Of a stretch of DNA of 64,000 nucleotides, positions 1 to 64,000 are shown one piece after another (positions within the stretch are counted from its first letter, which is position 1; each line of letters begins with the position of its first letter). The DNA lies in the IMG/VR virus record IMGVR_UViG_3300034101_003424, positions 28,767-92,766 of that record; one strand, given 5' to 3'. Origin of the DNA: a virus. A program made the translations under genes and the position numbers. The notes beneath the pieces were generated by a model that was not told where the DNA came from, made no database searches, and was given only the letters and a program-made list of their open reading frames with translations.

Positions 1-1
1 T

Positions 2-1369
2 TGCCTCAAATGTAATATCTTCTACTACATCTGATTCTATTTCTTCTTGTGTAATGTTTTCAAAACTTCCGGTAACTACTTCTTCCAATCTAACTTGTTC
101 TGCAAGTGCTGTATCAGAATATGAGTAAACTTCATTAAAAAATCCTTTTACTATGGTCATATCTTCAAATTCATTAATAGACTCTATACTATTATTTTTT
201 ACTTTATTCTTACTTCCTGTAGGTCTTCCTCTTCTTTTTGGTTTTGGAAATGCCTCCATGTACCTTGACCAGGAAAAATCACCTTGAAAGTTATTTGGAT
301 TTGTAGGAACTATTGAACCACTTACCAAGTGTTCAAAAGAGCTTGTAAATTCAGCAAAAGAACTAGTGATTTTTAACTTTTCATTAAAATCATCAATATA
401 CTTTGTATCTTCTTTTGTCAAATCATCCGAGTAAAATTCTGCTAAAGGGCTTCTCTCTTTCGGTTTTTCTGGAATAGGATTCTCTTCAATATTATCAGAA
501 TCTTTTTCATCTTCTTCTAGTATTACTTTTTGTGTGAAATGATAGGCGGTTAAAAGAGCAATAGCTAAGGGGTCCGCTAAAAATACAATAACCATTAGAA
601 ACCAAAATAGTACCTTGTCTAAACTTGTATTAGTAACTTCGGAAAGGTAAATTAGGGGACCAAGTTCTACAGCTACTTCATTACTTGATTTTATTTCTAT
701 AATCTTTGTTTCGTAACTAAATATGGAATCAGAAATGTTTGTGATGTCCACATATACTCCGTCTCTTCTGCTCTCCATTTTTCCAATGTCAGAGTTAAGA
801 CCTTCTACTTGTTGTAAATAATCCTTTCTTGTAGATGCATTTGATTTTGATGATGTTCTTCCCCTGCTATCTACATAAACATCTTTTGAATCACTCATCA
901 TTCCAGAAGATGTTGTGTTCCTTTGCAATCTTGTTTGAGCGATGTCAGAAATAATTTGCTTATATTCATTTTGCAGATCATTCTTTTTATCGATGAAGAA
1001 TTTCTTTTTCTCTTCAACTAATGCAACTTCCGATTTAGATGCCATGAGCTTATTCTTGTTCTCGGTATATGCTTGAGAAAGAATGCCATAGACTCCGGAA
1101 GATGTTACAAAAATGACAAGGAATAAGAAAATTAATCCCCCCACTTTATATCCTAATGTTAGTTTATGCCAGTACCTATGAAGAAATGATGCGATGACAA
1201 GTTTTGATATTTCTATTCCGGCGCCTAAAAGAATTATTGCCATGCCTGCTCCGGCGAAAACTTGGGCTAATCCTTTTACAGAGAAAAAACCTACAACGGA
1301 AGCTAGGAAAATAGCGCAGGTTAAAAGAAGATAAGATATTCTTTTTTGTGTTTTTAAGTCTTTGGTCAT
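2..1369 (-). CDS. Membrane protein with coiled coil (runs off left edge, partial)
   Basis: Not in ORF track; both ends read manually. ATG at 1369 gives MTKDLKTQKRISYLLLTCAIFLASVVGFFSVKGLAQVFAGAG...EISKLVIASFLHRYW (hydrophobic helices); the same frame is open at the window edge. Confidence 0.75.
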   Translation of the reverse strand, partial: MTKDLKTQKRISYLLLTCAIFLASVVGFFSVKGLAQVFAGAGMAIILLGAGIEISKLVIASFLHRYWHKLTLGYKVGGLIFLFLVIFVTSSGVYGILSQAYTENKNKLMASKSEVALVEEKKKFFIDKKNDLQNEYKQIISDIAQTRLQRNTTSSGMMSDSKDVYVDSRGRTSSKSNASTRKDYLQQVEGLNSDIGKMESRRDGVYVDITNISDSIFSYETKIIEIKSSNEVAVELGPLIYLSEVTNTSLDKVLFWFLMVIVFLADPLAIALLTAYHFTQKVILEEDEKDSDNIEENPIPEKPKERSPLAEFYSDDLTKEDTKYIDDFNEKLKITSSFAEFTSSFEHLVSGSIVPTNPNNFQGDFSWSRYMEAFPKPKRRGRPTGSKNKVKNNSIESINEFEDMTIVKGFFNEVYSYSDTALAEQVRLEEVVTGSFENITQEEIESDVVEDITFEA

Positions 1370-1382
1370 GTTATTTTTTTTA

Positions 1383-1390
1383 CAAAGGTA
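1383..1390 (-). promoter_or_regulatory. Bacteroidetes-type -7 promoter element (TACCTTTG)
   Basis: Matches TAnnTTTG just upstream of the ATG at 1369. Confidence 0.55.
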
Positions 1391-1801
1391 GTCAATTTTT
1401 TTGAACAATCAACTTTTTTTGCATTTTTTTTAGTATCTACATGTTTTTACATGAATGCTATGTAATATAAAGAAAACAATTACATATATAATTATGTTAG
1501 ATTTGCATGTTATTGATGTTATCATTTTGTTTTAAAGATATAAAAGAGCATTAAACATGAATATACATTTAGACATGGTGCATGTTAACATAATTTTTTT
1601 GACAATGGTTGAATGTTTAGATGTAATCATGAAATTTTAACATTTTATTAACATGTAGATTTTTGGAGGGGATGCTAAAAGTAAAATCAAGCCCCCCAGT
1701 AAAATAAAAAAATTAAAAAAGACATGTAAAATCTATTTATAGTAAAACATGTAACAAACATTTATTGATAATTGATTATAAATTAAAACACATTACACAT
1801 T

Positions 1802-2161
1802 ATGACAACAATGATAAAAGCATTATCAGATTTTGAACACATGGGCCACATGGTATATCTAAAAAAGATATTCCCGGAAGCATTCTTTAAAATAAAATCA
1901 TTTACAGTACATTTTAAAGAGAAAGAAAATTTAATACCCGTAGGAGGAGACGATGGAGAGGTTAGAGCAGAAATAACATTATGTCCATCTATAAAATGTC
2001 AATTCTACATTTATGCGAATAAAGATGTTTTTGACAATAAGGGAAACGCCCTAGTACCGTACCTTATAGATTTGGATGTAGATGAGAACAATGATGTAGA
2101 AGATTTGTTAGATAAACTAAAACAAATGCTACAGGATGAATTTAAAGAAAAAATTGAATGA
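1802..2161 (+). CDS. Hypothetical protein
   Basis: 119-aa ORF downstream of a TATTTATA motif. Confidence 0.65.
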   Translation: MTTMIKALSDFEHMGHMVYLKKIFPEAFFKIKSFTVHFKEKENLIPVGGDDGEVRAEITLCPSIKCQFYIYANKDVFDNKGNALVPYLIDLDVDENNDVEDLLDKLKQMLQDEFKEKIE

Positions 2162-2696
2162 CACATTATCTTTCATGTCGGAGCATGATAGAGTATTGTT
2201 TCTTTACAACAACATCTTACTAAAAAATCCCGACGAAAATTTTGATTTAAATAGGGAGACATTTAACATGCTATTTTCTGCTGATCCCGAGAATTCTGAC
2301 ATTTTTGACAACATGTCGGGAGATGCCACTGAAGCAGATGACTTTTTTACATTCTTAGACGACAATGAGGAGTCTTTTGATGCTTTCTCTTACTCTGATG
2401 AAGAACTAGATGGTTTTTTAGATGGGATGGATGATGAATTAGATTATATAGAGTCCGAAGATGATGTACAAGTAGAAGTTTTAGTACATGGAAACATCTT
2501 GGTTTTGTTTTCCAATTCCGAAGATGACATAAATTCATATATCTATAATTATTGCTTTTTAGAAGGGTATATTTTCACAAAGATAGCTGATTCTGAAGTA
2601 AAAAACATAAAGTCTTTTGATGTAGTAACCGGATACAAGCATAAAACAGTTTTAAAAGTACACGGAAAATTAGAAAATGATATATGTTACAATTAA
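2136..2696 (+). CDS. Hypothetical acidic protein
   Basis: 186-aa D/E-rich ORF overlapping the previous gene. Confidence 0.65.
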   Translation: MNLKKKLNDTLSFMSEHDRVLFLYNNILLKNPDENFDLNRETFNMLFSADPENSDIFDNMSGDATEADDFFTFLDDNEESFDAFSYSDEELDGFLDGMDDELDYIESEDDVQVEVLVHGNILVLFSNSEDDINSYIYNYCFLEGYIFTKIADSEVKNIKSFDVVTGYKHKTVLKVHGKLENDICYN

Positions 2697-2768
2697 TTTA
2701 ACATAAAATGGCATATAATTTGAACATCTCAATATAGTTATTATTAGTTAACTCTTAAAATTAATAAA

Positions 2769-3149
2769 ATGGCAAATTTTGATGATTTAGGTTACGACGA
2801 AGTGGTAGACACTATCTGCGACGTAATTGACTTAGGAAAAAATGTAAAAAACGTATTTGCTGACGGATTCCAAGTAATTCCTGATCTTATCGCGTTGACT
2901 CCTGAATTCTTTAAAGTTCAAGAGATTATTTCTGACGCTCCCTTGGCAATCAACCAACTTAAAAATTTGAGTGTGGAAGAAGCTAAAAAGGCACACGCAG
3001 AAATTTCAAAACGTACAGGTGTAGCTCAAGACAAAGTAGTTGATACAGTTACTAAGGGCTTCGGCATTGTAGTAGAATTGTATGAAGTATTCGCTTGGAA
3101 TCAGGCGAAGTTCTATGCAATCAAGACAAAAATACAGGACTTAGCTTAA
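2769..3149 (+). CDS. Hypothetical helical protein
   Basis: 126-aa ORF with A-rich leader, followed by a terminator. Confidence 0.7.
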   Translation: MANFDDLGYDEVVDTICDVIDLGKNVKNVFADGFQVIPDLIALTPEFFKVQEIISDAPLAINQLKNLSVEEAKKAHAEISKRTGVAQDKVVDTVTKGFGIVVELYEVFAWNQAKFYAIKTKIQDLA

Positions 3150-3167
3150 CCTAACGACTAACTTTAC

Positions 3168-3198
3168 GCCCCGCTAAAAAAATTTGGCGGGGCTTTTT
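3168..3198 (+). terminator. Intrinsic terminator
   Basis: GCCCCGC...GCGGGGC stem followed by TTTTT. Confidence 0.75.
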
Positions 3199-3237
3199 AA
3201 TTAATACATTATGCAATATTTATACTAAAGGTTAATC

Positions 3238-4374
3238 ATGCTAATTTACAGGCCTACTATTATTTCTGGTTCGGGATATTACTCCGGGTCTTTTGATGGA
3301 GACGGGTCTAGGTTATATAATATTCCATCATCTTCCTACGCTATAACTGCCTCCTATGCTTTAAATGGAGGAACCGGAGGTGGTGAAAAAGGTGATAAAG
3401 GAGAAATGGGAGATTCTGTTTTTACCTCCTCTTTACAAGGAGTATTAGTAACAGTTAATCACAATTTAGATTTAGAATATCCTGTTTACAATATTTATGA
3501 TAATTTAGGAAAAGAAGTAATACCTAAGGAATTTACCATAATTAATCCAAATTCCGTACAAGTAAATTTCGGCATACCATTTACCGGCTCTATAAGTATT
3601 TCTGCCGGTCAACAAGGTTTTAAGGGACAAAAAGGAGGTAAAGGAGAAGTTGGTGTCAAGGGAAATAAAGGAGAATTAGGAGAAGCTGTTTATAGTTCTT
3701 CTATTCAAGGGAGTCTAATTTCCATATCCCATAATTTAGATATTCAATATCCTGTTTTTACTATCTATGATAATTTAGGAGATAATATAATCCCTAAATC
3801 TTTTTCTGTAATAAATGATAATACTGTTGAAGTTGATTTTGGTATTGGATTTACTGGTTCTATAAGTATTGCAAGCGGTATAAAAGGACAAAAAGGAGAA
3901 CCTTACAATGGATCTGTAATATATGAGAGCGGTAGTAAAATAGGTATAGGAATTCCAAATCCTACATTTCAATTACAATTATCTACAAATAGTGCAGGTA
4001 AACCAACTGGAGGATCTTGGTCGGATTCTTCGGATATAAGGTTAAAGACAGATATAAAAGACATAGATAATCCACTACATATATTAAAAAAAATAAGAGG
4101 AGTTACTTTTAGATGGAAAGATGGTTTACGAGATGATTTTAACTCCGGAGGTTTTATAGCAGATGAATTAGAGAATGTATTCCCCTCTTGGGTCACAATA
4201 CAAGAGTCTTCTGAGAAAGAAAAACTGTATATAGAAGACAATAAAGTAAAAACTATCTCGCTACCCTTTTATTTTGATGCTATTATAGTTGAATCAATAA
4301 AAAAACAGCAAGAAGAAATAGAAATGCTAAAAACTAGTATTTTAGAATTAGAACTACTTATTAAAAATAAATAA
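3238..4374 (+). CDS. Tail fibre-like protein with short collagen segments and C-terminal S74-type chaperone
   Basis: G-x-K triplets, duplicated HNL..YPV module, SDIRLKTDI...GFIADEL motif and terminal coiled coil. Confidence 0.75.
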   Translation: MLIYRPTIISGSGYYSGSFDGDGSRLYNIPSSSYAITASYALNGGTGGGEKGDKGEMGDSVFTSSLQGVLVTVNHNLDLEYPVYNIYDNLGKEVIPKEFTIINPNSVQVNFGIPFTGSISISAGQQGFKGQKGGKGEVGVKGNKGELGEAVYSSSIQGSLISISHNLDIQYPVFTIYDNLGDNIIPKSFSVINDNTVEVDFGIGFTGSISIASGIKGQKGEPYNGSVIYESGSKIGIGIPNPTFQLQLSTNSAGKPTGGSWSDSSDIRLKTDIKDIDNPLHILKKIRGVTFRWKDGLRDDFNSGGFIADELENVFPSWVTIQESSEKEKLYIEDNKVKTISLPFYFDAIIVESIKKQQEEIEMLKTSILELELLIKNK

Positions 4375-4379
4375 TTATA

Positions 4380-4733
4380 ATGAGAATCCTATTCCCTACA
4401 ATATTTTCTGGTTCTGGGTATTTTTCTGGTTCTTTTGATGGAAATGGGTCAAGACTTAAGGGTATATTGACATCTTCTATTGTTAATTTTAATCAAAACA
4501 TAAAGAAAATAACTTTCCCTTACGCGGGTAAAGCTCAAATAACAGGTTCATTAATTATAAAAGGATCTACTACAAGTTCAGCGGATTTTTTTCTAATACA
4601 ATCAGGATCTTTTAATTCCGTAAAAGTTAATAATAAAGGAGTATTACAATTAGGTTCTTATGCTACAAAACCATCTGCTAGTGAAGGAGGAATTATATAT
4701 AGCGATTATAGTTATTGGATTGGTTTAAATTAA
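4380..4733 (+). CDS. Virion structural protein (SGS-rich)
   Basis: N-terminus paralogous to the 3238 gene (SGSGYFSGSFDG). Confidence 0.6.
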   Translation: MRILFPTIFSGSGYFSGSFDGNGSRLKGILTSSIVNFNQNIKKITFPYAGKAQITGSLIIKGSTTSSADFFLIQSGSFNSVKVNNKGVLQLGSYATKPSASEGGIIYSDYSYWIGLN

Positions 4734-4780
4734 TCTTAATCAATAAGCTATTTATATAAAAGAAACTTAAAAAAAATGAA

Positions 4781-5719
4781 ATGGCAACTTGGAAAAAAAT
4801 ACTAGTTAGTGGATCTAGCGCACATGTATCAGCTGTAACGGCATCAAATCTTACAGATACTAATATATTAATGTCCGGACCCGGTGGAAGGATAAAAAAT
4901 ACAGGATTTACTTATGGTTCCGGTAAACTTAACCTAGGAAATACTATCGTTTCCGGGTCTATTTTTTCTGGTTCTTTTGTTGGAAATGGTTCGGGATTAA
5001 CAGGACTTGTAACTTCTTTGAAAATAAGCGGATCTACAGGTAATGATGTATTAGATTTAAAGGTAGATAAACTATCTGTATTAGGAGGCACAACTCCTAT
5101 TACAACTACCGTAACAGATAATACCGTAACTATAAATATCGCTAATGCTGCTGCCGATGGAACAACAAAAGGTTTAGCTGCTTTTGATACAGATGATTTT
5201 GATGCTAGTAGCGGATTAATAACTCTTGGCAATTCTGCCAATGGTGCTGTACTACAAGTTTCAGGTACATTAAGCGAAATTGATATAACTAGAAGTAATG
5301 GTTTAGTTACCGTTGGTCTCCCTAATGATGTCGTTATAACTAATGATTTAACTGTAGGAGGAGACTTGGTTGTAAATGGAGATTTGACGTACCTTAATGT
5401 AGCTAACCTAGCTGTTGAGGATGCTTTTATACTACTTAAATCCGGATCATCAACCGTAGGAGATTCAGGTATTATTTTTGGAGGTAGTACAGGTATAGCC
5501 CAGAGTGGTTCTGCTTTAGTATGGGATGGTAGTTATAATACAAATGATGGTCGATTGTCTGTAGTAGGAAATCTAGGAGCTAATACAACTGGAACTGTTT
5601 CACCTTCTTATTATGTTGCTGGAGTTTATGAGGGTTCCGAAATTAATGCGGCAACAAATAAAGCAGACCATCCAGGAAATATAAGAATAGATAATTCAGA
5701 AATTTTTATATATGTTTAA
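4781..5719 (+). CDS. Tail/virion structural protein
   Basis: G/S/T-rich beta-type sequence; MATWKKILVSGS N-terminus shared with the 6034 gene. Confidence 0.65.
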   Translation: MATWKKILVSGSSAHVSAVTASNLTDTNILMSGPGGRIKNTGFTYGSGKLNLGNTIVSGSIFSGSFVGNGSGLTGLVTSLKISGSTGNDVLDLKVDKLSVLGGTTPITTTVTDNTVTINIANAAADGTTKGLAAFDTDDFDASSGLITLGNSANGAVLQVSGTLSEIDITRSNGLVTVGLPNDVVITNDLTVGGDLVVNGDLTYLNVANLAVEDAFILLKSGSSTVGDSGIIFGGSTGIAQSGSALVWDGSYNTNDGRLSVVGNLGANTTGTVSPSYYVAGVYEGSEINAATNKADHPGNIRIDNSEIFIYV

Positions 5720-5957
5720 AAAATTAATAATGGGTATTATTCAAAAAGTTTCAAACAGAACAAAAGAAATTAATTCTTCTTATGATTTATCTAAAAAAAT
5801 TAATTCTACAGTATCTTTAACGACAAGAGAAGTAGAGTTTATTTTAACTACATTAGGAGAATCTAGTATGCAAATAAAACAAATAGACTTTGTTTATAGT
5901 TTAATATTAAAATTACAAAGTTATTACGAAGAATTAAAAAATAATAATGTAAAATAA
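5712..5957 (+). CDS. Hypothetical protein
   Basis: 81-aa ORF in operon. Confidence 0.55.
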   Translation: MFKKLIMGIIQKVSNRTKEINSSYDLSKKINSTVSLTTREVEFILTTLGESSMQIKQIDFVYSLILKLQSYYEELKNNNVK

Positions 5958-6033
5958 TTATAAAATTTATTATTGGCCCTATGGGGAAGTGGGCTTCGAA
6001 TAGAAGTAACCAACCATAATAAAACATAAATAA

Positions 6034-7764
6034 ATGCCAAACTGGAAAAAAGTTTTAGTTAGTGGCTCAAACGCAGAGCTTAATAGATTAAATATATCTA
6101 CATCTTTAACAGCAAGTGGTTTATTATATCCTGCATCAGATGGAATTTCTGGACAAGTTTTAGGAACTGATGGTTTAGGTAATTTATCATTTAGTGATGT
6201 AACAATAGCCCAGGTGAGTACTGTGGCGGCATCTTTTGCATCTACGTCATCAATTACTGTACAGCATAATTTCAATTCTAAAAATGTAATAGTATCTGCT
6301 TATGATAATTCTGATTTTTACTTTGTTCCCGAAACTATAAATTTACTTGATAATAATAGAGTAAAATTAACATTCTCTAACCCATCTACAGGACATGTTG
6401 TAGTGGCTAAGGGAGGTCATATAGTTAGTGCAAGTATGCAGGGAAACCAAGGACTTGTAGGCCCACAAGGATTTCAAGGACTTAGAGGTTTTCAAGGTTT
6501 TCAAGGTATTCAAGGTATTCAAGGTATTCAAGGCCCTATAAGAGAAGTTAGCGAGGTATCCACAGTATCTGCATCTTTTTCCGCTACCTCTTCCATAACA
6601 GTAACACACAATTTTAATTCAAAAAGTGTCGTTGTTTCTGCTTATGATGCTTCTGATTTTTACTTCGTACCTAACCAAATTAAATTACTAGACAATAATA
6701 GAGTAAAACTATCTTTTACTAGCCCATCAACAGGATATGTAGTTGTAGCAAAAGGAGGACATATTGTTAGTGGTAGTTTATATATAGCCGGCCCACAAGG
6801 TCTACAAGGCACTACAGGAGCTCAAGGCTCACAAGGAAACCAAGGTATTCAAGGTATTCAAGGAACCAACGGAACAGTAGGCACACAGGGTTTTCAAGGC
6901 AATCAAGGCCCGCAGGGTAATCAAGGACCGCAAGGTAATCAAGGACCGCAAGGTAATCAGGGAATACAGGGCATACAAGGTACAGTAGGTACTCAAGGTT
7001 TCCAAGGCAATCAAGGACCACAGGGAAACCAAGGCCCAACAGGAATTCAAGGTACAGCAGGAACAAACGGAAACCAGGGTAATCAAGGCCCACAAGGTAA
7101 TCAGGGAATACAGGGCATACAAGGGACAGTAGGTACTCAAGGTTTCCAAGGCAATCAAGGACCACAGGGAAATCAAGGTATTCAAGGGACAGTAGGTACT
7201 CAAGGTTTCCAAGGCAATCAAGGACCACAGGGTAATCAAGGCCCAACAGGAACTCAAGGTAATCAAGGAACATTCGGTATTAATGGATCATCAGGCCCTC
7301 CCGGCCCTTCCGGACCTCCCGGATCTTCCGGACCTCCCGGCCCTCCCGGACCTCCCGGATCAAGTGCAGGAATATCATCATATACAAACCCTGCTGACAA
7401 CAGAGTTATAACATCTGTATCTTCAACAACTATAAATGCAGAATCTAATTTAACATTTGATGGTAGCGTATTAACAGTTACAGGAACTATAACAGAAACG
7501 TCATCAGAAAAAGTAAAAGAAAATATAGAAAAACTGATAAATTCTTTAGATGTTGTAAAAAAGTTGCGGGGTGTTCAATATAATAAGAAAGGAAACAATA
7601 TAAAGGAAATAGGTGTTATAGCAGAAGAGATAAACGAAATACTTCCTCAAGTTGTTTCTATGGATTTAAACGGAAATCCTGCATCAGTATCTTACGGAAG
7701 ATTAACAGCATTATTGATTGAAGCAATTAAGGAATTAGATAACAAAATAAATAAATTAAAATGA
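6034..7764 (+). CDS. Collagen-like tail fibre with C-terminal S74-like chaperone
   Basis: Long G-X-Q and GPP triplet runs, duplicated HNFNSK module, C-terminal KENIE...IGVIAEE...[15 protein letters not shown]. Confidence 0.8.
6800..7360 (+). repeat. Collagen-coding 9-bp tandem repeats (GNQ/GPQ/GIQ/GTQ, then GPP)
   Basis: Recurrent caagg every 9 bp. Confidence 0.9.
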
Positions 7765-8003
7765 AAAAGTACTATCAAGTAGAGAATTATGGAAATGGGT
7801 TTATTACTCACCAAGAAAATGAAACGGCACATGTTGCAGGATATCCGGGCAATATTTGGGTGACCGAAAACACAACATGGGCTCAAAGAGTAAATGCTGT
7901 TGAAAAGACTAAAGCGGAGGCACAAGCCATTGTAGATGCTGCTGTTGCTGCTTCGTATGTCCCACCTAATAGCACAACACCTCCACCAATTGTATTACCT
8001 TAA
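7761..8003 (+). CDS. Hypothetical tail-fibre-associated protein
   Basis: 80-aa ORF overlapping the fibre gene stop. Confidence 0.65.
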
Positions 8004-8012
8004 AAATTAAAT

Positions 8013-8696
8013 ATGAGTAAAGAGTTGCAGATTACGGAAGATTTACGAGAGATTGTAAATGTTTTAAATGAAGAAGATGCTAATACTATTTTATCATTAA
8101 AAGATGAGTTAGTAGATAATTGGCACAAGAAACAGATTTTTAGAACAGAGACAGAAATGAGAGTATCTGTTTTAAATGACGCTAAACACCCTACAAATGC
8201 TTCTAAATATTGGCAATCAGTAAGAGAGATGTCAGCACATTTTGATGCATTGATGAATTTATCTTTTGATTTGAGAAAGAATACGGTAGAGAATTTAAGA
8301 TATAATAGACAGATGGAAGAATTATTATCAGACCCTAATGCTAATAGATTTGACATCATGGAACTTGAAATTGATATTGACAGAAATTTATATGATAGGT
8401 CATGTATGTTACAGGTAGCTAAGGACAGGGTTAGAGAATTAAGTTTATGGAGTACTATTAAGAAAGAATTAGATGATAATTCTTTTGATGCAGAAAATGT
8501 AAACACTCACCAAGCAGAGTCTTTACATAGGTATTTTGAGAATAGGGTTAAGTCTTTAAATGATTCTTCAGCTCCGGGAGAAATTATAAATGCCATGGGA
8601 CCTTACTTATCTTTTAATCGTTTAAAGACAGATGACGGTAAATTAAGAAACTTTTTGGGAGAGGTACCCGAAGATAAACAAAACAGATTACAATAG
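8013..8696 (+). CDS. Conserved phage hypothetical coiled-coil protein
   Basis: KKQIFRTETEMRVSVLND...ASKYWQ motif recalled from fibre loci of aquatic phages. Confidence 0.65.
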   Translation: MSKELQITEDLREIVNVLNEEDANTILSLKDELVDNWHKKQIFRTETEMRVSVLNDAKHPTNASKYWQSVREMSAHFDALMNLSFDLRKNTVENLRYNRQMEELLSDPNANRFDIMELEIDIDRNLYDRSCMLQVAKDRVRELSLWSTIKKELDDNSFDAENVNTHQAESLHRYFENRVKSLNDSSAPGEIINAMGPYLSFNRLKTDDGKLRNFLGEVPEDKQNRLQ

Positions 8697-8700
8697 TTTT

Positions 8701-9285
8701 ATGACTAATTTTATCTACACTAAAAAAAATGCGTTATCAGCCAATACTTGTTATAATCTAATAAAAACTTTTGAAGGCTCTGATTTAAAACAAGCAGGTG
8801 TTCTTTATGGTCCTAACGGTATAAGCTCAGATAGCGATAAAAAATCAACAGATATAACCTTTGACCCATCCTTCCTAAAAAAAGAGGGATGGGCAATGTT
8901 GTTAGACGAGGTAATCATATCAATTCAGAATGGTGTTTCAGATTATCTAAATAGGCATTCTACCGCAATGTGTAAAATGGATCCTATTGATTTATACACT
9001 TACTTCAATATACAGAAATATGAACCTAATGAAGGATTCTATGGATGGCATTGTGAAAGAGCAGGTGTTAAACACTCGGATAGATTATTGGTTTGGATGA
9101 TATATTTAAATACTGTAACGGACAGAGGAGAAACAGAGTTCTTCTACCAGCAGCACTTTGAAGAACCAGAGAGAGGCAAGTTGGTTATTTGGCCTTCTGA
9201 TTGGACTCATCTTCATCGAGGCGTTCCTTCACCAACACAAACAAAGTATATTTTAACGGGATGGTTCACTCATAAAAATGTATAA
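8701..9285 (+). CDS. 2OG-Fe(II) oxygenase (prolyl-4-hydroxylase-like)
   Basis: WHCE, YLN...GETEF, WTHLHRG, KYILTGW motifs. Confidence 0.85.
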   Translation: MTNFIYTKKNALSANTCYNLIKTFEGSDLKQAGVLYGPNGISSDSDKKSTDITFDPSFLKKEGWAMLLDEVIISIQNGVSDYLNRHSTAMCKMDPIDLYTYFNIQKYEPNEGFYGWHCERAGVKHSDRLLVWMIYLNTVTDRGETEFFYQQHFEEPERGKLVIWPSDWTHLHRGVPSPTQTKYILTGWFTHKNV

Positions 9286-9288
9286 GTT

Positions 9289-9885
9289 ATGGAATTTTCA
9301 GTACACGAAGAAACATGGTTTTCAACACCGGTTTGGGAATCAGAAGTTAAAAATATAAACAATGAAGAAATTAAAGATTATTGTTTGTATTTAAAAGCCA
9401 ATACTAAAGGTGTAAATATTTCGAATAGAGGTGGATGGCATAGTAGTGAAATATTATTACCAATGCCTCAAGATTTAAGAAATTTATTTAGCAATCTTGA
9501 AATCTTTGTTAACCAGAATTGTTTTAAACATATTGGAGTTCCTAATTTAAAGTTTGGTAATTTTTGGGTAAATATAAATACACCTAACTCTTATAACCTT
9601 GCACACGACCATCAAAACAGTGTATTATCAGGAGTGTATTATGTTTCTGTACCTTACGATAATATGGGTGATTTAGTTTTACATAGAGGAGATACAGCAG
9701 AATATTTTCTAAAATCAGATGTAGAGAGAATTGGTACAAAAACAAACTCTTTTGTAGCAGTAAAAAAACCTATAGAATCTGTTTTTTATATATTTCCATC
9801 ATGGGTTAAGCATCATGTGGAATCGAATAATTCGCAGGGAGATAGAATATCAATAGCATTTAATTTCATCGCAGAGAATAAATAA
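9289..9885 (+). CDS. Putative 2OG-Fe(II) oxygenase (TIGR02466-like)
   Basis: HDH, SGVYY, FPSWVKHHV, RISIAFN. Confidence 0.85.
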   Translation: MEFSVHEETWFSTPVWESEVKNINNEEIKDYCLYLKANTKGVNISNRGGWHSSEILLPMPQDLRNLFSNLEIFVNQNCFKHIGVPNLKFGNFWVNINTPNSYNLAHDHQNSVLSGVYYVSVPYDNMGDLVLHRGDTAEYFLKSDVERIGTKTNSFVAVKKPIESVFYIFPSWVKHHVESNNSQGDRISIAFNFIAENK

Positions 9886-9889
9886 AGTT

Positions 9890-10528
9890 ATGAATGCACA
9901 AGTTTATCCCATATTTCCAACACCTCTATATGTTGCAAATTATGATAAAGATTTAAAAGATGTAATAGATTATTTTGACAGTTCAGAAATGCAAGATACT
10001 AAAGCAGGGTATGGAATGATATCTACTAATAGTTACATTTTAGATAATCCTATATGCAATGAATTAAATACATTTCTTATGTCATGTTTTGAAGATTTTG
10101 CAACAAACATTATGAGATATAGATTTAAAGAATTAGGATTTGCACAATCATGGTTAACGTATAAGAATCCCAACCAAATTCATAAAGCACATACTCATCC
10201 AAATACAATATTGGCGGGAGTATTCTACTATGACGCACATGAGGATGATGCTGCTATATGTTTTTCAAAAGATGTTAAATCATTTAATAGGTCATACTTT
10301 GAACCATCTTTACATGACGATTATCAAAATCATGTATTTTCACAAGAAGAGATTTACTACATGCCAAAGAAAAATGATTTCCTCATATTTCCATCATGGT
10401 TGACACATGGAGTACCTCCGAATAGAACAAACCGAGTGAGAAAAGCATTAGGAGTAAACGCATTAACGAAAGGAACATTAGGAGATAAAGAAACCATATC
10501 TGAAATAATTTTTGGAAGATACTCATGA
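9890..10528 (+). CDS. Putative 2OG-Fe(II) oxygenase (TIGR02466-like)
   Basis: HTH, AGVFY, FPSWLTHGV. Confidence 0.8.
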   Translation: MNAQVYPIFPTPLYVANYDKDLKDVIDYFDSSEMQDTKAGYGMISTNSYILDNPICNELNTFLMSCFEDFATNIMRYRFKELGFAQSWLTYKNPNQIHKAHTHPNTILAGVFYYDAHEDDAAICFSKDVKSFNRSYFEPSLHDDYQNHVFSQEEIYYMPKKNDFLIFPSWLTHGVPPNRTNRVRKALGVNALTKGTLGDKETISEIIFGRYS

Positions 10529-11343
10529 AACAAAAGATATTTTTTAATTCCACATTACCTAGAAGTGGAAGTACATTATTACAAAATATAATGGGACAAA
10601 ATCCTGAATTCTTTGTAACACCGACATCAGGTCTAATTGATTTGATGCTAGGAGCAAGAATAGGATACAATCAAAACTATGAATCTAAGGCAGGTGATAC
10701 AGAAATGTGGAGAGAAGGATTCTATAAATTTTGCGGGGAAGGAATAAAAGCATATATAGCATCACAGACATCAAAACAATATTACTTAGATAAGAATAGA
10801 GTCTGGGCATTCTACTATAACCTATTATCAAACATGGTAGAAAAACCAAAAGTATTATACATGGTTAGAGATTTACCATCCATATTTGCATCCATGGAAA
10901 AGAAGTTTAGAATGAATCCTGACAAAGATGATGGTACTATGGATAATGTAAAGATGAAAGGAACTACAACACATAAGAGAGTTGAATTATGGGCTCAATC
11001 ACATCCTGTAGGTTATTCATTAGAAAAATTGTATCAGACTTTGTTGGATGGTACAGCTTCCAACTTTTTATTTATTAGATATGAAGATTTGTGTAGTAAT
11101 CCTGATAATGTAATGAAAAGCATCTATCAATATTTAGAGTTAGATGAATTTAAACATGATTTCCAACATATAAGTCAAGTCACCACCGAAAATGATGCAA
11201 TACATGGAATATATGGAGACCATGTGATAAGACCATATTTACAAATGTTGCCAAATGATTCAAAAGAGATATTAGGATTACATACCGTAGATTTGATTAA
11301 AGAGAATTATAAATGGTATTATGATTTCTTTGGGTATAAATAA
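10525..11343 (+). CDS. Sulfotransferase
   Basis: PAPS-binding LPRSGSTLL; VRD and RYEDL motifs. Confidence 0.85.
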   Translation: MKQKIFFNSTLPRSGSTLLQNIMGQNPEFFVTPTSGLIDLMLGARIGYNQNYESKAGDTEMWREGFYKFCGEGIKAYIASQTSKQYYLDKNRVWAFYYNLLSNMVEKPKVLYMVRDLPSIFASMEKKFRMNPDKDDGTMDNVKMKGTTTHKRVELWAQSHPVGYSLEKLYQTLLDGTASNFLFIRYEDLCSNPDNVMKSIYQYLELDEFKHDFQHISQVTTENDAIHGIYGDHVIRPYLQMLPNDSKEILGLHTVDLIKENYKWYYDFFGYK

Positions 11344-11374
11344 AGTTGGGAGAGGATATTTATAATAAAATAAT

Positions 11375-12325
11375 ATGGCAAAATTACAGAGTACAGAGAT
11401 AGTAGGTGTTGCAAATAGACCTGCAACAATATGTTCAAATACAATGTGCATTTGGTTTGACACAACTAATTTAAAAACGGTTATTTCGTATGTTCTTGGT
11501 ACATCTTGGTCAGCAGGTGGTGCAATGATAACTGCAAGACTAAGTTTAGCAGGTGCAGGGTCACAAAACGAAGGACTTGCATTTGCGGGTTATGGAGGAA
11601 CTAATTGCACAGAAGAATACAATGGTACATCTTGGTCAGTAGGTGGTACTTTGGCAATAGGAAGATACCCTTTGGGTAGTGCAGGTACACAGAATGCAGG
11701 ACTTGCTTTTGGTGGGAATCCATTTGGTATGTGTACAGAAGAATATAATGGCACAAGTTGGGCAGCAGGTGGTGCTTTAATAAGAAGTAGGCAATTATTA
11801 GCAGGAGCAGGAACGCAAAATGTAGGACTTGGATTCGGAGGTTACCCCGATACTGCTTCAGTGTGTACAGAAGAATACAATGGCACATCTTGGGCAGCAG
11901 GTGGTGCACTTATAACAGGTAGAAATTCATTAGCAGGGGCAGGAACACAAAATGAAGGACTTGCTATAGGAGGGTACGCAGTAGGTTTTATTAGAGTATC
12001 TTGTACAGAAGAATACAACGGCACATCTTGGTCAGCAGGAGGTGCTTTAATAACTGCAAGAAAATCATTAGCAGGAGCAGGAACACAAAATGTAGGACTT
12101 GCCTTTGGGGGAACTACAGCTTCCCTTGTATCATGCACAGAAGAATACAATGGCACATCTTGGTCAGCAGGAGTTCCGTTAATAACAGCAAGAGATAGAT
12201 TAGCAGGAGCAGGAACACAGAATGAAGGACTTGCTATGGGTGGAGTAAACGGCCCTTCGATAGTTTCATGTACAGAAGAATATAATAAACCATTAACATC
12301 AGTAGTAGTAGATTCAATACAATAA
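11375..12325 (+). CDS. Six-bladed Kelch-like beta-propeller protein
   Basis: Six ~47-aa repeats WSAGGALITAR..LAGAGTQN.GL..GG...CTEEYNG. Confidence 0.8.
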   Translation: MAKLQSTEIVGVANRPATICSNTMCIWFDTTNLKTVISYVLGTSWSAGGAMITARLSLAGAGSQNEGLAFAGYGGTNCTEEYNGTSWSVGGTLAIGRYPLGSAGTQNAGLAFGGNPFGMCTEEYNGTSWAAGGALIRSRQLLAGAGTQNVGLGFGGYPDTASVCTEEYNGTSWAAGGALITGRNSLAGAGTQNEGLAIGGYAVGFIRVSCTEEYNGTSWSAGGALITARKSLAGAGTQNVGLAFGGTTASLVSCTEEYNGTSWSAGVPLITARDRLAGAGTQNEGLAMGGVNGPSIVSCTEEYNKPLTSVVVDSIQ

Positions 12326-12326
12326 T

Positions 12327-13289
12327 ATGGCAAAATTACAAAGCACAGAGATAGTAGGTGTTGCAAATAGACCTGCAACAATATGTTCCAATAGTGTTTG
12401 TATTTGGTTTGATACGACTAATACTAAAATAGTTTATTCATATTGTGGGTATAGTGGTGCAGGTGTCTGGTCAGCAGGGGGTGCTTTGATAACGGCACGA
12501 AGATATTTAGCAGGTGCAGGGTCACAAAACGAAGGACTTGCAGCAGGAGGTTTTACAACTGTAGTGGTATCATGTACAGAAGAATACAATGGTACATCTT
12601 GGTCAGCAGGGGGTGCATTGATAGTAGCTAACTATGCACATGAAAGTGTTGGTACACAAAATATAGGTCTTGTAATTGGTGGTTATAACGGAAGTATTAA
12701 TTTAGCTTGTACCGAAGAATACAATGGCACATCTTGGTCAGTAGGGGGTGCGTTGATAACTGCAAGAAGGGCATCTGCAAGTGGAGGTGTACAAAATGAA
12801 GCCTTTGCCGCAGGAGGTCTTACAAGTGTTGGTGTATCTAATACAGAGGAATATAATGGGACATCTTGGTCAGCAGGAGGAGCATTGATAACAGCAAGAT
12901 ATGTTTTAGCAGGAGCAGGAACGCAAAATGTAGGATTAGCTATGGGAGGTTTTACAAATGTGAATGTATCTTGTACGGAGGAATATAATGGTACATCTTG
13001 GTCAGCGGGAGGTGCAGTAATAGTAGCAAGGTCAAATTTAGCAGGAGCAGGTACGCAGAATGAAGCATTAGTTATGGCAGGTGAAATACCCGCAGCATCA
13101 AGTTGTACAGAAGAATATAATGGTACAAGTTGGTCAGTAGGTGGTGTTTTAATAACGGTAAGGACACATATACCTGCAAGTGGAGGTTCTCAGGGAGCTG
13201 CATTTTTAGCAGGTGGATGGACAGGAGCTGTTACATCTTGCACCGAAGAATACAATAAACCATTAGCAATAATAGACTGTATTAAATAG
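12327..13289 (+). CDS. Six-bladed Kelch-like beta-propeller protein (paralog)
   Basis: Same N-terminus and six repeats. Confidence 0.8.
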   Translation: MAKLQSTEIVGVANRPATICSNSVCIWFDTTNTKIVYSYCGYSGAGVWSAGGALITARRYLAGAGSQNEGLAAGGFTTVVVSCTEEYNGTSWSAGGALIVANYAHESVGTQNIGLVIGGYNGSINLACTEEYNGTSWSVGGALITARRASASGGVQNEAFAAGGLTSVGVSNTEEYNGTSWSAGGALITARYVLAGAGTQNVGLAMGGFTNVNVSCTEEYNGTSWSAGGAVIVARSNLAGAGTQNEALVMAGEIPAASSCTEEYNGTSWSVGGVLITVRTHIPASGGSQGAAFLAGGWTGAVTSCTEEYNKPLAIIDCIK

Positions 13290-13299
13290 AATATACAAT

Positions 13300-14250
13300 A
13301 TGGCAAAATTACAGAGTAGTGAAGTTGTTGGAGTTGCAAATAGACCTGCAACAATATGTGTAAATACTGTTTGTTTATGGTTTGATACAACTACTCAAAA
13401 ACCAATGGCATCTTATTGTGCAAGGAGTGGTGCAGGAGCTTGGTCAGCAGGAGGTGCGCTGATAACAGCAAGATTTTATTTAGCAGGAGCAGGAACACAA
13501 AATGCAGGACTTGTGGTTGGAGGGTATACAAATGCAAGTGTAGCAAATACAGAAGAATATAATGGTACGTCTTGGTCAGCAGGTGGTGCAATTATAACAG
13601 GTAGATATGATTTAGCAGGAGCAGGAACACAAAATGAAGGACTTGCTATAGGAGGTTATACAAATGTATCTTTGTCTTGTACAGAAGAGTATAATGGAAC
13701 ATCGTGGACAACAGGAGGTGCTTTAATAACAGCAAGATGGGGATTAAGAGGTGCAGGTGAGCAGAATTCAGGACTTGTAACAGGCGGTTTTACGAATGTA
13801 ACTGTTTCATGTACCGAAGAATATAATGGCACATCTTGGTCAACAGGAGGTGTAATGATAGTAGGCAGACGCCCATCAATGTCAGCAGGATTTCAGAATG
13901 TAGGACTTGCAGCAGGAGGTTTTACGAATGTAAATGTTTCATGTACCGAAGAATATAATGGCACATCTTGGTCAACAGGAGGTGTAATGATAATTGCACG
14001 ATGTTATTCATCAGGAGCAGGAACACAAAATGAAGCCTTTGTTGCAGGAGGTTATACAAATGTATGTGTGTCTTGTACAGAAGAGTATAATGGAACATCG
14101 TGGACAACAGGAGGTGCTTTAATAACAGCAAGGCATACTTTAGCAGGAGCAGGTACACAAGGGGCAGGACTTGTAATGGGAGGTTATATAATTTCTTGCA
14201 CAGAAGAATACCTAAAATCATCATACACAATAGTAAATTGTATCTTATAA
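13300..14250 (+). CDS. Six-bladed Kelch-like beta-propeller protein (paralog)
   Basis: Same N-terminus and six repeats. Confidence 0.8.
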   Translation: MAKLQSSEVVGVANRPATICVNTVCLWFDTTTQKPMASYCARSGAGAWSAGGALITARFYLAGAGTQNAGLVVGGYTNASVANTEEYNGTSWSAGGAIITGRYDLAGAGTQNEGLAIGGYTNVSLSCTEEYNGTSWTTGGALITARWGLRGAGEQNSGLVTGGFTNVTVSCTEEYNGTSWSTGGVMIVGRRPSMSAGFQNVGLAAGGFTNVNVSCTEEYNGTSWSTGGVMIIARCYSSGAGTQNEAFVAGGYTNVCVSCTEEYNGTSWTTGGALITARHTLAGAGTQGAGLVMGGYIISCTEEYLKSSYTIVNCIL

Positions 14251-14278
14251 TTTACATATAACAAAAAATAGTTTTAAT

Positions 14279-15154
14279 ATGAATAAATACGTTATTTGGC
14301 ACATTCAAGGAGGTTTAGGAAAAAATGTGGCAGCAACAGGATTACCAAAGACAATAAAAGAAGTATATAGTGACAGACAACTTATAATGGTTGTGTCATA
14401 TCCCGAAGTTTTCCTAAACAATCCTTATGTTGATAGGGTATATCCGTTAGGTAATTGCCCCTACTTTTACGAGGATTTTATAGAGAATAAGGATACCCTT
14501 GTTTTTAGGCATGAACCTTACAATCAAACAGGACATATTTTAAAGCATAAGCATTTAATTAATAATTGGTGTGACTTACTTGGAATAGAATACAGCAATC
14601 AAACCCCTCAATTATACCCCAACTACTCAGAGAAGATAAATGCGAAGAAATGGTTTAGAGATAAGCCTGTCGTAGTATTACAAACATCAGGTGGAGAGTT
14701 AGAATCAAAAAATGTATATTCATGGTGTAGAGATATGCCACAAGATATAGCACAGTTAATTGTAGATAAATATAAAGATTCATTTCATATATTTCATGTA
14801 TCAAGGCAAGGAGGATATGTTTTAAATAATGTAGAAAGAATTGATACTAAATTATCTAACATGGAATTATTTAGCATGTTAACTGTATCATCTAAGAGAT
14901 TTTTAATTGATTCATCTTTGCAACATGCAGCGGTAGCCATTAATTTACCATCTGTTGTATTTTGGATTGGGACATCTCCGCAAGTTTTTGGTTACGATAT
15001 GCATACGAATATTGTGGCGAAGCAGATTAATAATAAGAATCATTTAATTGGCTCTTACCTATTTGACTTTCAGTTTGATTACAATGTGCATGAATGTCCG
15101 TACAGTACCTTAGAGGAAATGTTTGATATAAATGATGTAATAAATAAGATATAA
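14279..15154 (+). CDS. Glycosyltransferase, GT-B fold (GT9-like)
   Basis: GGLGK N-terminal motif, NNPYVD, IDSSLQHAA. Confidence 0.65.
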   Translation: MNKYVIWHIQGGLGKNVAATGLPKTIKEVYSDRQLIMVVSYPEVFLNNPYVDRVYPLGNCPYFYEDFIENKDTLVFRHEPYNQTGHILKHKHLINNWCDLLGIEYSNQTPQLYPNYSEKINAKKWFRDKPVVVLQTSGGELESKNVYSWCRDMPQDIAQLIVDKYKDSFHIFHVSRQGGYVLNNVERIDTKLSNMELFSMLTVSSKRFLIDSSLQHAAVAINLPSVVFWIGTSPQVFGYDMHTNIVAKQINNKNHLIGSYLFDFQFDYNVHECPYSTLEEMFDINDVINKI

Positions 15155-16072
15155 ATGAAATTTTGCATAGCTACATTGACTCATAGATATGAAGATAGAG
15201 ATGTTTATTTAAGAAAGACTATAGAAAGTTTTATAGATAATACAGAATTTGACGGCATGTTTGATTGGTACATTCATTGTAATGGTCAATATGATTTAAT
15301 GGATGTTGTCATTAAAGAGATGGCTAGTAAATATTGGGATAAGATTAACTTTTACTATTCCTCATCTCCTGATAACATGGGAGTAGGTGTTGGTATTAAT
15401 TATTTGAATTCATTGGTTAGAGATTATGAGTATGTTTTATTTTTAGAAGGAGATTGGATTTGTTTGCCCGGCGAAATTTCTGGTCATAATGATTGGTTAA
15501 GAGATTGCCTTAATTACTTAGACGAAAACAAAAACATCAGTCAAGTGTTACTAAGGAGATACATTAGTGATTTGGATGATAGGCAGTATGGATATGGGTA
15601 TTGGATACGAGAAGATAATATAAAAAGTGTGGGGAAGTTAAAAAATACATATCTCCATTTACATAAGAAAGAATATACCAACAATCCATACATAAGAAGA
15701 AACAATGACTTTTATGATAAGAACATATTACCATTAAATGAATTCTATGATGAAAATGGATTACCTAATGAAATTAAAGGTTTATCCATGTGGGGACAAG
15801 CTGAGATACAAGCAGAGTCAAAAGGATATGAAATAGAATCATGTTATCTAGCATTTGGGAACATGGTACATTGTGAAGCATGGCATTATTATAAAGAGTA
15901 TGATAAATTAATTGAGGAAGATATGACATGTAAAAAGTATTTAGATGTTGGTAAAGCAGGATGTAAATATGGATACTTCTTCCCCGCAAAAAAGTTCTGT
16001 GAAGTATGTGACCATTCTAAAAACTTCACGGATTTAGAAAGACACGAACAGGAATACGAAAGTAAATTATAA
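15155..16072 (+). CDS. Glycosyltransferase family 2-like protein
   Basis: GT-A pattern: N.G...GIN, YVLFLEGDW. Confidence 0.6.
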   Translation: MKFCIATLTHRYEDRDVYLRKTIESFIDNTEFDGMFDWYIHCNGQYDLMDVVIKEMASKYWDKINFYYSSSPDNMGVGVGINYLNSLVRDYEYVLFLEGDWICLPGEISGHNDWLRDCLNYLDENKNISQVLLRRYISDLDDRQYGYGYWIREDNIKSVGKLKNTYLHLHKKEYTNNPYIRRNNDFYDKNILPLNEFYDENGLPNEIKGLSMWGQAEIQAESKGYEIESCYLAFGNMVHCEAWHYYKEYDKLIEEDMTCKKYLDVGKAGCKYGYFFPAKKFCEVCDHSKNFTDLERHEQEYESKL

Positions 16073-16076
16073 GGAT

Positions 16077-17006
16077 ATGACACATAAAAGTAATTTTGAG
16101 AATGTTTTTTGGCATATAGACAGTATGAGATTAATTAGCAACGACTTATATGAAGTAAGCGGTTGGATTTTTAGTACAGAAGGAAGTGTTAAAAAAGTAA
16201 TTATTGGAGACGTAGAATATGCGAATCTCCAAAATGGATTGTACCCTAGAAAAGATGTCAAAGAGGTATATCCTGATTTACCTAATGATCTGGTGGGTTG
16301 GACTTTCATGGTTAAACCCTCTAATGTAAATGCTCCTATAGATATTATTTTGGATAACGAAGTGCAGGTTTCAAATATCGGCACCTTAGATTCCTGGCAT
16401 GTCTTTAATTCCGGTTTTAATCCTCACGCTTCTAAAGATATTGTTGTTGTAGATAATTTTTACATGCAACCAGACTTAGTGAGAGACTATGCTATTCATA
16501 ATCTAAAATATTCCGAATCTGATTACCACAGAGGCAGAAGAAGTGATACCTCTTTTATACTAAATGGAACACTAGAAAGATTTGAGGAGATATTAGGGAG
16601 ACCTATCTATAATTGGAACCATCCGGAATATGCCAATGGGAGATTTCAATATTGTACTTCGACAGATCCTATTGTATATCATGTAGATTCTCAAAAGTAT
16701 GCCGCCATGGTTTACTTAACGCCGGATGCACCTTTACAGAGTGGAACCGCAACATACAAAAGCATTCACACAAAAAAGACAAAGTTTGATGAAGCTAGTG
16801 GTAAAGATTACGAGAAAGCATTTAAGGGAAGAAGTAGCGAATTAAATTTTTATGATAAGACATCTTTTGAACTAGTTGATAATATAGCTAACGTATATAA
16901 TAGATTAGTTTTGTTTGATGCTAAAAATATTCATGCTGCTGTAAACTACTTCGGTGACACTAAAGAAAATAGTAGATTTTTCCATTTATTCTTTTTTGAT
17001 ATATGA
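16077..17006 (+). CDS. DUF6445-like / 2OG-Fe(II) oxygenase-like protein
   Basis: VVVDNFY..PD.VR, HVD, YLTP, NRLVLF, HAA. Confidence 0.65.
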   Translation: MTHKSNFENVFWHIDSMRLISNDLYEVSGWIFSTEGSVKKVIIGDVEYANLQNGLYPRKDVKEVYPDLPNDLVGWTFMVKPSNVNAPIDIILDNEVQVSNIGTLDSWHVFNSGFNPHASKDIVVVDNFYMQPDLVRDYAIHNLKYSESDYHRGRRSDTSFILNGTLERFEEILGRPIYNWNHPEYANGRFQYCTSTDPIVYHVDSQKYAAMVYLTPDAPLQSGTATYKSIHTKKTKFDEASGKDYEKAFKGRSSELNFYDKTSFELVDNIANVYNRLVLFDAKNIHAAVNYFGDTKENSRFFHLFFFDI

Positions 17007-18856
17007 AGACTAGATTCCAGGTTATAACAAGATGTACAAGACCTCAAAATCTTTTACAGATATATGATAGTTTTAATTATACTTCAACTAGCAATCATTT
17101 TGTAAATTGGCATGTGTTATTTGACACCTCGTCTTTGATTGATATTGATTCTAAATTACTTCAGGAATTATATAAGAGAGATGCCATTTTACATTTTTTA
17201 GAAAGTGATGGTACCGATTATCTATATCCTCAAATAAGTGAACTTGTTAGTAATCTTGATGGAGGATGGGTTGTAATTATGGATGACGACAATATATGCT
17301 ATCCTAATTATTTTGATGTCCTTAGTGATGAAATAAAGAATAATAGCAAGTTGGCTTATGTTTACGAACAAGAAGTAAATGGTAGAGATTTCACCGGACT
17401 AGACATAAGGAAAGTCGGCCCGGAGCACATGAAGTTAAAACATATTGATTCAGCACAATATATCATACATACCTCTTTACATCAAAAATTAAAATATGAA
17501 CCCGGATATGATGCTGATGGTAAATTTATAGAAAAATTATATGACGAACATTCTGATAAATTTGGTTTCATAGAAAAACCACTGTGTTATTATAATGCTT
17601 TAGCGGTAGAATCAAAAGCTAGAGTTCCTAAAGTTTTATATTTGGGACCAGATAAACCAGAATTAAAAAGTGTAAAGTATGCAGATTATGAAGACGATTC
17701 TCTAAATGTAAAATATATTGAGAACGATCAAAACATAAGTAAAGATATAGCTGATTTTAATCCTGATTCTATCATAAGCATTTCAGATGATTATTATAAA
17801 GAATATAAGAACCTATGCAACCAGCCATCCTATGTTAGAAATAGATGGATTAACTTAAATCCTCACCACGATAAAGAAACAGGGATATCTTATAATGTAG
17901 GAGAGATAGCATATAATTGCGCGATGAATAGCATACTTAGGTCTGACTACGATGCGGTGGTTTCTTTCTTTACACCAATTTACAACACGAAAGAAAAACT
18001 TTGGACAACTTATGACTCAGTAAAGAATCAGACATTTCCGAACTGGGAATGGGTTATAGTTAATGACTCTTCTGACGGAGGTAAAACTTTAAAGATTGCC
18101 TTGGAAATAGCATCACAAGACCATCGAGTTAAGGTATATGACTTTAGAGAAAAATCAGGTGGTATTATAGGCGAATCTAAATACAGAGCAGCAACACTTA
18201 CTAAAGGCAGATGGTTAGCAGAGTTAGATCATGACGATTATCTTATGCCAGATTGCGCAAAGTACATAATAGAGGCAGCTAATAAGTTTCCAGATGCAGG
18301 ATTCATATATACCGATAGCGTAGAACTAGATGAATTTCACAACTCTATGACTTATCCGGATGGGTTTTGTTTTGGTTATGGTAAGTATCGAAAAGAGAAT
18401 CATTATAGGAATACTTGGGATGTTGTAGATTCTCCGAACATCAATCCAAAAACAATTAGACACATAGTAGGCGTACCAAACCATGTTAGAGTATGGAGAA
18501 GAGATGTTTATTTTTCGGTGGGAGGACACAATAGAAATCTATCCATCGCAGATGACTATGAATTAATCGTCAGAACATTTCTAAAGACTAAGTTTGTAAA
18601 AATACCAAAATTAGGATATCTTCAATACATCTATAATAATTCAAATGGAAGAAATACACATGACTTATCAAGAGCAGATATCCAGAGAAGAGTCAGATCA
18701 ATCATGTATTTTTATAATGATGCAATAAATGAAAGATTTAAAGAATTAGGAGTGATTGATTATGCATATAAAGAAAATGAAAACAATCCTTTAAATGTAG
18801 AAAGTAGATTTGGAGAAGATGAAAACTATGTAAATTATATATTCAATGACTTATAG
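17003..18856 (+). CDS. Two-domain glycosyltransferase family 2
   Basis: MDDDN in first domain; TPIYNT...WEWVIVND...ELDHDD...DDYEL in second. Confidence 0.85.
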   Translation: MKTRFQVITRCTRPQNLLQIYDSFNYTSTSNHFVNWHVLFDTSSLIDIDSKLLQELYKRDAILHFLESDGTDYLYPQISELVSNLDGGWVVIMDDDNICYPNYFDVLSDEIKNNSKLAYVYEQEVNGRDFTGLDIRKVGPEHMKLKHIDSAQYIIHTSLHQKLKYEPGYDADGKFIEKLYDEHSDKFGFIEKPLCYYNALAVESKARVPKVLYLGPDKPELKSVKYADYEDDSLNVKYIENDQNISKDIADFNPDSIISISDDYYKEYKNLCNQPSYVRNRWINLNPHHDKETGISYNVGEIAYNCAMNSILRSDYDAVVSFFTPIYNTKEKLWTTYDSVKNQTFPNWEWVIVNDSSDGGKTLKIALEIASQDHRVKVYDFREKSGGIIGESKYRAATLTKGRWLAELDHDDYLMPDCAKYIIEAANKFPDAGFIYTDSVELDEFHNSMTYPDGFCFGYGKYRKENHYRNTWDVVDSPNINPKTIRHIVGVPNHVRVWRRDVYFSVGGHNRNLSIADDYELIVRTFLKTKFVKIPKLGYLQYIYNNSNGRNTHDLSRADIQRRVRSIMYFYNDAINERFKELGVIDYAYKENENNPLNVESRFGEDENYVNYIFNDL

Positions 18857-19511
18857 TGTAATCATTCCTACATTATGGAGATGTAACTTAGAGGAATTTT
18901 ATAATACCCTGCGAATTTTCTGCGGGGAACCTCAAATAAAAGAAATCATATTAATAGACAATGACATAACATTTAAACAAACAATAAAACAAAACATATT
19001 AAACATAAGCTATAAAATAAAATACTATCCACAACAAGAAAATATATATGTAAACCCATCATGGAACTTAGGCGTATCAAAATCCAGCGGGGAACACTTA
19101 ATGATAGTAAATGATGACTTCCACATAACATCTAAAAAAACATTAAAAAACATATTAAAAACACATCAAGATAATAAAGACATATTAAATAGCATATATG
19201 GAATATCAACATCATGCTACATAGAAGAACCAACATCAAATAAAATATACTTAACAGACAATGAAGGAAGAGGAACCGGGTGGGGATGCTTCTTCATATT
19301 ACATAAAGATACATGGACAGACATCCCAAATGAATTAAAAATATGGTTCGGAGATGACTACATAACAAAACATGTATTAAGAAATGGAGGAAAAGTCTAT
19401 ACATTCAAAAATATACATGCATATCCATTCTCACAAACAATATCTCTACAAATATTTAATAGCATCCTAGATAATGACACTAAAATATACATGGAGAAAT
19501 ATGACATTTAA
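18846..19511 (+). CDS. Glycosyltransferase family 2
   Basis: SVIIPT, IDND, WNLG, VNDD, WFGDD. Confidence 0.75.
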   Translation: MTYSVIIPTLWRCNLEEFYNTLRIFCGEPQIKEIILIDNDITFKQTIKQNILNISYKIKYYPQQENIYVNPSWNLGVSKSSGEHLMIVNDDFHITSKKTLKNILKTHQDNKDILNSIYGISTSCYIEEPTSNKIYLTDNEGRGTGWGCFFILHKDTWTDIPNELKIWFGDDYITKHVLRNGGKVYTFKNIHAYPFSQTISLQIFNSILDNDTKIYMEKYDI

Positions 19512-19550
19512 CTTTGTTACTGCATATTTATAAGTAATAACATGTAAGTA

Positions 19551-21971
19551 ATGAGAATAGACCAAATAGAATTATCAGGTTCGTTATTTGTCACAGCAAG
19601 TGCATCAATCATATTAGGACAGACTAAGATATCCTCTGACAACAACGGGTCAATATCTTTTACAAATGTCAGTAACCCAACGCAAAAAGTAATAGGTTCA
19701 TATTCGGGTTCATTCACAGGTAGTATAAAATTACCTACTATTCCACTTGGTACTTCCGAAACAAATATAGTATTGGTTAATGGTAGTGGAGGTCTAGTAT
19801 ATAGAAGCAACCTATCTTTAACGGGTGCTCAAGGTAGTCAAGGTGCAACAGGAGTACAAGGAACTAACGGCACTGTAGGTACACAAGGTTTTCAAGGCAA
19901 TCAAGGTTCTCAAGGTAACCAAGGTATTCAAGGAACAGTAGGAACACAAGGAACTAACGGCACTGTAGGTACACAAGGTTTCCAAGGCAATCAAGGAACA
20001 ACGGGTTTACAAGGCACTACAGGAGCTCAAGGCACTCAAGGATTTCAAGGTATTCAAGGAACAGTAGGTACACAAGGAAGTCAAGGAGCAAATATAGCAT
20101 CCACTGAATCAAGACCATCTCCCATAAACGCAGACCAAATGTGTTTATGGTTTGACACCACAAGTAAGATGCCAATGGTTTCTTATTGCATTAACACATC
20201 ATTAGTGGGTTCTTGGTCAGCGGGAGGGGCATTGATAACGGCAAGATTCGGTTTAGCAGGAGCAGGAACACAAAATGCGGGACTTGTAGCAGGAGGTTAT
20301 ATAAATGCAAACGTAGCCTGCACCGAAGAATATAATGGCACATCTTGGTCAGCAGGTGGTGTATTGATAACAGCAAGACGTTATTTAGCAGGTTTAGGGA
20401 CACAAAATGCAGGACTTGTAACAGGAGGCTATACAAATGAAGTAGTAGCCTGCACCGAAGAATATAATGGCACATCTTGGTCAGTAGGTGGTGCATTAAT
20501 AACACCAAGATATGGTTCAGCAGGAGCAGGAACACAGAATGCAGGTCTTGCAACAGGAGGTTATTTTTCAGGAGGAGGTGTGTCTTGTACAGAAGAATAC
20601 AATGGTTCATTATGGTCAGCAGGTGGTGCATTGATAACAGCAAGACAAATATTAGCAGGTGCAGGTTCACAAAATGCAGGTCTTGTTGCAGGAGGTTATT
20701 TTTCAGGAGGAGGTGTGTCTTGTACAGAAGAATATGATGGTACATCATGGTCAGCAGGAGGTACACTAATAACAGCAAGGTATGCTTTAGCAGGAGCGGG
20801 AACACAAAATGCTGGACTCGCATCAGGAGGATACCCAACTGTATCCTGCACCGAAGAATACAATGGCACATCTTGGTCAGCAGGAGGTGCATTGATAACA
20901 GCAAGAGGTTATTTTGCGGGAGCAGGTACGCAAAATGCAGGACTTGTAGCAGGAGGGATTGGAGGCACAGCATGTACAGAAGAATACAACGCACCAACCG
21001 AAATCGTTGACCGTAGTTTAGACTCATCTTACAATACAGCACAATATCCAAATAGACCTGAGATACTTGAAACAGGAATGTGTATGTGGTTTGATTCTGT
21101 GAATAGAAAACCTATGGTATCTTACTATGGGTTTGGAGGTATTGGTTCTTGGTCAGCAGGTGGTGCATTGATAACTGCAAGAGGTTATTTAGCAGGAGCA
21201 GGGACACAAAATGAAGTATTTATAGCAGGAGGTTATGCTGGAGCTAATGTATCATGCACAGAAGAATACAATGGCACATCTTGGTCAGCAGGAGGTGCAT
21301 TGTCTACTGCAAGACATGTTTTAATAGGAGCAGGAACACAAAATGTAGGACTTGTAGCAGGAGGAAATAATGGTGCAAATGTTTCATGCACAGAAGAATA
21401 CAATGGCACATCTTGGTCAGCAGGTGGTTCATTGATAACAGCAAGAGGATATTTAGCAGGTACAGGAACACAAAATGAAGCATTTGCAGCAGGGGGTTCT
21501 TCAAATACAATTGTCTCATGCACAGAAGAATATAATGGCACATCTTGGTCAGCAGGTGGTGCATTAATAACAGCAAGATATCGTTTCGCAGGAGCGGGAA
21601 CACAGAATGCAGGTCTTGCTATGGGAGGTGACACAGGTGCGGGGACTGCCCTTACTTGCACAGAAGAATACAATGGCATTGCATGGTCAGCAGAGAGTGC
21701 AATGACAGTTTCAAAATTTTATTTAGCAGCAGCAGGAACACAAAACGAAGGTATTGCTTTTGCATCATATACAAAGGAAACTTGTACTGAAGAGTACAAC
21801 GGTATATCTTGGTCAGCAGGTGGAGCAATGTCAAATTCAAGATACGGCCCACTTGCAGGAGCAGGTACACAAAATGCAGGACTTGCAGCAGGAGGTACAG
21901 GCGGTGGAGTTGCTCGTTCTTTCACAGAAGAATATAATAAACTACTTCAAATAGTTGATTGCTGCTTATAA
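19551..21971 (+). CDS. Collagen-like fibre with two C-terminal Kelch-like propellers
   Basis: SGS-rich N-terminus, G-X-Q stalk, 12 TEEY repeats in two sets of six. Confidence 0.8.
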   Translation: MRIDQIELSGSLFVTASASIILGQTKISSDNNGSISFTNVSNPTQKVIGSYSGSFTGSIKLPTIPLGTSETNIVLVNGSGGLVYRSNLSLTGAQGSQGATGVQGTNGTVGTQGFQGNQGSQGNQGIQGTVGTQGTNGTVGTQGFQGNQGTTGLQGTTGAQGTQGFQGIQGTVGTQGSQGANIASTESRPSPINADQMCLWFDTTSKMPMVSYCINTSLVGSWSAGGALITARFGLAGAGTQNAGLVAGGYINANVACTEEYNGTSWSAGGVLITARRYLAGLGTQNAGLVTGGYTNEVVACTEEYNGTSWSVGGALITPRYGSAGAGTQNAGLATGGYFSGGGVSCTEEYNGSLWSAGGALITARQILAGAGSQNAGLVAGGYFSGGGVSCTEEYDGTSWSAGGTLITARYALAGAGTQNAGLASGGYPTVSCTEEYNGTSWSAGGALITARGYFAGAGTQNAGLVAGGIGGTACTEEYNAPTEIVDRSLDSSYNTAQYPNRPEILETGMCMWFDSVNRKPMVSYYGFGGIGSWSAGGALITARGYLAGAGTQNEVFIAGGYAGANVSCTEEYNGTSWSAGGALSTARHVLIGAGTQNVGLVAGGNNGANVSCTEEYNGTSWSAGGSLITARGYLAGTGTQNEAFAAGGSSNTIVSCTEEYNGTSWSAGGALITARYRFAGAGTQNAGLAMGGDTGAGTALTCTEEYNGIAWSAESAMTVSKFYLAAAGTQNEGIAFASYTKETCTEEYNGISWSAGGAMSNSRYGPLAGAGTQNAGLAAGGTGGGVARSFTEEYNKLLQIVDCCL

Positions 21972-22061
21972 AATTTTGCGGAGAAGAACCAACATAAAAA
22001 AACACATGTACAATATAAACAAAATAAAATGTCTATTTATAATTAATAAACTCTACATTTA

Positions 22062-23513
22062 ATGAGAATAGATAAAATCCAATTATCAGGGTCTTTACTA
22101 ATATCTTCAAGTTTATCTCGAAGTCCTTTACGAATAAATGATAACTATTTATATATAAACCCACAAGGTAACATAGGAATAGGAACTACAAATCCTACCT
22201 CAAAATTAGTAGTAACAGGTAGCATAGCAGTACAAGGACAATTAAGAGCAACAACATTATCAGGCTCATTCACAGGAAGCATTAAATTACCTACTATACC
22301 ACTAGGAACATCGGAGACAAATATAGTATTGGTAGATGGTAGTGGTGGTTTAGTATATAGAAGTAACCTATCTTTAACAGGAGCTCAAGGAACACAGGGT
22401 ACACAAGGAACACAGGGTACACAAGGAACACAAGGAACACAAGGTTTCCAAGGCAATCAAGGACCACAGGGAAACCAAGGTATTCAAGGAACTAACGGAA
22501 CAGTAGGAACTCAAGGTTTACAAGGTAACCAAGGACCTCAAGGTAATCAAGGACCTACCGGAATACAAGGTACAAACGGAGCTCAAGGTTTCCAAGGCAA
22601 TCAAGGCCCACAGGGAAACCAAGGACCAACAGGTATTCAAGGCACAGTAGGTACCAATGGAAACCAAGGCAATCAAGGACCTCAAGGTAATCAAGGACCT
22701 ACCGGAATACAAGGTACAGCAGGAACAAACGGAAACCAAGGTAATCAAGGACCTACCGGAATACAAGGTACAGTTGGCACACAAGGTTTTCAAGGCAGAC
22801 AAGGACCACAGGGTAATCAAGGCCCAACAGGAGTACAAGGTACAATAGGCTCTGCTGGTCCATCAGGCCCTCCCGGTCCTCCTGGCCCTCCCGGACCATC
22901 AGGAGGTACAGGTCCGCAAGGAGCAGTAGGACCAAATGGTAGAATTTCACCGAGTGGTATTACACAGGGATCTTATGGATCTATTTCTATATCTGGAACT
23001 ACAAATACTTATGCCGGTATTAACTTTAGTGACCCTTACATAACATTAATGGTAAATGTAGGAGCAACTGGATTTTATGTTAATAATAATTCATGGAGAG
23101 CATATTGGGATGCAAATGCTACCTTACAAAATTATGGCGACGTAATTGCTTATGCTTCTGACAAAAGATTAAAAAATAATATAAAAAATATTCCAAATGC
23201 TTTAAGTAAAGTATTAAGTATAAATGGTGTAAATTATAATTGGGATTTAGTTGAATGTAATAAATGGGGTTTTAATCCAAATGAATCAGATGTTGGGGTT
23301 ATAGCTCAAGAAGTACAAGAAGTATTACCCGAAGCAGTAAAATATGCTCCATTTGATAGAGACCCAATAAAAGGAACAGATAGTATATCGGGTAAAGATT
23401 ATTTAACAGTACAATACGATAAACTAATCCCCTTATTAATAGAAGCGATAAAAGAACAACAACAACAGATTAATGAGTTAAGTAGTGAAATAAAAATACT
23501 AAAAGAAAAATAA
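22062..23513 (+). CDS. Collagen-like tail fibre with S74 chaperone
   Basis: GNIGIGTTNP, G-X-Q stalk, SDKRLKNNI...GVIAQEVQ..LPEAV...[14 protein letters not shown]. Confidence 0.85.
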   Translation: MRIDKIQLSGSLLISSSLSRSPLRINDNYLYINPQGNIGIGTTNPTSKLVVTGSIAVQGQLRATTLSGSFTGSIKLPTIPLGTSETNIVLVDGSGGLVYRSNLSLTGAQGTQGTQGTQGTQGTQGTQGFQGNQGPQGNQGIQGTNGTVGTQGLQGNQGPQGNQGPTGIQGTNGAQGFQGNQGPQGNQGPTGIQGTVGTNGNQGNQGPQGNQGPTGIQGTAGTNGNQGNQGPTGIQGTVGTQGFQGRQGPQGNQGPTGVQGTIGSAGPSGPPGPPGPPGPSGGTGPQGAVGPNGRISPSGITQGSYGSISISGTTNTYAGINFSDPYITLMVNVGATGFYVNNNSWRAYWDANATLQNYGDVIAYASDKRLKNNIKNIPNALSKVLSINGVNYNWDLVECNKWGFNPNESDVGVIAQEVQEVLPEAVKYAPFDRDPIKGTDSISGKDYLTVQYDKLIPLLIEAIKEQQQQINELSSEIKILKEK

Positions 23514-23514
23514 C

Positions 23515-24492
23515 ATGCCTTTACCAAGTAGCGGACAAATATCATTTTCACAATTAGCAGCTGAATTAGGAAACGCATGTTCAAATGTAAGTCTTAGAAG
23601 TTATTCCGCTTGTGCAAATTTAACATCTCCTGATGGTATTACTGAGTTGTATGGTAAATCTTGTATACCTACTTATGGAGCAGGTACTTGGTCGAGTGGG
23701 GGGGCAATGATAACGGCACGATTTTCTTTAGCAGGAGCAGGAACACAAAATGCAGGACTTGCAGTAGGAGGTACTACAGGTACTGATGTATCCTCTACCG
23801 AAGAATACAATGGCACATCTTGGTCAGCAGGAGGGGGATTGATAGTGGCAAGAAGATTTGTAGCAGGAGCAGGAACACAAAATGAAGGACTTGCGTTTGG
23901 GGGTTTTTCAAATGCAAATTTATCTTGTACAGAGGAGTATAACGGTACATCTTGGTCAACAGGTGGTGCATTAGCTACAGCACGATATGGCCTACTTGCA
24001 GGAGCAGGAACGCAAAATGCAGGACTTGTGGCGGGAGGAGGTGGCTGTCTAAGTAATACAGAAGAATACAATGGCACATCTTGGTCAGCAGGAGGGGGAT
24101 TGATAGTGGGGAGAGGTTGTTTAGCAGGAGCAGGAACACAAAATGCAGGACTTGCGTTTGGGGGTTTTTCAAATGAAAATTTATCTTGTACAGAGGAGTA
24201 TAACGGTACATCTTGGTCAACAGGTGGGGCATTGATAAATGCAAGAAGAGTATTAGCAGGAGCAGGTACTCAAAATGAAGGTCTTGCAACAGGTGGTTTT
24301 CCAAGAACCTCTTCTACAGAAGAATACAATGGCACATCATGGTCATCAGGAGGGGCATTAATTACGGCAAGAAATAATTTAGCGGGAGCAGGAACGCAAA
24401 ATGCAGGACTTGCGTTTGGGGGTTTTAGTGGTGTCTATTCATCTTGCACCGAAGAATATACAAAATCAGTAATAAGTATATGTTTAGGATAA
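23515..24492 (+). CDS. Kelch-like propeller protein with MPLPSSGQIS N-terminus
   Basis: Six repeats; N-terminus of a type recalled from adhesins following S74 fibres. Confidence 0.75.
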   Translation: MPLPSSGQISFSQLAAELGNACSNVSLRSYSACANLTSPDGITELYGKSCIPTYGAGTWSSGGAMITARFSLAGAGTQNAGLAVGGTTGTDVSSTEEYNGTSWSAGGGLIVARRFVAGAGTQNEGLAFGGFSNANLSCTEEYNGTSWSTGGALATARYGLLAGAGTQNAGLVAGGGGCLSNTEEYNGTSWSAGGGLIVGRGCLAGAGTQNAGLAFGGFSNENLSCTEEYNGTSWSTGGALINARRVLAGAGTQNEGLATGGFPRTSSTEEYNGTSWSSGGALITARNNLAGAGTQNAGLAFGGFSGVYSSCTEEYTKSVISICLG

Positions 24493-24513
24493 AAAATAAT
24501 AAAACAAAACAAA

Positions 24514-25047
24514 ATGCCTTCAAAAACAGAAAAACAACAAAAATTCTTTCAGATAGTAAAAGCCTATAAAGATAAGAAAATGTCAGCAGCGGAAGTAGGA
24601 AAAAATGTAGAAGATGCAGCTAAAGACATGTCAGATAAAGAAGTGGACAAATATTCAAAATTGACAAAGGAAGATATTGATGAACTAAGAGAATTATTAA
24701 ACATGAAAAAAGAAAATGTAATGCCTAATGTAAAACCTAATGATGCAGAAAATGCAGAAGAAGGTAAGATGGCAAAAAATCAAGCTAAAGACATTATGAA
24801 ATATGCTTTAGAGATTCACAAGATGATAAATGAAAGAGATGATTTACCAGAATGGGTTGAATCTAAAATAACAAAAGCTCACGATTACATGACAACCCTA
24901 TGTCAATACATGTCAAATGAATTAGAAAAGGATTCTAATGCATTTAAAAAGACAGATGAGGCATATTACAGTAGAAAGCCTAAGAGTGGAAAAGTTGGAG
25001 GCATTGGTAGATTAGTAGGAGCTGCCATGTCGATAGGAAAGAAATAA
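24514..25047 (+). CDS. Hypothetical (possible head-associated) protein
   Basis: MPSKTEKQQKFF N-terminus and LPEWVESKITKAHDY motif. Confidence 0.6.
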   Translation: MPSKTEKQQKFFQIVKAYKDKKMSAAEVGKNVEDAAKDMSDKEVDKYSKLTKEDIDELRELLNMKKENVMPNVKPNDAENAEEGKMAKNQAKDIMKYALEIHKMINERDDLPEWVESKITKAHDYMTTLCQYMSNELEKDSNAFKKTDEAYYSRKPKSGKVGGIGRLVGAAMSIGKK

Positions 25048-25088
25048 GATGTTTTATATATTTTTTTGGATTTAAACAATGTGATAAA

Positions 25089-25973
25089 ATGCAAGACATG
25101 GATTTAATAAAAAGAATTCAAGAGTTTTTTGGATTTAATAAAACTGGGCAATATGATCCGTTAACAGAAGCTGCGGTAAAGAATGTTCAAAGAAGTAATG
25201 AAGTTTATCCCGACGGAAAATTAGATGATTATACAGTCAATCTTATTTTTGAAGGAGAGCTTACAACTGATTTTTTAAGTAGAGTAGAGGTGTCTGGAGA
25301 TTTAGTTATTGACCGGAGACACATGCCGGATAAAGAATACATAAAAACAGAAACAAAAAAAGAGTATATATTCTTACATCACACAGCAGGTTGGGATAAT
25401 CCGTATAATGTTATTCATGGATGGGCTACTGATACTCGAGGCAGAGTAGGAACCCAATATGTTATCGGAGGTCAGAATGTTACAAATGTTTCCCATAAGT
25501 ACGATGGAGTAATTGTAGAGGCCTTCCCAAAAGAATACTACGCATATCATTTAGGAATCGGAGCTACTTACATGCACTCTAGGTCTGTAGGCATAGAACT
25601 TTGCAACTTCGGATATTTAACAAAGGAAGGTACTAAATTCTACACCTACACAAAAAGAGAAGTTCACCCTAGCCAAGTAGTAACGCTAAAAAAAGACTTT
25701 AGAGGATTTAGACATTTTCATAGGTATTCTGACAATCAAATATCTGCATTGAAAAAATTGCTTATAAAAATATCTAATGATCACTCTATCGACTTAAAAG
25801 GAGGACTATACACTTATTTTAATTCACAAGACCCATTCGTAGCTTTAGACTATAAAGATGATGTGAAAAAAGGTCTTGTAAAAGGTGTATTCTCTCATAC
25901 AAACGTTATCATGTCCGGTAAATGGGATATTTTCCCGCAGGATGAAATGATTGATATGATAAGAAGCATTTAA
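25089..25973 (+). CDS. N-acetylmuramoyl-L-alanine amidase with N-terminal peptidoglycan-binding region (endolysin-like)
   Basis: IFLHHTAG, AYHLG, SVGIELCN, SH...K.D; TG.YD..TEAAVK.VQ N-terminus. Confidence 0.8.
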   Translation: MQDMDLIKRIQEFFGFNKTGQYDPLTEAAVKNVQRSNEVYPDGKLDDYTVNLIFEGELTTDFLSRVEVSGDLVIDRRHMPDKEYIKTETKKEYIFLHHTAGWDNPYNVIHGWATDTRGRVGTQYVIGGQNVTNVSHKYDGVIVEAFPKEYYAYHLGIGATYMHSRSVGIELCNFGYLTKEGTKFYTYTKREVHPSQVVTLKKDFRGFRHFHRYSDNQISALKKLLIKISNDHSIDLKGGLYTYFNSQDPFVALDYKDDVKKGLVKGVFSHTNVIMSGKWDIFPQDEMIDMIRSI

Positions 25974-26548
25974 TTAACTGGGTCATACGTTTCTGATTTT
26001 TTTGGATTTCTTATTTTTTTACTTGGTGGTAGGTAGAAATTATCTTCTTTACCATCTACTTCTTTTGATAGGTCATAAATATTTCCCATGACTTCAAAAG
26101 GGCATATCAAGTGAGTTAAATCTTCATTCGAGAAATTATGTCCTATGATTTTTTGTATCTCCTTAAGTTTATCTTTTGTTATGTTACTAATAATGTTTAA
26201 TCTTTTGAGTTCTTGATATCTGTATAATGGATAGTCCCCGCAGAAAAATTGCAGAGTAACCGGATTCCATCTTACCCTCTCGAGCTTCATATATAGCTTG
26301 TAATCAACTCCAAGGTATCTACTAAGTATGTTATCATTTTCATAGATTCGATTCCCCAGGGAGTCTCTAAACCCCGTCCACGCATCACAGGACTCAAGAG
26401 AAAATCCTCGAGGAGTTCCAGCATAGACATATCCTAAATCCTTATTATCGGTATCAAATATGTTTTCAAATACTTCAATGATTTCACCTTTCTTTAATTC
26501 CGCAAAACTTTTTTCCGCTCTAAATCTCAGTCTAAAAATAGTCTCCAT
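25970..26548 (-). CDS. YopX-like protein
   Basis: TGFRDSLGNRIYENDNI and EVMGNIYD; start moved to METIF. Confidence 0.65.
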   Translation of the reverse strand: METIFRLRFRAEKSFAELKKGEIIEVFENIFDTDNKDLGYVYAGTPRGFSLESCDAWTGFRDSLGNRIYENDNILSRYLGVDYKLYMKLERVRWNPVTLQFFCGDYPLYRYQELKRLNIISNITKDKLKEIQKIIGHNFSNEDLTHLICPFEVMGNIYDLSKEVDGKEDNFYLPPSKKIRNPKKSETYDPVN

Positions 26549-26660
26549 AGTATGTTCATGTTTTAAAATAAATAATAAGTGCGAATATAGTAAAAACAAT
26601 TGACTTACGCAACTATTTTATCATTTTTACGTTAAATAATTGTTTATAGACTTGTATATC

Positions 26661-27338
26661 ATGATTATATCTCATAAATATAAATGTATCTTCATAAGAA
26701 TCCCCAAGACTGGTTCAACTAGCGTAGAGACCTATTTGAAGGAAGTTGACCCGGATTGTATTTCATCAGATGACAAACCTCCGTATGGACACGAAACATG
26801 TTCACAGTTGATAGAAAAACATGGTCATACAATATGGAACTCTTATTATAAATTTACCTTCATACGCGAACCTTATCAATGGTACAAATCATATTACTCA
26901 GATCTCTTAAATTATTCTTGGGATGAAGGTAGTGAATTAGCTAAAAAAAGTTTAGATTTATTTTTGACAGATTATAACACCTTACCGGAACCTGTCAATG
27001 GAACATTACATGAGAAGCACATCATGATAATCCAATTACTAAATGATTTTTGGTTCTATCCTTCTATATACGATAAAATAATGGATAATCATGTGACTCA
27101 AATATCATGGATAGATAAGCCCATTAATTTCATAGGACGTACAGAATTTTTAGATGATGATTTCAAAGATGTATGCAACAAATTAAATATTCCGTTTACA
27201 GAACTAAAGAGATTAAATACATCAGATTCTCATAAATTAAATCATAGTGAAGGATCAAAAAGATTAATTAAATGTTTAGCAGAGAAGGACTTAGAATTAT
27301 ATTACAACATAAAACCGATAACAAATAATCGTTATTAA
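26661..27338 (+). CDS. Sulfotransferase family 2 protein
   Basis: MIISHKYKCIFIRIPKTGSTS, FIREPY, FIGRTE. Confidence 0.8.
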   Translation: MIISHKYKCIFIRIPKTGSTSVETYLKEVDPDCISSDDKPPYGHETCSQLIEKHGHTIWNSYYKFTFIREPYQWYKSYYSDLLNYSWDEGSELAKKSLDLFLTDYNTLPEPVNGTLHEKHIMIIQLLNDFWFYPSIYDKIMDNHVTQISWIDKPINFIGRTEFLDDDFKDVCNKLNIPFTELKRLNTSDSHKLNHSEGSKRLIKCLAEKDLELYYNIKPITNNRY

Positions 27339-27404
27339 TGTGTAATTATATAAAAAAGTAAATTTATAGCAAAATAACACTATTTATAATAAAACGCTTT
27401 AATT

Positions 27405-27713
27405 ATGGGCAGACCTAGAAAAACAGAAATAGATTCGAAAAAAGAAATAAAGACGAATCAAGAAGTTAAAAAGCAAAAGAAAGCACCCCCTGTAAATAAG
27501 ACAAGAGAGGATGCATCGGGTTTTAGAACTACATTCCCTCCGGAGCATGTGTATAAAATCAAGGTAACTACTTCTAAGGGAGAACAAGTAATAGTTACCG
27601 AAAATGTGTCACAGATAGTAGAGGCAATTAAAAAAGCAAAACAAGCAGAGAAATCTATATTACATAAATTAAAAGATGCTACACTAAGTTTTTTCAGAGG
27701 ATTTAAAAAATAG
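27405..27713 (+). CDS. Basic hypothetical protein
   Basis: GRPRK N-terminus; TATTTATA upstream. Confidence 0.6.
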   Translation: MGRPRKTEIDSKKEIKTNQEVKKQKKAPPVNKTREDASGFRTTFPPEHVYKIKVTTSKGEQVIVTENVSQIVEAIKKAKQAEKSILHKLKDATLSFFRGFKK

Positions 27714-27719
27714 TTTTAC

Positions 27720-28244
27720 ATGAGTGGTATTATCATTACCGATTATTTGAGAAGATATTTACGAAAAGATTTAGATAACTTTCATAAATACTTGCAGATT
27801 ATAGCAGAGGAAGGAGCGAATTATAGTGACCGGTTAATTCGCCGCAGGGATAAATTACATCTAAATGCTATTAAAGGATTGTTTGCATTTGTCGTAGATT
27901 CTAAAACATTTAATGACATCTCTTCCGCAGATAGAATATATTTTCTAATTGATGCCATGTATTATTATTTCCCATTCGGAAGACATGAGAAGATGAAAAA
28001 AGATGAAGCATTCATTTATGATGTTTTTATCAAGGAATGTAGGAAAGAAGATGTATTGAGGAGACCGGAGTATGAAAAATGGTTAGTTAAAAAAAAGGGC
28101 GGGGATTATTGGAAATGGATGCATCAGATACTAGGAGCAGAGTGGGAAGAATCTAAAAATGAATCAATGAAAATGAAAAAAGCATATAAAGAAAGAGTAA
28201 AGAATAAAGATTTAAGAAACCAATCCATAAACCCAGAAACATGA
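27720..28244 (+). CDS. Hypothetical protein
   Basis: 174-aa ORF in operon. Confidence 0.6.
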   Translation: MSGIIITDYLRRYLRKDLDNFHKYLQIIAEEGANYSDRLIRRRDKLHLNAIKGLFAFVVDSKTFNDISSADRIYFLIDAMYYYFPFGRHEKMKKDEAFIYDVFIKECRKEDVLRRPEYEKWLVKKKGGDYWKWMHQILGAEWEESKNESMKMKKAYKERVKNKDLRNQSINPET

Positions 28245-28558
28245 ATTATAATGATGAAGACTTTCTAAGAAGAATAGTAGGCGTAGGAACCTTAGGATAC
28301 TCATTAGAAAAAATAATGAATGTATTAGATATTCCTACATCTGATATGAAATCATTTACAGATGAATTTTACAATAAGAACAGTGAAGTATATAGAGCAT
28401 ACAAGAAAGGAATAGACAAAGCAGATTACGTCATAGATATGAAACTATTTGAAGAAGCTAAAAGTGGAAACATAAGAGCTTTAAAAAAATATGAAGAAAG
28501 AAAAGATAAAGAGATATATAGACAACGGAGAGCCCAAACATTAAAAGATGAAGAATAA
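28241..28558 (+). CDS. Hypothetical protein (small-terminase-like helical pattern)
   Basis: AYKKG...LFEEAKSGNIRA pattern; weak. Confidence 0.45.
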   Translation: MNYNDEDFLRRIVGVGTLGYSLEKIMNVLDIPTSDMKSFTDEFYNKNSEVYRAYKKGIDKADYVIDMKLFEEAKSGNIRALKKYEERKDKEIYRQRRAQTLKDEE

Positions 28559-29162
28559 TATTACATACATAGACATAAATAAATTATCAGAGAATCCAAG
28601 AAACAGTAAGATACATCCGGATGAACAGATAGCAAAGTTAATGAAGAGCATCACAGAGTTCGGATTTAACATTCCTATCCTCATTGATAAGAAAAACATG
28701 ATTATTGCTGGACATGCTCGATTCCTGGCAGCAAAAGCATTACATATAGATTCTATTCCTGCAATCCGTATTGAGAATTTAACTGATGATCAAATAAGAG
28801 CTTATTCCATAGCAGATAATAAGCTAACTGAATTAGGAGAATGGGACTATACAAAGTTAAGCGATGAATTAGAGTATCTCAATTCTGTTGACATAGATGC
28901 AATGGCCATGGGATTTGATTATGAAGATTTTGAAATGCTAAATGAATCTTTCCAAAATGATGATGACATCTTATCTGCCACTAAATCAGAACCATCTTCT
29001 CCATCAAAAAATAAAAAAAGCATTGTCTTCTCTTACAATATAGAAGATTATACAAACATGATGAAGAAATTCAAGACAGTAATGAATGAGAACGACATAA
29101 AAGCTAATGCAGAAGTTATAAGATTATTGATTGAACACTATAATGAAAGACATGATGGGTAA
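28548..29162 (+). CDS. ParB/Srx N-terminal domain protein
   Basis: NPRN..H...QI..L..SI.EFGF..PILID....IIAGHAR...ADNKL. Confidence 0.8.
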   Translation: MKNNITYIDINKLSENPRNSKIHPDEQIAKLMKSITEFGFNIPILIDKKNMIIAGHARFLAAKALHIDSIPAIRIENLTDDQIRAYSIADNKLTELGEWDYTKLSDELEYLNSVDIDAMAMGFDYEDFEMLNESFQNDDDILSATKSEPSSPSKNKKSIVFSYNIEDYTNMMKKFKTVMNENDIKANAEVIRLLIEHYNERHDG

Positions 29163-29730
29163 ATTAAATATAGAAATTGTTGACATTGATGATATAAAAG
29201 AATCTAATTATAACTCGAGAATACATAGCGAAGCTCAAGTAGAGAAGATTGCGAGTAGCATAGCAGAATTTGGCTTTGTTAACCCCATTATAATAGACGA
29301 CGAAAATGAGATTATAGCAGGCCATGGTAGATTTATGGCGGCCAAGCATTTAAATCTTAATGAGGTACCTACTATAAAACTTACCCACCTTACAGACGAT
29401 AAAAAGAGAGCATTCATCATAGCAGACAATAAGATAGCTCTTTCCGGAGAATGGGATTACGACATGCTGAAAGAAGAGTTCGATATTATACTAAAGAGCG
29501 AAATGGATATTGACTTACTAGGTTTTAACAGAAAGTTTATAGATTCCATGTTTAAAGAGAAAGATGCTGACGTTAAGGTCGTACATAAATTAAAGACGCT
29601 AAAAATAAACTTTGACGCAGATGATTATGACACTACGCTAGATTCAATGAGAGATATTATGGATAAAGAAGGATGCGTAGACCATGAAGAAGTACTGGTT
29701 AGGTTATTAGATTTTTACCTAAGAAGTTAA
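29152..29730 (+). CDS. ParB/Srx N-terminal domain protein (paralog)
   Basis: NSRIHSEAQV..IASSI.EFGFVNPIIID...IAGHGR...ADNKI. Confidence 0.8.
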   Translation: MMGKLNIEIVDIDDIKESNYNSRIHSEAQVEKIASSIAEFGFVNPIIIDDENEIIAGHGRFMAAKHLNLNEVPTIKLTHLTDDKKRAFIIADNKIALSGEWDYDMLKEEFDIILKSEMDIDLLGFNRKFIDSMFKEKDADVKVVHKLKTLKINFDADDYDTTLDSMRDIMDKEGCVDHEEVLVRLLDFYLRS

Positions 29731-29766
29731 TTTTTACAACAAAGTACAATATTTATATAAAAAGCT

Positions 29767-30132
29767 ATGATAAACGAATATATTGGATTTTTACTGCACT
29801 CAAGCACTCAAACAAGAGTATATCATTTACAAACTTCTTCTTACGCCAAACATAAAGCACTCAATAAGTACTACGACAAAATATTAGATTTAGTAGATAC
29901 ATTAGCAGAAGCTTATCAAGGTAAATATGGTATAATCAAAGATATTAAAGTACCTGGAAGTGTTGATAATATAAAAACAGATGAGGACATTGTAAAATAC
30001 TTCGGCACTTTATCCAACTACGTAGATAACAAAGTAAAAGATTTACCTGAGGATACATATCTTAGAAACATTTGCGACGAAATTGCTACTCTAATATATC
30101 AAACGACTTACTTACTTAAGAATCTTGATTAA
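29767..30132 (+). CDS. Ferritin/Dps-like protein (DUF5856-like)
   Basis: H.QT.SYAKHKAL..YYD....D.LAEAYQG. Confidence 0.65.
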   Translation: MINEYIGFLLHSSTQTRVYHLQTSSYAKHKALNKYYDKILDLVDTLAEAYQGKYGIIKDIKVPGSVDNIKTDEDIVKYFGTLSNYVDNKVKDLPEDTYLRNICDEIATLIYQTTYLLKNLD

Positions 30133-30367
30133 ACAGGGATAGATAGTAGTGGCTTCCATTACCCTCACCTGTTTTACCATTTTCGTAAGCATTTTCAATC
30201 ATTTCCTTTTCTTCTGGGAGTTGTTTGTATATAATAGATACTAATTCTAACATTACATCTAATCTACCTAAATGGAAAGAAGGATCATTCGAGACCTCTG
30301 ACAAAGCACTGTACTGATTTTTCTTTGTTTCTGCCCAATATAAAATATTCTCTAAAGGTGTTTTCAT
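30116..30367 (-). CDS. Hypothetical protein
   Basis: 83-aa ORF, EKEMIENAY motif. Confidence 0.6.
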   Translation of the reverse strand: MKTPLENILYWAETKKNQYSALSEVSNDPSFHLGRLDVMLELVSIIYKQLPEEKEMIENAYENGKTGEGNGSHYYLSLFNQDS

Positions 30368-30380
30368 AAAGATTAAATTG

Positions 30381-30405
30381 AAAAGGCCCGCTAAAAGCAG
30401 GCCTT
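30381..30405 (-). terminator. Intrinsic terminator
   Basis: AAGGCCTGC-TTTA-GCGGGCCTT hairpin plus T-run on - strand. Confidence 0.6.
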
Positions 30406-30409
30406 AGTG

Positions 30410-30853
30410 TTATTTAAAAATATTGTTATTTGGGTCATTTATTCTTTCCGGGAAAAAAGAAAATCCACTCATATCAAAAGGAGCTGCTGTAATAAAGGCA
30501 TCACAAAAACCTGCTTTTTTTAGTTTATCTAAATCTATGGCAGCTTTATTGTAAGAGTTATACATACGAGCATAATAGTAATAGTTCTGAATCCCTAACT
30601 TTATTTTAATTATTTCGGGACCCGATTTTACAGACCTATCGTATAATCCTACTCTAATCATATAAATAGGAACTTCATAAGTATCCATTTCTATACTACA
30701 AGGAGCAGGAGCTCTTTTTTTGTACTCGATGGTCACACATACAATACTGTCGATTGATTTTCTAACAGGATTATTAAAACTGAAATACTGAGAAAAACCT
30801 TTTACAGTAGAAAACAATAACATAAAAACAAATAATCTCTTCATTTTAATCAT
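30410..30853 (-). CDS. Secreted SPOR-domain-like protein
   Basis: Signal peptide; YMIRVGLY...LKKAGFCDAFI. Confidence 0.5.
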   Translation of the reverse strand: MIKMKRLFVFMLLFSTVKGFSQYFSFNNPVRKSIDSIVCVTIEYKKRAPAPCSIEMDTYEVPIYMIRVGLYDRSVKSGPEIIKIKLGIQNYYYYARMYNSYNKAAIDLDKLKKAGFCDAFITAAPFDMSGFSFFPERINDPNNNIFK

Positions 30854-31139
30854 TTTTTAACATATACAAATAAGCATTATCAAAATAAGGAACCTCCTTT
30901 TTTATACACACATAGGAACCAGAGGCATATAAATTGACTACATCTTCTTTTGATTCCCAATTCTCATGCCCCCACCTTTTTGCCAATCCGGTTAATTCTT
31001 CAAGACCTCCCCATTTAACTGTTTTAGGATAACCTTTCACGTCCTCTGCTTCAAATATAAACGTTTCTTCCGCCAAGTAAGAAGTAGAAGCAATAATAAA
31101 TTTAGGTAAATCCCTTTTTAAATCTGGTGATTGTAACAT
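30846..31139 (-). CDS. Hypothetical protein
   Basis: 97-aa ORF in operon. Confidence 0.5.
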   Translation of the reverse strand: MLQSPDLKRDLPKFIIASTSYLAEETFIFEAEDVKGYPKTVKWGGLEELTGLAKRWGHENWESKEDVVNLYASGSYVCIKKEVPYFDNAYLYMLKND

Positions 31140-31621
31140 AATAAATTTAAGTTTGTGAATTTATAACATTCTTTTACTTTTAGAGAAGTATCCATAAATA
31201 GACGAAGGTACTTTGAATCAAAAAATAACAAATCATCTACATCATCCGGATCCTCCGAATCTAAATACTTAAAATCAAAAATAACTTGTTCCATTTCTCC
31301 TTGTTCATCCAAATGTACTTCACTGTCATACCAACCCGTAGGAGGATATAAAAAATATACATTTTCTATTTTATCTGAAACAAGTCCAATTTTTGAAATT
31401 CCTTTGTTGTCAAATTCATTTTCCTGAATTATCTTAGCATCTTTTCCTGGATATACTAAAGATTCTATTCTTAGCTCTCCATTTATTTTATGCATGATTT
31501 CATCAAAAATTATGGTCTTGTCATAATTCTCTTTTCCGTACAAATTTTTTCTGAAAATAGAAGCATACTCTTCACTTCCAATAACTCCCTCAATATAAAA
31601 AACACCTTTAGATCTCTTCAT
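31118..31621 (-). CDS. Hypothetical protein
   Basis: 167-aa ORF in operon. Confidence 0.6.
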   Translation of the reverse strand: MKRSKGVFYIEGVIGSEEYASIFRKNLYGKENYDKTIIFDEIMHKINGELRIESLVYPGKDAKIIQENEFDNKGISKIGLVSDKIENVYFLYPPTGWYDSEVHLDEQGEMEQVIFDFKYLDSEDPDDVDDLLFFDSKYLRLFMDTSLKVKECYKFTNLNLLCYNHQI

Positions 31622-32471
31622 AACTTTCGTCTAATTCCATTTTAGTAATAAATAATGTTTTCAAATTCTTCTGCAAAGATAAGGAGTTTTTATCATAAAT
31701 CCAACCTTTAGGAGAGAAATCTTTTTTTAATTTGCGTAAACTAGTGAATGAAGCTAAAATATCTCCTTTAATGTCTGTTACGATAAACACTTGTTCCTTT
31801 CTTTCTAGTAGCTCTAAAGATTTCTTAAAAGGATTACCCGGCATGTTTTTTACTTGCTCTAACATATCTGCAACTAAGTCTCTAGTTTCTTTCTGTACAT
31901 CATTTTTGATTCTTAATTTAACTAAGTGCATGAAAGCTAAAAAACTCATAGTCCAAATAAAAGTTGTTTCTAAGGATAATGGAAGTACTGATCTAGCCTG
32001 TTCTTTACTTGTTCCTAATTCAAGTAACTTTTGATAAGCTGTTTTAGCATTCTCTATTATTTCATCTTGAGTAATATTTGCTATTACATTATATAATTTA
32101 CTTAAATCTTCGCCACTACCTTGTTTTGAATCTTTTGACTGAGACCTAAATGTTTGAATAGCATAGTAAGAATCCGAGAAATCTACATACCTTCCGGATA
32201 TTGAATTTACAGACATATTCTCCATGGGTAAATTCACCTCAACGCCAATTTCGTGCTTTCTAAGCTGCCTTTCTACATATATTGGGCATGACAACCTAAA
32301 TTGTAATTGCGCATGTCTGAAGGGAGATACGTGCCCTTCTTCCCATAAGAATTCTAATAGATTTTCATTTTGACTATCCGGATAATTTGATGCCTCTTTG
32401 TCATAAGAAACTCTAGCGACATTTGCAATTTTAATATCGCTTCCCATAAAATCAATTAACTCTGCTTTCAT
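31608..32471 (-). CDS. thyX: FAD-dependent thymidylate synthase
   Basis: ANVARVSY, HVSPF, RQLRKH...SVNSISGRY, EQARSVLP, Q.E.R; start moved to MKAELIDFMG. Confidence 0.9.
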   Translation of the reverse strand: MKAELIDFMGSDIKIANVARVSYDKEASNYPDSQNENLLEFLWEEGHVSPFRHAQLQFRLSCPIYVERQLRKHEIGVEVNLPMENMSVNSISGRYVDFSDSYYAIQTFRSQSKDSKQGSGEDLSKLYNVIANITQDEIIENAKTAYQKLLELGTSKEQARSVLPLSLETTFIWTMSFLAFMHLVKLRIKNDVQKETRDLVADMLEQVKNMPGNPFKKSLELLERKEQVFIVTDIKGDILASFTSLRKLKKDFSPKGWIYDKNSLSLQKNLKTLFITKMELDESYEEI

Positions 32472-32538
32472 TGTTTGAAACTTTTTAGTAAACTTAATTT
32501 TGAACAATAAACCAGTCAAGTTTATTGTGCAAATATAA

Positions 32539-33192
32539 CTATATTATTTTATATTTTAGCATTAATTTAAATAATTCTTCACTTCCATCTCCATCCGAAG
32601 GATAATGAACTCCGGACAATTCTCTGACATCTTTTATCTTCTTATATAAATCTAAAAAATAATCTTTTGAAGATGGTTTTAGTTTCATTAATTGATAAAT
32701 CATTACTAGGAAATCCATAGTGTGTCCCGAAGGATAGGCAGCCGAATTTGCGTCCGTTCTAGTTACAGGATGTAATTTAGTTCTATATTCTCCAGCTAAT
32801 TCATTAGGTCTTGGTCTGTTAAAATAATCTTTAAGATAATATACTATTGGATAAGCCTCATCAGACCAGGAATTAACTCTTTTTCTATCCACACCTTTAA
32901 TCCCTAATTTTTCCGCTGTTTTAACAAAGAAATCTAAATGATGATGTTCCATATAAAAGCACATACTTTTTTCTTTGTCCGTAATATTATCCGAAATTTT
33001 TTTAAGATGCTCAAGTTCTTTTTTCGTAGTATCTGAAGAATTTTTTGGAGGAGGGAACTTTTTTATAAATTCATCTATCATACCTGAATCTTTTGCTTTT
33101 TCAAGAGTTCCGTATTTATCTTTTTCAATTTTTCTTACATACTCTTCTGGTTGATTTCCAAATTTAACAGAGTCTAACTTTTTATAATCCAT
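32539..33192 (-). CDS. PAP2-superfamily phosphatase
   Basis: K...RPRP, YPSGH, R..SGVHYPSD. Confidence 0.85.
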   Translation of the reverse strand: MDYKKLDSVKFGNQPEEYVRKIEKDKYGTLEKAKDSGMIDEFIKKFPPPKNSSDTTKKELEHLKKISDNITDKEKSMCFYMEHHHLDFFVKTAEKLGIKGVDRKRVNSWSDEAYPIVYYLKDYFNRPRPNELAGEYRTKLHPVTRTDANSAAYPSGHTMDFLVMIYQLMKLKPSSKDYFLDLYKKIKDVRELSGVHYPSDGDGSEELFKLMLKYKII

Positions 33193-33247
33193 AATATCTT
33201 TTAAATAAATATGAGACCTTTGCAAAAAGGCCTCATACTTGTTTATT

Positions 33248-33484
33248 TTATTCTTCTTTATCAGAATGCTCGGAGCTCTCTATTCTTATAGGATTATCTA
33301 AGATAATTCTTAACATGACATAGAATCCAAAAGATTGAAGAAAGGTTATATCTTTCAATTCAAAATATTCTGCAATTGAAAAATTCCAACATACCATAAC
33401 CATAAAAGATCCAATAGAAGTTGTTAATAAGAAAAAAAACAAAACCAATAAATTTACAAAAACTTTTTTCATACTTTGTGACAT
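33248..33484 (-). CDS. Small membrane protein
   Basis: Two hydrophobic segments. Confidence 0.55.
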   Translation of the reverse strand: MSQSMKKVFVNLLVLFFFLLTTSIGSFMVMVCWNFSIAEYFELKDITFLQSFGFYVMLRIILDNPIRIESSEHSDKEE

Positions 33485-33496
33485 AATTGTGATTGA

Positions 33497-34636
33497 TTAA
33501 TGTGAATCCCCGACATTATTTTTTTCGCTGTATATTAAGTAATCTGGGTTTATTACTTTAGCTACTTTTGATCTATTTCCATCGACAGCTTTTATAACAA
33601 TACCTTCGTGAGGAACTTTAGTGTTGTTTATAAAATTATTGAATACAAATTTATTTTTTACCTCTTCTGAATAAAGTCCTTTGTACAACACTTCAACGTA
33701 TGGCAATTTTAAATAATCATTAACTACAAATTCAGCTGAGGTTAAATTAAAATACTTTTTGTTTAATTCAACATCAAAAATACAAAGCTGTATATCATCT
33801 AATCCGTACTCATAATTTTTTTGAATACCTTTACCGTATATTTCTCCATAGATTATGAATCCACTACCTATAGAAGTATCGTTACCTTTAATACTTATGT
33901 TCTTTTTAACAAGATTCCAAAGCTTGTTTTTAATGTCATATTTTTTTTCAATATCATACCAAACATTAGTATCATAAAAACCCTGAGTGTCTGATCCTTT
34001 TTCTACGTTATGAGAACCTACTACAAATTCATACTCGCCCCAACCTAAATTAAAACCAAAGAACTTTTTAATTTTATCCCATAGAGATAATTTAGTTTTC
34101 TTAACAATTCCATACCTTGCATTTGTTCCATGTATTTTCCTTGTTATTTCTACGTAATCATATTCATCAAAAATATTAGGAACATTTTTAAAATTAGGAA
34201 ATTTGTAGTAAATATAAAAATTGGGATTTTCATGGTACCTTCTTTTTTTTCCACTAGCCAGGGTAATAAGTCTAGCTGGGGGTTCATACTTATATATTTT
34301 AAGTACGTCCATTAAATCCTCCCCATATTCCCTTTTATTCTTAGGAATTAAATCAATTGGCATTAATAGGCATTCGCTATAAACGCCTCTTAATTTAATT
34401 GTCCTAACTCTTTCTTTACTCCGGAGATAATTCGTTACCCCTAATTTTTCTGAAATTTCTAAAGGTATTACAGCATCTGTTGTAGCACAGACAACTAAAT
34501 CTCCAATTGAGTGAGAACCTTTCTTTACAATACAAAACCATCCATTTACAACAGCTAGTTCTATATTATCAGCATCCGGAATATCTAGAATATTATTTAT
34601 TGCGGACACAAAACAAACACTATTTTCATTTTTCAT
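33497..34636 (-). CDS. ATP-dependent RNA ligase (Rnl2/DRB0094-like)
   Basis: N-terminal IPDADNIE OB-like domain; KIHGTN, YGEIYG.GIQ, FDV, EGIVIK, K.I...Y. Confidence 0.85.
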   Translation of the reverse strand: MKNENSVCFVSAINNILDIPDADNIELAVVNGWFCIVKKGSHSIGDLVVCATTDAVIPLEISEKLGVTNYLRSKERVRTIKLRGVYSECLLMPIDLIPKNKREYGEDLMDVLKIYKYEPPARLITLASGKKRRYHENPNFYIYYKFPNFKNVPNIFDEYDYVEITRKIHGTNARYGIVKKTKLSLWDKIKKFFGFNLGWGEYEFVVGSHNVEKGSDTQGFYDTNVWYDIEKKYDIKNKLWNLVKKNISIKGNDTSIGSGFIIYGEIYGKGIQKNYEYGLDDIQLCIFDVELNKKYFNLTSAEFVVNDYLKLPYVEVLYKGLYSEEVKNKFVFNNFINNTKVPHEGIVIKAVDGNRSKVAKVINPDYLIYSEKNNVGDSH

Positions 34637-34665
34637 AAACTATTATTTAATGACACAAAGATAAC

Positions 34666-34968
34666 TTAATTTTTTGTAATTTCCAAATTAATTAGAGATT
34701 TTTTTAATTCTCTTTCTTTTTTTCTCTTGTTCCTAGCGTACTCTACATATATTTCTCTTTTTTCCGCATAGTATTCTTTTTGCTTCTCAATTAGTTTTTC
34801 TTTATTTTCTATATAATACAACTGCCTTCTTTTTTTCTCTCTTTGTCTAGCGTATTCGGACATAGAATGGTAATCGGCTAACCTTTTTTTTCTATGTTCC
34901 TCCTTCTTTTCTTCCGATAAGTTAGCAAATCTATTTTTAAGATATTCTTTTTTGTCTTTTGTAACCAT
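34666..34968 (-). CDS. Basic K/R/E-rich hypothetical protein
   Basis: 100-aa charged helical ORF. Confidence 0.55.
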   Translation of the reverse strand: MVTKDKKEYLKNRFANLSEEKKEEHRKKRLADYHSMSEYARQREKKRRQLYYIENKEKLIEKQKEYYAEKREIYVEYARNKRKKERELKKSLINLEITKN

Positions 34969-34969
34969 A

Positions 34970-35527
34970 TTAATAAGCCTCTAAGTGAGGATCAATTAAG
35001 TTTTCTAATTTTGTTAATTCGTCAGCAACTTCTTTATTAAAGGAGCCATAAACTCTTATTGTACCGTATTTTACTTTTATGTCTCTTATAAACAATCCAC
35101 CTGTGATATGCGTAAAAGCAGATGCTAAGTGTAAATCTCTACATCTAACTATTGAGTTATCGTTAGCAAATAAATGTAGAAGATTCAGTACAAATGTAGG
35201 GCACCACCAAGGTTTAGCTTTCTTCGCAACAAATACAATAAAATCTTCTAGGTAATCATATAAATCAGTATCCTCATTAAAGATATTCCAGGAAATACCG
35301 AGGTAGTGATATTTATCTTCTCGCTTATTTGAAAAACATCTTAGAACATCTTTGAAAGAGACGGGAGGAAATTTATACCGTTGGCCCTTGCTTGACATTG
35401 GACCATACTTCTTTTCTAAACTGTACAATCCTATTCTATAAGATATGTATGATTTGATATAGTAATACAGTATTATCGCGGGGATATAACCAATTACAAC
35501 AATGAATAAAATAATTAAAATGTACAT
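34970..35527 (-). CDS. Hypothetical protein with N-terminal TM helix
   Basis: 185-aa ORF; IKVKYGTIRVY motif. Confidence 0.6.
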   Translation of the reverse strand: MYILIILFIVVIGYIPAIILYYYIKSYISYRIGLYSLEKKYGPMSSKGQRYKFPPVSFKDVLRCFSNKREDKYHYLGISWNIFNEDTDLYDYLEDFIVFVAKKAKPWWCPTFVLNLLHLFANDNSIVRCRDLHLASAFTHITGGLFIRDIKVKYGTIRVYGSFNKEVADELTKLENLIDPHLEAY

Positions 35528-35542
35528 AATAATAAATTTAAG

Positions 35543-35785
35543 TTAATCAAGATCATTGCACCAGATAGGAGTCTGTTCTCCTACATAAGCACCACTAACA
35601 TTATAATAAAAATGTTCTAAAGCATCTTCATCTGACATGTCTTCCATGAGAATATCAAGACACTTAGACATGGAATAGATGAGTCTCAAAGAATTTTCAT
35701 CAAATCCAATTATAGCATCATCAAATCCATCAGCTTTCAAAAATGTCTCATCCGGGTAATTTTCTAATATAGATTCTAATTTCAT
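35543..35785 (-). CDS. Conserved phage hypothetical protein
   Basis: ADGFDDAIIG...YN..GAYVGEQTPI. Confidence 0.7.
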   Translation of the reverse strand: MKLESILENYPDETFLKADGFDDAIIGFDENSLRLIYSMSKCLDILMEDMSDEDALEHFYYNVSGAYVGEQTPIWCNDLD

Positions 35786-35786
35786 G

Positions 35787-36104
35787 TTATTTATTTTGCG
35801 GGGTTAATTTATCTAACAATTCTAATAAAACATCTCCATGACATGCCTGTGGCTTACACCAACATCCTAAAATCTTACCACCTTTTAATTCATGTAAATC
35901 ATTCAGTAAATGTTTTCCATCTCCATTTGTAATCCATTCTCTGTAAGCATTAACAGCAGCTTCTCTATCTTCCACTACGTGTTTAGCAAGTGTTGTACCA
36001 TCTGGCCAATGAGTAAAAGGATTTCCCCATTTACTAGGCCTTCCAATATATACATTATACTTCTCCTTCTTACAATGGACTACTCTTGATTTCACTATCA
36101 TCAT
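35787..36104 (-). CDS. DUF4326-like protein
   Basis: YIGRPSKWGNPF...LGCWCKPQACHGDVL. Confidence 0.8.
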   Translation of the reverse strand: MMIVKSRVVHCKKEKYNVYIGRPSKWGNPFTHWPDGTTLAKHVVEDREAAVNAYREWITNGDGKHLLNDLHELKGGKILGCWCKPQACHGDVLLELLDKLTPQNK

Positions 36105-36459
36105 TATTATTTTCAAGTCTACAATGCTCATTTACATAATCGTACAATGTATCAATATTAAAACATATAGGAGCCTTGTCAGAATCCCATGCAGCAGGTT
36201 CTCTATCCGGATACATGAAATCTCCATCTTCCTTAGCATCATAGGTTCTAACAAATTCAAAAAGATACCATGTTATCCAATCTAATCCTTCATCTTTATA
36301 ATGGGACAGTATGCTTTGACTGAATATTGAATTAATCAAATCATCTAAAGGAAAACGCTTGTTCTCCAAAAAATTAAATCCAATATCATGTAAATTGTAC
36401 ATGTGAGTACAAACATCATAATAAGACTTCAAGAGCATTTTAAAACTTTCTTTTTTCAT
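36070..36459 (-). CDS. Hypothetical protein
   Basis: 129-aa ORF, DWITWYLFE. Confidence 0.6.
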   Translation of the reverse strand: MKKESFKMLLKSYYDVCTHMYNLHDIGFNFLENKRFPLDDLINSIFSQSILSHYKDEGLDWITWYLFEFVRTYDAKEDGDFMYPDREPAAWDSDKAPICFNIDTLYDYVNEHCRLENNNDDSEIKSSPL

Positions 36460-36517
36460 ATTTCATTTTTATAACCTAAAGATAAGACAATTTTAGGAAG
36501 CAACTAGATTTTATTTG

Positions 36518-37249
36518 TTAATCATCTGTTAATTGTCCTACGCTGACTTCACCATCTTCAATAATTAGATATTCCCGGCTCATTCCTAGGGTATCAATAT
36601 AGTAGTACCGGCCTCCTGTAGTTTGTCCCTTAATATCAATTTTCTTTTGCTGCGTGTGTCCTACAACCTGGATGTACTCTTTCCGAAAGGTATCATAGTT
36701 GGATTCCTGCAATGACTTAGGCCGGATCCATATAGGGGAGGATTCAACGCTATCTCCATAAGGATCCCACCCGGCAAATTTAAAAGCGCGGGGAGAACCA
36801 ATAAATAAATCATTAACAATAACATCAATATCATCCTTCATATTTACCTTCATCTTATTACCCCAGTACTCTAACCATTTAGAACTAACTCCCGCATGAC
36901 TAAATAAATAATTATCCATCTTATAACACATAGATAACTCATTTATATGTTCCATCAATAACGACTGAATAGTATGATGATGTCCTCTCTGATGTCCTGA
37001 ATACGTCTCATTAGCAAAAGGCATGTAATGAAAGTCATGATTACCAATTAACATAATAACATCTGCTTTTGAATTGTTCTTAAAATCAATCAAACGTTTA
37101 AAATTATGTAATTGAACTATAATTCTTATACTTTCATGTGTATCAAAGTAATCTCCTACAAATATGAATCTATCTGCATCATTTTCTTTTTCAACAATTT
37201 GTTCCCATGATATCCTACCATGAATGTCTCCAATAATTACACTTTTCAT
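36518..37249 (-). CDS. Calcineurin-like metallophosphoesterase
   Basis: GDIHG, GDYFD, GNHD, SHAG, GHT. Confidence 0.9.
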   Translation of the reverse strand: MKSVIIGDIHGRISWEQIVEKENDADRFIFVGDYFDTHESIRIIVQLHNFKRLIDFKNNSKADVIMLIGNHDFHYMPFANETYSGHQRGHHHTIQSLLMEHINELSMCYKMDNYLFSHAGVSSKWLEYWGNKMKVNMKDDIDVIVNDLFIGSPRAFKFAGWDPYGDSVESSPIWIRPKSLQESNYDTFRKEYIQVVGHTQQKKIDIKGQTTGGRYYYIDTLGMSREYLIIEDGEVSVGQLTDD

Positions 37250-37250
37250 A

Positions 37251-37424
37251 TTATCTTTTTAAAACAAACCAATCATCGGTAAAAAATTTAACGATAGGCT
37301 TTGCTAGGTTACTAAAACATTTTTCATACATTTCATGTCTTGATTGCTTGATATCCATTTTAATCTCATACAATCTACTAGGATCCTCTACATCTTTAAA
37401 AGAACCTCTCATCTTTTCAAACAT
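37251..37424 (-). CDS. Small hypothetical protein (57 aa)
   Basis: Read manually: MFEKMRGSFKDVED...DWFVLKR*, abutting the next gene. Confidence 0.45.
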   Translation of the reverse strand: MFEKMRGSFKDVEDPSRLYEIKMDIKQSRHEMYEKCFSNLAKPIVKFFTDDWFVLKR

Positions 37425-37580
37425 TTTTTACATTTATAAGTTAAAATTTGCTCTTTATTCTCCTACCCCTTTATATCAGAGCATGCCTGCTTATCTTACC
37501 TTCGACATACATACGATTAGGCTAATACGAGTTTCTCAAGGGTACAGGCTATCGAAAATATATATCCACTTTTTATTTTT

Positions 37581-37796
37581 TTAGTATATCTTCTTTCCAC
37601 ATACTAAAGGAGTACCATCTGAGTTTAGAATCGGGATTGTACCATGTCTCATTTGCTTATAGATAAAACCATTTTCGCAAATTATACTGTAGTCCCAATG
37701 CATGCCAACATCATAAGGTTCTTTCTGGGATTCGCAATACATCCCTAAGAACATGAGTCCAAATATCAATAGTACAAAAAATAATAGGCTCTTCAT
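37581..37796 (-). CDS. Small secreted/membrane protein
   Basis: Hydrophobic N-terminus, C.NGF.Y...N.DG.PL.C. Confidence 0.55.
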   Translation of the reverse strand: MKSLLFFVLLIFGLMFLGMYCESQKEPYDVGMHWDYSIICENGFIYKQMRHGTIPILNSDGTPLVCGKKIY

Positions 37797-37806
37797 AATT
37801 TTGTTT

Positions 37807-38208
37807 TTATAATGCTAATTCAAATCTTTCTAACATCTTTTCTATGGTTTCCTGCGGACAATCATGAACATTTTTACTACCATGTCTATTTTCCACAACA
37901 ATAGAGAATACTTGATAGCCATGAGTTTTAGCTAAGTCAAAATAAGGTTTCATTTCCCATTCTTGCGTAAATGTATTAGATACCACAATCCTGTCTACAT
38001 TAACTTGCTCTCCATCTGAACTCATCCAAGCTGACGTTTGAGACTGGCAATAATTGTGTGCTAATTTGAGTTTAGAACTATCAAATTTATATTCACCATC
38101 TTGCATAAAATACTGATCCGCTTCAATGTGAACACCGCCCAATAATTTTGCTAGAGTGGACTTACCGGACCCTGGAAGGCCTCTTAGTAATAAAAGTGTT
38201 TTACTCAT
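37807..38208 (-). CDS. P-loop kinase (AAA_33 / polynucleotide-kinase-like)
   Basis: LRGLPGSGKST, EADQYF, VSNTF, N.H.CP. Confidence 0.85.
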   Translation of the reverse strand: MSKTLLLLRGLPGSGKSTLAKLLGGVHIEADQYFMQDGEYKFDSSKLKLAHNYCQSQTSAWMSSDGEQVNVDRIVVSNTFTQEWEMKPYFDLAKTHGYQVFSIVVENRHGSKNVHDCPQETIEKMLERFELAL

Positions 38209-38209
38209 G

Positions 38210-38416
38210 TTAATTGTATTTAAAAGGGTTTTTCAAATCAACTTCCCTCCAAAACCCTACTACACCAAAACAAACAATCCCACTAATAAAAACAATAACA
38301 AGAAGTAAATAAGATAAAGGATTATATGGGTTTAATCTATGTCTTTCGTATCCATACTCACCTACTACTTTCTCCGTTACCCATAAAGATAATAATAATT
38401 TTCTGAGGTTTTTCAT
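38210..38416 (-). CDS. Small membrane protein
   Basis: Start moved to MKNLRK downstream of the tRNA-like element; one TM helix. Confidence 0.55.
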   Translation of the reverse strand: MKNLRKLLLSLWVTEKVVGEYGYERHRLNPYNPLSYLLLVIVFISGIVCFGVVGFWREVDLKNPFKYN

Positions 38417-38470
38417 TTTTAAATTTTTTAGTAAATAACATCTTCTTGACATCAAGAAGCTAATAAAAGT

Positions 38471-38562
38471 AGTCAGGACAGGATTCGAACCTGTATGAGA
38501 GATAACCATTCCTTTATTCCCTCTATCTGTTAATTAGCGTCTACCAATTCCGCCACCTGACT
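38471..38562 (-). ncRNA. tRNA-like element 1 (Leu-type D/T scaffold, no canonical anticodon arm)
   Basis: AGTCAGG/CCTGACT acceptor, TGGCGGAATTGGTAGACGC, ACAGGTTCGAATCCTGT. Confidence 0.7.
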
Positions 38563-38626
38563 GTCTTTAGATTTTTAAAACCCACCTTTTACAAGGCAAG
38601 GAAACTCCATCTTATGTTTTTTGCGT

Positions 38627-38721
38627 GGCTAGGAAAGGATTCGAACCAATACGAATGAAGCGTAACCTATTTATCATTCTACCTTTATAACGATAGCGTC
38701 TACCAATTTCGCCACCTAGCT
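38627..38721 (-). ncRNA. tRNA-like element 2
   Basis: AGCTAGG/CCTAGCC, TGGCGAAATTGGTAGACGC, GGTTCGAATCC; aberrant middle. Confidence 0.65.
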
Positions 38722-38728
38722 ATGTTTT

Positions 38729-39115
38729 TTAAGATATTAATTTATGTATCGTTAATGTGTCTCTGCTTTCTTCTTTGCTAATTCCTATTAAATAGCTCTT
38801 AACATTGTTAACAATTGGTTTGTTATAAAATGTTTCAATGTAACGTAATGTTACTTTCTTTTTTTCGGATTGTTTTTGCGTTAAATCGATTTTAGCATTT
38901 TTGACATCACTAATTGCTAATAGTATTTGATTTTTATAACCTGAATTACCATCAATTAAATTTATAACTCGATTTGTTATAATACCATCAACAACTATTC
39001 TGATTTGATGTGATTTTTTACCTTTATGATATGTGATTTTATAATCGTCATAACCAATATGGTTGAAGCCGGTTTCAGTAGCTTCATATTTTGCAATTTT
39101 AAAAATATTTTCCAT
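38729..39115 (-). CDS. Hypothetical protein
   Basis: Start moved to MENIFK downstream of a TATATTTG promoter near 39146. Confidence 0.6.
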   Translation of the reverse strand: MENIFKIAKYEATETGFNHIGYDDYKITYHKGKKSHQIRIVVDGIITNRVINLIDGNSGYKNQILLAISDVKNAKIDLTQKQSEKKKVTLRYIETFYNKPIVNNVKSYLIGISKEESRDTLTIHKLIS

Positions 39116-39194
39116 ACTTTTGTTGTTTTTGTTGTTAACTATATTACAAATATAGAACAAAGTTTTTAGAATTCCAAATACATTTTTTGTTAGT

Positions 39195-39353
39195 AGCAAG
39201 GACAGGATTCGAACCTGTAAATCTTTTCTCGGATTGAAATCATCGCAATGAATTAATGCGTCTACCAAGTTTAAACATTGACCCCGTAGTGGATTCTAAC
39301 CACATTATTTTCACTACTGGAACGGGGTTGTTTAAACATTCCGCCACCTTGCT
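39195..39353 (-). ncRNA. tRNA-like element 3 with 69-nt D-loop insertion
   Basis: AGCAAGG/CCTTGCT, GGCGGAAT[insert]TGGTAGACGC, ACAGGTTCGAATCCTGT. Confidence 0.65.
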
Positions 39354-39502
39354 AAAATGAGTGTTTTTGTAATATCCCTAGAACACACAAACTATGCTGA
39401 CCTACGATTCAGAGAGCGTCCACGCCAATATTCGACTTGTAATCGAACACTTGTAATCTCTATCTTCGATCCATACCCAGGCCTAGGCAGAGGGCTTTTT
39501 GT

Positions 39503-39656
39503 AGTCAGGACAGGATTCGAACCTGCAATACTGCCGCACTTCTGCGCTGATACCTTTTTTATTTAACGTAAGGGTTGGCAAACCTCATTACAGTTTTTTA
39601 GTGTCTCCCATCAGGAATCGGCTTGATCAGTGCCGCCCTTGTTCCACCACCTGACT
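39503..39656 (-). ncRNA. tRNA-like element 4 (expanded)
   Basis: AGTCAGG/CCTGACT, GGTGGAA[insert]GGGAGACAC, GCAGGTTCGAATCCTGT; TATATTTG promoter immediately upstream. Confidence 0.6.
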
Positions 39657-39713
39657 AATTACAATGCAAATATAAGTATCTTTCTTAAAAAACCAACACT
39701 TATTTTGTTAATA

Positions 39714-40328
39714 CTATGTTAATTTATTTCTTAGCACTTGAATAACATCCCACGCATCCAATAAAGCATTATGAGAAACATTTCCATCAATATTAGCTCT
39801 CTTCTTACATACATCCAAAGAAGGCAGAGTATCATCATTATTCACATCAAAATATAAAATTGCGGGGTCTAATATCCTTTTACGAATATCAATAAATCCT
39901 AACCATCCAGGAACATTATTTAAGAATAACATGTCAAATGCAGCAAAATTCTTTCCAGCTACATTTATCTTATATCTCTGAAATCTAGAATCAGCTTTAA
40001 TTCCATTAGAATCTAGAAAAGATATAAAAGATGAAGTTAATGTAAAAGTTTCAACAAAGATAGGATTATAATTACCTACTTCATTATTTAACGCATCATT
40101 TCTGTCATTTTCTATATAATCTGAAATATCCTTAATAACATCCATATTCATCAATAATGCTTTAGGAGATCCTTTAATGTTTCTATGAATAACAGTAGCA
40201 TAGAACTTAGGACAATCTTCAAATGATAAAGATTTACTTGTATCTTCAATGATTGCTCCAAATGATAGGATTTGATTTTTCTTAGGATTCAAACCACTTG
40301 TTTCAATATCAATACTAACATACAACAT
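39714..40328 (-). CDS. DEDDh 3'-5' exonuclease
   Basis: IDIETSGL, N...FD, HNALLDA. Confidence 0.85.
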   Translation of the reverse strand: MLYVSIDIETSGLNPKKNQILSFGAIIEDTSKSLSFEDCPKFYATVIHRNIKGSPKALLMNMDVIKDISDYIENDRNDALNNEVGNYNPIFVETFTLTSSFISFLDSNGIKADSRFQRYKINVAGKNFAAFDMLFLNNVPGWLGFIDIRKRILDPAILYFDVNNDDTLPSLDVCKKRANIDGNVSHNALLDAWDVIQVLRNKLT

Positions 40329-40338
40329 GATATAAGAT

Positions 40339-40599
40339 TTAAAGTGTACAAATGTGAGGGGCAATACTCGTGGGGGCTAACAATACATTATTATATTTAC
40401 ATGCTTGCCCAAATCCATTACCTCTAAAATCAATAAAAACATATCTCTCATTAAATGAAGTGATGGTACCATATTCATAAGGAACATTAATATTATTCCA
40501 TACTTCTTTATACATGACTTTTCTTCCAACGAGACTATCATCCATAGAATCCGGAAATACTCTTTTAGGCGTTAGCCCCTGATAATCAAAACTGTTCAT
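40339..40599 (-). CDS. Hypothetical protein
   Basis: 86-aa ORF coupled to upstream gene. Confidence 0.55.
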   Translation of the reverse strand: MNSFDYQGLTPKRVFPDSMDDSLVGRKVMYKEVWNNINVPYEYGTITSFNERYVFIDFRGNGFGQACKYNNVLLAPTSIAPHICTL

Positions 40600-40790
40600 A
40601 ATCTTTCTTTTGCTTTTCTTATAAGTACTAGTAATAAAACTGCGAATACTAAGATTACTGCACTAAGCCACATGGGAGATAGTACCCACCACCAAGACCA
40701 ATCTATAAAATTAGTAAGTTTTAGGGCAATGAAAAGGATAGTTAGTAACCCCATAAAACTAACACCCGAACTAGATGATTCTTTAGACAT
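40596..40790 (-). CDS. Small membrane protein
   Basis: LFIALKLT..IDWSWWWVLSP.W motif common in phages. Confidence 0.7.
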   Translation of the reverse strand: MSKESSSSGVSFMGLLTILFIALKLTNFIDWSWWWVLSPMWLSAVILVFAVLLLVLIRKAKERL

Positions 40791-40936
40791 GATTGATATT
40801 TTAAGAGTGAAATAATTATGCGCAAATATACGAATAAAAATGATAAAAACAAATTACTCTACAACTTTTTTAAATAATTCCACCTTTATCAATCGTAGAG
40901 AAGAATATTAAATCATTGTCCGGAGATAGTATACAT

Positions 40937-41083
40937 TTACCATCTAATATAGATTGTTACAAGACCTAGAGCAATCGCAAATACCATTTTTTTATTGGGA
41001 TGGTATTCTGTTTGCTGACAACTAATTCCCAAATCAAACCACCAACTCCCTCCTATATTATTCCAAACAATTTCTACTTTCAT
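40937..41083 (-). CDS. Small hypothetical protein (48 aa)
   Basis: Read manually: MKVEIVWNNIGGSWWFDLG...TIYIRW*. Confidence 0.4.
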   Translation of the reverse strand: MKVEIVWNNIGGSWWFDLGISCQQTEYHPNKKMVFAIALGLVTIYIRW

Positions 41084-41084
41084 T

Positions 41085-41357
41085 TTATTTAATATTTTCA
41101 AATGGATAAGCACTTAAAATAGTTTCTATATCAATACCACCATTAGTACCTTCTTGTAATGATTCATAATATTCTTTATCCATGTCTACATTTTCAGAGG
41201 CTTCTTTCAAAGCTGCTTCAACATGAAGTTTAGCAAATTCCTTAGCAAATTCACAGATAACTCCTTTATAGAAATAAAATATATCATCATCATCAATAAA
41301 ATCTCTTAATCCATCAATATTATTAGTCAATAAGTCTTCTGCTGTTGGTATATTCAT
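41085..41357 (-). CDS. Hypothetical protein
   Basis: Start moved to MNIPTAED; EFAKLHVEAALKEASE...ILSAYPFENIK. Confidence 0.65.
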   Translation of the reverse strand: MNIPTAEDLLTNNIDGLRDFIDDDDIFYFYKGVICEFAKEFAKLHVEAALKEASENVDMDKEYYESLQEGTNGGIDIETILSAYPFENIK

Positions 41358-41383
41358 TTTATTTATTTTAATGGTGAAAAAAT

Positions 41384-41461
41384 AGTCAGGGCCGGACTCG
41401 AACCGGATAAGCAACCATTTTACTGGACTTGGAAACCATTCCTCATTATGCCCACCTGACT
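41384..41461 (-). ncRNA. tRNA-like element 5 (acceptor and T arm intact, D/anticodon region aberrant)
   Basis: AGTCAGG/CCTGACT, CCGGTTCGAGTCCGG. Confidence 0.6.
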
Positions 41462-41476
41462 ATTTTTTACTGAGTT

Positions 41477-41866
41477 TTAATCAGCTACGTTCTTTTTTGC
41501 ATTTGCTAAGGGATCAAATCTTGTCTGGATACCTACAAAGTATTTACCCGCAGGAACTACGGTGTGCCTATGATCTTTCTTTAATGTTATCATAGCTTTA
41601 TCTAATGTAACTCCCAAACCTTTTAGCTCCGACTGTAAAGAGTGATTTAATATGCACTCTTCATGAGCATCGATAACAAGTCCTCCATCTTCAAATTCGT
41701 AAATGTCGTAGTTACCAAATAAAGCATGAAAACTACCAGACCTTTCAGATGCAGCTATAAATCTTTTCTCTATCTTTTTAATACCCTTAGGTAAATCCGA
41801 CAGTGTGAAGAATTGAACATCGCCTTGATGAAAGCCTTCGTTCTTAAATTTTAATTTGCTTTTCAT
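41477..41866 (-). CDS. Conserved partner of DUF6745-like proteins (QGDV family)
   Basis: HQGDV...E.SG..H...H...H...PAG.Y....Q..FDP......VAD pattern. Confidence 0.65.
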   Translation of the reverse strand: MKSKLKFKNEGFHQGDVQFFTLSDLPKGIKKIEKRFIAASERSGSFHALFGNYDIYEFEDGGLVIDAHEECILNHSLQSELKGLGVTLDKAMITLKKDHRHTVVPAGKYFVGIQTRFDPLANAKKNVAD

Positions 41867-41885
41867 AATAATAATAGTTTTAAAT

Positions 41886-42842
41886 TTAGTTTGCAGATTG
41901 CCAAGTATAATCTATGTCACCTGGTACATTATCAGGTCTATGCCATTTAGCACATTTTACAGCATCTTTAAATGTAGGACAAGTGTCAATTAAATATACT
42001 GATTTTGTGCTAGGACAAGTAAACTCAATCCATGCGTAAGGTTGATCCAACTCACCTTTGCTATTTTGTAAGAATGAGTATGTTTTATTTGTTTTATACA
42101 ATCTTATTATTTCCTCATACCCGTTCTTATGTACCACGGTTTGCTCATCTACAATAGATGCATCTAACATTTCCAGGACACCCTCATTTCCGTAATTTTC
42201 TTTAATTATGGTAATGATAGCAGCTTTAATATCTTCGTTATCTTGATTATGAAAAGCAATCTTAGCATTAATTAACGAGCTGCATTCTTCGAATAACTCT
42301 TTTTCCAAGAATCTACCATTAACATAGTGCTGCCCATATCCATCAGCAAATTCAATGGCAAATCCTGTAGTACAATGTAAGTCATTATTTTCGTTCCTAG
42401 ATATTTTTTTAGGATACTTAGACACGAGGCAAACTTTGTCCATTTGTATTTGAAGATAGGAGTTTTCAACACATTCTAGGACTAAGTTAAAATCATCTTT
42501 GTATTCATCAAGAATATCAAAATTATCCATAAAGAAACTGTAGAAAGATAGCCATGAAATATCATCAACATTGATATAGGATGAGAACGGCTCATATACT
42601 AGGTTATCTTTATTCCCCATCAATTCATTCACTTTAACTTGACATTGCATAGGACTGTCTAGCAAAAGTACTTCCGGCTCTTCCAATCCGCAAAACTTGT
42701 ATAGCCTTTTCATTGAAATCTCGGTTCTGTCTTTATCATGGTTATTATAAAACTCATAATTAAAAACTTTACTCAACCACTTTTCTCTGTGGGAATCCAA
42801 CTTTGCCTCTTGCTCTGGGGTCAAACTTTCTATTTTCTTCAT
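41886..42842 (-). CDS. DUF6745-like protein lacking the internal QV/QL repeat segment
   Basis: IESLTPEQEA...REKW...LY...GL..P....DSP; WLSFY.FF; LH...G.AIEF.DG...HY.NG; CPST..VY. Confidence 0.65.
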   Translation of the reverse strand: MKKIESLTPEQEAKLDSHREKWLSKVFNYEFYNNHDKDRTEISMKRLYKFCGLEEPEVLLLDSPMQCQVKVNELMGNKDNLVYEPFSSYINVDDISWLSFYSFFMDNFDILDEYKDDFNLVLECVENSYLQIQMDKVCLVSKYPKKISRNENNDLHCTTGFAIEFADGYGQHYVNGRFLEKELFEECSSLINAKIAFHNQDNEDIKAAIITIIKENYGNEGVLEMLDASIVDEQTVVHKNGYEEIIRLYKTNKTYSFLQNSKGELDQPYAWIEFTCPSTKSVYLIDTCPTFKDAVKCAKWHRPDNVPGDIDYTWQSAN

Positions 42843-42944
42843 TATACAACAATTTTAAAAGGTAATAAACTAATTATGATGCAAATATAATAACATTCTT
42901 GGACTTTTCCTAATTTTATATGTCAAGTACATGTTAATATCTTG

Positions 42945-43202
42945 TTAATGTTTAGTATTTTGCGGGGAATACATATTTAATAATCTAAAATTGATTTTTT
43001 TTACTTGACCCATTACTGGACGCCATACTTTAAATCTTATTTGATCCGTTATTTGTCTACTCACTAGATTTTCAACTTTTTTTATTACTTGACTTGATAT
43101 TTCATCTTTTTCATGATTCTCTTTTTCATAATCCCACAGTCCATATACAGTATGATTCCATATCTTGTCCTGTACTAAATTACTTATATTCTCCATAATC
43201 AC
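42945..43202 (-). CDS. Array mini-gene 21
   Basis: ORF track; QV/W-rich helix. Confidence 0.65.
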   Translation of the reverse strand: MIMENISNLVQDKIWNHTVYGLWDYEKENHEKDEISSQVIKKVENLVSRQITDQIRFKVWRPVMGQVKKINFRLLNMYSPQNTKH

Positions 43203-43405
43203 ATGTTTAAATTTACTTTATTATCCAATGCAATCCATGCTTGAACTCTTACTCCATTAAATATTTGCCCTCCCAATAAATCTTCAACATTATTACCTAC
43301 TTTATCAGTTATTTTCTGCTCTACTTGATTAGATAGATGATTCCATAACATAACCCTCATCTTATAATTTACATGATTTGATACTTTACTTCTTATATTC
43401 TTCAT
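43199..43405 (-). CDS. Array mini-gene 20
   Basis: ORF track; ATGA overlap. Confidence 0.7.
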   Translation of the reverse strand: MKNIRSKVSNHVNYKMRVMLWNHLSNQVEQKITDKVGNNVEDLLGGQIFNGVRVQAWIALDNKVNLNM

Positions 43406-43632
43406 AACCTAATATTTTGTTTTACTTGTTTCATTATATTTAGTTTTACTTGACTAGGAGAAACTACAGTATCCTCTACTTTAATTCTGGCTTCGCCCTT
43501 TATCATACTCTCTTTGTTAGCATATAATTGATGCCACATCTGAAAAGATATATCACTACGTACTTGCCTATATTTTTTTCCCTTTGATTTACCTCGCAAC
43601 ATATTTGATAACATACTCACTATATTTTTCAT
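43402..43632 (-). CDS. Array mini-gene 19
   Basis: ORF track; ends QVKQNIRL. Confidence 0.7.
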   Translation of the reverse strand: MKNIVSMLSNMLRGKSKGKKYRQVRSDISFQMWHQLYANKESMIKGEARIKVEDTVVSPSQVKLNIMKQVKQNIRL

Positions 43633-43799
43633 AATCTAATATTTTGTTTCATGATTATTGTCTGCATACGTAATCGCTGATCAAGAGGGATATATACTTG
43701 TTTATTTGTTCCGAAATTCGTATGTAAGGATATACGCTTAGTCCATACCAAATAATTAGTAGATATACATTCCCTCATTTTATCTTTAATATTTTTCAT
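43629..43799 (-). CDS. Array mini-gene 18 (56 aa)
   Basis: Read manually: MKNIKDKMRECIS...IMKQNIRL*. Confidence 0.7.
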   Translation of the reverse strand: MKNIKDKMRECISTNYLVWTKRISLHTNFGTNKQVYIPLDQRLRMQTIIMKQNIRL

Positions 43800-43981
43800 A
43801 ACCTAATATTTTGTTTTACTCTATTTTCTGTTTGGGTAAATATTGGATCATTCACTTTATTATCTGCTATAATCCAAACTTTATTACTCACATGCCAATT
43901 AAATCCTTTTCTAAATTTTAACATTGTCTGGACTAATTTATCATTCATCTGGCCCGCCATAACATTTTTAAGATTATTCAT
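43796..43981 (-). CDS. Array mini-gene 17
   Basis: ORF track; ends VKQNIRL. Confidence 0.7.
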   Translation of the reverse strand: MNNLKNVMAGQMNDKLVQTMLKFRKGFNWHVSNKVWIIADNKVNDPIFTQTENRVKQNIRL

Positions 43982-44174
43982 GATTATTTTTTTTTAAACG
44001 AATAAGTATTTGCTTGTTTACTTGAGAACCTGCTTGATTCCATAATTTTCTCATTCTCACTGTGCCACTCACATTTTCTTCAACTTTGTCCCGGACGCGA
44101 ACTCTTATTAGTCCCCATAAGCCATCAACTTTATCACTTATGCGTTTCCATACTTCATTTTCAACATTCTTCAT
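43974..44174 (-). CDS. Array mini-gene 16
   Basis: Start moved to MKNVENEV. Confidence 0.7.
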   Translation of the reverse strand: MKNVENEVWKRISDKVDGLWGLIRVRVRDKVEENVSGTVRMRKLWNQAGSQVNKQILIRLKKNNHE

Positions 44175-44389
44175 ATTTCTAAAATTTGTCTTATGCGTTC
44201 CCATTCTTGATCTAGTACTTTAGCTTCTAATTCATCTCCTACTCCATTTCCAATTCGATCCCATATTTGCTTATCTCCCTTGTTCCATATTTTTTTTCTT
44301 AATTTAGTTACTACTTGTTCACTTAGTTGATTAATCAAAAGCGTCCTTACTTGATACATCTTTTCGTTGATTTGATTTTTAGTTTTCAT
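44171..44389 (-). CDS. Array mini-gene 15
   Basis: ORF track. Confidence 0.7.
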   Translation of the reverse strand: MKTKNQINEKMYQVRTLLINQLSEQVVTKLRKKIWNKGDKQIWDRIGNGVGDELEAKVLDQEWERIRQILEI

Positions 44390-44393
44390 AACT

Positions 44394-44585
44394 TCATGTT
44401 TTGTTTACTTGTTCATACAACCTATCCCGAACTTGTCTATATGCCCAACTACTTGTTCTGGAATTTGTTTTAGTCCTCACATCACTCCTCACTTTTCTGA
44501 AAACTAGATTTACCAATACAGCACCTGATGGATTCGATAGCCTATCTCTTATTCCACTCGCTATACTATTATTCACATTGTTCAT
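44394..44585 (-). CDS. Array mini-gene 14 (1-nt deletion in tail)
   Basis: Start MNNVNN; ends QVNKT instead of QVKQNMKL. Confidence 0.65.
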   Translation of the reverse strand: MNNVNNSIASGIRDRLSNPSGAVLVNLVFRKVRSDVRTKTNSRTSSWAYRQVRDRLYEQVNKT

Positions 44586-44758
44586 AATTTGATATTTTGT
44601 TTTACCGGCTGCCATACTATATAACGTGCTCTATTTTTTACTTGATTCCGGACTTCATTATGAACTTGCCTAGATGTTAATAGCCATAATTCATTAAGCA
44701 GTTGAGTACCTCCCTGCTGCCATATTTTAGCTTTAATTTTATCCTTTACATTCTTCAT
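44582..44758 (-). CDS. Array mini-gene 13 (58 aa)
   Basis: Read manually: MKNVKDKIKAKIW...WQPVKQNIKL*. Confidence 0.7.
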   Translation of the reverse strand: MKNVKDKIKAKIWQQGGTQLLNELWLLTSRQVHNEVRNQVKNRARYIVWQPVKQNIKL

Positions 44759-44931
44759 AACTTTATATTTCGTATTACTTGACTAACTAATCCCTCCTTA
44801 ATTTCAATATGCATAAAAACACTTATTTGATTCCACACTTTAAATCTTACTGGGCTACTAACTTTATTACTCATTGGAGACATTAATTGATTTCTTATTT
44901 GTTCACTTACTTCATTTTCAACATTCTTCAT
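44755..44931 (-). CDS. Array mini-gene 12
   Basis: Start moved to MKNVENEV. Confidence 0.7.
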   Translation of the reverse strand: MKNVENEVSEQIRNQLMSPMSNKVSSPVRFKVWNQISVFMHIEIKEGLVSQVIRNIKL

Positions 44932-45137
44932 AACTTTATTTTTTGTGCTACATGATACCATACCTGTCTCCTTACTTGATCCGCCAATTTATTAGTAGTT
45001 AATTCAACCATTTGATTAGTTACTTTACCGGATACTTTCATTTCTATTTTATGCTCTACCATATTTCGGGTGTGCACTCTTAAATTCATCCATAATTTAT
45101 CACATGAAGATGCTGTTTGTTTCTGTACCTTTTTCAT
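44928..45137 (-). CDS. Array mini-gene 11
   Basis: ORF track. Confidence 0.7.
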   Translation of the reverse strand: MKKVQKQTASSCDKLWMNLRVHTRNMVEHKIEMKVSGKVTNQMVELTTNKLADQVRRQVWYHVAQKIKL

Positions 45138-45322
45138 AACTTCTTATTTTGTTTTAATTGAGCCCATACTTGCAAACATACCTGATCTCTGGGTTTCACC
45201 CACACTTGACTGTCTATTCTAGCTTCTACCTGGTCATTTACTTGACTCTTTGTTAAAATCCGTAGTAGATTTCTTAATCCAATATTCATTTTATAAGTTA
45301 TAGTATCATTTACAGTCTTCAT
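45134..45322 (-). CDS. Array mini-gene 10
   Basis: ORF track. Confidence 0.7.
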   Translation of the reverse strand: MKTVNDTITYKMNIGLRNLLRILTKSQVNDQVEARIDSQVWVKPRDQVCLQVWAQLKQNKKL

Positions 45323-45513
45323 AACTTCATGTTTTCTTTTACGTGAAAAGCTATTTGATTTGTTATTTCAGTTGTTGCTTGATATCTTAATTGAATTAGA
45401 TCCTTGATTAAATACCATACCTGAGTATTAATTTTATTACCTAGTTTTATTCTTAATTCACTTCTCAATTCACCACTTATTTTTTGGTATACTTGTTTCT
45501 TTACATTTATCAT
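45319..45513 (-). CDS. Array mini-gene 9
   Basis: ORF track. Confidence 0.7.
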   Translation of the reverse strand: MINVKKQVYQKISGELRSELRIKLGNKINTQVWYLIKDLIQLRYQATTEITNQIAFHVKENMKL

Positions 45514-45710
45514 AACTTCTTATTTTGTTTTACTTGAATACATAGTTGATCTTTCATTTGATCACTTATCTGTTCAATTACCGGATTTCTTACTACATTC
45601 CATACTCGATCTATTACGGAACTACTTGATAAATCCCATACTTTATTTCTTCCCGGATTAAGTACTTTACCTCTTACTTGATCCCATACCTTTCTTCTTT
45701 CACTTCTCAT
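45510..45710 (-). CDS. Array mini-gene 8
   Basis: Start moved to MRSERRKVWDQV. Confidence 0.7.
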   Translation of the reverse strand: MRSERRKVWDQVRGKVLNPGRNKVWDLSSSSVIDRVWNVVRNPVIEQISDQMKDQLCIQVKQNKKL

Positions 45711-45904
45711 ACTTTTCTTATTGGCCATGATGCGTCTATGTTTTCCTGCACATCAATATATAATGAATCAAATATCTGTCCTCTTATTCTACTCCCTATT
45801 TTATCTTCTACCAAGTCCCTTACTTGATTACCTATAGTACTCCATACTGGACTTTTTACTATAATTCTTATTTCACTACTTACTTCATTTCGCACATTCT
45901 TCAT
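45707..45904 (-). CDS. Array mini-gene 7
   Basis: Start moved to MKNVRNEV. Confidence 0.7.
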   Translation of the reverse strand: MKNVRNEVSSEIRIIVKSPVWSTIGNQVRDLVEDKIGSRIRGQIFDSLYIDVQENIDASWPIRKV

Positions 45905-46065
45905 AACTTTATGTTTTCTTTTACTTGCTCCCACAATTGATTACTTACTTTATTACGTACTTGATTACGTACTTGATGATTTACTTCATGTCGTACGTTA
46001 TCCTCTACTCCATACCATACTTTATCACATACTTTATCACTTATTTTTTCACTTACATCCTTCAT
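45901..46065 (-). CDS. Array mini-gene 6 (54 aa)
   Basis: Start moved to MKDVSEKISDKV. Confidence 0.75.
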   Translation of the reverse strand: MKDVSEKISDKVCDKVWYGVEDNVRHEVNHQVRNQVRNKVSNQLWEQVKENIKL

Positions 46066-46226
46066 AACTTTATGTTTTCTTTTACTTGCTCCCATAATAG
46101 AATACGTACTTTATTTTTTACTTGACTCTGTACTTCCTTCGATACTTGGTTCCATACATCTTTCCATACTTTACTACTTATTTTACCACCTATTTTATCA
46201 CTTATTTTTTCACTTACATCCTTCAT
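46062..46226 (-). CDS. Array mini-gene 5 (54 aa)
   Basis: Read manually: MKDVSEKISDKIGG...LWEQVKENIKL*. Confidence 0.75.
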   Translation of the reverse strand: MKDVSEKISDKIGGKISSKVWKDVWNQVSKEVQSQVKNKVRILLWEQVKENIKL

Positions 46227-46387
46227 AACTTTACATTTTGTTTTACTTGAGCCGATTGTTGATTACATACTTGAATCCATACTTGATCGCTTATTTTCTT
46301 CCATACTTGATTCCACACTACATCATCTACTTGATGCAATACTTTACTTCCTATCTGCTGTCTTACTTTATTTCTCATATCCCTCAT
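46223..46387 (-). CDS. Array mini-gene 4 (54 aa)
   Basis: Read manually: MRDMRNKVRQQ...VWNQVWKKISDQVW...QVKQNVKL*. Confidence 0.75.
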   Translation of the reverse strand: MRDMRNKVRQQIGSKVLHQVDDVVWNQVWKKISDQVWIQVCNQQSAQVKQNVKL

Positions 46388-46646
46388 AACTTCACATTTT
46401 GTTTTATCTGTCCCTAAATTTGATTTGATAATTGGTCATGTTTATCCTCTCCAATTTGAATACATGCCTTACCTCATTACTTACTCTACCCTTTACTCTA
46501 TTACTTACTTGATTTCGTATTTGATTGCTTACTTGATCGCGTACTTGCTTACTTACTCGAGTCCATAATTTACTACTTGCTTTACTCCATGTTTGATTCA
46601 TAATATCTCTTACATGCTCTCTGACTTTGTTATCCACATTATTCAT
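46384..46646 (-). pseudogene. Array mini-gene 3 (frameshifted; current ORF 46404-46646)
   Basis: Canonical tail CIQI...DQLSNQI*GQIKQNVKL lies in another frame and contains a TAG. Confidence 0.55.
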
Positions 46647-46825
46647 AACTTCATATTTTGCTGTACCTGTTTAATTACTTGAAGTCCCAATTGATTCCAT
46701 GCTCGATTCCATACTTGAATACATACTTCATTACTTACTTCATCTTTATTTTTTATCTTCCCTCCTATTCCATTCCTTAGTCGCCTGGTTATTTTATCAT
46801 GTACTTCCTTATTTACATTCTTCAT
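46643..46825 (-). CDS. Array mini-gene 2
   Basis: ORF track; ends QVQQNMKL. Confidence 0.75.
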   Translation of the reverse strand: MKNVNKEVHDKITRRLRNGIGGKIKNKDEVSNEVCIQVWNRAWNQLGLQVIKQVQQNMKL

Positions 46826-47010
46826 AACTTTACATTTTGCTGTACCTGTTTAATTACTTGAATCCATAATTGATCACTTGTCTGCTCAATTATTGGATCT
46901 CTTACTTTAATCCACACTTTATCTCCGACTAGATTCCCTATTTTACCGTCTGCTTGACTCACCATTTTACTTGCTATCCTCTCTCTTACTGTATTTTCTA
47001 CATTCTCCAT
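46822..47010 (-). CDS. Array mini-gene 1
   Basis: ORF track; ends QVQQNVKL. Confidence 0.75.
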   Translation of the reverse strand: MENVENTVRERIASKMVSQADGKIGNLVGDKVWIKVRDPIIEQTSDQLWIQVIKQVQQNVKL

Positions 47011-47275
47011 AACTTTACATTTTGTTTTACCTGGTTTTCTGAATATTTCGCGGGGACACTACATAATACATAATCCCAGTAATACATCATTTAATCATAA
47101 TACAAACATACAACATTAAAATAACATATCCAAACATAATAACAATAACAATAAAAATAAAAACATTTACTCCATCATTTATACCATCATAAAATAAAAC
47201 ATCATTCATCATACATCTAACATCAATATACATTCCATCCTACTTTATTCCCTAATGTATTCCCTCATTTACTCC

Positions 47276-47323
47276 ATCATGTACGGTATCATGTATGGCA
47301 TCATGTCCGGTATCATGTACGGT
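47276..47323. repeat. Four tandem 12-bp repeats (ATCATGTACGGT consensus)
   Basis: atcatgtacggt atcatgtatggc atcatgtccggt atcatgtacggt. Confidence 0.85.
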
Positions 47324-48150
47324 AACATCTATTCCATAAAGACATCCATATATCATAACATCATCTATAAAATCATCTATAAAGCATATCAGTAACATAA
47401 AGAATATAAAATGTAATCCTAATCAACATGACTGTAACATGGAAAGATATGTGATAAATGAAAGAAAATGATATAAATAGAAAGGTCAAATCAATCACGT
47501 GTAGGAGTAGTACTGGAAATGACGTGCAAGTATCGGGAAAGGAGCAGCAAAAAATACGTTCTATGTAGTAAGTTAAATTGTAGTGCATCTGGGTTAATAT
47601 GTGGATAAGTGGGGGGTTGTCAGGCGAATTTTTTCATCGAATGCCTTTATTTCGCACACAGTTGGCTTCTAATGAACTTTGGGCGGAACCCTTCGTCTAG
47701 TTCCACCCACCATGAGAAGATGCAGCAGAATGAACGCTACATGCCTAAAAATGGATTCTATGATGTCTAATTGGAAAGCATGTTGAACACATATTTAAAT
47801 CCATAATATAAGAGGGTTGGAGTGATTATTAGGATGAAAGATATGATGTATACCTGTTTGTCCGTTAGTTTAGATACCCAATGTTCGTTATTTTCTTCCA
47901 TTTTGTTTGATTTTTCCATCATTTGTGCATTTTTTAGACATTTTGTTGTGCATTTTTGATGATTAGTGATAAAAAATAGCATTGATTGTCAACATTTTAT
48001 GATTTTTTTGATCTTTTTGTGACTAGAGAGATAGAATAAAATGCATCTTTCTCATCTAATTGACATGTTTAAAATTGAAATACCATTGACAATCAATCAT
48101 TTACATTTTTTGTTGATCTTTTTGTGGCCGGGGAGATAGAAACATAAAGA

Positions 48151-48178
48151 AAGGGGACTGGCTTTCGCCAGTCCCCTT
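48151..48178. terminator. Strong hairpin / terminator after the 48193 gene
   Basis: AAGGGGACTGGC-TTTC-GCCAGTCCCCTT. Confidence 0.7.
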
Positions 48179-48192
48179 CTCACATGCAACCA

Positions 48193-48378
48193 TTAACCAA
48201 GTATGTCTATGATACATGCGAGGGATAGAGCCATTCCGGAGAAGATTAACAATGCTCCTGGTACTTTCTTTTCCCAAACAGATGTTACTGTTCCTTTGTC
48301 GGCTAAGACTACTAAACCCATAATCATAAAGATAATGGCTACAATTGATAACGCAACTAAAACGGTTGTTGATAACAT
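48193..48378 (-). CDS. Small membrane protein
   Basis: Two TM helices. Confidence 0.6.
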   Translation of the reverse strand: MLSTTVLVALSIVAIIFMIMGLVVLADKGTVTSVWEKKVPGALLIFSGMALSLACIIDILG

Positions 48379-48422
48379 TTTAAAAAGATTTAATGGTTAT
48401 GTTAAAATTAATTCATGTAATA

Positions 48423-48836
48423 TTAAAATGGTAAGTCGTCGTCGGATAGTACTGAGCTTGGCGCCGTAGTATTAACCGGTACTGTTATGGGATCATACTG
48501 GAATACATCGTCGAACTTATTCTCTTTAGGTGCAGGCTTTGGTTTTGCTGCGTAAGTTGATTGTCCTTTAGCTTCGTCCTTCTTGTAAGTGTCTATGCTA
48601 ATGGCGTGGGTCCGGAACTTATCCTCTTCTTTTACTTCCTTTAGTGGCCATGCGATAAGCGGTAGATATTTCTTCCCAGTCTTCTCGGACACATAGATGA
48701 ATTGAGCGACATCCGGATCCTTCATACACATCTCGAATAGGTCGGTAATGCATATACTCATACCAAAGCCTGTAGAATCTTTTGTTTGGATTAGTCTGCC
48801 GTTACCTACAAACTTTTTACTCTTCTGTTGTTCCAT
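48423..48836 (-). CDS. Putative ssDNA-binding-like protein
   Basis: Acidic C-terminal DDDLPF tail typical of SSBs. Confidence 0.5.
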   Translation of the reverse strand: MEQQKSKKFVGNGRLIQTKDSTGFGMSICITDLFEMCMKDPDVAQFIYVSEKTGKKYLPLIAWPLKEVKEEDKFRTHAISIDTYKKDEAKGQSTYAAKPKPAPKENKFDDVFQYDPITVPVNTTAPSSVLSDDDLPF

Positions 48837-48845
48837 GTTAATTTA

Positions 48846-49154
48846 TTAATGGGTTGCACCCTGTTTGTTAATGTTTATAAATTCTGTGATCTGTTTGGCC
48901 ATGTTCAATGTAATCCATGGAAATAACTTACCGTTCTCTTCCATGCTTACTATGTTTATGTTACCGGTCGGATTGTGGACCATTGCCATGTACTCCATGT
49001 ATTGTTTATGAACCGGATTAAAGTCACCGGTTAAAACATACAATTCAACTCCGTCGGTTTGTAGTCGTTTACCGCAGTACCTAACTCCGTTCAACCTAAT
49101 GGAGAGTGCGTCGTTGAACCGTTCTTTAAATGTCTCCAAAGTCATCGTAAGCAT
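48846..49154 (-). CDS. Hypothetical protein
   Basis: 102-aa ORF. Confidence 0.55.
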   Translation of the reverse strand: MLTMTLETFKERFNDALSIRLNGVRYCGKRLQTDGVELYVLTGDFNPVHKQYMEYMAMVHNPTGNINIVSMEENGKLFPWITLNMAKQITEFININKQGATH

Positions 49155-49479
49155 CTTTTATGAATTGTTTACTTAGTACGTACATGTAGTGAGACTTAAA
49201 CGTTTCTTTTGCTACGCCGTATATTTCCTCCTGGCTTTTCCTTGCCTTTATATCTTTCTCTAGCTTCTGTACTTCCGGAGAGTAGGTATATGTCTTCTTC
49301 GTTACTTTCGTTACCGATATAAAGGAAGTAGATAACGTTTCTAAATTCTCTTCAGCCAGAGCCTCCTGTACTTCCTTCTTAAGTGCGTTCTCTTTTTCCT
49401 CTAACTCTTTCCGCTGTTGTATGAGTACTGCCGTTCTATTTAACAGCCGTTCTATTTTGGCATTTTCCATGTTGATCAT
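49126..49479 (-). CDS. Coiled-coil hypothetical protein
   Basis: Downstream of a TATCTTTG promoter near 49491. Confidence 0.6.
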   Translation of the reverse strand: MINMENAKIERLLNRTAVLIQQRKELEEKENALKKEVQEALAEENLETLSTSFISVTKVTKKTYTYSPEVQKLEKDIKARKSQEEIYGVAKETFKSHYMYVLSKQFIKDAYDDFGDI

Positions 49480-49620
49480 TTTAATATGCTGCAAAGATAA
49501 TACATTCTTTTGATATATGCAAGCCCCGGCGAATATTTTTTTGCATATTTTTTTTGGGCTCTAATCCAAATGCGTTCCTTAATTTTCCGCGGGGCCATTT
49601 TTTCAGGCCCGGCGAACAAT

Positions 49621-50031
49621 TTATGCCGGTAGGGTTAATATACCTTTACATGATTTATAATATTTTCCCCTTTCAGAATCTATTTTTATCTCATAATTTA
49701 TCTGATCTATGAATTCTTTCATTTTTGGAACTTTTACATTTTCAGATACTTTTACCATGTAATCTAAAAATACTTTTGTATCTTCTTCCGTTTTCAATAA
49801 GAATGCTTGCATGTTCTTTTCATCATCTTCAAACAAGGGAAAGAAGAATACATTTGTATCATCTTCCGGATCCTCTATGAGTAGATAAGCAGTACATAAA
49901 TAATTGGAATCTGGAAATGTTTTAATAGATGTAATGACGTTATTGAATATTTCCATCTTATTATCTATGGACTCCCCTAATGATAATGAGTCTAATGATA
50001 TGAGATCCGTTGTATTTAATTTTTTAGACAT
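49621..50031 (-). CDS. Hypothetical protein
   Basis: 136-aa ORF. Confidence 0.6.
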   Translation of the reverse strand: MSKKLNTTDLISLDSLSLGESIDNKMEIFNNVITSIKTFPDSNYLCTAYLLIEDPEDDTNVFFFPLFEDDEKNMQAFLLKTEEDTKVFLDYMVKVSENVKVPKMKEFIDQINYEIKIDSERGKYYKSCKGILTLPA

Positions 50032-50045
50032 GTGTTGAAATGTTT

Positions 50046-50393
50046 TTAATTGGTTAATAAAAAGAACTTCACCGCCGAAAGTAAATCCGGGTAGGTCTTG
50101 TAGGTACCACCGTCAAATGTGTACCGTCTCTTCTTCGAGTTGTAGATTACTTCCCGTTCTTCCCCCCGGAACGACACGACCCTGTTGTTCCTTTGCGGTG
50201 CCACGAACATTAGCATGGTGTTGATGCCGTCTATTACATCTGTACTCCGGTCAACTATAACGTACTCGAACTCATCTTGATCAGGCAACAGGTTTTCAAA
50301 CAGAACAGTATTGTTTATCACGCAACTAATTTGTCTTTGACCATAAGATGAAAACACTCCTAAGAGTAAAAAGGTTGAAAGAATTAATCTCAT
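50046..50393 (-). CDS. Secreted hypothetical protein
   Basis: Bacteroidetes-style signal peptide (...SSYG-Q). Confidence 0.6.
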   Translation of the reverse strand: MRLILSTFLLLGVFSSYGQRQISCVINNTVLFENLLPDQDEFEYVIVDRSTDVIDGINTMLMFVAPQRNNRVVSFRGEEREVIYNSKKRRYTFDGGTYKTYPDLLSAVKFFLLTN

Positions 50394-50411
50394 ATAATTG
50401 ATTTGTTTGTT

Positions 50412-50568
50412 TTAAAAAGGAAGGTAGGTTAACCGGGGAGGTTAGGGCCCACCTTCTAAAATGCACCACTTAAACTTTGTTCTTTGTTCATAGCTTAATA
50501 AAAAGGAAGAAGGGATAATCGAGGAGACCAGAGCCCATCTTCTATATATACCACTTAAACTTTGCTCT
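50412..50568 (-). ncRNA. Two tandem candidate small RNAs (GTTTAAGTGGT + hairpin + U-run)
   Basis: Two imperfect ~75-bp copies in non-coding DNA; seed is the reverse complement of the early-leader box. Confidence 0.45.
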
Positions 50569-51585
50569 TTACACACCGGTCTGTTCCATTATCTTCCGGT
50601 GCGTTATATTGTCTATAGAATCATACCATTGTAAAAACCGTTTGATCCCTTCTCTATATTTCACTTTAGGTTCGTAGCCTAGACTTTTCAGCGGGGCTAC
50701 ATCAGATGCAGTAAAGTATACATCTCCATCCTGCATCCGTTCTAAATTCCGCAGGGCTCCAATACCAATCTCCTCCTCCAGGACATCAATGAAATCTAAT
50801 ATCTTAATGCTCTCATTGCTACCAACATTATATAACATGTACTTGACATCCGTTTCATTTTTAATCACAATATTAATCCCATCAATAATATCATCAATGT
50901 AAGTAAATTCTCTAAACATCTCTCCATGATTATAAATGTTAATGGGAATGTTATTATGAATGTTATATGTAAATTTATAAACCATCATATCCGGTCTACC
51001 CCATGGACCATACACTGTAAAGAATCTAAGCCCTGTAGTACGCATGTTGAACAAATGACTATATACATGTGCCGTCAATTCATTCATCTTCTTAGTCGCT
51101 GCATAAAAGGATACCGGCCCATCCGTTCTATCATCTGTACTAAATGCCATATCCATGTTATCCCCCATTCCATATACACTTGAACTAGATGCATACACTA
51201 AATGCTTTACATCATATTTCTTACATGCTTCTATAATGTTTAAGAATCCCTGAACGTTTGATCGGGCAAATAGATCCGGATCTTTGACGCTGGCTCTAAC
51301 TCCTGCCTGGCCCGCGAGATTTACAACTAGGTCAAACTTATGCAGAGAGAAAATGATATCTACCTTCTTCTTATCTGCTATGTCTAAGTTGTAGTAGCCA
51401 ATGTCTAAGTTGTAGTAGCCAATGCCTTTAGATATCGGCAGGGTATTAAATCTCATGCTATTTAATAACTGGGTGTCGCTTCCATCAAAGAAGTCCACAC
51501 CTATCACTTTGTGGCATTGGGTTAACATAGAGTGTGCTAGATGACTGCCAATGAATCCTGCGACCCCTGTTATTAGTACTTTCAT
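50569..51585 (-). CDS. NAD-dependent epimerase (UDP-glucuronate 4-epimerase-like)
   Basis: GVAGFIG, LAGQAGVR, ASSSSVYG, YAATKK, RFFTVYGPWGRPDM. Confidence 0.9.
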   Translation of the reverse strand: MKVLITGVAGFIGSHLAHSMLTQCHKVIGVDFFDGSDTQLLNSMRFNTLPISKGIGYYNLDIGYYNLDIADKKKVDIIFSLHKFDLVVNLAGQAGVRASVKDPDLFARSNVQGFLNIIEACKKYDVKHLVYASSSSVYGMGDNMDMAFSTDDRTDGPVSFYAATKKMNELTAHVYSHLFNMRTTGLRFFTVYGPWGRPDMMVYKFTYNIHNNIPINIYNHGEMFREFTYIDDIIDGINIVIKNETDVKYMLYNVGSNESIKILDFIDVLEEEIGIGALRNLERMQDGDVYFTASDVAPLKSLGYEPKVKYREGIKRFLQWYDSIDNITHRKIMEQTGV

Positions 51586-51586
51586 G

Positions 51587-51769
51587 TTAGTTATTATCTT
51601 TAAGAAACTTATACAATTCAAAGAACAGCAGGGAAGCCTCCTCCCGGGTTAGTACCATCTTTCCTTTCTGGTTAATGTAAGAGTGCACTACAAGAACCTT
51701 CTCATCAATGCCGGATCCTTCATGCACAGATACAACGGCCTGTTCGGTAAATTTTGTTTCGTAACTCAT
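51587..51769 (-). CDS. Hypothetical protein
   Basis: 60-aa ORF in operon. Confidence 0.5.
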   Translation of the reverse strand: MSYETKFTEQAVVSVHEGSGIDEKVLVVHSYINQKGKMVLTREEASLLFFELYKFLKDNN

Positions 51770-51784
51770 GTTATTTTTTTGTGG

Positions 51785-52057
51785 TCAGGACAGGAATGGT
51801 TTATACACTATGTCTCCCTTGTCTTCTATAGAGAGCATTACATACACATCATCCTCACACCATGAAGCCCAACCATCGAACCAATCGTCCTTTGTGTAGT
51901 TAGTCCACTTAGCAGATCTATCTCTATTTATTTCATTTAAGACATCTTCTATACCCCATGTCAATTCTTCATTACTGTAACCATCCAAGACAACGAATAC
52001 AAAATCATTGACATTTCTGCCTGGTAAGAAGTCATCTACATACTTGAATATTGCCAT
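51785..52057 (-). CDS. Hypothetical protein
   Basis: EINRDRS..W..Y...DW..GW motif. Confidence 0.6.
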   Translation of the reverse strand: MAIFKYVDDFLPGRNVNDFVFVVLDGYSNEELTWGIEDVLNEINRDRSAKWTNYTKDDWFDGWASWCEDDVYVMLSIEDKGDIVYKPFLS

Positions 52058-52091
52058 TTCTTTTTTAGTTTTTTGCGGTGTTTAACAATTA

Positions 52092-52715
52092 TTATTTTTT
52101 ACAAGAAGTTAGAATTTCATGGCACAACTCTTCTGGAATTCTACTTCTTTCATAAGAACCTTTCCTTCCTTGAGTTCCCGTCTTTGAACCTCTAGGAGCA
52201 GGAGTATGGTGACAGTTCTTATTACCATTTTTACATATTGGTCTAGGAACCCAATCTTCGGAGTTAGTCCATATATCTGTAGGCTTCGCTCTGTCGTCTC
52301 CGTACTGGCAATACCATACTGTATGTCTTTTAAATCCTTGCATCCATGGCATCTTTCTTAACATGCCTCTTGGATTCTCTATGAAGAAAACCATGTTAGG
52401 ATTAATCTCTAACCATTCTTTTATCAATGATATGAAATGTTGGTTAGTGATGTCACACTCACCTGCATACTTACTCTTCGGATCTACGCCATTTCTGTGA
52501 GTAGATATAGCAGCGATAGTATAGGTTGTACAATCCGGGGATGCCCAAATAATATCCGGAACAAACGGAACATCTTCTTTCTTTAGTTTTGAAATGTCTA
52601 TCTGCAAATCAATGCCATCAAAGTTTTCCCAATCAACAGAGAATACGTTCATGTCTAACTGAGCAGCAGCTTTGCCAATAGACTTACTGCCTGCGAATAA
52701 TTCTAATACGTTCAT
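52092..52715 (-). CDS. DNA cytosine-C5 methyltransferase-like protein
   Basis: LELFAG, WASPDC, IENP, YCQYG...KPTDIW, R..IP..L. Confidence 0.75.
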   Translation of the reverse strand: MNVLELFAGSKSIGKAAAQLDMNVFSVDWENFDGIDLQIDISKLKKEDVPFVPDIIWASPDCTTYTIAAISTHRNGVDPKSKYAGECDITNQHFISLIKEWLEINPNMVFFIENPRGMLRKMPWMQGFKRHTVWYCQYGDDRAKPTDIWTNSEDWVPRPICKNGNKNCHHTPAPRGSKTGTQGRKGSYERSRIPEELCHEILTSCKK

Positions 52716-52793
52716 TTTTTTTAGTTTAGTGGTAAAGAATATAGTGCAAAGATAAGGGGAATATTTAACATACCCAAACATTCCCCTAATTAT

Positions 52794-53189
52794 TTATTTA
52801 AAAAAATTAACCCATTCAAATATAGCGGTACACATTCCTATTGTATCCTTAGGTCTTGATATATACCACTCAAGTTTGTCATCATGTAACCAAGCATGGT
52901 AATACTCTAGTGATTTATCCGAAGACTTTCTGTGAATCATTTCCAAGTGATGCTCAAATCGGAAAAACTTTTTAGCAATCAATCCTTCTGTTTTGCTAAT
53001 GACTTCTACTAAGTACCCGTTGAAATGGTCTCTTGTTCCTCGGTCTTCCAAAGTTATTCTAACTACCTTATCATAGAAACTATTTTGAGCATAGATATTG
53101 AAGACTCCCTCTATATCGAACCATTCTATTCTACTGAATTCTGAACCCTTGAAAAATTCCTCATTAAATTTTTTGAAATACGTTTTCAT
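52794..53189 (-). CDS. Hypothetical early protein
   Basis: Follows promoter cassette. Confidence 0.65.
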   Translation of the reverse strand: MKTYFKKFNEEFFKGSEFSRIEWFDIEGVFNIYAQNSFYDKVVRITLEDRGTRDHFNGYLVEVISKTEGLIAKKFFRFEHHLEMIHRKSSDKSLEYYHAWLHDDKLEWYISRPKDTIGMCTAIFEWVNFFK

Positions 53190-53274
53190 TTTTTTGTTTT
53201 AAAGTGGTGAATAATATAGTGCAAAGATAGGGGTACCGGATTGAATATGCAATACCCCTATCGTTAATGTTTTG

Positions 53275-53475
53275 TTAATTGTGATAAACGTTCGTTCCCC
53301 TCCTGGCTTCCTTGCTAATACTGTAAGAGCCGAAGTAATGCATCTTAGCCTTAGAGAGCAATCGTATGGCCTCTTTCTTGTTGTAAGCAGTAACACAAGC
53401 GGCACCGCAATAAAAGCCATTAGAATCAATCCTTGTGCCATTTAAGGTAGCTATCCATTCCTTACTATTTCTCAT
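53275..53475 (-). CDS. Hypothetical early protein
   Basis: 66-aa ORF ending at cassette edge. Confidence 0.5.
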   Translation of the reverse strand: MRNSKEWIATLNGTRIDSNGFYCGAACVTAYNKKEAIRLLSKAKMHYFGSYSISKEARRGTNVYHN

Positions 53476-53482
53476 ATTACTT

Positions 53483-53749
53483 TTAGTTGTTTAAATGATT
53501 ATTCCAAATTAGCATGTCCTCTCTCAAGACATTATCTTCACTCGTATCGAACTCCTGGAATCCAAAATCATAATTCAACTTATGATTATCACATATCTCT
53601 AAAGTGGAATTAATTTTATCTAACTCCCACATTTCAAAATACGTATCACATTCGATTTCGTCAGGAGCAGATGTATCGTCACACCTTAAAAAGTATCCTA
53701 ACTTTAAGTTTAACTCGGACTCTTTTTTTATTATGAATTCTTTTAACAT
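53483..53749 (-). CDS. Hypothetical early protein
   Basis: 88-aa ORF. Confidence 0.55.
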   Translation of the reverse strand: MLKEFIIKKESELNLKLGYFLRCDDTSAPDEIECDTYFEMWELDKINSTLEICDNHKLNYDFGFQEFDTSEDNVLREDMLIWNNHLNN

Positions 53750-53750
53750 G

Positions 53751-54044
53751 TTACTTTTTATAGTTGTTTAAAAATTCGGTGTACACATGGTCATACAATA
53801 CTTCATCGCAATCATCTAAAATATCCATGTCAACATTCTCTACAATCTTTAAAGTCAAAGCATCTAAGTCATCTATGATTGACTCAAATGAACCCATCAT
53901 GTGAGTAAATTCTAGTACAGATCTAGCATCACGTGTTCCAAGTTTTTCCGATGTCTCATCATCCTGGTTCATGATTTCATTACAGATGTTTGATACATGA
54001 TAGAAAACAATCTTGAATAAATAAGAACTTCTGTCAATGTTCAT
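53751..54044 (-). CDS. Hypothetical early protein
   Basis: 97-aa ORF with leader box. Confidence 0.6.
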   Translation of the reverse strand: MNIDRSSYLFKIVFYHVSNICNEIMNQDDETSEKLGTRDARSVLEFTHMMGSFESIIDDLDALTLKIVENVDMDILDDCDEVLYDHVYTEFLNNYKK

Positions 54045-54070
54045 TTTTTTTTAGTTTAATGGTGAAGAAT

Positions 54071-54313
54071 TTAAAACAATATTATTCGAGCATCGCGTTC
54101 GGTTACATGGCCTACTTCTATTCCGATTTCAAGACCTCTCTCTAATGCATCTATAAGGTCTTGATAAGATTCACAGACATCGGTCTCGCTATCGTCATCA
54201 TATAGCGCATAGATAGAACCATCGAATAGACCCGACTGGTAAACTTCTTTAGCTTTGTCAGTAATCAATAGCCATACAAAGCCTTCAACAACTTTAATTT
54301 TTTGGTCGTACAT
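54071..54313 (-). CDS. Hypothetical early protein
   Basis: Start moved to MYDQK after cassette. Confidence 0.6.
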   Translation of the reverse strand: MYDQKIKVVEGFVWLLITDKAKEVYQSGLFDGSIYALYDDDSETDVCESYQDLIDALERGLEIGIEVGHVTERDARIILF

Positions 54314-54398
54314 TTTTTTTAAGTTTAGTGGTAAAGAATATAGTGCAAAGATAAGGGGGATATTTGAGAAAACCAAATCCCCCTGTGTTAATGATTCC

Positions 54399-54638
54399 TT
54401 AATTTTCTACTTCATAGAAGATTGTCTCATCTGGAAAGTACCACTCAATTGCATCAGTAATTGCTAACGAGATTTGTTCCATGGTTGCTGCATTGGTAAG
54501 AGCCGTATTTAAAATCTTTTGAGCATCTTCATCGCTAGCCTTCATGTAGTTAGCTTGAACATCCTGGATATGCCATAGGTTGTCAACAAAGTAACCATGG
54601 TCTCTTAATACCTTTTTTGCATTTTCTACTGCGTCCAT
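54399..54638 (-). CDS. Hypothetical early protein
   Basis: GYFVDNLW...DV motif; follows cassette. Confidence 0.65.
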   Translation of the reverse strand: MDAVENAKKVLRDHGYFVDNLWHIQDVQANYMKASDEDAQKILNTALTNAATMEQISLAITDAIEWYFPDETIFYEVEN

Positions 54639-54732
54639 TTTTTTTTTAGTTTAGTGGTAAAGAATATAGTGCAAAGATAAGGGTACCGGATCTAATATGC
54701 AATACCCCTATCGTTAATGTTTTGTTAATTTT

Positions 54733-54921
54733 TTACTCTTCGTGGATTGCCCTATAGATAGCTCTGCCGTCAAGAATTCGAGTCTTTGGTTTGAGGCCAT
54801 CATAGATTTCCCAGGCTTTAGCGAGAGAATTTGCGGTGCCAACTATTTGCTCACCCTTAAAGATGATATACTTCTCATCCTTCATTGGATCAGGTCTTTT
54901 TACTTCAGTTGCTTTGTTCAT
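54733..54921 (-). CDS. Hypothetical early protein
   Basis: Follows cassette. Confidence 0.6.
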   Translation of the reverse strand: MNKATEVKRPDPMKDEKYIIFKGEQIVGTANSLAKAWEIYDGLKPKTRILDGRAIYRAIHEE

Positions 54922-55007
54922 TTTTTAGTTTTAAAGCGGTGATTAATTATAGTGCAAAGATAAGGGTATTGGATATACTATGCAATACCCTTATCGTTAA
55001 TGTTATG

Positions 55008-55496
55008 TTAAAATGGTAAGTTAGTATTTAGAATGTTAAGACCCTCTTCTCTCTTCTGCTTGCATAAGTTTCTTAAGTATTTAGAACCTTGCTCAGTCTT
55101 TAACAAATCTTCTATTTTGGTACGCTTGCCGTTTACAATTACTTCAAACACCTTGTAGAAATTTTCTGTGCCAACACATACTCCTTTACTAAAATCCTTT
55201 TCTATCTTTTTCCAATTTTGTTTTTTTAACCAAGACTCAAATAGTTCGTCCACTACATTTTCTAAACTAGGACTACCTATATAATTTTCATTGTCAGGCA
55301 GAGTTTTACAATAATCCTCCATTTTGTCGTACAACTTTCCATGACCCGAACAATAACAGTCGGTATTTCCTCCATGTCCATCATTCCTACAGTACCCTAC
55401 TTTCTTTCCATCAAAGAAAATATCCGCTTCAAAGCAATTAGTCTCTTGTGAATTCCACTCAGAGAATTTAATACTCTTTAATTGAATCCTATCCAT
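55008..55496 (-). CDS. Hypothetical early protein
   Basis: SQETNCFEA...NDGHGG motif; follows cassette. Confidence 0.7.
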   Translation of the reverse strand: MDRIQLKSIKFSEWNSQETNCFEADIFFDGKKVGYCRNDGHGGNTDCYCSGHGKLYDKMEDYCKTLPDNENYIGSPSLENVVDELFESWLKKQNWKKIEKDFSKGVCVGTENFYKVFEVIVNGKRTKIEDLLKTEQGSKYLRNLCKQKREEGLNILNTNLPF

Positions 55497-55587
55497 TTTT
55501 TTTTAGTTTATTGGTGAATAATATAATGCAAAGATAAGGGTATCGGATATACTATGCAATACCCTTATCGTTAATGTTATGTTAAAA

Positions 55588-56298
55588 TTACAAAGACCAT
55601 TGACTTGCCATAGCTTTAGCCATGCCTATGAATGTCTTACTTCTCATAGTTCTTCTTTCTTCCGATGACTTAGCATTTGAAAGAGCATCAGCATACCACT
55701 TAGGATGACTTTTACCGCTTTTGAAATACACTCTCTCACCCTCGCTTACTATATCTGTAGGCTCTAATTTAGGTAGATTTTTTAGCCACAAACAAGTTGT
55801 CTTTCTTGCCTCGTCGCCAAACATAAACGGTTGCACAATTTGGTCAGGTTTTCTGTAAGCAGATGATATGACACCAACAGGGTTTTCAATTGCAATCTTA
55901 TCAATAGGCGCATTAGCTATCCTTATGAAAAACTCAATAGCCTTTTCTCTATCTGCTGCTCTATCCGGATGTTTAGGATGTGGTCTTCTAGATTCAACCG
56001 GTAAGTCCTTATCTTCCGGATGGTAGTACCATTGCGCACCACTCACGGCCAAATAAGTACAAGGCGGATGTGCAATCATCATATCCCAATCTGCATTTAT
56101 ATTAACCGTTTCTCCATTTTGAAGAACACCGCCTTGATTCTTGATAATCTCAAAAACGTCATTGTTAAAATGCCATTCGGGATGTCCCCCACTACAAGGA
56201 AGAAGGTCGCAGCTAAATGCATTGTGTCCTAATAATCTCAATTCTCTAGTTAAAGCTTGGCTCTCTTCACAAGCTACTAACACATTTAATTTTTTCAT
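55588..56298 (-). CDS. DNA cytosine methyltransferase-like protein
   Basis: VLVACEES, SCDL, AHPPCT, IENP, QPFMFG, RSKTF.G.A.AMA.QW. Confidence 0.75.
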   Translation of the reverse strand: MKKLNVLVACEESQALTRELRLLGHNAFSCDLLPCSGGHPEWHFNNDVFEIIKNQGGVLQNGETVNINADWDMMIAHPPCTYLAVSGAQWYYHPEDKDLPVESRRPHPKHPDRAADREKAIEFFIRIANAPIDKIAIENPVGVISSAYRKPDQIVQPFMFGDEARKTTCLWLKNLPKLEPTDIVSEGERVYFKSGKSHPKWYADALSNAKSSEERRTMRSKTFIGMAKAMASQWSL

Positions 56299-56382
56299 TT
56301 TTTAGTTTATGTGGTAAATAATATAGTGCAAAGATAAGGGGGATATTTGAGAAAGTCAATACCCCCCTATGTTAATGATTCC

Positions 56383-56952
56383 TTAATTTTCCGCGGGGTT
56401 ATTCTCTCTATATATCCTAATCATTTCTTCCATATCTTCCTCAGTAACGTAGGGATAATCCTCCTTAATCTGCTCCTCACTTTCAATAAATCCATCTTCA
56501 ACATTCGTAATAAAATCATAGAAGAAATTCTCAGGGACTTCTTTATACTGGTATTCATTATAAGTCATATCCTCCCTACTTACTTCATCACCATTTACAT
56601 CAATCTCCACAATACCTGCAAAGTCACACCCCCCTTCCGAATATTCAATCCGTCCTTCCACTCCGTACTTCTTACATACTTTCTTAACAAATTCCGTACA
56701 TGGACTCCAAGCCGTTTCACAATTAAGGTAATCACATTCTTTCATGCTATGTCTAATGTCATCGTCCATCAGTACACTCCATTTAGTGCCGAACTCATCA
56801 CACCAATCATTGTAATCATATTCTTCTTTATAATCAGTCAATGCAGTAAATATACAATGACCGTCCTCAATACTGGCAACATCTTTTCTCAATGTTTCCA
56901 TAGCTTTTTCCGTACCTTCAAATGAGATACAATTAGAACACCAATTTGGCAT
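56383..56952 (-). CDS. YubB/DUF1281-like ferredoxin-fold protein
   Basis: MPNWC.N, W....GTKW, TAWSP, Y.E.G.DFAG. Confidence 0.7.
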   Translation of the reverse strand: MPNWCSNCISFEGTEKAMETLRKDVASIEDGHCIFTALTDYKEEYDYNDWCDEFGTKWSVLMDDDIRHSMKECDYLNCETAWSPCTEFVKKVCKKYGVEGRIEYSEGGCDFAGIVEIDVNGDEVSREDMTYNEYQYKEVPENFFYDFITNVEDGFIESEEQIKEDYPYVTEEDMEEMIRIYRENNPAEN

Positions 56953-57237
56953 AGTAGTTAAAATTTAATGTGGTTAATAATATGTCGCAAAGATAATAAC
57001 ATTCCATCTAATATCCTAATCCTAAAATGTTAAAGTCATGTTAAAATGAAATGTAGTAAAATGTAACTCATACCATATCTCATCTATTCCCCATCATCTA
57101 ATTGACATTGCAAAGATACATCCCATTTCTCTATTATCCTAATTTCAAATGTTAAAAAGATCTTAAAGAAATGTTAAAGTCATGTTAACGGATCCCCCTC
57201 ACATTACTGGCCATGCTAGAAAAGGGAAGCGGGAAAA

Positions 57238-57272
57238 TTTACTCAGGCAAGGCTTTGCCTTGCCTGAGTAAA
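57238..57272. repeat. GC-rich palindrome (copies also at 60161-60200, 61961-62000, 63791-63828)
   Basis: tttactcaggcaaggc-ttt-gccttgcctgagtaaa. Confidence 0.85.
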
Positions 57273-57283
57273 ATTCACTAGCA

Positions 57284-57343
57284 ACAAAAAAACTCCCGAC
57301 ATCTACTGCCGGGAGCTAAACCACTTAAACATCTATTAACCTT
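57284..57343 (-). ncRNA. Candidate 3'-trailer small RNA (GTTTAAGTGGT + terminator)
   Basis: Seed at 57320-57330, then CTCCCGGCA/TGTCGGGAG hairpin and T7. Confidence 0.45.
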
Positions 57344-57453
57344 TGGAAGTCAGGGTAGGAATCGAACCTACATGATAAGTAGTATAGTTGATTAAGCGAA
57401 AACGTACTTACTTATCTATTCACTTCTAGCGTCTACCATTTCGCCACCTGACT
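57344..57453 (-). ncRNA. tRNA-like element 6 with encoded CCA
   Basis: AGTCAGG/CCTGACT-T-CCA, TGGCGAAATGGTAGACGC, GTAGGTTCGATTCCTAC; long stem replaces the anticodon arm. Confidence 0.7.
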
Positions 57454-57463
57454 TATCATTTAC

Positions 57464-57679
57464 TTATTGATTATCTCCTTTTTTGTACGAGTGAAATATA
57501 TTACTAGATGGGTCATAATTAGTCTCGTTCTTATAAAAGAAAGCTGAGTTAATTATAGCGCTAATAAGTTCCTCTTCGGTCAAGTACACAAGTTCTGATG
57601 AATCAAACTCGTCTGAAAGTAATTCTTCTAAAGCCATTACTAGATCTTTTCTAGAAAGATTTTTTAGTTCTACTAACAT
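57464..57679 (-). CDS. Hypothetical early protein
   Basis: Follows cassette. Confidence 0.6.
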   Translation of the reverse strand: MLVELKNLSRKDLVMALEELLSDEFDSSELVYLTEEELISAIINSAFFYKNETNYDPSSNIFHSYKKGDNQ

Positions 57680-57757
57680 TTTTTTATTTTAAAGTGGTGA
57701 TTAATTTTTTACAAAGATGAGGGGTATTGGATATACTATGCAATACCCCTATCATTA

Positions 57758-57979
57758 CTATTTACACTTCTTACTTTTAGGTAAACGATTCACAGTTGCT
57801 AATCTCGCGTTAATCTTTTCAATAATTTCCTCATAGCTTTCTTTGACCTCAAATCCTCCGTTGTTATTCCATCCTACAACGTATGCTCCTTTTGCTGTAG
57901 ATACGACTCGTTGCAAAAGACTTACATTACCAATAAATTTATCACCGTTACTTGAACTAGTTAACTCAATAAAAAACAT
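57758..57979 (-). CDS. FlbD-like small protein
   Basis: FIELT...N...EVKESYEEI..KI pattern. Confidence 0.5.
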   Translation of the reverse strand: MFFIELTSSSNGDKFIGNVSLLQRVVSTAKGAYVVGWNNNGGFEVKESYEEIIEKINARLATVNRLPKSKKCK

Positions 57980-58066
57980 AATTTTAAAATTTAAAGTGGT
58001 TATTAATATGATGCAAAGATAAGGGTATCGGATATAATATGCAATACCCTTATCGTTAATGTTTTG

Positions 58067-58627
58067 TTAAGAATAATAGAGTAGTGTTCTCTCTTGACTT
58101 CTTCGTTCTGTGATGTCCTTTATATCCCTTTCTAAAATATGAAGCTTGATTACATCTTGCCCTAATTCAATGACTTGAGAAACAGATTCTAAAGGATATG
58201 TAATAAAAGACCCATGTTCCAACCAACCTTTACCTATCTGAATAGACCCTGTAAAATTGCAAGATAACCTTCTTCCACAACTTTCAAAAGGAGCGGCAAA
58301 AGATATTTTTATATACCCTCTACCATGACCAAATTTTATAAATTCACTAATCCCGTTAGAATATAAAGTGATTTCATAATTTCCTCCACGAGCTAACCAA
58401 GAATACAGATTGTTGTAACCGTTAACTTCAAAATAGGGTAAATCTAATGCATCCAAAACATTGCATAGTTCACCATAATAACTAAGCACAAGTTGTTTGA
58501 ATCTTTTAACAACTTCTTGATTGTGAGAATCTATATCTCTTACATTCTGATTTGACTCTTGAATCAGAGTTGACAAATTAAATCCAGACAAATCAATATT
58601 GCCTTTGGTAGCTTTTAGTTCAAACAT
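58067..58627 (-). CDS. Hypothetical early protein
   Basis: Follows cassette. Confidence 0.65.
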   Translation of the reverse strand: MFELKATKGNIDLSGFNLSTLIQESNQNVRDIDSHNQEVVKRFKQLVLSYYGELCNVLDALDLPYFEVNGYNNLYSWLARGGNYEITLYSNGISEFIKFGHGRGYIKISFAAPFESCGRRLSCNFTGSIQIGKGWLEHGSFITYPLESVSQVIELGQDVIKLHILERDIKDITERRSQERTLLYYS

Positions 58628-58731
58628 GATAAATTAATTTAGTGGTTTAAAATATGTTGCAAAGATAAGGGCATCGGATATAATATGCAACACCCTTATC
58701 GTTAATGTTTTGTTAATTTTCCGCGGGGATC

Positions 58732-59142
58732 TTAAACTTTATATCCTCCCATTCTTGCAGCATCCGGAATCAAATCAATACACAATTTATAATCAACCGA
58801 AACAATGTAAGAAACATCTCTATCATCTATATCTTCTCCCAGGAAAGTCCAATTAGGAGCAACCTTAGGATTATACTTAATTTTAAAATCAGACTCTTTA
58901 ACAAAATCAGAATGTCTAATCTCTAAATCATTACATAAAATCCATGCACATACAACCTTAGTACTTTCTCCATTGAAGATCTTAGTAGCCATTTTCTTAT
59001 TATTCCTTAACGTGCATTCTCTCATGATTAATTGAACATCACATGGATTGTAATATGTGACAACTCCATCACTACCAATGACTCTCCATTTCATATAATT
59101 TTCTCCACGTTGTAAAGAGAATCTAACTTTAATCCTTTTCAT
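58732..59142 (-). CDS. Hypothetical early protein
   Basis: KVRF.L.RGENYMKW...VCAW..C...YNP...P.W. Confidence 0.65.
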   Translation of the reverse strand: MKRIKVRFSLQRGENYMKWRVIGSDGVVTYYNPCDVQLIMRECTLRNNKKMATKIFNGESTKVVCAWILCNDLEIRHSDFVKESDFKIKYNPKVAPNWTFLGEDIDDRDVSYIVSVDYKLCIDLIPDAARMGGYKV

Positions 59143-59228
59143 GTTTTTCAATTTAAGTGGTTATTAATATGATGCAAAGATAGGGGGGATTTTTGAGAAA
59201 GTCAATCCCCCCATGTGTTAATGTTATG

Positions 59229-59936
59229 TTAATGGATTACATTGTAAATATTCTTAGCTTTCTTTCCACCTTCGCACAACCCACATTTAGCGCAGCTTAC
59301 TTGCTTCTCCTTTGCTATGGTTGGCGCTGATGGACAAAGTATAGCACCTTCAACCTCACTGGCATTGTAAGACCTAAAACCAAGGCCTTCGGCTAATTTT
59401 ACATCAAAGATATTGTGCGTACTTGCCATTAGGTATTTTGCATATTGCTTATTCTCTGGTTTGTGCCATTGGTGAGTATAGCCCGAAACCTTGCCAACCA
59501 AAGGCCTTATTTGTTCTAGCAATTCAAAAGGTAATAAGGTAGGCTCCCCATACGTTCCCATGCGAGCAAAGGATATCTTAACCTTTTTTGTGACGTTCGT
59601 AATTTGTTCCATTACGCCTTCCGTTCCTTCCGGAATTAATCCGTTATCCAAACGCTTTTTTAAGGCTTTTAATTTTGCTATTAATCCCCAAGCTAAAGAT
59701 CCGTTCGCATGGGTATAGCAACCGCCTGACTTTCCACCGTTTGCATTATAAGAGAACTTACAATCAAAGCATACCTTAGAGTCATTTTTTAGGGTAGCCT
59801 CATTAACCTGGTCAATAGAAAAATGATAGGTTTGTAGGATAATTTCGCCTTTTTGAGCGAGCTTAGGAGTGGCGCTAGGCTTGATATCTATGCAATGGAT
59901 AACGTCACCTAATCTAAAATTAATTTGCTTAAGCAT
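59229..59936 (-). CDS. Cys-rich phage protein (Gp88/radical-SAM-related, tentative)
   Basis: C..C...CY, R.G.YGEP, GYTHQW, CP...C..CGLC. Confidence 0.55.
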   Translation of the reverse strand: MLKQINFRLGDVIHCIDIKPSATPKLAQKGEIILQTYHFSIDQVNEATLKNDSKVCFDCKFSYNANGGKSGGCYTHANGSLAWGLIAKLKALKKRLDNGLIPEGTEGVMEQITNVTKKVKISFARMGTYGEPTLLPFELLEQIRPLVGKVSGYTHQWHKPENKQYAKYLMASTHNIFDVKLAEGLGFRSYNASEVEGAILCPSAPTIAKEKQVSCAKCGLCEGGKKAKNIYNVIH

Positions 59937-59956
59937 AACTTGTGTATTTAAGTGGT

Positions 59957-60245
59957 AAAGAATATGTCGCAAAGATAAAGAGTATTTTTCTATTTTCCAA
60001 ATTTAAGACAAACTTTTTTTAAATTAATTTTTGCCTCTCTAATTACCCTCTCTCTTTATAACACTGCAAAGATAAGCATAAAAACAATACCTAGTAGTTA
60101 ATAGAGTGTTAATGTTTTCTCTATTATAGTTAAGGAAAAGTTAAGATCCGCGCCTGCAAAAATTACTCAGGCAGGGCTTTGCCCTGCCCTGAGCGAAATT
60201 CACTGACATGAAAGATCCCTCCCGGAGTTAACCAGGAGGGTTTTT
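59957..60245. repeat. Long intergenic repeat (copies 61757-62050, partial 63690-63880, diverged 56980-57320)
   Basis: Near-identical blocks with two promoters, phased GTTAA, palindrome and second hairpin. Confidence 0.85.
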
Positions 60246-60247
60246 AT

Positions 60248-60724
60248 TTACGAGTGCATATTAACTAAGACAACAAAGGTAAGTTCGCCATCACAACCTA
60301 AGTCAGTAATGCCAGGCTCATCAATATACCCATCATAAAATGTATCTGACCATATATCAATTTTAGTAGGGTCTGAAAGAGATGATATTTCAGCTTGCTC
60401 TTTGCAATATTTGGAAGCAAGCGTCCAATCAAAAGACTTAACTAATACAGTACTTCCTAAATTAGACACCTTGAGGAATGCTTGCTTATAGTAATCATTT
60501 ACCTCTGTTAAGAAATCAAATCTATTTGGGTCATTGAGTAATTCATCCTTAGTTATCCATTTCTCATCAAAAGATTCAGAGAATGATTTGTCTTCTTTGC
60601 AATGAGAACCCATGATAGTAAACCAATTATTCTCTGTACCCCAATCAAATAGATAGTCTTCAACAATGCCAATAGCGTCGGAATGAGAATCAGCTTTTGT
60701 TCTAATTAAATGCAGATTGTGCAT
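60248..60724 (-). CDS. Hypothetical early protein
   Basis: 158-aa ORF with leader box. Confidence 0.65.
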   Translation of the reverse strand: MHNLHLIRTKADSHSDAIGIVEDYLFDWGTENNWFTIMGSHCKEDKSFSESFDEKWITKDELLNDPNRFDFLTEVNDYYKQAFLKVSNLGSTVLVKSFDWTLASKYCKEQAEISSLSDPTKIDIWSDTFYDGYIDEPGITDLGCDGELTFVVLVNMHS

Positions 60725-60753
60725 AATTTTAAAATTTTAAGTGGTGATTAATA

Positions 60754-60918
60754 TTACTTACTTTTTAATTCCAAATACCTATCCTCCGGAACAAAGTAAG
60801 CAGAAGAGCCTATATTAGCTAAATGTTCCATGTCGTTCATTAATATACATTCATCAAACCATTCCACATCCATTAACATTTGACTTTCAGGCCAACAAAC
60901 TAAAACATATTTTTCCAT
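60754..60918 (-). CDS. Small phage protein
   Basis: Start moved to MEKYVLVCWPESQ...GSSAYFVP. Confidence 0.65.
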   Translation of the reverse strand: MEKYVLVCWPESQMLMDVEWFDECILMNDMEHLANIGSSAYFVPEDRYLELKSK

Positions 60919-61006
60919 TGTTAAAATATTTAAAGTGGTTAATAATCTTATGCAAAAATAGGGGGAACATTTTACATTTCCAAACATTCCCCCACATTTT
61001 TTTAAA

Positions 61007-61732
61007 TTAATTTGCAAACTCCATAGAAAGATTGGCTAACCTCTCATTGATAATTGCAGTCTTGTTAGGGTCTTTCAAGGCAGAATACTTTCTCCTACCT
61101 GCAAACCCATTAATCAATTTTTCTTGAAGACGATTCTGAATAGCCCAAAGCGTATTATCATCATCTGCGAACCTTTCTGACGCAAGTAATACCTTAGCCT
61201 CATTTTCTGTAAAGGCTCTCTTAAAACGCAAAGCAGCAGCCTTCATGGCAAATTCAATAGCCTTTTCTTCGGTCAAGTTTACAGACATTTGCTGCAATAC
61301 GTATTCCTCAAGTTTAGGTAACAAATCAAAAAAGTTGGCTACGATTTCACCCGATATAACTTTCTCTGAAATATCCATAGCTTTCTTTCCGAAATGCCTT
61401 ACTTTGAAAATCTTAGATTCAAATCTTGAGTCAGAGACCGTTAGTCCGTTTGAGCATACTAATCTGAATATTCCCATTGAACATTCAAACCCAACCGTTC
61501 CGTCAAACGAATTGCGGATAACAACTTCGGGATATAAAGTTTCACCTTTCAAGATTAATTCCTTATTGTACCTCATTCTAATAAGGTGCGCGGAACTTTT
61601 AGCGCCTTTCTTTTTAGTCTGAAAGCCTGAAAGATGAAAGCCATTAGACTGAAGGTCATTAATCAATTTTTGTGAGCTGATAGCTACATACTTCGCGCTT
61701 AGATTTGCGCTTTTTACTTCTGAAAGAATCAT
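61007..61732 (-). CDS. DUF932/DUF945-like protein
   Basis: H..R, NSFDG, FRLVCSNGL, LW...N..QE.LI.G. Confidence 0.75.
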   Translation of the reverse strand: MILSEVKSANLSAKYVAISSQKLINDLQSNGFHLSGFQTKKKGAKSSAHLIRMRYNKELILKGETLYPEVVIRNSFDGTVGFECSMGIFRLVCSNGLTVSDSRFESKIFKVRHFGKKAMDISEKVISGEIVANFFDLLPKLEEYVLQQMSVNLTEEKAIEFAMKAAALRFKRAFTENEAKVLLASERFADDDNTLWAIQNRLQEKLINGFAGRRKYSALKDPNKTAIINERLANLSMEFAN

Positions 61733-62064
61733 AGTTTTTAAAAATTTAAAGTGGTTAAGAATCTGATGCAAAGATAAAGAGTAATTTTCTATTTTCCAAA
61801 TTTAAGGCAAACTTTTTTTAAATTAATTTTCTGCCTTTCTAATTACCCTCTCTCTTTATAACACTGCAAAGATAAGCATAAAAACAATACATAGTAGTTA
61901 AAGGAGTGTTAATGTTTTCCCTATTATAGTTAAGGAAATGTTAAGATTCGGATCCACGAAATTTACTCAGGCAGGGCTTTGCCCTGCCCTGAGCGAAATT
62001 CACTGGCATGACAAATCCCCGACGGACACTAAATCCGACGGGGCAAAAAACAAGTCATGTATTC

Positions 62065-62292
62065 TTATCTGAGCTTTGCTTTGAAGTACTTAAAAACTTC
62101 GGGGATATGTTTCTTATAGTATGGTTGATTATCCTTAAGCCACTCTTTTAGTTCTTTGTCGTCCTTAAAAGGTGCTGTCCAGGAATGACCGTTAAATGAG
62201 ATACAATTAGAAACAATTCTATTAAACGTGGGTTCTAGTTCATTGATAAAATCTTGAACAGTCCAACCTTCCCAAATATGCTTATTATTCAT
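62065..62292 (-). CDS. Hypothetical early protein
   Basis: IWEGWTVQDFI...NQPYYKKHIPEV; start moved to MNNKH. Confidence 0.65.
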   Translation of the reverse strand: MNNKHIWEGWTVQDFINELEPTFNRIVSNCISFNGHSWTAPFKDDKELKEWLKDNQPYYKKHIPEVFKYFKAKLR

Positions 62293-62387
62293 TTTACTTT
62301 TTTTAAGTTTTTCGCGGGGATTAATATGTTTCAAAGATAGGGAGAACATTTTACATTTCCAAACATTCTCCCATCTTTTTTTAAATT

Positions 62388-62813
62388 CTATCCATATACA
62401 ATTTCATTAAGAAATACAGTCTGCAAAACAACATCCCCAGTAACTGCATCATCATTTTCATTTATCATATCTAACAGATGATCTAAAGGAACATTCTTAA
62501 CTCTCTCGTGAACGTCAGCGAGGTTTATGGAATTGAAGAAGTTAATATCTTCTAACTCGCTGCCATCTTCTTCAATTGTCAGGAAATTCCCGTCCCTGAG
62601 AATCTGCATCAATATGTCTTCGTAGCATATAGCTTGAAACTCTGAGGAATCACTAGTCAAGTTAGCCTTGGCATTTTTGTAGTGTTCATGAGCGTATCCT
62701 ACGGACAGGCCGTATCCTGAACACATATAATCCAATGAATTACATAAAGCATTGAAAAAAATCTCTTCGCTCAATTCATTTGTAAGCGAAATTTTTAAAC
62801 CTTCTTTGTTCAT
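62388..62813 (-). CDS. Hypothetical early protein
   Basis: DDA..GD..LQ...NEIVYG C-terminus. Confidence 0.65.
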   Translation of the reverse strand: MNKEGLKISLTNELSEEIFFNALCNSLDYMCSGYGLSVGYAHEHYKNAKANLTSDSSEFQAICYEDILMQILRDGNFLTIEEDGSELEDINFFNSINLADVHERVKNVPLDHLLDMINENDDAVTGDVVLQTVFLNEIVYG

Positions 62814-62855
62814 TTTTTAAGTATTTAAGTGGTGATTAAGATATTGAAATTCTAC

Positions 62856-63083
62856 TTATCTGTTTTCCATAATTTGACTAATCATAATATCCATTGCTTC
62901 CTTATGCGTGAGAATGTTTCCAAACTCTAACATACTTTCTTCATCATAATATACTCCATTTCTATCATTCCATTTCAGCCAACTAATTAGGCTTTCCCTT
63001 GTCCATTTGCTTAACTCCTCTCTTAATTGCAACTCATTCATAGAATCATCTAAAATTCCATAAAAATTATGTCTTGTTTCCAT
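62856..63083 (-). CDS. Hypothetical early protein
   Basis: WL.WNDRNGVY.D; start moved to METR. Confidence 0.6.
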   Translation of the reverse strand: METRHNFYGILDDSMNELQLREELSKWTRESLISWLKWNDRNGVYYDEESMLEFGNILTHKEAMDIMISQIMENR

Positions 63084-63165
63084 AGATACTTTATTTAAGT
63101 GGTGATTAATATAAGGCAAAGATAAGGGGAATATTTAACATATCCAAACATTCCCCTCACATTTT

Positions 63166-63660
63166 TTACGCTAATTGAAAAATTTCTTTTGCTTTTAAAG
63201 ACTGAATACAATCAAGCTCAATCATTCTCAATTCAAAGGTATTAGATTCCGTTTCCGGTTCTATTTCCTGCATTCTCTTAACTAAGGCTAATCGGTTCCG
63301 TTCTGTCGTTGCGTCCGGAAATCCCCATTTAACCTGCTTTCCTGGAATTAAGAACACGCGTAGAAATCTCTTAAGGTTCTTTGGATTGTCGAATAAATGC
63401 CCTTTGCTATCCAACGCTCTAGCCCAACCCGGATTAATAGCCACGCCTTCGCCTTCTCTATTCTCTAATCTTGTTTTGTAGGTGCTACCCAACTGACAAG
63501 TACGGAAAGTAATACAACGCACTTCTTCGCGTGTAATACCATTGGCAGCCAACCAACCATAGGTTAATTTTTTTGCTACCTTATCTGCTGATGACTCATA
63601 CTGGATAGCGGCAAACGTGTTTTTAGGCGATAAGCCCTCGATGAAATTTAGAATACTCAT
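63166..63660 (-). CDS. Hypothetical early protein
   Basis: 164-aa ORF after cassette. Confidence 0.6.
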   Translation of the reverse strand: MSILNFIEGLSPKNTFAAIQYESSADKVAKKLTYGWLAANGITREEVRCITFRTCQLGSTYKTRLENREGEGVAINPGWARALDSKGHLFDNPKNLKRFLRVFLIPGKQVKWGFPDATTERNRLALVKRMQEIEPETESNTFELRMIELDCIQSLKAKEIFQLA

Positions 63661-63894
63661 AAGACTTGTTGATTAAGTAGTTTAAAATTATGATACAAAG
63701 ATAAGCATAAAAACAACACATAGTAGTTAAGGTAGTGTTAATGTTTTCCCTATTTTAGTTAAAGAAATGTTAAGATCCGGATCCGCAAAATTTACTCAGG
63801 CAGGGCTTTGCCCTGCCTTAGCGAAATTCACTGGCATGAAAGATCCCCGACGGACACTAAATCCGACGGGGCTAAAAAACAAGTTATTATATTT

Positions 63895-63999
63895 TTAGTA
63901 GTTTATGCCTCCTTCGCATCTACCGTTATTAAAAATTTGGTCGTCGCTTGGGTCTTCGTCGTAAATTGTTAGTATGTAATTTACAAAGTTTTCTAAGTC
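63895..63999 (-). CDS. 3' end of a gene entering from the right edge (partial)
   Basis: DLENFVNYIL...GGINY* read manually. Confidence 0.45.
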   Translation of the reverse strand, partial: DLENFVNYILTIYDEDPSDDQIFNNGRCEGGINY

Positions 64000-64000
64000 C

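Follow-up and report, generated by a model that had tools for sequence, protein, structure and literature searches.

A strand-specific GCGGGG word with a G-poor 3' flank in a narrow clade of T4-like Flavobacterium-type myophages

In this work, copies of the word GCGGGG were located in a 64-kb stretch of phage DNA (the window), which is part of a 92.8-kb contig and contains a plus-strand block with fibre genes and a convergent block of minus-strand early genes. The window holds 18 copies on the + strand and 3 on the – strand, including a pair at 3169 (–) and 3187 (+). This pair forms the arms (GCCCCGC and GCGGGGC) of an intrinsic terminator hairpin with a T run (3169..3192, no strand assigned; fold z about –4) and stands outside the class of single copies. 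For the single copies, the coordinates listed in an earlier sequence-only reading were exact for 17 of 17 on the + strand and for both reverse ones. In the plus-strand block, copies lie inside the genes 6034-7764 (+; motif at 7566..7571, +, in sense), 10525-11343 (+; motif at 10733..10738, +, with a TTTT 5' flank and read as F-C-G-E) and 27720-28244 (+; motif at 28099..28104, +, kept in three relatives). Gene 18846-19511 (+) carries two + strand copies. At 18922..18927 the preceding codon is TGC, AGC or GGC in the relatives and GCGGGG is kept, and at 19087..19092 the word is retained in relative G005 despite a change from Ser to Arg and is lost in G003. The two reverse copies are found at 15982..15987 (–) inside gene 15155-16072 (+), identical in G003, and at 26236..26241 (–) in the lone minus-strand gene of this block (25970-26599), where the motif is in sense and is kept in three relatives.

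All copies in the early block are on the + strand. Those at 35478..35483 (near the 5' end of the early gene 34970-35527, –; kept in three relatives), 36788..36793 (phosphoesterase gene 36518-37249, –; downstream G 0.07), 39862..39867 (exonuclease-like gene 39714-40364, –; kept by three relatives at 80% local identity) and 50691..50696 (epimerase gene 50569-51621, –, near its 3' end; not retained in G001 or G003) are antisense. The copy at 35798..35803 is intergenic and precedes the ATG of 35543-35785 (–) by 13 nt, and the one at 42962..42967 lies at the end of a mini-gene array, upstream of gene 41886-42842 (–). The copy at 47050..47055 opens the longest G-free tract of the contig, a runway (47056..47256, +) with one G in about 200 nt, the first 135 nt or so of which are almost invariant in three relatives. 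The scarcity of G noticed earlier after 47055 is confirmed, as the first G's occur at +23 and +201. Three further copies share an exact 16-mer, TTAATTTTCCGCGGGG, and each lies just 3' of a stop codon and is followed at 12-15 nt by a terminator-like hairpin joined to the next promoter. The first (49579..49594, +) is intergenic, 27 nt after the stop of 49621-50031 (–), and is exact in five relatives; the second (56383..56398, +) overlaps the last codons and stop of 56383-56952 (–); and the third (58713..58728, +) lies 4 nt after the stop of 58732-59151 (–), in a reading frame that differs from that of the 56383 copy. The hairpin-promoter downstream of the 56383..56398 copy belongs to a methyltransferase gene. 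The last copy (62314..62319, +) is situated in an early-gene leader, about 12 nt downstream of a host-type –7 box. As a class, the single copies were rejected as promoters after comparison with the host type (TTG/TAnnTTTG) and the phage late word (MTATTTATW, upstream of late genes): the –7 box score was 3.0 against 2.7 in controls, and a –33 TTG was present in 5% against 17%. They were also rejected as recombination junctions, and as intrinsic terminator stems because none of them has a stable hairpin with a T run (fold z –2.8 to +2; only the 3169/3187 pair folds).

The word is far more frequent than composition or coding content predicts, as the sequence-only reading had proposed. Dinucleotide shuffles of the window gave 3.3 copies on both strands (maximum 8) against the 21 observed. 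When protein and codon usage were held constant in 300 codon shuffles of the 92.8-kb contig, 5.0 coding copies were expected (maximum 14) and 21 were found, an excess of about fourfold. Each block is enriched 4-7 fold, and so are 69 kb of the relative G001 that provide independent sequence. The phage and its close relatives carry about one word per 3-4 kb (mean spacing here 3.4 kb, CV 0.71). Furthermore, the single copies have a common extended consensus, A-N-W-W-T-T-Y-N-GCGGGG-A. Among the 28 copies of the contig, A is found at –8 in 21, T at –4 in 21, T at –3 in 18 and A at +6 in 17, and motif-strand positions –8 to –3 are A/T in 75-100%, so the T-rich 5' context described before is real. 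Single-mismatch variants show neither enrichment nor flank, and thus all six letters matter. In the alignment with G001 (84% identity), GCGGGG is intact at 12 of 16 aligned places, compared with 15 of 95 for other all-GC hexamers (Fisher 4e-6) and 38% for any hexamer, and neighbouring codons swap amino acids in the relatives with GCGGGG unchanged. These results support the single-copy GCGGGG as a real, selected and strand-specific element.

Downstream of GCGGGG on the motif strand, the G content falls from about 0.165 to 0.10-0.12 and A rises equally, with C and T barely changing. This shift reaches 100-400 nt 3' of the motif regardless of gene direction, and it is present in sense, antisense and non-coding contexts and absent at the terminator copies. 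Between the 150 nt before and the 150 nt after the motif, G changes on average by –0.042 ± 0.007 (t = –5.8); 113 control G-rich hexamers had a standard deviation of 0.012 and a worst t of –3.3, and none had the shift of GCGGGG. The A/C-rich tract proposed earlier is therefore real as a G-poor and A-rich tract, and the C-rich part does not hold. The C/G ratio doubles downstream, to about 2-3.5 at unconstrained sites. Where the motif is in sense, G is lost by 22% at the first, 41% at the second and 21% at the third codon position. A loss at positions 1 and 2 as strong as that at position 3 argues for selection or site placement over neutral mutation, and the mutational footprint suggested before fits the flank less well. 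Moreover, the asymmetry of the flank points to a process running 5' to 3' along the motif strand.

The orientation of the word is polar only regionally. Without the terminator, the window has 17 copies on the + strand and 2 on the – strand (p = 7e-4), i.e., 11:0 among the minus-strand early genes (p = 1e-3) and 6:2 among the plus-strand genes (p = 0.29). The ratio is 3:4 in the remaining 28.8 kb, 21:7 in the whole contig and 17:12 in G001 (142 kb). In G001 0-69 kb, and likewise in the large late block on the minus strand, both orientations are enriched, relative to genes too. Polarity thus belongs to the fibre-gene and early-gene blocks, which make up about 57 kb of the window. Elsewhere in the genome of roughly 170 kb the orientations are mixed, contrary to a genome-wide property. 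The polarity does not flip at the GC-skew switch near 30 kb, which is only the change of gene direction. In the early block, the orientation of the copies is fully confounded with gene direction, and 5 of its 11 copies are non-coding against 2.1 expected. In the relative G002, the polar domain stops at a 340-nt C-free tract of 21% GC with many short direct repeats, a putative origin-like tract. Beyond it the sites face as predicted for lagging-strand primers of a fork that departs from the tract, and on the other side they stand at 4:4. The orientation prediction for G002 preceded sight of the repeat tract.

GCGGGG is private to a narrow clade of T4-like Flavobacterium-type myophages. In 18 loci whose primase identity is 78% or more, its density is 2.27 per 10 kb; 62 loci of the same GC, with a 32-41% identical primase, reach 0.14 per 10 kb, and the 160-kb Flavobacterium phage immuto has 3 copies. 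It is shown or strongly supported that the word and its flanks are a cis-acting, strand-specific DNA signal under selection in one narrow clade. Phages rich in Chi exist, and GCGGGG resembles Chi, KOPS and SRS words in being G-rich, asymmetric, enriched and dependent on orientation, and it is regionally polar. On these grounds the phage could have amassed a host-read word, serving as a KOPS/SRS-like guide or as Chi for AddAB/RecBCD, in order to tame a host enzyme. Words of this kind, however, are recognised by enzymes of the host and are spread throughout its chromosome. In 61 Flavobacteriaceae genomes the extended word shows no enrichment, with about one copy per Mb, against 6 in the 92.8-kb contig, and the complete chromosome of Formosa sp. 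A9 has 172 GCGGGG against 372 of the reversed control, with the reservation that the searched genomes may not be those of the host. Distant phage relatives of the same GC, with probably similar hosts, do without GCGGGG, and a flank on the 3' side is not predicted by Chi biology. The host-read explanation, which formed part of the sequence-only reading, is accordingly very improbable. As the word is rare or absent in distant relatives and in the 61 Flavobacteriaceae, its reader is probably a phage-encoded factor and not a host Chi/KOPS reader.

The broader proposal of a loading, nicking or priming site remains the best class of explanation, given a selected, strand-specific word with an asymmetric flank. 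We tentatively hypothesize that the single copies are preferred start sites of the phage DnaG-type primase; priming is the mechanism that we consider most likely, with limited confidence. The complementary strand, 5'-CCCCGC-3', would be the lagging-strand template, GCGGG(G) would be a G/C-rich primer word comparable to the T4 primase pentamers starting with pppGC, and the T-rich stretch 5' of the motif would correspond to a 3' template flank that is A/T-rich and remains uncopied. The G-poor runway would offer a T-rich, C-poor and structure-free template where primase, clamp and polymerase assemble. Forks moving mainly one way would place sites on one strand, and forks moving both ways would place them on both; in the early and adjoining fibre blocks, the + strand would be the nascent lagging strand, with forks running toward lower window coordinates. 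Among the genes of the contig is one for a DnaG-type zinc-ribbon primase (G000:5761-6669, a 302-aa ORF with PF01807 at G000:6484-6606, 25.9 bits), and the clade encodes a DnaB-like helicase (seen in G001), a 5'-3' exonuclease, a RecA/UvsX-like protein and a gp32-like SSB. A zinc-ribbon primase, a replicative helicase, a defined word and an A/T-rich 3' template flank are thus all present.

T4 gp61 sites yield pppGC/pppAC pentamers. A trinucleotide is sufficient for the known DnaG-type primases, and an enzyme of this type that required six letters would be unusual. The T7 primase word is 5'-(G/T)2GTC-3', and active T7 sites combine a G/T-rich pentamer with an A/T-rich 8-nt 3' template flank and a distal "–10 element"; such sites number 14-26 at intervals of 1-6 kb, and the origin determines which strand they occupy (PMC12839067). 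T7 primase binds better and makes longer primers when the template flanks are G/T-rich (bioRxiv 10.1101/266924). As proposed priming sites, the GCGGGG copies would share with T7 and T4 sites a short G/C-containing primer-coding word, an uncopied A/T-rich 3' flank covering about 8 nt of the template, one more favoured base at a distance of 8-10 nt, an influence of flank composition, a number of a few dozen per genome, a spacing of 1-6 kb with occasional close pairs and a phage-encoded primase; their strand may likewise be set by fork direction. They differ in that six letters are fixed instead of three to five, in their strong over-representation and conservation, and in being known here from sequence alone. 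The flank effects of T7 also extend over about 10-30 nt, compared with the G-poor zone of 100-400 nt here. Other observations that weigh against priming are the non-polar far side (4:4) of the candidate origin-like tract in G002, four-fold-site composition, which gave no independent sign of replication direction, the co-occurrence of primase and word, which would fit any clade-specific gene, and the confounded orientation in the early block.

More widely, the clade might have a hard-wired start of a single-strand DNA transaction (priming or nick-initiated unwinding) made of a six-letter word and a selected G-free runway, a possibility that we raise with reserve. On this speculative reading, the runway would reshape the amino-acid composition of the genes that it crosses, the genome could be read as a map of fork direction and origin-like places, and the 200-430-nt G-free, repeat-bearing tracts beside some copies would be the origin-like element. 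To our knowledge, phage replication offers no described example of a start site that is defined by sequence and has a long compositional runway on one strand. If the copies are priming or nick-initiated sites, the replication direction and origins of uncultured phages could be deduced from sequence alone, and the sequence preference of a replication enzyme could constrain coding sequence genome-wide. The motif-anchored G-to-A runway is also a simple, testable signature that can be searched around other clade-private polar phage words.

The main rivals to priming are nick sites like those of T5 and tf and a polar protein roadblock. Localized single-strand interruptions occur in T5, in the phiKMV-like phages and in Pseudomonas phage tf, and a phage nickase may likewise cut at or beside GCGGGG on the motif strand, with the G-poor downstream strand as a flap or gap zone; we regard this as possible and rather unlikely. 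The T5 major-nick consensus is R/GCGCRGG (PMC3517423), likewise GCG-led and G-rich. In tf, where the nick word is TACT/RTGMC, a 9-mer recurs 14 times, always on the top strand and throughout two transcription units that converge; many of these copies fall at the borders of genes, and their positions are common to relatives (PMC3517423; tf annotation). GCGGGG resembles these words in being over-represented, asymmetric, on one strand across the convergent blocks of the window (17:2), often at gene boundaries of the early region and conserved in position among related phages, and the clade has an SbcC-like nuclease besides its 5'-3' exonuclease. In every nick-site case that we know of, all sites are on one strand, while the counts for GCGGGG are 21:7 in the contig and 17:12 in G001; it occupies both strands outside a 57-75-kb domain, and only the two blocks of the window are polar. 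No HNH domain was found in four clade genomes. Moreover, the 14 mapped tf sites lack a G-poor flank (G change –0.006 ± 0.014, no compositional step), and nicking is thus not known to produce a flank of this kind.

Stoperators of Cluster A mycobacteriophages are dozens of asymmetric sites in genes and gaps, oriented with transcription, and GCGGGG could similarly be an asymmetric site bound by a phage protein in the role of a polar roadblock or operator. Such a putative protein would halt leftward early-type transcription in the early block and read-through into the convergent fibre block. We consider this unlikely, even though many copies of an asymmetric 15-16-bp consensus lie in genes and gaps and often near stop or start codons, the 11 early-block copies all have one orientation to transcription with an excess in non-coding DNA, and the + strand copies of the fibre block have the same orientation relative to leftward RNA polymerase. 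Stoperator-like orientation is confined to the early block, both orientations being enriched in G001 0-69 kb and, to an equal degree, in the large late block. This is a lytic T4-like phage without a known repressor, and binding to duplex DNA would not explain why the flank is G-poor on a single strand and on one side only. If GCGGGG is a nick site or roadblock after all, the 16-bp element would be a defined probe for fishing out the protein that reads it. An RNA signal is more doubtful still. CCCCGC(GG)AAAAUU might serve in early mRNAs as a processing, termination or antitermination box, in line with the place of the three 16-mers between stop codons and hairpins, or GCGGGG and its C>G, G-poor, rut-like tract might end motif-strand transcripts through Rho, in line with the doubled C/G ratio. 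The extended word is, however, enriched in both orientations relative to genes, which leaves no single RNA function, since complementary RNAs cannot share one, and the single copies lie outside stable hairpins. Host-type promoters in the early block number about 22 on the – strand, compared with only 2 on the + strand, and it is thus not evident that RNA of the motif strand is produced in this region.

It is equally improbable, at the level of the host-read explanation, that GCGGGG has no function of its own and represents leftover halves of GCCCCGC/GCGGGGC terminators, codon-pair bias or chance. The same word does build terminator stems here and in the relatives (2-10 paired copies per genome), and flank and conservation are missing at a few copies, such as 21639 and, outside the window, genome position 10697. 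Against this stand the codon-shuffle excess, the conservation, the common extended consensus, a flank specific to the motif and the absence of hairpin partners, which already largely refute it as an account of the whole class; among the copies, 3-5 may still be explained in this way. The copy at 21639..21644 (+), situated in a Gly-rich collagen-like stretch, without a T-rich flank and not conserved, is probably due to chance or a by-product of coding.

In the window, which spans positions 28767-92766 of the 92.8-kb contig, GCGGGG was found 18 times on the plus strand and 3 times on the minus strand, against 3.3 copies expected from dinucleotide shuffles, and every coordinate assigned to it by the sequence-only reading was correct. 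An ordinary terminator accounts for one plus and one minus copy (3169/3187), which form its arms. The enrichment also held over a codon-preserving background, in which synonymous codons were permuted inside each gene: the whole contig carries 21 in-gene copies where 5.0 were expected, and the excess is 4-7-fold in every gene block and in 69 kb of the colinear 142.6-kb relative G001 that have no counterpart in the contig. One-mismatch variants showed no comparable enrichment. Conservation was scored in relatives about 84% identical. The word is kept at 12 of 16 aligned places in G001, where all-G/C hexamers other than this one score 16% and any hexamer 38% (Fisher 4e-6), and at 6/6 and 8/14 places in the clade members G002 and G003, respectively. 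The codon before the copy at 18922 is TGC, AGC or GGC (Cys, Ser, Gly) in three genomes while GCGGGG is unchanged, and at the 19087 copy AGC becomes CGC in the comparison with a relative. A longer consensus, A-N-W-W-T-T-Y-N-GCGGGG-A, is common to the contig's 28 copies; the exact 16-mer TTAATTTTCCGCGGGG is present at three early-block copies and recurs in related IMG/VR contigs in differing reading frames and beside differing neighbour genes. The copies tend to lie in the frame that makes GGG or CCC a complete codon. A frame-locked translational word was nevertheless rejected, because both orientations, three frames and non-coding DNA all carry GCGGGG. A literature search for the word returned nothing. 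We conclude that GCGGGG is a genuine, selected and strand-specific signal, private to the clade, whose directional flank is novel, and it is hardly credible that it has no function.

The flank was profiled around 37 independent single copies, that is, copies outside the terminator pair, from the contig and the first 69 kb of G001. On the motif strand, which reads GCGGGG, the G fraction is flat at about 0.165 upstream, drops to 0.09-0.12 straight after the word and climbs back over 300-500 nt. The downstream DNA had been described as A/C-rich and G-poor; the loss of G and the richness in A were borne out, but C and T are nearly constant, so that the gain of A equals the loss of G and the tracts are not C-rich. 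The skew step proposed for the motif-anchored average was present: as the difference between 150 nt downstream and 150 nt upstream, G changes by -0.042 +/- 0.007 (t = -5.8), whereas 113 other G-rich hexamers gave a mean step of -0.003 (sd 0.012, worst t -3.3). G falls from 0.19 to 0.14 at sites whose motif strand is sense, from 0.14 to 0.09 at those where it is antisense, and from 0.136 to 0.058 at non-coding sites. Neither the terminator-pair copies nor the one-mismatch variants showed a G step. At sense-strand sites the G loss was -22%, -41% and -21% at codon positions 1, 2 and 3, respectively. The loss at positions 1 and 2 is as strong as at position 3, and therefore the mutational footprint of the sequence-only reading, taken as neutral, is not the simplest explanation and is not favoured. 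The pattern is better explained if the flank is under selection, or if sites persist only in places with a G-poor flank. The G fraction was 0.131 in the clade's own zone and 0.150 in homologues from the cultured Flavobacterium phage immuto, a comparison that is underpowered with only 7 alignable sites.

The polarity of GCGGGG is real but regional, not genome-wide. Structural genes lie on the minus strand before about 1400, fibre and modification-enzyme genes on the plus strand at 1800-30130, and small early genes on the minus strand from 30120 to the end of the window. Without the terminator, the window has a plus-to-minus ratio of 17:2 (p = 7e-4); the ratio is 11:0 in the early block (p = 1e-3), where the word reads CCCCGC in the mRNA sense, and 6:2 by strand in the fibre block (p = 0.29). 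In these two adjoining blocks, only the plus orientation exceeded the codon-shuffle expectation (7 observed vs 0.96 expected; 7 vs 1.9). The late minus-strand block and the first 69 kb of G001 are equally enriched in both orientations, and G001 as a whole has 8:10 in its first 100 kb and 8:1 in its last 42 kb. The polarity had been thought independent of gene direction, and the plus strand is indeed favoured across both blocks, but within the early block the two are inseparable. No flip accompanies the GC-skew switch at about 30 kb, which only tracks gene direction.

The density of the word is limited to the clade. Loci with a primase that matches the contig's at 78% identity or more (18 loci) have 2.27 copies per 10 kb; 62 loci of the same GC content, where primase identity is 32-41%, have 0.14 per 10 kb, equal to the reversed-word control. 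The 160-kb genome of immuto has 3 copies. The sequence TTTNGCGGGGA occurs 6 times in the 92.8-kb contig; in a sample of 61 Flavobacteriaceae, nearly every genome of 2-5 Mb has 0-10 copies, similar to the control. In a complete Formosa chromosome, GCGGGG is rarer than its reversed controls. The epimerase gene gave only distant matches as a host indicator. From clade-limited density and rarity in the bacterial genomes sampled, a Chi/KOPS-type word read by the host is very improbable, and the comparison implies that the reader would be a phage-encoded factor. A link to G modification was also rejected: the 7-deazaguanine pathway occurs in immuto, which lacks the enriched word, and neither the QueC nor the TGT/DpdA families turned up in the available sequence of four genomes of the clade. 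The immuto set is full (FolE, QueD, QueE, QueC, QueF-like, DpdA; L043, 18.6-37.0 kb).

Other identities of the single copies were rejected as well. Folds of +/-40 nt on both strands gave a significant hairpin only at 3169/3187, so the copies are not hairpin halves. As promoters they are no closer to a -7 box than controls; late genes are preceded by MTATTTATW and early genes on the minus strand by Bacteroidota-type promoters (TTG ... TAnnTTTG), neither of which is GCGGGG. Copies of MTATTTATW lie 15-30 nt 5' of late starts on the plus strand at 1733, 3216, 4748, 11356, 19524, 22033, 27380 and 29749, and the fibre block has 9 copies on the plus strand against 1 on the minus strand. As for module or recombination junctions, the copies at 35798 and 62314 coincide with homology breakpoints and homology stops at the 16-mer in some IMG/VR contigs; across four relatives, the distance from site to breakpoint was no shorter than from random positions (P = 0.18, 0.62).

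A flank confined to one side and one strand points to a process that begins at GCGGGG and moves 5' to 3' on the motif strand; equivalently, the template strand is T-rich and C-poor ahead of a C run. We tentatively propose that the single copies are preferred primase start sites. Genes for a DnaG-type primase, a DnaB-like helicase, a 5'-3' exonuclease, a RecA/UvsX-like protein, a gp32-like SSB and an SbcC-like nuclease are present in the clade, and the phage's own primase, a 302-aa protein encoded at 5761-6669 of the contig (G000), would start at GCGGGG. The SSB of phage T4, gp32, has its highest affinity for poly(dT) and its lowest for poly(dC), and it may be conjectured that a C run within a T-rich, C-free template is a gap in the SSB coat. 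At active T7 priming sites, a primer-coding word is combined with about 8 nt of A/T-rich template on the uncopied 3' side and with a further preferred base (PMC12839067), an arrangement that the layout at GCGGGG parallels with its word, flank and more distant base, and G/T-rich template flanks increase binding and primer length by T7 primase (bioRxiv 10.1101/266924). The mean spacing of 3.4 kb is Okazaki-like. Polarity in one region and both strands elsewhere is the pattern that replication would give. Base composition at four-fold sites showed no separate indication of fork direction.

Nick sites of the kind known from phages T5 and tf have a modest chance of being the explanation: the polarity spans convergent blocks, positions are conserved and the T5 word is GCG-led, but GCGGGG occurs on both strands and the nick sites mapped by experiment in tf (PMC3517423) show no G step in our profile. 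The T5 nick word is too rare for a flank test: it has 11 copies, and its control has 6. A stoperator-like polar roadblock against leftward transcription would account neatly for the early and fibre blocks but leaves the late block and the flank unexplained, and we consider it unlikely. A signal acting at the RNA level is quite unlikely.

If the copies are primase start sites, an origin would be expected where the polar domain ends on the right. CheckV completeness is about 51% for the contig and 82% for the 142.6-kb relative, and the complete genome is therefore about 170 kb. In G002 the polar domain stops at a C-free, repeat-rich, AT-rich tract, a candidate origin; sites past it are oriented like lagging-strand primers, and those on the opposite side show no polarity. 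In each genome, the longest G-free tract starts just after a GCGGGG: 177 nt at 47080-47256 (+) in the window, 340 nt at 73635-73974 in G002 (L031:13635-13974), 294 nt in G004 and 156 nt in G003. In its sequence, the G002 tract looks origin-like, with 21% GC and many short ACATCTA-type direct repeats. The first ~135 nt of the window tract are almost invariant in three relatives. A conserved CCAG, like GCGGGG, stands just before the longest tracts (window 47056-47256; G002), whose other strand is C-free. Four tracts free of C lie at 68.3-69.6 kb in immuto and are not accompanied by GCGGGG. Adjoining the window tract, the 12-nt repeat ATCATGTAYGGT occurs in 5-7 tandem copies (47255-47330); it may be an iteron set or, read on the minus strand, code for a peptide repeat of 4 residues.

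The closest cultured phage is Flavobacterium phage vB_FspM_immuto (DNA polymerase A 46% identical). Several early-gene junctions (49480-49590, 56300-56395, 58630-58725, 62320-62370) carry a hairpin fused to a promoter, with the -33 TTG inside the loop and the 3' arm adjoining the -7 box TAnnTTTG, and thus combine terminator and promoter; their stems vary among relatives with compensatory changes (GGGGGGTAT/ATATCCCCC vs GGAGGAAT/ATTCCTCC). Two paralogous PHROG-757 'DNA methyltransferase' genes (52092-52781 and 55588-56298, minus strand) had no sequence match in Pfam, NCBIfam or PDB, and a copy of the 16-mer lies directly 5' of the second. An Rfam tRNA model matched 38470-38562 (-) at 38.5 bits (E 1.5e-4) without an ARAGORN call. 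At 42945-47010 (-), about 20 tandem paralogous small ORFs of 54-85 aa are linked by overlapping stop and start codons and share a conserved junction (…CTTCATAACTTTATGTTTTGTTTTACTTG…). In G002, 9 copies of a 126-240-nt repeat, spaced 540-710 nt apart at 74.0-79.6 kb (L031:14000-19600), each finish in a GCCCCGCGG…CGCGGGGC terminator and a ACCACTTAAA leader, an arrangement that suggests small early genes of one tandem family.

What the first reader, a model, noticed from the sequence alone, without database searches (positions are those of the whole stretch)
38471..57453. Family of six anticodon-less tRNA-shaped RNAs with covarying acceptor and T stems
Seen: elements at 38471, 38627, 39195, 39503, 41384 and 57344 keep a 7-bp acceptor stem (AGTCAGG/CCTGACT, AGCAAGG/CCTTGCT, AGCTAGG/CCTAGCC) and a GGTTCGA.TCC T arm with compensatory changes (ACAGG/CCTGT, GTAGG/CCTAC, CCGG/CCGG). 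Most keep a Leu-type D arm. The anticodon/variable region is unrelated between copies, total length varies from 78 to 159 nt, and I find no 5-bp stem with 7-nt loop at the canonical position. One has its own promoter and one encodes CCA. Inference: the elbow and acceptor are under selection while decoding is lost. They may be tRNA mimics (decoys for tRNA-targeting defences or synthetases) or RNase P/Z processing signals that cut transcripts and release cargo RNAs.
Basis: partly seen in the sequence, partly recalled or inferred. Interest (0 to 1): 0.8.

Follow-up and report, generated by a model that had tools for sequence, protein, structure and literature searches.

The report
Phage tRNA-shaped RNAs without anticodons
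A lake-water phage carries six small RNA genes that keep the ends, elbow and leucine-type D arm of a tRNA but hold conserved, class-specific folded inserts instead of an anticodon arm; the family is large, phage-borne, not found in the papers or RNA database I searched, and its job is unknown.

Summary
Six minus-strand elements keep a 7-bp acceptor stem and a T arm. Five keep a tRNA-Leu D arm; in e3 and e4 it carries a hairpin inserted in the D loop. None has an anticodon arm: ARAGORN calls nothing, and Rfam tRNA passes threshold only for e1, by skipping the middle.

New here:
- The middles are not junk. e1, e5 and e6 each belong to a class found in many other phage contigs. Each class has its own helices with compensatory changes (96-100% of cells paired, against 28-52% in slid controls).
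- The e1 body is identical under four fully compensated acceptor stems.
- The e3 D-loop module recurs with a different insert each time, and close relatives of this phage have the parts reshuffled.
- The 3' trailer N73-C-(A/T)-A matches that of 254 ordinary tRNAs in the same phage loci.
- The retained parts (A73, D/T-loop contacts) are those E. coli LeuRS needs.

Best reading: stable, tRNA-processed, possibly leucylated non-decoding RNAs built as scaffold plus cargo, with parts exchanged by recombination. Function is unknown. No expression data could be obtained. This scan noted the same family before on other phage DNA; I found no paper or Rfam entry for it.

The parts
38470..38562 (-). e1: acceptor AGTCAGG, intact Leu D arm, 13-nt conserved single-stranded linker, 9-bp bulged hairpin with conserved 8-nt loop, T arm, A73
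   Evidence: Class alignment A3: 10 sequences, 100% of cells paired, 9 pairs with changes on both sides. Nt 5-26 are 100% identical to E. coli tRNA-Leu.
38626..38721 (-). e2: acceptor AGCTAGG with an A1/C72 mismatch, intact Leu D arm, 5-bp stem closing a 22-nt purine-rich loop, T stem with two U/U oppositions
   Evidence: Homologues carry two other acceptor versions; all three versions have a 1:72 mismatch.
39194..39353 (-). e3: acceptor AGCAAGG, Leu D arm split by a D-loop module, 39-nt middle, T arm
39269..39337 (-). D-loop module of e3: palindromic closing stem, 7-bp acceptor-like stem and a T-arm-like hairpin (loop TTAGAAT)
   Evidence: Recurs at the same D-loop position in at least 10 other viral contigs, each time with a different downstream insert, and once free-standing in a tRNA array (L382). 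Compensatory changes in both stems were read by eye.
39502..39656 (-). e4: acceptor AGTCAGG, D arm GTGGAA...TGGGAGACAC split by a 31-nt hairpin insert (39611-39641), about 100-nt middle, T arm
   Evidence: In relatives L134 and L236 the insert's hairpin changes CGGC/GCCG to CAGC/GCTG and is joined to the e2-type middle.
39667..39674 (-). TATATTTG box (Bacteroidota -7 type) 10 nt upstream of e4; e3 follows e4 with no further box
   Evidence: The same box sits upstream of the corresponding element in L134.
41383..41461 (-). e5: acceptor and T arm, with no D arm and no anticodon arm. A helix P2 encloses two hairpins (hp1 with tandem G-A and a TGG loop; a small hp2).
   Evidence: Class alignment A1: 26 sequences, 95.9% of cells paired, 9 pairs and 53 cells with changes on both sides, slid controls 28-52%.
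57344..57453 (-). e6: acceptor AGTCAGG, Leu D arm, 12-nt linker, 11-bp bulged hairpin whose loop can pair with the linker (candidate pseudoknot), T arm GTAGG/CCTAC, T73 and an encoded CCA
   Evidence: Class alignment A2: 12 sequences, 99.2% of cells paired, 6 pairs with changes on both sides. The pseudoknot helix is 100% paired but shows only one one-sided change.

Best explanation
The six elements are genes for small, stable, non-decoding RNAs built on a tRNA-Leu frame: acceptor stem, Leu-type D arm, T arm, usually A73.

Inferred mechanism:
- They are transcribed with the early genes, and e4 has its own promoter.
- The host's tRNA maturation enzymes cut them out at the 5' end (RNase P) and trim the 3' end. 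The tail is then completed to CCA, as for the ordinary tRNAs of such phages.
- The L-shaped frame gives defined ends and stability.
- The working part is what replaces the anticodon arm, and sometimes a hairpin added in the D loop. Each of these inserts is a conserved class of its own.
- Because the frame keeps exactly what bacterial LeuRS needs, the RNAs may also be charged with leucine.
- Frame, D-loop module and insert are exchanged between phages by recombination within the constant D-arm and T-arm sequences.

What the inserts act on is unknown. The fast turnover and the neighbouring RNA-repair genes point to the contest between phage and host over tRNA and RNA.

Shown here: the structures, the conservation, the modular exchange and the shared 3' trailer. 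Inferred: transcription, processing, charging and role.
For: - tRNA frame: nt 5-26 of e1 are identical to E. coli tRNA-Leu. In 157 family members U8 is 95%, Y48 92%, A73 88%, and the T loop is TTCGAAT or a near variant.
- RNA-level selection: e1 class 100% of cells paired with 9 double-change pairs; e5 class 95.9% with 9 pairs and 53 cells; e6 class 99.2%. Slid controls give 28-52%. Many G-U pairs would be A/C mismatches on the other strand.
- Inserts are constrained: the e1 body is identical under four different acceptor stems. Between this phage and L134, the e2 middle is 97.6% identical, the e3 D-loop-module stretch 95% and the e5 insert 95% (whole e5 element 94%), against 83-84% for the flanking genes.
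- Modularity: L134 and L236 carry the same parts in other combinations. The D-loop module occurs with at least 10 different inserts.
- Same 3' route as real tRNAs: C74 is 97% and N75 mostly A/T in the family, and likewise in 254 ordinary tRNAs of the same loci.
- LeuRS: A73 and the D/T-loop tertiary pairs suffice; tRNA-Leu variants lacking both the anticodon arm and the variable arm are still charged (PMC9976931).
- Phage-borne: more than 120 viral loci hold the family, against 25 hits in 185,579 species genomes, nearly all on freshwater MAG contigs.
Against: - No expression, end-mapping or charging data. The one RNA library that held related contigs cannot show transcription.
- No target was found: the inserts have no antisense match to the phage's own genome above shuffles, and no protein is a shared neighbour (best cluster in 17 of 146 loci).
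- Window e2 has a weakened T stem and may be decaying.
- The class alignments were seeded with exact words, so conservation within the seed is by construction.
- High identity of the inserts could partly reflect recent transfer rather than constraint.
Confidence: 0.55

Rival explanations
1. Decoys or sponges. The RNAs act through the frame itself. They would soak up LeuRS, or a host toxin or nuclease that attacks tRNA bodies or acceptor ends, protecting host tRNAs during infection. The inserts would only tune folding or specificity.
For: - The frame keeps the LeuRS recognition set.
- A kinase, a metallophosphoesterase and an RNA ligase lie just downstream. This is the healing-and-sealing set that phages use against tRNA-cutting defences (PMC7824862).
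- The acceptor stem of the e1 class changes completely while the body stays fixed, as expected if something targets the stem.
Against: - A decoy does not need six different conserved inserts per genome.
- Without an anticodon loop these RNAs cannot mimic substrates of anticodon nucleases.
- Linkage to repair genes across loci is weak: a kinase homologue in 4 of 35 e5-class loci and 3 of 108 other loci.
Confidence: 0.2
2. Transcript punctuation. The elements are only RNase P/Z cleavage signals that separate early mRNAs, and the RNA released has no role of its own.
For: - e1, e2 and e5 lie inside operons directly upstream of genes, with no promoter box of their own.
- RNase P and the 3' enzymes need only the acceptor, T arm and elbow (established knowledge of tRNA processing, not tested here).
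Against: - Insert sequences and helices are conserved and covary across phages, and are more conserved than the neighbouring genes.
- e4 and e3 form a unit with its own promoter and no gene between them.
- The Leu-specific D arm and A73 are not needed for cutting.
Confidence: 0.12
3. Real decoding tRNAs with introns or unusual anticodon arms.
For: - 28% of family members elsewhere are callable as tRNAs, such as a 70-nt tRNA-Lys(UUU) on the same acceptor and T arm.
- The phage encodes the enzyme types of ligase-based tRNA splicing.
Against: - ARAGORN with introns allowed gives only low-grade models for these six: anticodon loops such as Tyr(ata) and Phe(aaa), one model spliced across e2 and e1, and intron sites outside the canonical position.
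- No single excision from the 19-nt loop of the one anticodon-stem-like helix I found in e1 leaves a U33 anticodon loop (read from the sequence).
- e5 has no arm at all in that place.
Confidence: 0.04
4. Decaying tRNA pseudogenes with no function.
For: Window e2 has mismatches in its acceptor and T stems and scores below the Rfam threshold.
Against: - Compensatory changes keep every helix in three classes.
- The same classes recur in many unrelated contigs.
- A promoter sits at e4.
- The 3' trailer is that of working tRNAs.
Confidence: 0.04

Closest known systems
Bacterial class II tRNA-Leu (Rfam RF00005)
   Same: 7-bp acceptor stem, D arm identical over 22 nt to E. coli tRNA-Leu, T arm, A73, Y48, and the same 3' trailer as neighbouring phage tRNAs.
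   Different: No anticodon arm. The place of the anticodon and variable arms is taken by class-specific folds, and some members carry hairpins inside the D loop. They cannot read codons.
Phage T4 species 1 RNA (rnaC), a stable RNA of the T4 tRNA cluster
   Same: Phage RNA of about 139 nt beside tRNA genes. It ends in a T arm (loop TTCGAAT) followed by a 7-nt strand that can pair in part with its 5' end, and has no anticodon arm. As far as I recall, its function is still unknown.
   Different: No Leu D arm, an imperfect acceptor (5 of 7 pairs), no sequence likeness, and a single copy. rnaD has no T loop.
Engineered tRNA scaffold for recombinant RNA (Ponchon-Dardel design; PMC3753655)
   Same: The same design idea: an RNA of interest placed where the anticodon part would be, so that the cell processes and protects it as a tRNA. 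I did not read the paper; this is from its abstract and from memory.
   Different: These are natural. The anticodon stem is often absent, the D loop is also used as an insertion site, and the frame is Leu-type.
Minimal tRNA-Leu substrates of E. coli LeuRS (Larkin et al. 2002, as reviewed in PMC9976931)
   Same: The same retained parts: acceptor with A73, plus D and T loops with their tertiary pairs. Those laboratory RNAs are still leucylated.
   Different: Those are laboratory constructs. Charging of the phage RNAs is untested, and their acceptor stem (A1-U72, U3-A70) differs from E. coli tRNA-Leu.
tmRNA and YrlA-type bacterial Y RNAs (tRNA mimics without an anticodon)
   Same: A tRNA-like acceptor/T-arm domain joined to a non-tRNA domain.
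   Different: No tmRNA call and no Rfam match to either family. There is no G3-U70. No Ro60/TROVE gene lies in the held half of the genome.

Membership tests
tRNA (RF00005) | Score at or above the Rfam gathering threshold | tested here: inconclusive
   e1 scores 38.5 bits (threshold 29) and e2 26.8. e3-e6 have no match even at E<=10.
tRNA (RF00005) | Anticodon arm: 5-bp stem with a 7-nt loop at positions 27-43 | tested here: not met
   Default ARAGORN finds 0 genes. cmscan skips 30 and 18 nt as inserts. The class structures show other folds there.
tRNA (RF00005) | Acceptor stem, T arm and D/T-loop elbow nucleotides | tested here: met
   e5 lacks a standard D arm but has a TGG hairpin loop in its place.
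Intron-bearing tRNA | Removing one segment leaves a canonical anticodon arm | tested here: not met
   ARAGORN -i at relaxed score gives only implausible models, including one spliced across two elements.
tmRNA | tRNA-Ala-like end with G3-U70, and a tag reading frame | tested here: not met
   ARAGORN -m finds none and Rfam has no match. Position 3:70 is U-A or C-G.
YrlA / Y RNA with Ro60 | Match to the Rfam model, and a Ro60 (TROVE) partner | tested here: not met
   No Rfam match. No TROVE hit in the contig. Caveat: the contig is about 51% of the genome, and the host was not searched.
LeuRS substrate (tRNA-Leu identity, E. coli rules) | A73, A14, A15-U48, G18G19, A20a, intact T loop | tested here: met
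   All are present in e1, e2, e3 and e4 by sequence. e6 has T73. e5 lacks the standard D loop. Family-wide, A73 is 88%. The rules are from PMC9976931.
LeuRS substrate (tRNA-Leu identity, E. coli rules) | Actually charged with leucine | not testable with these tools
   Needs an aminoacylation assay.
T4 rnaC-like stable RNA | Sequence or structure homology to rnaC | tested here: inconclusive
   They share only a T arm and the position among tRNA genes. No alignable sequence was seen by eye.

The most novel reading that the evidence does not exclude
Phages of freshwater bacteria run a combinatorial RNA toolkit of three parts: a leucine-tRNA frame, an optional D-loop module and an exchangeable insert. 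Its products are matured and charged like tRNAs but never decode. Each insert class would disable or redirect a different host factor, for example a defence that senses or cuts tRNA. That would make this an RNA counterpart of protein anti-defence gene cassettes.
Probability: 0.2. Interest if true: 0.9.

Novelty: new variant of a known kind. Interest (0 to 1): 0.68.

Why it matters
tRNA look-alikes without anticodons are known only as a few special cases: tmRNA, Y RNAs and the unexplained T4 species 1 RNA. Here the same idea appears as a large, modular gene family that standard tRNA finders and Rfam miss.

If the RNAs are made and charged as predicted:
- phages would have their own way of producing stable designer RNAs through the host's tRNA pathway;
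- the many insert classes would be a new pool of functional RNAs to assign to targets;
- there would be a natural precedent for the tRNA scaffold used in RNA engineering;
- it might finally give a handle on what T4's species 1 RNA does.

Tried and rejected
- Expression: the one RNA library with related contigs (X20) held relatives' contigs over some elements and genes at similar depth. Contigs cannot show transcription or ends.
- Close relatives in GenBank phages: none by megablast.
- Antisense targets: the longest complementary words between the inserts and the phage genome are no longer than for shuffled inserts.
- Common protein partner: all-against-all clustering of ORFs from 146 loci found no cluster in more than 17 loci. 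The named top clusters were terminase and DUF932; the rest had no Pfam match.
- Linkage of the e5 class to the RNA-repair genes is weak and probably reflects related phages.
- The spacer between e4 and e3 does not fold better than shuffles (z -0.10). Single-sequence folding of the elements gives only modest z-scores.
- Rfam at a loose threshold on eight related loci matched only tRNA-clan models to the elements themselves (tRNA, with weak tRNA-Sec hits). Beside them it found one near-threshold freshwater-1 RNA and a weak chance match to a plastid leader.
- E. coli L/F-transferase preferences (G3:C70, A4:U69, C72) do not fit this acceptor stem.
- My first impression of an invariant AGTCAGG acceptor was an artefact of a search word that contained it. 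In loci not chosen on the acceptor it is 23 of 40.
- The metagenome scan returned mostly an unrelated repeat from one sample.
Full report
**What the window is.**
- The window is the right-hand 64 kb of a 92.8-kb viral contig with 33% G+C, estimated to be about 51% of the genome.
- Nineteen lake or freshwater metagenome runs each hold at least half of the sampled words of the 3.3-kb stretch searched.
- The region around the finding is an early-type region of small minus-strand genes.
- Bacteroidota-type -7 boxes are frequent there. TATCTTTG occurs about 20 times between 49 and 64 kb, and TATATTTG occurs in the 31-43 kb part.
- A very close relative lies on a contig binned with a Saprospiraceae MAG.
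- A Bacteroidota host is therefore likely, but this is inferred.

**The observation.**
- The T-loop word occurs 9 times against 1.3 expected.
- Default ARAGORN calls no tRNA or tmRNA in the whole contig.
- Rfam tRNA reaches threshold only for e1 (38.5 bits), scores e2 at 26.8, and treats the middle of both as an insertion.
- ARAGORN with introns allowed and a relaxed score gives only implausible models, one of them spliced across two elements.
- Nucleotides 5-26 of e1 are 100% identical to E. coli tRNA-Leu genes.
- Two corrections. e3 and e4 also have Leu-type D arms, each interrupted between the AA and the GG of the D loop by a hairpin (69 nt and 31 nt). e2 has an A1/C72 mismatch and two U/U oppositions in its T stem.

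**The family.**
- A word from the T arm plus the 3' acceptor strand found more than 120 viral loci, many with 3-7 copies.
- 158 distinct members share acceptor, D arm and T arm, around middles of 20-130 nt.
- About 28% can be called as tRNAs, for example a 70-nt tRNA-Lys(UUU). The rest cannot.
- In other phages the elements sit among ordinary tRNAs that have ordinary, varied acceptor stems.
- Only 25 places in 185,579 species genomes hold the word, nearly all on freshwater MAG contigs.
- In lake metagenomes the frame sequence is 80-90 times deeper than the phage itself.
- The apparent invariance of AGTCAGG was partly my own ascertainment. In loci not chosen on the acceptor it is 23 of 40, while A73 is 36 of 40.

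**The middles are conserved classes, not filler.**

| Class | Alignment | Cells paired | Pairs changed on both sides | Slid controls |
|---|---|---|---|---|
| e5 | A1, 26 sequences | 95.9% | 9 (53 cells) | 28-52% |
| e1 | A3, 10 sequences | 100% | 9 | 35-45% |
| e6 | A2, 12 sequences | 99.2% | 6 | 32-51% |

- e5 class: a helix P2 encloses a hairpin with tandem G-A and a TGG loop, plus a small second hairpin, and there is no anticodon arm at all.
- e1 class: an invariant 13-nt linker is followed by a 9-bp bulged hairpin with a conserved 8-nt loop. The D arm, middle and T arm are identical under four fully compensated acceptor stems.
- e6 class: an invariant 12-nt linker is followed by an 11-bp bulged hairpin. 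A conserved loop word of that hairpin is complementary to the linker, so a pseudoknot is a candidate. It is consistent with the data but not proven, because one strand was fixed by my search word.
- e2 class: occurs with three acceptor versions, all with a 1:72 mismatch.
- e3 D-loop module: an acceptor-like stem plus a T-arm-like hairpin. It recurs at the same D-loop site in at least 10 contigs, each time with a different downstream insert, and once free-standing in a tRNA array.

**Modular exchange.**
- L134 and L236 share flanking genes at 83-86% identity, but their elements are recombined:
  - an e5-type element sits in the e4 position;
  - the e2 middle is joined to the e4 D-loop insert;
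  - the e3 D-loop module is joined to a new middle;
  - the e1 position holds another insert.
- Homologous inserts are 94-98% identical, more than the neighbouring coding DNA.
- I infer that the breakpoints lie in the constant D-arm and T-arm sequences. This also explains identical bodies under different acceptor stems.

**Processing and charging.**
- In 157 members, C74 is 97%, N75 is mostly A or T, and A76 is 70%.
- The same N73-C-(A/T)-A trailer holds for 254 ordinary tRNAs in the same loci. The elements are therefore probably finished by the same 3' pathway.
- The review PMC9976931 states that E. coli LeuRS needs A73, A15-U48, G18G19, A20a and the D/T-loop pairs, not the anticodon or the variable arm. 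It also states that variants lacking both arms are still charged.
- That set is exactly what the frame keeps. Charging is a prediction, not a result.

**Context.**
- Just downstream lie an AAA_33 kinase, a metallophosphoesterase, a DUF4326 gene and an RNA ligase. A DEDD (RNase T-type) exonuclease lies beside e4.
- This is the healing-and-sealing set that phages use against tRNA-cutting defences (PMC7824862).
- Linkage of these genes to the family across loci is weak.
- No Ro60 and no CCA-adding enzyme is present in the held half of the genome.

**Comparison with what is known.**
- T4 rnaC has a T arm and an imperfect acceptor around a non-tRNA middle, among tRNA genes. It is the nearest natural analogue, and its function is likewise unknown.
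- Rfam 15 has no family for these RNAs.
- Four full-text searches found no description of them. The 2023 catalogue of viral structured RNAs mentions only tRNA-overlapping candidates, and the 2026 tRNA-mimic preprint treats other folds.
- Earlier agents of this scan reported the same family on other phage DNA. I re-derived it independently and added three things: the class-level covariation, the acceptor-swap result and the shared-trailer result.

**Verdict.**
- These are real, structured, non-decoding tRNA-framed RNA genes. They are a new, large variant among tRNA mimics.
- The mechanism of maturation is well grounded by analogy.
- Cellular function is open.

Noticed in passing
window 33497-38208 (-): RNA healing-and-sealing set directly downstream of e1/e2: AAA_33 kinase (37807-38208), calcineurin-type phosphoesterase (36518-37249), DUF4326 (35787-36131) and an RNA ligase with a PHA02142 OB domain (33497-34636). 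Homologues at 44-62% identity lie near family members in several other loci.
   Followed up: partly
window 49000-64000 (-): The octamer TATCTTTG recurs about 20 times on the minus strand, apparently before small early genes. It fits the Bacteroidota -7 promoter box TAnnTTTG and suggests the host phylum.
   Followed up: partly
window 39714-40364 (-): DEDD exonuclease (Pfam RNase_T) next to the e4 promoter, conserved in relatives L134 and L236. It could trim RNA 3' ends, but PHROGs names it a DNA polymerase exonuclease subunit.
   Followed up: no
L026:4124-4186 (+): A near-threshold match to Rfam freshwater-1 RNA (70.1 bits, threshold 72) sits inside another phage's tRNA array that also holds five family members.
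   Followed up: no
L048:2637-2743 and about 570 nt further on: Two identical copies of an e6-class element lie within a direct repeat in a 128-kb viral contig. Its acceptor stem is AGTCTTG/CAGGACT.
   Followed up: no
several family members in L001-L145 (e.g. L056, L035, L103, L129, L130): At least 8 of 157 middles contain a second T-arm-like hairpin, and at least 6 have hairpins inserted in the D loop. tRNA parts are thus reused inside the inserts.
   Followed up: partly
L286-L380 (sample Ga0126335): About 70 metagenome contigs from one sample share an unrelated repeat that happens to contain the 17-nt search word. It is not a tRNA-like element.
   Followed up: no
window 43199-48200 (-): A run of some 25 tightly packed minus-strand ORFs of 48-80 aa with overlapping stop and start codons, upstream of a DUF6745 gene (41886-42842).
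   Followed up: no

Follow-up and report, generated by a model that had tools for sequence, protein, structure and literature searches.

A probable split form of the phage DUF6745 module: 21 tetrad-repeat mini-genes beside a tract-less scaffold gene

The window, meaning the whole stretch of 64,000 nucleotides of DNA from a large freshwater phage analyzed here, hosts a locus that is best explained as a phage DUF6745 module in split form, a reading to which we assign a probability of roughly 0.6 as a whole. Most relatives unite a conserved N-domain, a central, fast-changing tract of four-residue repeats, and a conserved C-domain in one protein. In the clade of the window phage, the tract is gone from the scaffold, and tract-like sequence is encoded as 21 separate proteins by an array, putatively coupled in translation, that immediately precedes the scaffold gene and its His-rich QGD partner on the same strand. 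Each basic unit is inferred to dock in trans on the acidic scaffold, with its conserved N-end and fixed Q/V face lodged in a groove that separates the N-domain from the beginning of the C-domain. This groove would adjoin the loop occupied by the tract in fused relatives, the variable unit residues would stay exposed, and a single infection may yield approximately 21 variants of one complex. A sequence-only reading of this DNA had proposed a repeat module externalized into a library of small proteins beside a repeat-less DUF6745 gene. This proposal is supported, with the results on profile, linkage, and selection all in its favor. We found no paper on the split array architecture and none naming the DUF6745 family, the function of which is not known.

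The scaffold gene (41886..42842, minus strand, like all features below) encodes 318 aa, and its suspected DUF6745 identity was confirmed by a Pfam search with 27.6 bits to PF20530 (cut-off 27; E 2e-6; residues 134-234). A six-frame search gave 28.1 bits, and phrog_31813 was matched at E 6e-8. The PF20530 margin is narrow for this protein, yet many homologues carry a precomputed PF20530 label; the homologue set comprised 59 sequences. Both the N-domain (approximately residues 1-75, with the ...DSP motif) and the C-domain (residues 92-318, with the CPST motif) are present, separated by a loop (residues 76-91) which is the tract site in relatives. The stretch from DSP to FSSY is free of any internal tetrad-repeat tract; a short, non-repetitive segment behind the SP motif had been described and is indeed non-repetitive, with a length of 21 instead of about 25 residues. 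The absence of the tract leaves the Pfam membership unaffected. AF2 predicts a compact fold (pLDDT 90.8, pTM 0.81), the net charge amounts to -20, and dN/dS is 0.04. Residues conserved in the alignment are L7, T8, Y48, P56, P64, H156, G176, and C276-T279 (the CPST motif), Y48 being one of just three invariant positions.

The gene of the His-rich QGD partner (41477..41866, 129 aa) begins 19 nt past the scaffold stop, and the pair described beforehand, a DUF6745 gene and an HQGDV...VAD protein downstream of the array, is in place. A PHROG scan of this partner returned no direct match. Its family was nevertheless aligned to phrog_27831-type partners by hhalign (probability 96%, E 4.8e-9) and by a local HMM (E 9.5e-9), identifying it as a divergent member of that type. 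Its homologues (n=445) are mostly 60-70% identical, its AF2 model is all-beta (pLDDT 84), and its dN/dS lies at 0.05-0.15.

The mini-gene array (42945..47010), defined by ORFs and unit-profile matches, consists of 21 consecutive ORFs running from 47010 to 42945 with no space left for more units. Fifteen of the 20 junctions are 4-nt ATGA overlaps; at the others, neighboring units either lie 2-16 nt apart or overlap by 8-22 nt. Units typically begin with MKNV... and end with ...QVKQNIKL (M-x-x-[VILM] start in 19 of 21, ...N-x-[KR]-L end motif in 14 of 21), enclosing variable cores with a four-residue period. The chained mini-ORFs with conserved ends and periodic cores were thereby recovered as previously described, and their size of 54-85 aa held broadly, except that the upper end is 83 aa with each start placed at the MKNV-type ATG. 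The units are unit 1 (46822..47010, 62 aa), unit 2 (46643..46825, 60 aa), unit 3 (46404..46646, 80 aa, atypical C-end), unit 4 (46223..46387, 54 aa), unit 5 (46062..46226, 54 aa, chosen for the complex model), unit 6 (45901..46065, 54 aa from its MKDV start, with a further open ATG upstream at 46095), unit 7 (45707..45904, 65 aa, atypical C-end), unit 8 (45510..45728, 72 aa), unit 9 (45319..45513, 64 aa), unit 10 (45134..45322, 62 aa), unit 11 (44928..45137, 69 aa), unit 12 (44755..44931, 58 aa), unit 13 (44582..44758, 58 aa), unit 14 (44394..44585, 63 aa, atypical C-end), unit 15 (44171..44389, 72 aa, atypical ends), unit 16 (43974..44174, 66 aa), unit 17 (43796..43981, 61 aa), unit 18 (43629..43799, 56 aa, degenerate core), unit 19 (43402..43632, 76 aa), unit 20 (43199..43405, 68 aa), and unit 21 (42945..43196, 83 aa, long atypical C-end). 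Immediately before unit 1, repeat and junction comparison revealed the remnant of a unit 3' end (47011..47040; ..NQVKQNVKL, stop TGA changed to TGG), and therefore junction sequence precedes the first unit too. Further upstream, a terminator-like hairpin (48150..48179; 13 pairs, 8 G-C), found by consensus scan only, probably indicates where the preceding transcription unit ends.

Pairwise identity between units ranges from 19 to 59% (median 30%). They are basic (net charge +1 to +11), diverged proteins of approximately 60 aa with mixed codons, and the array DNA contains repeat families reflecting a 12-nt (4-aa) periodicity as well as conserved junction DNA. A simple period-4 score flags 19 of the 21 array ORFs but, in the rest of the contig, only 4 of 226 ORFs. 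The unit profile matches all 21 units (E 1e-11 to 1e-22, by construction), and a search of the 92.8-kb contig with it detected no unit outside the array. The cores or ends of units 18, 15, and 21 are degenerate, and these units may be decaying.

Scaffold homologues at 50-61% identity contain a tract of (D/N)QVx tetrads that is 36-232 aa long or longer, in agreement with the low-complexity repeat expected behind the SP motif of DUF6745 proteins. The tract is located exactly between the DSP and FSxY motifs, where the window scaffold has none. Two positions of each tetrad are fixed (e.g., Q-V) and two are variable. At the variable position only the codons AGG, GGG, and TGG (and GAG) are used, and the fused tract is therefore a 12-bp minisatellite. 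The variation affects A/G/T at one codon position and is not adenine-specific; with a diversity-generating retroelement target in mind, for which a reverse transcriptase and a template repeat nearby would be expected, a search for RVT_1 in the 92.8-kb contig, a record only about 51% complete, gave no match. Tract length differs (136 vs 36 aa and 232 vs 192 aa) between proteins with flanks identical at 317/318 or 318/318 positions, and it reaches approximately 1150 aa in one scaffold of 1425 aa (L018). For the window, the counterpart of this copy-number variation is a change in how many whole units there are and how they are ordered.

With the unit HMM, fused homologues reach 78-181 bits, and most reversed or shuffled copies do not exceed 15 bits. 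Searched against 1.84 billion representative proteins, the HMM yielded 1308 matches at E<=1e-3. Among the best 150 of these, 134 contain the scaffold C-domain and in 117 the match falls between the N- and C-domains, which is the correspondence to DUF6745 internal repeats that had been proposed. On the strength of these alignments, we consider homology between units and tract shown. Since four-residue repeats are low-complexity sequence, convergence could account for part of the profile signal.

A survey of distinct scaffolds in viral contigs, with an array defined as at least four period-4 mini-ORFs within 10 kb, substantiated the supposed linkage of arrays and DUF6745 genes. Arrays accompany 16 of 23 tract-less scaffolds and none of 27 tract-bearing ones (Fisher p 5e-8, uncorrected); most of the other tract-less scaffolds have two to three units. 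Array and tract-less scaffold occur together in all eight close relatives and in several unrelated clades. The linkage is not tight everywhere (see L008, L026, and the contigs without a scaffold below), which counts against the split-module reading. The array state appears in at least four separate clades of the scaffold tree, with repeat types differing by clade (QV, SEL, NSV, ANV) and 30-40 units per array in L003, L005, and L045. Well-supported branches provide only four phylogenetically independent tract/no-tract contrasts; the array never moves the same way as the tract in these, and a sign test cannot attain significance. As far as genome comparison can tell, this distribution shows units replacing the tract in cis across phages. 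This subfamily is absent from cultured phages; in GenBank only one uncultured record matches it, and a set of 185,579 species genomes contributed one MAG contig.

A complex model of unit 5 with the scaffold reached ipSAE values of 0.75, 0.74, and 0.79, compared with 0.00 for the best of three controls. Of 80 solved complexes, 58 attained this ipSAE mark, as did 2 of 110 mismatched pairs; these counts hold only approximately because our own alignments were used. The runs share at least 35% of contacts, and the partner in the complex model has a pLDDT of at least 76. The contacts of lowest error link unit residues 3-8 with scaffold residues 47-53 and 132-135, the conserved unit N-end thus being the best-defined contact and reaching the region of invariant Y48 in the model. 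Unit residues 6, 10, 14 ... 38, corresponding to tetrad position 1, remain out of contact. That a unit acts in trans on the scaffold is inferred from this one model of one unit with its controls, without binding data. A bolder version is a combinatorial display, in which one conserved acidic core (DUF6745 and the His-rich partner) would be loaded, within a single infected cell, with any of 21-40 co-expressed basic helical adaptors, the Q/V face docked and the variable face displayed; we put it forward only tentatively and consider it more doubtful than not.

The mini-proteins might alternatively be tract-derived but act alone, as basic helical host-takeover or anti-defence proteins or as nucleic-acid binders, the linkage merely recording their birthplace. 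Several observations are compatible with this. Arrays or single repeat proteins without a scaffold in the available flank exist (L016, L034, and L027-L033), array and pair are 5 kb apart in L008 and 7 kb apart in L026, and the units are strongly basic, the fused tracts being neutral to acidic. The Atlas clusters nearest to the units are free-standing viral proteins of 57-68 aa, although this is a lead only. We nonetheless judge independent action unlikely, while keeping it as the foremost competitor, given that it leaves the strict complementarity with the internal tract unexplained, that the complex model passes its controls, and that the conserved unit N-end makes its best-defined contact at the Y48 region.

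Less probable still is that tract and mini-proteins are substrates, with scaffold and His-rich partner forming a machine that modifies the repeated Q/V motif, either in cis within a fused protein or on many free, precursor-like peptides in the split form. Many tandem small genes with conserved ends and variable cores beside two conserved proteins would fit such a role. Invariant His, Asp, Glu, and Cys residues of the partner suggest a putative metal site, distant partners have an HSETGH-type motif in common, and the scaffold offers a near-invariant C276 in its CPST motif and an invariant H156. Pfam, PHROG, or solved-fold matches gave no enzyme class for either protein. However, known families of RiPP enzymes, peptidases, or exporters include no match to scaffold or partner. 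Moreover, the conserved ends span only 4-8 residues, unlike leader peptides, and the fused-tract variation looks slippage-driven, unlike a product-coding core.

The split-module reading further draws on the evolution of the units. Orthologous units align gap-free, and pooled dN/dS values are 0.42 against L001 (39 synonymous and 75 non-synonymous changes) and 0.32 against L002. A ratio near 1, which would have spoken against the original proposal, was thus not observed, and these substitution patterns show the units to be under purifying selection, at a level relaxed relative to the 0.04 of the scaffold. Between phages with neighbor genes 95-100% identical, whole units are present, absent, or reordered: unit 8 is missing in the near-identical phages L001 and L002 and unit 19 in L002, and in one metagenome contig a joint skips exactly two units, which is weak evidence. 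Comparison of the genomes accordingly shows gain, loss, and reordering of units as wholes.

Could the array be decaying or selfish repeat DNA, e.g., a giant tract gene broken by frameshifts and without present function? Giant tracts such as that of L018 exist, a few units are degenerate, and selection on the units is relaxed compared with neighbor genes. Against this stand 21 of 21 intact, ordinary open reading frames with regular ATGA coupling and conserved N-ends, dN/dS far below 1, the persistence of the window array in lake metagenomes from 2016 to 2024, and similar arrays with their own conserved ends in at least four clades, leaving decay highly improbable. Weakest of all is a silent cassette library, the units of which would be copied into the scaffold gene by recombination until a tract is restored, comparable to antigenic variation. 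The conserved junction DNA and the shuffling of whole units between near-identical phages might recall such a library, but it is contradicted by the own start codon, coupled stop, and purifying selection of each unit, by a score of the scaffold tract site against unit junctions of 12 (shuffled 11.1 +/- 1.5), and by the lack of any unit-inserted scaffold in eight close relatives or contigs from four lake metagenomes.

In respect to known systems, phages with fused DUF6745 proteins (PF20530; phrog_31813) share with the window the N- and C-domains, the partner gene, and the tetrad register. They differ in that the window scaffold is tract-less and 21 separate genes carry the repeat, and in that fused tracts are near-perfect 12-bp minisatellites, in contrast to the basic, diverged units with mixed codons. 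RiPP systems know both fused and split forms (borosins) and multi-precursor clusters (prochlorosins). Their modules resemble DUF6745 in existing in both forms, and their clusters resemble the window in combining tandem small genes of conserved ends and variable cores with a conserved protein pair; in the window, however, no RiPP enzyme family was detected, the location is a phage early region, and the conserved ends are very short. Variable region 2 of bbp36 in the Bordetella phage BMP-1 is an in-gene tandem DNA repeat with a 24-bp unit, whose copy number differs between phage isolates as in fused tracts; bbp36 is an unrelated protein whose role is not known, and no detached mini-genes are described for it (as cited in PMC2884959).

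The closest functional analogue, by analogy only, is gp54 of mycobacteriophage Tweety (Che8 gp57, PMC gp51), a counter-defence protein tuned through the number of its tetrapeptide repeats. Between unique N- and C-terminal regions it has 15-48 tetrapeptide copies encoded by a 12-bp unit, with two fixed and two variable positions, G and W occurring at the latter; the number of repeats varies from one close phage to another, and mutants escaping the Phrann gp29/gp30 defence had changed it (PMC2884959; PMC9262239). Homology of the DUF6745 module to Tweety gp54 was rejected (hhalign probability 0.1%), and the scaffold and partner HMMs had no matches in the Tweety locus. Its repeat is of the AAxx type, no detached form or QGD partner is known, and function has been tested in Tweety only. 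The fused DUF6745 relatives likewise have a 12-bp-encoded tetrapeptide tract of variable length between identical flanks. Most speculatively, and on this analogy alone, the variable surface of the units may recognize variable host or host defence proteins. If the combinatorial display proved true, one protein core may carry many interchangeable surfaces and the phage would meet many defence or target variants without waiting for mutation, with all variants present at once where its relatives, and Tweety with gp54, rely on a single tract tuned by slippage.

ORF analysis confirmed the 21 consecutive minus-strand ORFs proposed by the sequence-only reading, running from 47010 down to 42945, with ATGA overlaps at 15 of the 20 junctions between them. 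The encoded small proteins, hereafter units, numbered from 1 (upstream, 46822-47010) to 21 (42945-43196), share conserved ends: 19 of them begin with M-x-x-[VILM], most commonly MKNV, and 14 end in an N-x-[KR]-L motif. Pairwise identity of the cores ranges from 19 to 59% (median 30%), with V or I kept at every fourth residue; repeat finders recovered the inner period of 12 nt as well as the conserved DNA of the junctions. A crude period-4 score was positive for 19/21 array ORFs versus 4/226 remaining ORFs of the contig, and a unit-profile search of the contig revealed no further units outside the array. Directly upstream of unit 1 lies a remnant of a lost unit: its 3' end, with a mutated stop codon. 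No credible match of the units to Pfam or PHROGs was found. A single long gene read by frameshifting was rejected, because every unit has its own ATG start followed by a conserved N-end and because the array is not contiguous with the downstream DUF6745-like gene.

This gene (41886-42842, minus strand), located approximately 100 nt downstream of the array, encodes a protein of 318 aa, the scaffold, matching Pfam DUF6745 just above threshold and also phrog_31813. Its partner, a 129-aa His-rich HQGDV...VAD protein (41477-41866, minus strand), starts 19 nt after the scaffold gene and represents a divergent member of a phrog_27831-type family whose members flank distant DUF6745 genes on one side or the other. 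In an Atlas search, the partner and one unit matched only viral hypothetical clusters. Some distant DUF6745 homologues (P0047 and P0058) end in R-(Q/H)-G-(D/E), resembling the N-end of the QGD partner, a sequence likeness that may point to a fusion of scaffold and partner or to a strand shared by them.

The source is a 92.8-kb IMG/VR virus record, approximately 51% complete according to CheckV, of which the window covers bases 28767-92766. The plus-strand half encodes several tail-fibre proteins and the minus-strand half carries RNA ligase, thymidylate synthase, and exonuclease genes, which fits a large phage of T4-like organisation. No reverse transcriptase was found in the 92.8-kb contig; a DGR is thus not supported, within the limits of the incomplete record. 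Blastn of the region gave no match among GenBank phages, and tblastn of the scaffold against them gave one, an uncultured record. In 20 metagenome runs from lake water or freshwater, dated 2016-2024, at least 87% of the sampled words of the finding were present. Between tail-fibre genes, seven consecutive ORFs of 272-320 aa (10525-17006, plus strand) may form a tandem paralogue family. Approximately 1.1 kb upstream of the array, a strong terminator-like hairpin of 13 pairs, eight of them G-C, is located at 48150-48179 (minus strand), and only short, odd ORFs lie between it and unit 1. One ORF just upstream of the array (47252-47398, 48 aa) harbors a second small period-12 tract of x-H-D-x tetrads (47246-47383, minus strand). 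Two of four lake metagenome runs contain a 12-nt insertion at 47307, exactly one tetrad, showing that the length of this tract varies within the population.

A near-length search detected 59 scaffold homologues. The statement of the sequence-only reading that DUF6745 proteins often carry a repeat directly after the SP motif proved correct: several homologues of 50-61% identity are 100-230 residues longer owing to a run of (D/N)-Q-V-x tetrads, the tract, inserted exactly between the DSP and FSxY motifs. The window scaffold has 21 ordinary residues between DSP and its FSxY-type motif and no tract. Across viral contigs, the tracts of such fused proteins are of QV, SQL, NTL, SNI, ANI, DSV, DNL, and SKL type and span approximately 35 to 1150 residues, the longest one seen being the central tract of a 1425-aa DUF6745-like protein (L018:8198-12472), corresponding to 17 unit-equivalents. 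Codon use in three fused genes is restricted to AGG, GGG, TGG (and GAG) at the variable fourth tetrad position and to RAY or RRC at the first, which makes the fused tract a DNA minisatellite. Fused proteins can differ in tract length alone, the remainder staying the same: one fused pair has flanks identical at 317/318 residues and tracts of 136 versus 36 aa, a second one flanks identical at 318/318 and tracts of 232 versus 192 aa. Among contigs with a tract-bearing scaffold, about one third start or stop within the tract, a pattern expected of a repeat that varies or is difficult to assemble. One circular 49.6-kb contig is broken there (loci L010 and L013). Consequently, short-read surveys will undercount and truncate the fused forms.

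The units match this tract. As the sequence-only reading had anticipated, an HMM built from the 21 units scored 78-181 bits on tract-bearing homologues; it scored nothing on tract-less ones and mostly <15 bits on reversed or shuffled targets, which means that direction and register, not mere composition, underlie the signal. A search of 1.84 billion representative proteins with the unit profile returned 1308 matches at E<=1e-3. Among the best 150 of these 1308, 134 contain the scaffold C-domain, 122 contain both scaffold domains, and 117 carry the unit-like stretch between the N- and C-domains. The window units use mixed codons, which marks them as old, diverged copies rather than an active minisatellite.

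Extension toward related phages showed that a tract is absent from all eight close scaffold relatives (74-99% identical); each is accompanied, on the same strand, by 7-40 unit genes located either upstream or downstream of the scaffold-partner pair. Since no stretch of the full diverse scaffold alignment was conserved enough for a locus scan, a closer sequence set was used; a second scan relied on C-domain patterns only, was hence blind to repeats, and gave 43 loci. These were pooled with the earlier loci and duplicates were removed, with an array being defined as at least four period-4 mini-ORFs within 10 kb. The expected linkage of array and scaffold was recovered, such arrays accompanying 16/23 tract-less and 0/27 tract-bearing scaffolds (raw Fisher p 5e-8, uncorrected for relatedness). 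Most remaining tract-less scaffolds have two to three units right beside the gene, e.g., two ANV-type units flanking the scaffold of L052. In other clades, both the repeat type and the conserved ends of the arrays are distinct (SEL type in L053, NSV type in L067). In the C-domain tree, the array state is spread over at least four distinct clades, between which tract clades are interspersed. Well-supported branches provide only four independent contrasts, in which the array never moves the same way as the tract, and with so few pairs an independent-pairs sign test cannot reach significance. Arrays thus appear to replace tracts across phages, an inference drawn from sequence comparison with statistics uncorrected for kinship. 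A rival reading is that the units act alone, independent of the scaffold, as for some arrays the available flank contains no scaffold. Seven short viral contigs (L027-L033) encode a recurring free-standing 110-aa protein of three unit-like stretches; no DUF6745 scaffold is present in their available flanks.

Structure prediction favors units that bind back to the scaffold. The AlphaFold2 model of the scaffold (pLDDT 90.8) places the tract site in a loop at residues 76-91; the partner model is all-beta (pLDDT 84). For neither protein did a Foldseek search of the PDB yield a match at E<=0.001, and a wide VIA-align search, with best Z of 4.4 (scaffold) and 3.2 (partner), allowed no assignment to a solved fold, which does not show the folds to be new. 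Complex models of the scaffold with unit 5 (46062-46226) reached ipSAE values of 0.75, 0.74, and 0.79, compared with 0.00 for the best of three controls. The ipSAE mark was reached by 58/80 solved complexes versus 2/110 mismatched pairs, counts that are only rough, own alignments having been used. The runs share at least 35% of contacts, with a partner-chain pLDDT of at least 76. The best-defined predicted contacts connect unit N-end residues 3-8 with scaffold residues 47-53 and 132-135, Y48 being one of three invariant family residues. Unit residues 6, 10, 14 ... 38 make no contact in the model; they occupy position 1 of the tetrad, one of its two variable residues. The model therefore supports binding of unit 5 to the scaffold, for which no binding measurement exists. 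Net charges of +1 to +11 for the units and -20 for the scaffold, with tracts of fused proteins being neutral to acidic, would be expected if affinity had replaced the covalent link. A rival reading, in which the units are substrates of a scaffold-partner enzyme, is suggested by the invariant His, Cys, or acidic residues in both proteins.

Orthologous units of two near-identical phages (L001 and L002) align without gaps. Their pooled dN/dS was 0.42 against L001 (39 synonymous and 75 non-synonymous changes) and 0.32 against L002, well below the neutral value of approximately 1 that had been named as refuting. Scaffold and partner have values of 0.04 and 0.05-0.15, respectively, so that the units are under purifying but relaxed selection; in one of them, 10 non-synonymous changes were counted versus one synonymous. 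On this basis the units look like expressed genes, although no RNA data set was listed among the public runs that contain the sequence. Arrays differ by entire units: relatives lack units 8 and 19, additional units are present in relatives, and units 9 and 10 occur in reversed order. In one metagenome contig, 45318 is followed directly by 45707, so that exactly two units are left out; this evidence is weak, resting on a short side and low depth. At a boundary between units (L001:8607-9252, L002:6271-6955; window 44755/44758), L001 and L002 carry an insertion of two non-unit genes, one encoding a conserved 77-107-aa protein and the other having a unit as its 3' half. Loose ends of metagenome contigs fall at the same boundary (44755, 44782). 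That the units are silent cassettes for insertion at the scaffold tract site is not supported, as junction DNA matched this site no better than shuffled sequence did. An array of mere junk is contradicted by the purifying dN/dS, the regular ATGA coupling with conserved unit N-ends, and its persistence in freshwater metagenomes from 2016-2024.

A literature search found no paper naming DUF6745 or PF20530. This finding provides the first clue to the function of DUF6745 and its partner. Diversifying pressure clearly falls on the tract, whether in cis or in trans. The variable part of a widespread, unstudied phage protein appears to have been moved out of its gene, repeatedly and in unrelated phages, and multiplied into 20-40 separate genes at a genome cost of 4-8 kb. 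The closest analogue is mycobacteriophage Tweety gp54, in which unique N- and C-terminal regions enclose 48 AAxx tetrapeptides, each encoded by 12 bp; copy numbers differ among relatives (PMC2884959). Escape mutants overcoming the Phrann gp29/gp30 defence differ in gp54 repeat number, termed "tunable counter-defence" by the authors (PMC9262239). Homology tests showed no sequence relationship between gp54 and the scaffold and no partner homologue in the Tweety locus; gp54 is a close analogue of the fused DUF6745 proteins, not a homologue. By this analogy, a concrete hypothesis is a counter-defence tuned by the tract: a fused phage would have one tract variant per genome, altered by slippage, and a split phage a fixed unit library with all variants made at once. 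Known phage variation of single proteins proceeds by in-gene repeat slippage, as in Tweety gp54, or by retroelements. If the units bind back, they would represent a new viral way to make many versions of one complex simultaneously, and an existing natural collection of small helical binders that share a common dock.

Follow-up and report, generated by a model that had tools for sequence, protein, structure and literature searches.

The roughly 20 early genes of this uncultivated phage carry a short box just ahead of their start codons, and the exact complement of the box occurs on the same strand, beside intrinsic terminators, at two sites conserved among the relatives of the phage. This exact complementarity, together with the two conserved terminator-linked sites, suggests RNA–RNA control of early translation. 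In the reading that we favour, at a probability of about 0.4, the 3′-terminal RNAs of two early transcription units would base-pair with the early leaders and so keep ribosomes from loading; we regard the anti-box system as a promising candidate, short of an established mechanism. Somewhat more doubtful is the bolder proposal that this phage clade evolved an RNA switch for its early gene set, in which two or three terminator-linked anti-box RNAs (from an operon 3′ UTR and from the trailer of a tRNA-shaped RNA, freed by tRNA-processing enzymes) would titrate the approximately 20 leaders bearing the lineage-specific box and thereby jointly shut early translation.

In the window, i.e. the whole stretch of 64,000 nucleotides that was analysed, the exact box ACCACTTAAA has eight matches (five sense and three inverted), compared with a mean of 0.34 in 100 shuffles, none of which reached eight. 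The whole 92.7 kb record contains no additional exact copies in either orientation. The sense copies lie on the − strand at 59152, 59947 and 60736, as a preceding sequence-only reading had reported, and at 62824 and 63094, where its positions were off by one; the inverted copies are matches on the + strand at 50465, 50550 and 57320. The degenerate form ACCAC[AT]?T{1,3}AAA has 16 copies on the − strand between 52.7 and 63.1 kb, each with an ATG 6–13 nt downstream, and on the + strand only the three inverted copies; a search with this pattern found no box at the late + strand genes. Looser variants (ACCAATAAAC, ACCGCTTTAAA, ACCATTAAAC and ACTACTTAAT) stand ahead of four further early genes. In all, about 19–20 early start codons have a box variant upstream, and the observation of the box and its inverted copies is borne out more strongly than when it was first made. 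The region and the perfect copies are as follows.

52725–63672, − strand: early region with about 20 genes and a box variant (one to three T, ATAAA or ATTAAA) 6–13 nt before each ATG
63094–63103, − strand: perfect sense box, ATG at 63083, 10 nt on
62824–62833, − strand: perfect sense box, 10 nt to the ATG at 62813, without an upstream −7/−33 promoter
60736–60745, − strand: perfect sense box, 11 nt to the ATG at 60724, without an upstream promoter
59947–59956, − strand: perfect sense box, 10 nt to the ATG at 59936
59152–59161, − strand: perfect sense box, ATG at 59142

The early promoters are of the Bacteroidota type (TTTG / TAnnTTTG). About 20 copies of (T/A)TTG-N~20-TATCTTTGC occur upstream of early genes, in agreement with the primary-sigma promoter of that phylum, whose consensus has TTTG near −33, TAnnTTTG near −7 and a transcription start 4–5 nt past the −7 element (PMC6847099). 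Most of the early genes lie behind a TTTG-N~20-TATCTTTGC promoter, with the box beginning 12 nt past it (in most promoter-linked copies, 13 nt counted from the G of the −7 element), and the spacing rule for the start would put the box at approximately +10 to +19 of the mRNA. The distance from box to ATG has its mode at 10 nt, with or without an upstream promoter, and the same holds after terminator hairpins and between cistrons. This peak, being irrespective of the promoter, makes the box an element of the translation start region, and a leader element tied to the start codon is the interpretation that the data support. The box ACCACUUAAA contains no GGAGG-like stretch, i.e. no complement of the CCUCC anti-Shine-Dalgarno sequence of 16S rRNA; Shine-Dalgarno sequences are generally absent from Bacteroidota mRNAs (PMC6847099). 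The candidate regulator and its targets have the same promoter type, a point of timing that counts against RNA control.

The complementary 11-mer GTTTAAGTGGT occurs three times on the − strand against an expectation of 0.04. As the sequence-only reading had found, all three copies lie in non-coding DNA, ahead of a hairpin and a T-run. They belong to two sites, A and B.

50569–51621, − strand: gene for an NAD-dependent epimerase/dehydratase (PF01370, E = 5e-52), whose 3′ UTR is site A
50500–50568, − strand: anti-box unit A1, with the seed at 50550–50560, a hairpin at 50506–50542 and a T-run at 50500–50504
50414–50490, − strand: anti-box unit A2, with the seed at 50465–50475, a two-part hairpin with a C-rich apical loop at 50420–50456 and a T-run at 50414–50418
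57344–57452, − strand: tRNA-like element adjoining the 5′ side of unit B; acceptor, D-arm and T-arm conserved, interior hypervariable, CCA end here
57286–57343, − strand: anti-box unit B, with the trailer at 57331–57343, the seed at 57320–57330, a terminator hairpin at 57293–57315 and a T-run at 57286–57292
57241–57285, − strand: spacer downstream of unit B, containing the CTAGTGAATTT motif as well as a second long hairpin (about 57241–57268, CTCAGGCAAGGC..GCCTTGCCTGAG)

Unit A1 begins directly past the epimerase stop codon, and 1-nt linker indels among relatives indicate that it is non-coding. Unit A2 is a tandem copy of A1 restricted to this genome; the two are identical at 15/15 positions of CAAAGTTTAAGTGGT and at 37 of the remaining 52 (71%). 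Both sites have the structure of an intrinsic terminator, with a hairpin of 9+5 pairs (3 compensatory) followed by T5 at site A and, at site B, a hairpin of 11 pairs that a scan places at 57317–57291, again followed by the T-run. Unit B, the CTAGTGAATTT motif and the second hairpin are parts of a recurrent intergenic module. Upstream of the seeds no promoter of their own is visible, so a discrete small RNA would need processing. For unit B, such processing was proposed on the grounds that the unit trails a CCA-ending tRNA-like element. The arms of this element are conserved and the CCA is present here, but the encoded CCA is missing in one relative (G006), ARAGORN called no tRNA at 57344–57452, and the score against the Rfam tRNA model is 14 bits, the threshold being 29. 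By these features the element is tRNA-like but non-canonical, and the putative liberation of unit B by tRNA processing would depend on it.

The seed is invariant in 10 site-A copies (from nine records) and in 12 site-B records, counts that are not independent, since the relatives are fairly close (site alignments average 89% identity) and the leader modules are paralogues. Both syntenic sites, on the 3′ side of the epimerase gene and after the tRNA-like element, are present in all box-bearing relatives. On the early-sense strand of seven records, each intergenic anti-box-like match is an exact TTTAAGTGGT with a hairpin and a T-run at one of two syntenic sites per genome, and no intergenic copy lies elsewhere on that strand. 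Around the invariant seed, linkers and hairpin loops differ between relatives, compensatory changes occur in the stems, and the neighbouring protein is only 62–83% identical; a non-coding seed just ahead of its parent terminator, conserved more strictly than its surroundings, is what would be expected of a base-pairing small RNA derived from a 3′ UTR or a trailer. The inverted copies are also far more strictly conserved than the sense copies, which vary from one to three T and include ATCAC, ATTAC and ACCAT variants, mostly C-to-U changes; the box of the gene with the ATG at 59142 has the two-T (2T) form in 6/6 relatives having that gene. A single regulator RNA serving many targets would be expected to combine, as here, a strict seed with sloppy targets, and the C-to-U variants would be tolerated, since they face G in the seed. 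Seed and box do not covary, as the seed never varies.

Counted by orientation and context, the inverted boxes are not scattered, and no box-bearing genome lacks the seed, both as the sequence-only reading had expected. Distant relatives with the same promoter type have neither box nor anti-box. Protein-guided scans of viral contigs and metagenomes for differently boxed relatives yielded only members of the same clade (62–93% identity) or distant phages (≤37%), the latter with neither element. In 0.5 Mb of related loci, a covariance model built on the site A unit picked up no additional homologue, megablast of the 50–58 kb region against deposited phages gave no match, and bacterial genomes searched for promoter plus box returned three chance matches and no host or prophage. 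Rfam searches of both sites at permissive thresholds produced chance-level matches only. Hairpin loops presenting TTTAGTG, which had been put forward as extra anti-boxes, do exist at 62027–62033 and 63855–63861, but we rejected them in this role, the sequence being TCCAGTG, TTCAGTG or TTTAGTA in the relatives G003 and G004.

The pairing check gave mean predicted duplex energies of −12 to −13 kcal/mol for the 20 early leaders and −6 to −7 kcal/mol (sd 2.3) for 78 control leaders, i.e. a predicted advantage of about 2.5 sd for all 20. The A/U-rich duplex of 10–11 bp is itself worth only about −11 kcal/mol, and a genome-wide duplex scan is non-discriminating, with long imperfect duplexes elsewhere outscoring the 10-bp box pairing. 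The accessibility of the seed in predicted folds is moderate (unpaired probability 0.3–0.8).

A scheme can be drawn from the motif, its placement and conservation, the terminator structures and this pairing potential. The box, ACCAC-T(1–3)-AAA, would act as an RNA element that precedes the AUG by some 10–20 nt and lies close to the 5′ end of early mRNAs, themselves presumably transcribed from host-type Bacteroidota promoters. RNAs presenting the exact complement GUUUAAGUGGU, mostly unpaired and immediately 5′ of an intrinsic terminator, would be formed at the ends of two early transcription units, with the site A RNA being the 3′ UTR of the epimerase operon (duplicated in this genome) and the site B RNA the trailer of the tRNA-like element. 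Either within the mRNA or after processing, these 3′-end RNAs may pair in trans with early leaders inside the 30S footprint and lower ribosome loading, and the early genes would as a set be repressed with a delay. In this scheme we infer that the sites are transcribed through, that small RNAs are released, that pairing takes place in vivo and that its effect is negative. For the RNA switch on the early regulon, as the sequence-only reading had conceived it, the leader placement, the two syntenic invariant sites and the predicted pairing speak in favour, while the seeds without a visible promoter and the unconserved TTTAGTG loops speak against.

The anti-box might instead pair with box RNA only to control termination, with no free small RNA acting on translation, either by resetting a leader-dependent antitermination state or by using site A as a regulated attenuator of the genes that follow it without a promoter (50393–49621). 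The geometry is suggestive, as the anti-box always lies 4–9 nt ahead of the terminator hairpin and site A separates the epimerase stop from an ATG at 50393, 20 nt past the T-run of unit A2 with no intervening promoter; control of read-through would also be useful, given that nearly all early promoters contain a terminator-like hairpin. We nevertheless consider such a role unlikely. The units carrying the anti-box have 1T or 3T leaders of their own, not the perfect 2T complement, which disfavours the cis 5′–3′ pairing named earlier as an alternative and favours pairing in trans; moreover, the duplex stops short of the terminator stem, and promoters follow site B, so read-through is unneeded there.

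Another conceivable explanation, also named earlier as an alternative and to which we likewise assign a low probability, is that a protein of the phage or the host, such as an early-gene repressor or a roadblock, binds the box as double-stranded DNA in either orientation, the inverted copies being extra sites by terminators. An identical, conserved DNA 10-mer in both orientations would suit it, as would the constant spacing of 13 nt between the G of the −7 element and most promoter-linked boxes. However, the approximately 146 leader copies have a single orientation and a single distance to the ATG, even where there is no promoter, the 1–3 bp variation in ACCAC–AAA spacing of the sense copies is awkward for a rigid DNA site, and the much stricter conservation of the inverted copies also argues against it; no candidate binding protein was identified.

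It is improbable that the extended box (ATTAAT-CACCAC-TTTAAA) is a phage-specific promoter near the ATG and that the inverted copies, as + strand promoters, drive RNA antisense to the 3′ end of the epimerase gene and to the tRNA-like element. Boxes do precede genes directly behind terminator hairpins without a host-type promoter, and the extended 1T box matches 14/17 positions of the T3 promoter. Nevertheless, the box contains a variable number of T, the inverted copies have not retained its A/T-rich upstream half and are not followed by a + strand ORF, and a promoter would have no reason to keep so tight a distance of 10 nt to the ATG; PF00940 (T7-like RNA polymerase) was not found in G000, G002, G004, G005 and G006, a weak argument given that these genomes are all incomplete (one is 82% complete) and control genomes are equally silent. 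Hardly more convincing is a fortuitous complementarity of inverted copies retained for their terminator context or a tRNA-like trailer function, since, for all that the relatives are close and the flanks upstream of the seed are kept as well (AAGAGCAAA at site A, AAAGGTTAATA at site B), the two sites share nothing but one 11-mer, exactly complementary to the commonest leader motif, and box and anti-box are present or absent together.

Pairing of 3′-end RNAs with early leaders would have parallels in known systems. Enterobacterial 3′ UTR small RNAs such as CpxQ and SroC have the seed just ahead of the parent terminator and are processed, without a promoter of their own, and the tRNA trailer RNA 3′ETS-leuZ (bioRxiv 10.1101/2021.04.25.441314) reportedly acts by base pairing, sponging small RNAs. 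The seed of the phage units likewise adjoins the terminator of the parent transcript, and their release would also occur by processing. Those RNAs, however, are host-encoded and Hfq-dependent, while here the promoters are of the Bacteroidota type, the tRNA-like element is non-canonical, and the candidate targets are early leaders of the phage itself; to our knowledge, the classical Hfq route is lacking in Bacteroidota, a further point against RNA control. The C4 antisense RNA of phages P1 and P7, which is cut from a longer transcript by RNase P, is also phage-encoded and uses short complementary stretches to occlude a ribosome-binding site of phage mRNA (PMC5320573), as our candidate might. 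C4, however, has a three-stem fold with pairing sequences in loops and serves one target operon in a temperate immunity circuit, in contrast to a linear seed before a terminator and about 20 candidate target leaders here; with the Rfam C4 model, nothing in the window reached the gathering threshold, 50250–50700 had no match at E ≤ 10, and 57150–57520 gave none either. A short motif common to many early translation starts and a co-ordinated post-transcriptional early shut-off recall RegB and RegA of T4 (reviewed in PMC3014915), but T4 relies on protein effectors, an endoribonuclease and a translational repressor, whereas the candidate effector here is a complementary RNA, and no RegB/RegA-like protein was identified. 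The band C and D RNAs of T4 and sRNA2 of PAK_P3 are small stable RNAs of virulent phages that lie in tRNA clusters and are co-transcribed with the phage tRNAs, with a function unknown or only predicted (PMC4933390), for which no common leader box has been described as target. PAK_P3 sRNA2 was rejected as a precedent, since it carries a T-loop-like 11-mer, not an early-leader complement (PMC4933390).

If confirmed, the system would be compact and defined by sequence, with one 11-nt seed and about 20 leaders, and it would show a phage timing its early gene set post-transcriptionally and provide a function for RNAs riding on tRNA-like elements. We know of hardly any documented early-gene regulation by phage-encoded RNAs in virulent phages, and of essentially none in Bacteroidota phages. 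Should the box be a protein or ribosome site instead, it would still be a new start-region element in a phylum with poorly understood initiation signals. The hosts of Bacteroidota phages translate without Shine-Dalgarno pairing. In its extended form the box may resemble the 3′ tail of 16S rRNA (AUCACC) and the epsilon enhancer of T7 gene 10, likenesses on which the reading above does not rely.

The leader motif singled out by the sequence-only reading, a box of the form ACCAC-T(1-3)-AAA (1T, 2T or 3T by the number of T residues, 2T being the perfect form), does recur ahead of early genes: a degenerate search found 16 boxes on the - strand between 52.7 and 63.1 kb, every one of them 6-13 nt 5' of an ATG, and its only + strand matches were three inverted copies. 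Looser variants stand ahead of further early genes (n = 4). The exact sequence ACCACTTAAA occurs eight times against 0.34 expected (five copies on the - strand, three on the +), a count reached in 0 of 100 shuffles, and no further exact copies exist in the whole record. The parent IMG/VR record measures 92.7 kb and is estimated by CheckV to be 51% complete. The window takes in its last 64 kb on the right; genes there lie on the - strand from ~30 kb onward, the early region extends past the contig end, and the late genes, on the + strand, are without the box.

Early genes are preceded by some 20 copies of (T/A)TTG-N~20-TATCTTTGC, which correspond to the Bacteroidota primary-sigma consensus TTTG/TAnnTTTG, with the box starting 12 nt downstream of TATCTTTGC. 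Transcription in Flavobacterium johnsoniae starts 4-5 nt past the -7 element (PMC6847099), and by analogy with this rule the box would occupy roughly positions +10 to +19 of a ~30-nt leader. Distant relatives with the same promoter type are devoid of the box and have leaders ~10 nt shorter. The box is more than a promoter part: among 146 boxes scored in seven related records (at most one mismatch in ACCAC), a -7 element precedes 92 and is absent upstream of 54, the latter including some directly behind GC-rich terminator hairpins and some between cistrons, and the AAA-to-ATG distance peaks at 10 nt in both classes, so that the box belongs to the translation start region.

The three exact reverse complements of the box (anti-boxes, or seeds) are likewise present on the - strand, the 11-mer GTTTAAGTGGT occurring there three times against 0.04 expected. 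They lie in units A1, A2 and B of the following list.

50500-50568, - strand: unit A1, site A, 3' UTR of an epimerase gene
50414-50490, - strand: unit A2, site A, same 3' UTR
57286-57343, - strand: unit B, site B, trailer of a tRNA-like element
57344-57452, - strand: the tRNA-like element, adjoining unit B upstream

Pattern and protein-guided searches brought up one and the same clade, both in IMG/VR and in JGI metagenomes, extending the box and anti-box beyond this genome. In each record spanning the region, sense boxes are numerous, and inverted copies stand at exactly two syntenic places, one after the stop codon of the NAD-dependent epimerase gene and the other after the tRNA-like element; the tandem pair at site A is restricted to the genome studied here, and these copies are the only intergenic anti-box-like matches on the early-sense strand. 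The 11-mer is unchanged in 10 site-A copies and 12 site-B records, is the sole sequence common to the two sites, and neighbours a protein with just 62-83% identity between relatives. The tandem units are identical at 15/15 positions over CAAAGTTTAAGTGGT and at 71% in the remainder. Hairpin loops and linker 3' of the seed vary between relatives, and one-base linker indels mean that no reading frame is conserved. Compensatory changes affect three pairs of the site A hairpin (9+5 pairs, C-rich apical loop) and one pair at site B. The TTTAGTG hairpin loops proposed as additional seeds proved not to be conserved, and the collections searched contain no intermediate relatives.

The best single explanation, to which we assign a probability of roughly 0.4, is that candidate anti-box RNAs repress in trans by pairing with the early leaders; some RNA-RNA role of box and anti-box, of whatever kind, is a slightly better than even prospect. 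In a partly circular calculation, predicted duplexes of the three seeds with 20 early start regions average -12 to -13 kcal/mol, and those with controls (78 start regions) -6 to -7 kcal/mol (s.d. ~2.3). Good pairing is still predicted for the 1T and 3T variants, which form a bulge. On the weak side, seed accessibility in predicted folds is only moderate, and long imperfect matches dominate a genome-wide duplex scan. The commonest box-core variants (ATCAC, ATTAC, ACCAT) are C-to-U changes, tolerated opposite seed G; the leader modules being paralogues, this pattern is no more than suggestive of pairing. The leaders of the units ending at sites A and B are 1T or 3T in all relatives, and perfect 2T boxes occur in other units upstream and, in relatives, also left beyond the window contig's end, which argues against simple 5'-3' self-pairing. 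Since the seeds have no host-type promoter upstream, a small RNA could arise only by processing of the mRNA or the tRNA-like precursor.

The anti-box at sites A and B is possibly an attenuator or antitermination reset, and site A, only 20 nt ahead of a gene without its own promoter, would suit the former. The extended box, which resembles the T3 promoter, might alternatively represent a phage-specific promoter; however, its upstream half is not retained at the inverted copies. A search of five incomplete records for a T7-like polymerase gene drew a blank, but it was silent in its controls too. A DNA-binding protein site is a further possibility, though a less likely one: the box orientation is uniform, the T-run varies in length and the ATG distance is fixed even without a promoter, all of which fit it poorly.

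The layout of the units resembles that of 3' UTR-derived or trailer-derived base-pairing RNAs. In function they would be akin to the C4 RNA of P1/P7, which is excised from a larger precursor RNA and occludes a ribosome-binding site (PMC5320573). The units are not members of the C4 family. T4 RegA/RegB offer a parallel in one motif common to early start regions, the T4 effectors being proteins.

The tRNA-like element before site B is not a canonical tRNA according to ARAGORN and Rfam, and in one relative (G006) it is missing the CCA end. Six tRNA-shaped elements (T-arms at 38491, 38647, 39215, 39523, 41404 and 57368, - strand) have in common the T-arm GGTTCGA(A/T/G)TCC and, in most, a GTCAGG acceptor. 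The copy at 57.4 kb has an interior hypervariable in sequence and length between relatives; downstream of that at 41.4 kb come a sense box (ACCATTAAA, or ACCACTAAA in the relative G001) and an ATG, with no anti-box. The stretch 38470-38562 (-) gives an Rfam tRNA match (38.5 bits, 93 nt) and no ARAGORN call. An Api92-like gene (PF18406) lies immediately downstream of site B, and two early DNA methyltransferase-like genes (phrog_757; 55588-56298 and 52092-52715, -) stand among the box-bearing genes.

A further intergenic module recurs at four places.

~63810-63875: recurrent intergenic module
61985-62045: recurrent intergenic module
60165-60240: recurrent intergenic module
57241-57317: recurrent intergenic module

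It runs from a variable GC hairpin through CCAGTGAATTTCG to a second, long hairpin that is conserved (CTCAGGGCAGGGC-aaa-GCCCTGCCTGAG, AATTT/AAATT flanks), and has many copies in every relative, with the second hairpin covarying. At most early promoters, including 63122-63160 and 52755-52787, an inverted repeat (e.g. GGGGAAT..ATTCCCC) encloses the promoter with the -33 TTTG in its loop and the -7 TATCTTTG as its U-rich tail, so that the terminator closing one unit merges with the promoter that opens the following unit. Tandem promoters ~98 nt apart occur at 61776-61874 and 59977-60074, the upstream one lacking a box; through it, the DUF932 gene and the 235-aa gene would acquire an additional leader that is rich in purines (AGTGTTATAAAGAGAGAGGG...) and contains a weak hairpin with an A/U loop. 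Past the point corresponding to the window contig's end, the early region goes on in the related record G002 (72.5-80 kb, L054), where the promoters form a second subfamily (TTGTAT..TTTTGAG) and the boxes are of the type ATCACTTAAA / ATTACTTAAA; in some gene pairs there, the second gene comes directly behind a GCCCCGCGG..CGCGGGGC hairpin and then a box.
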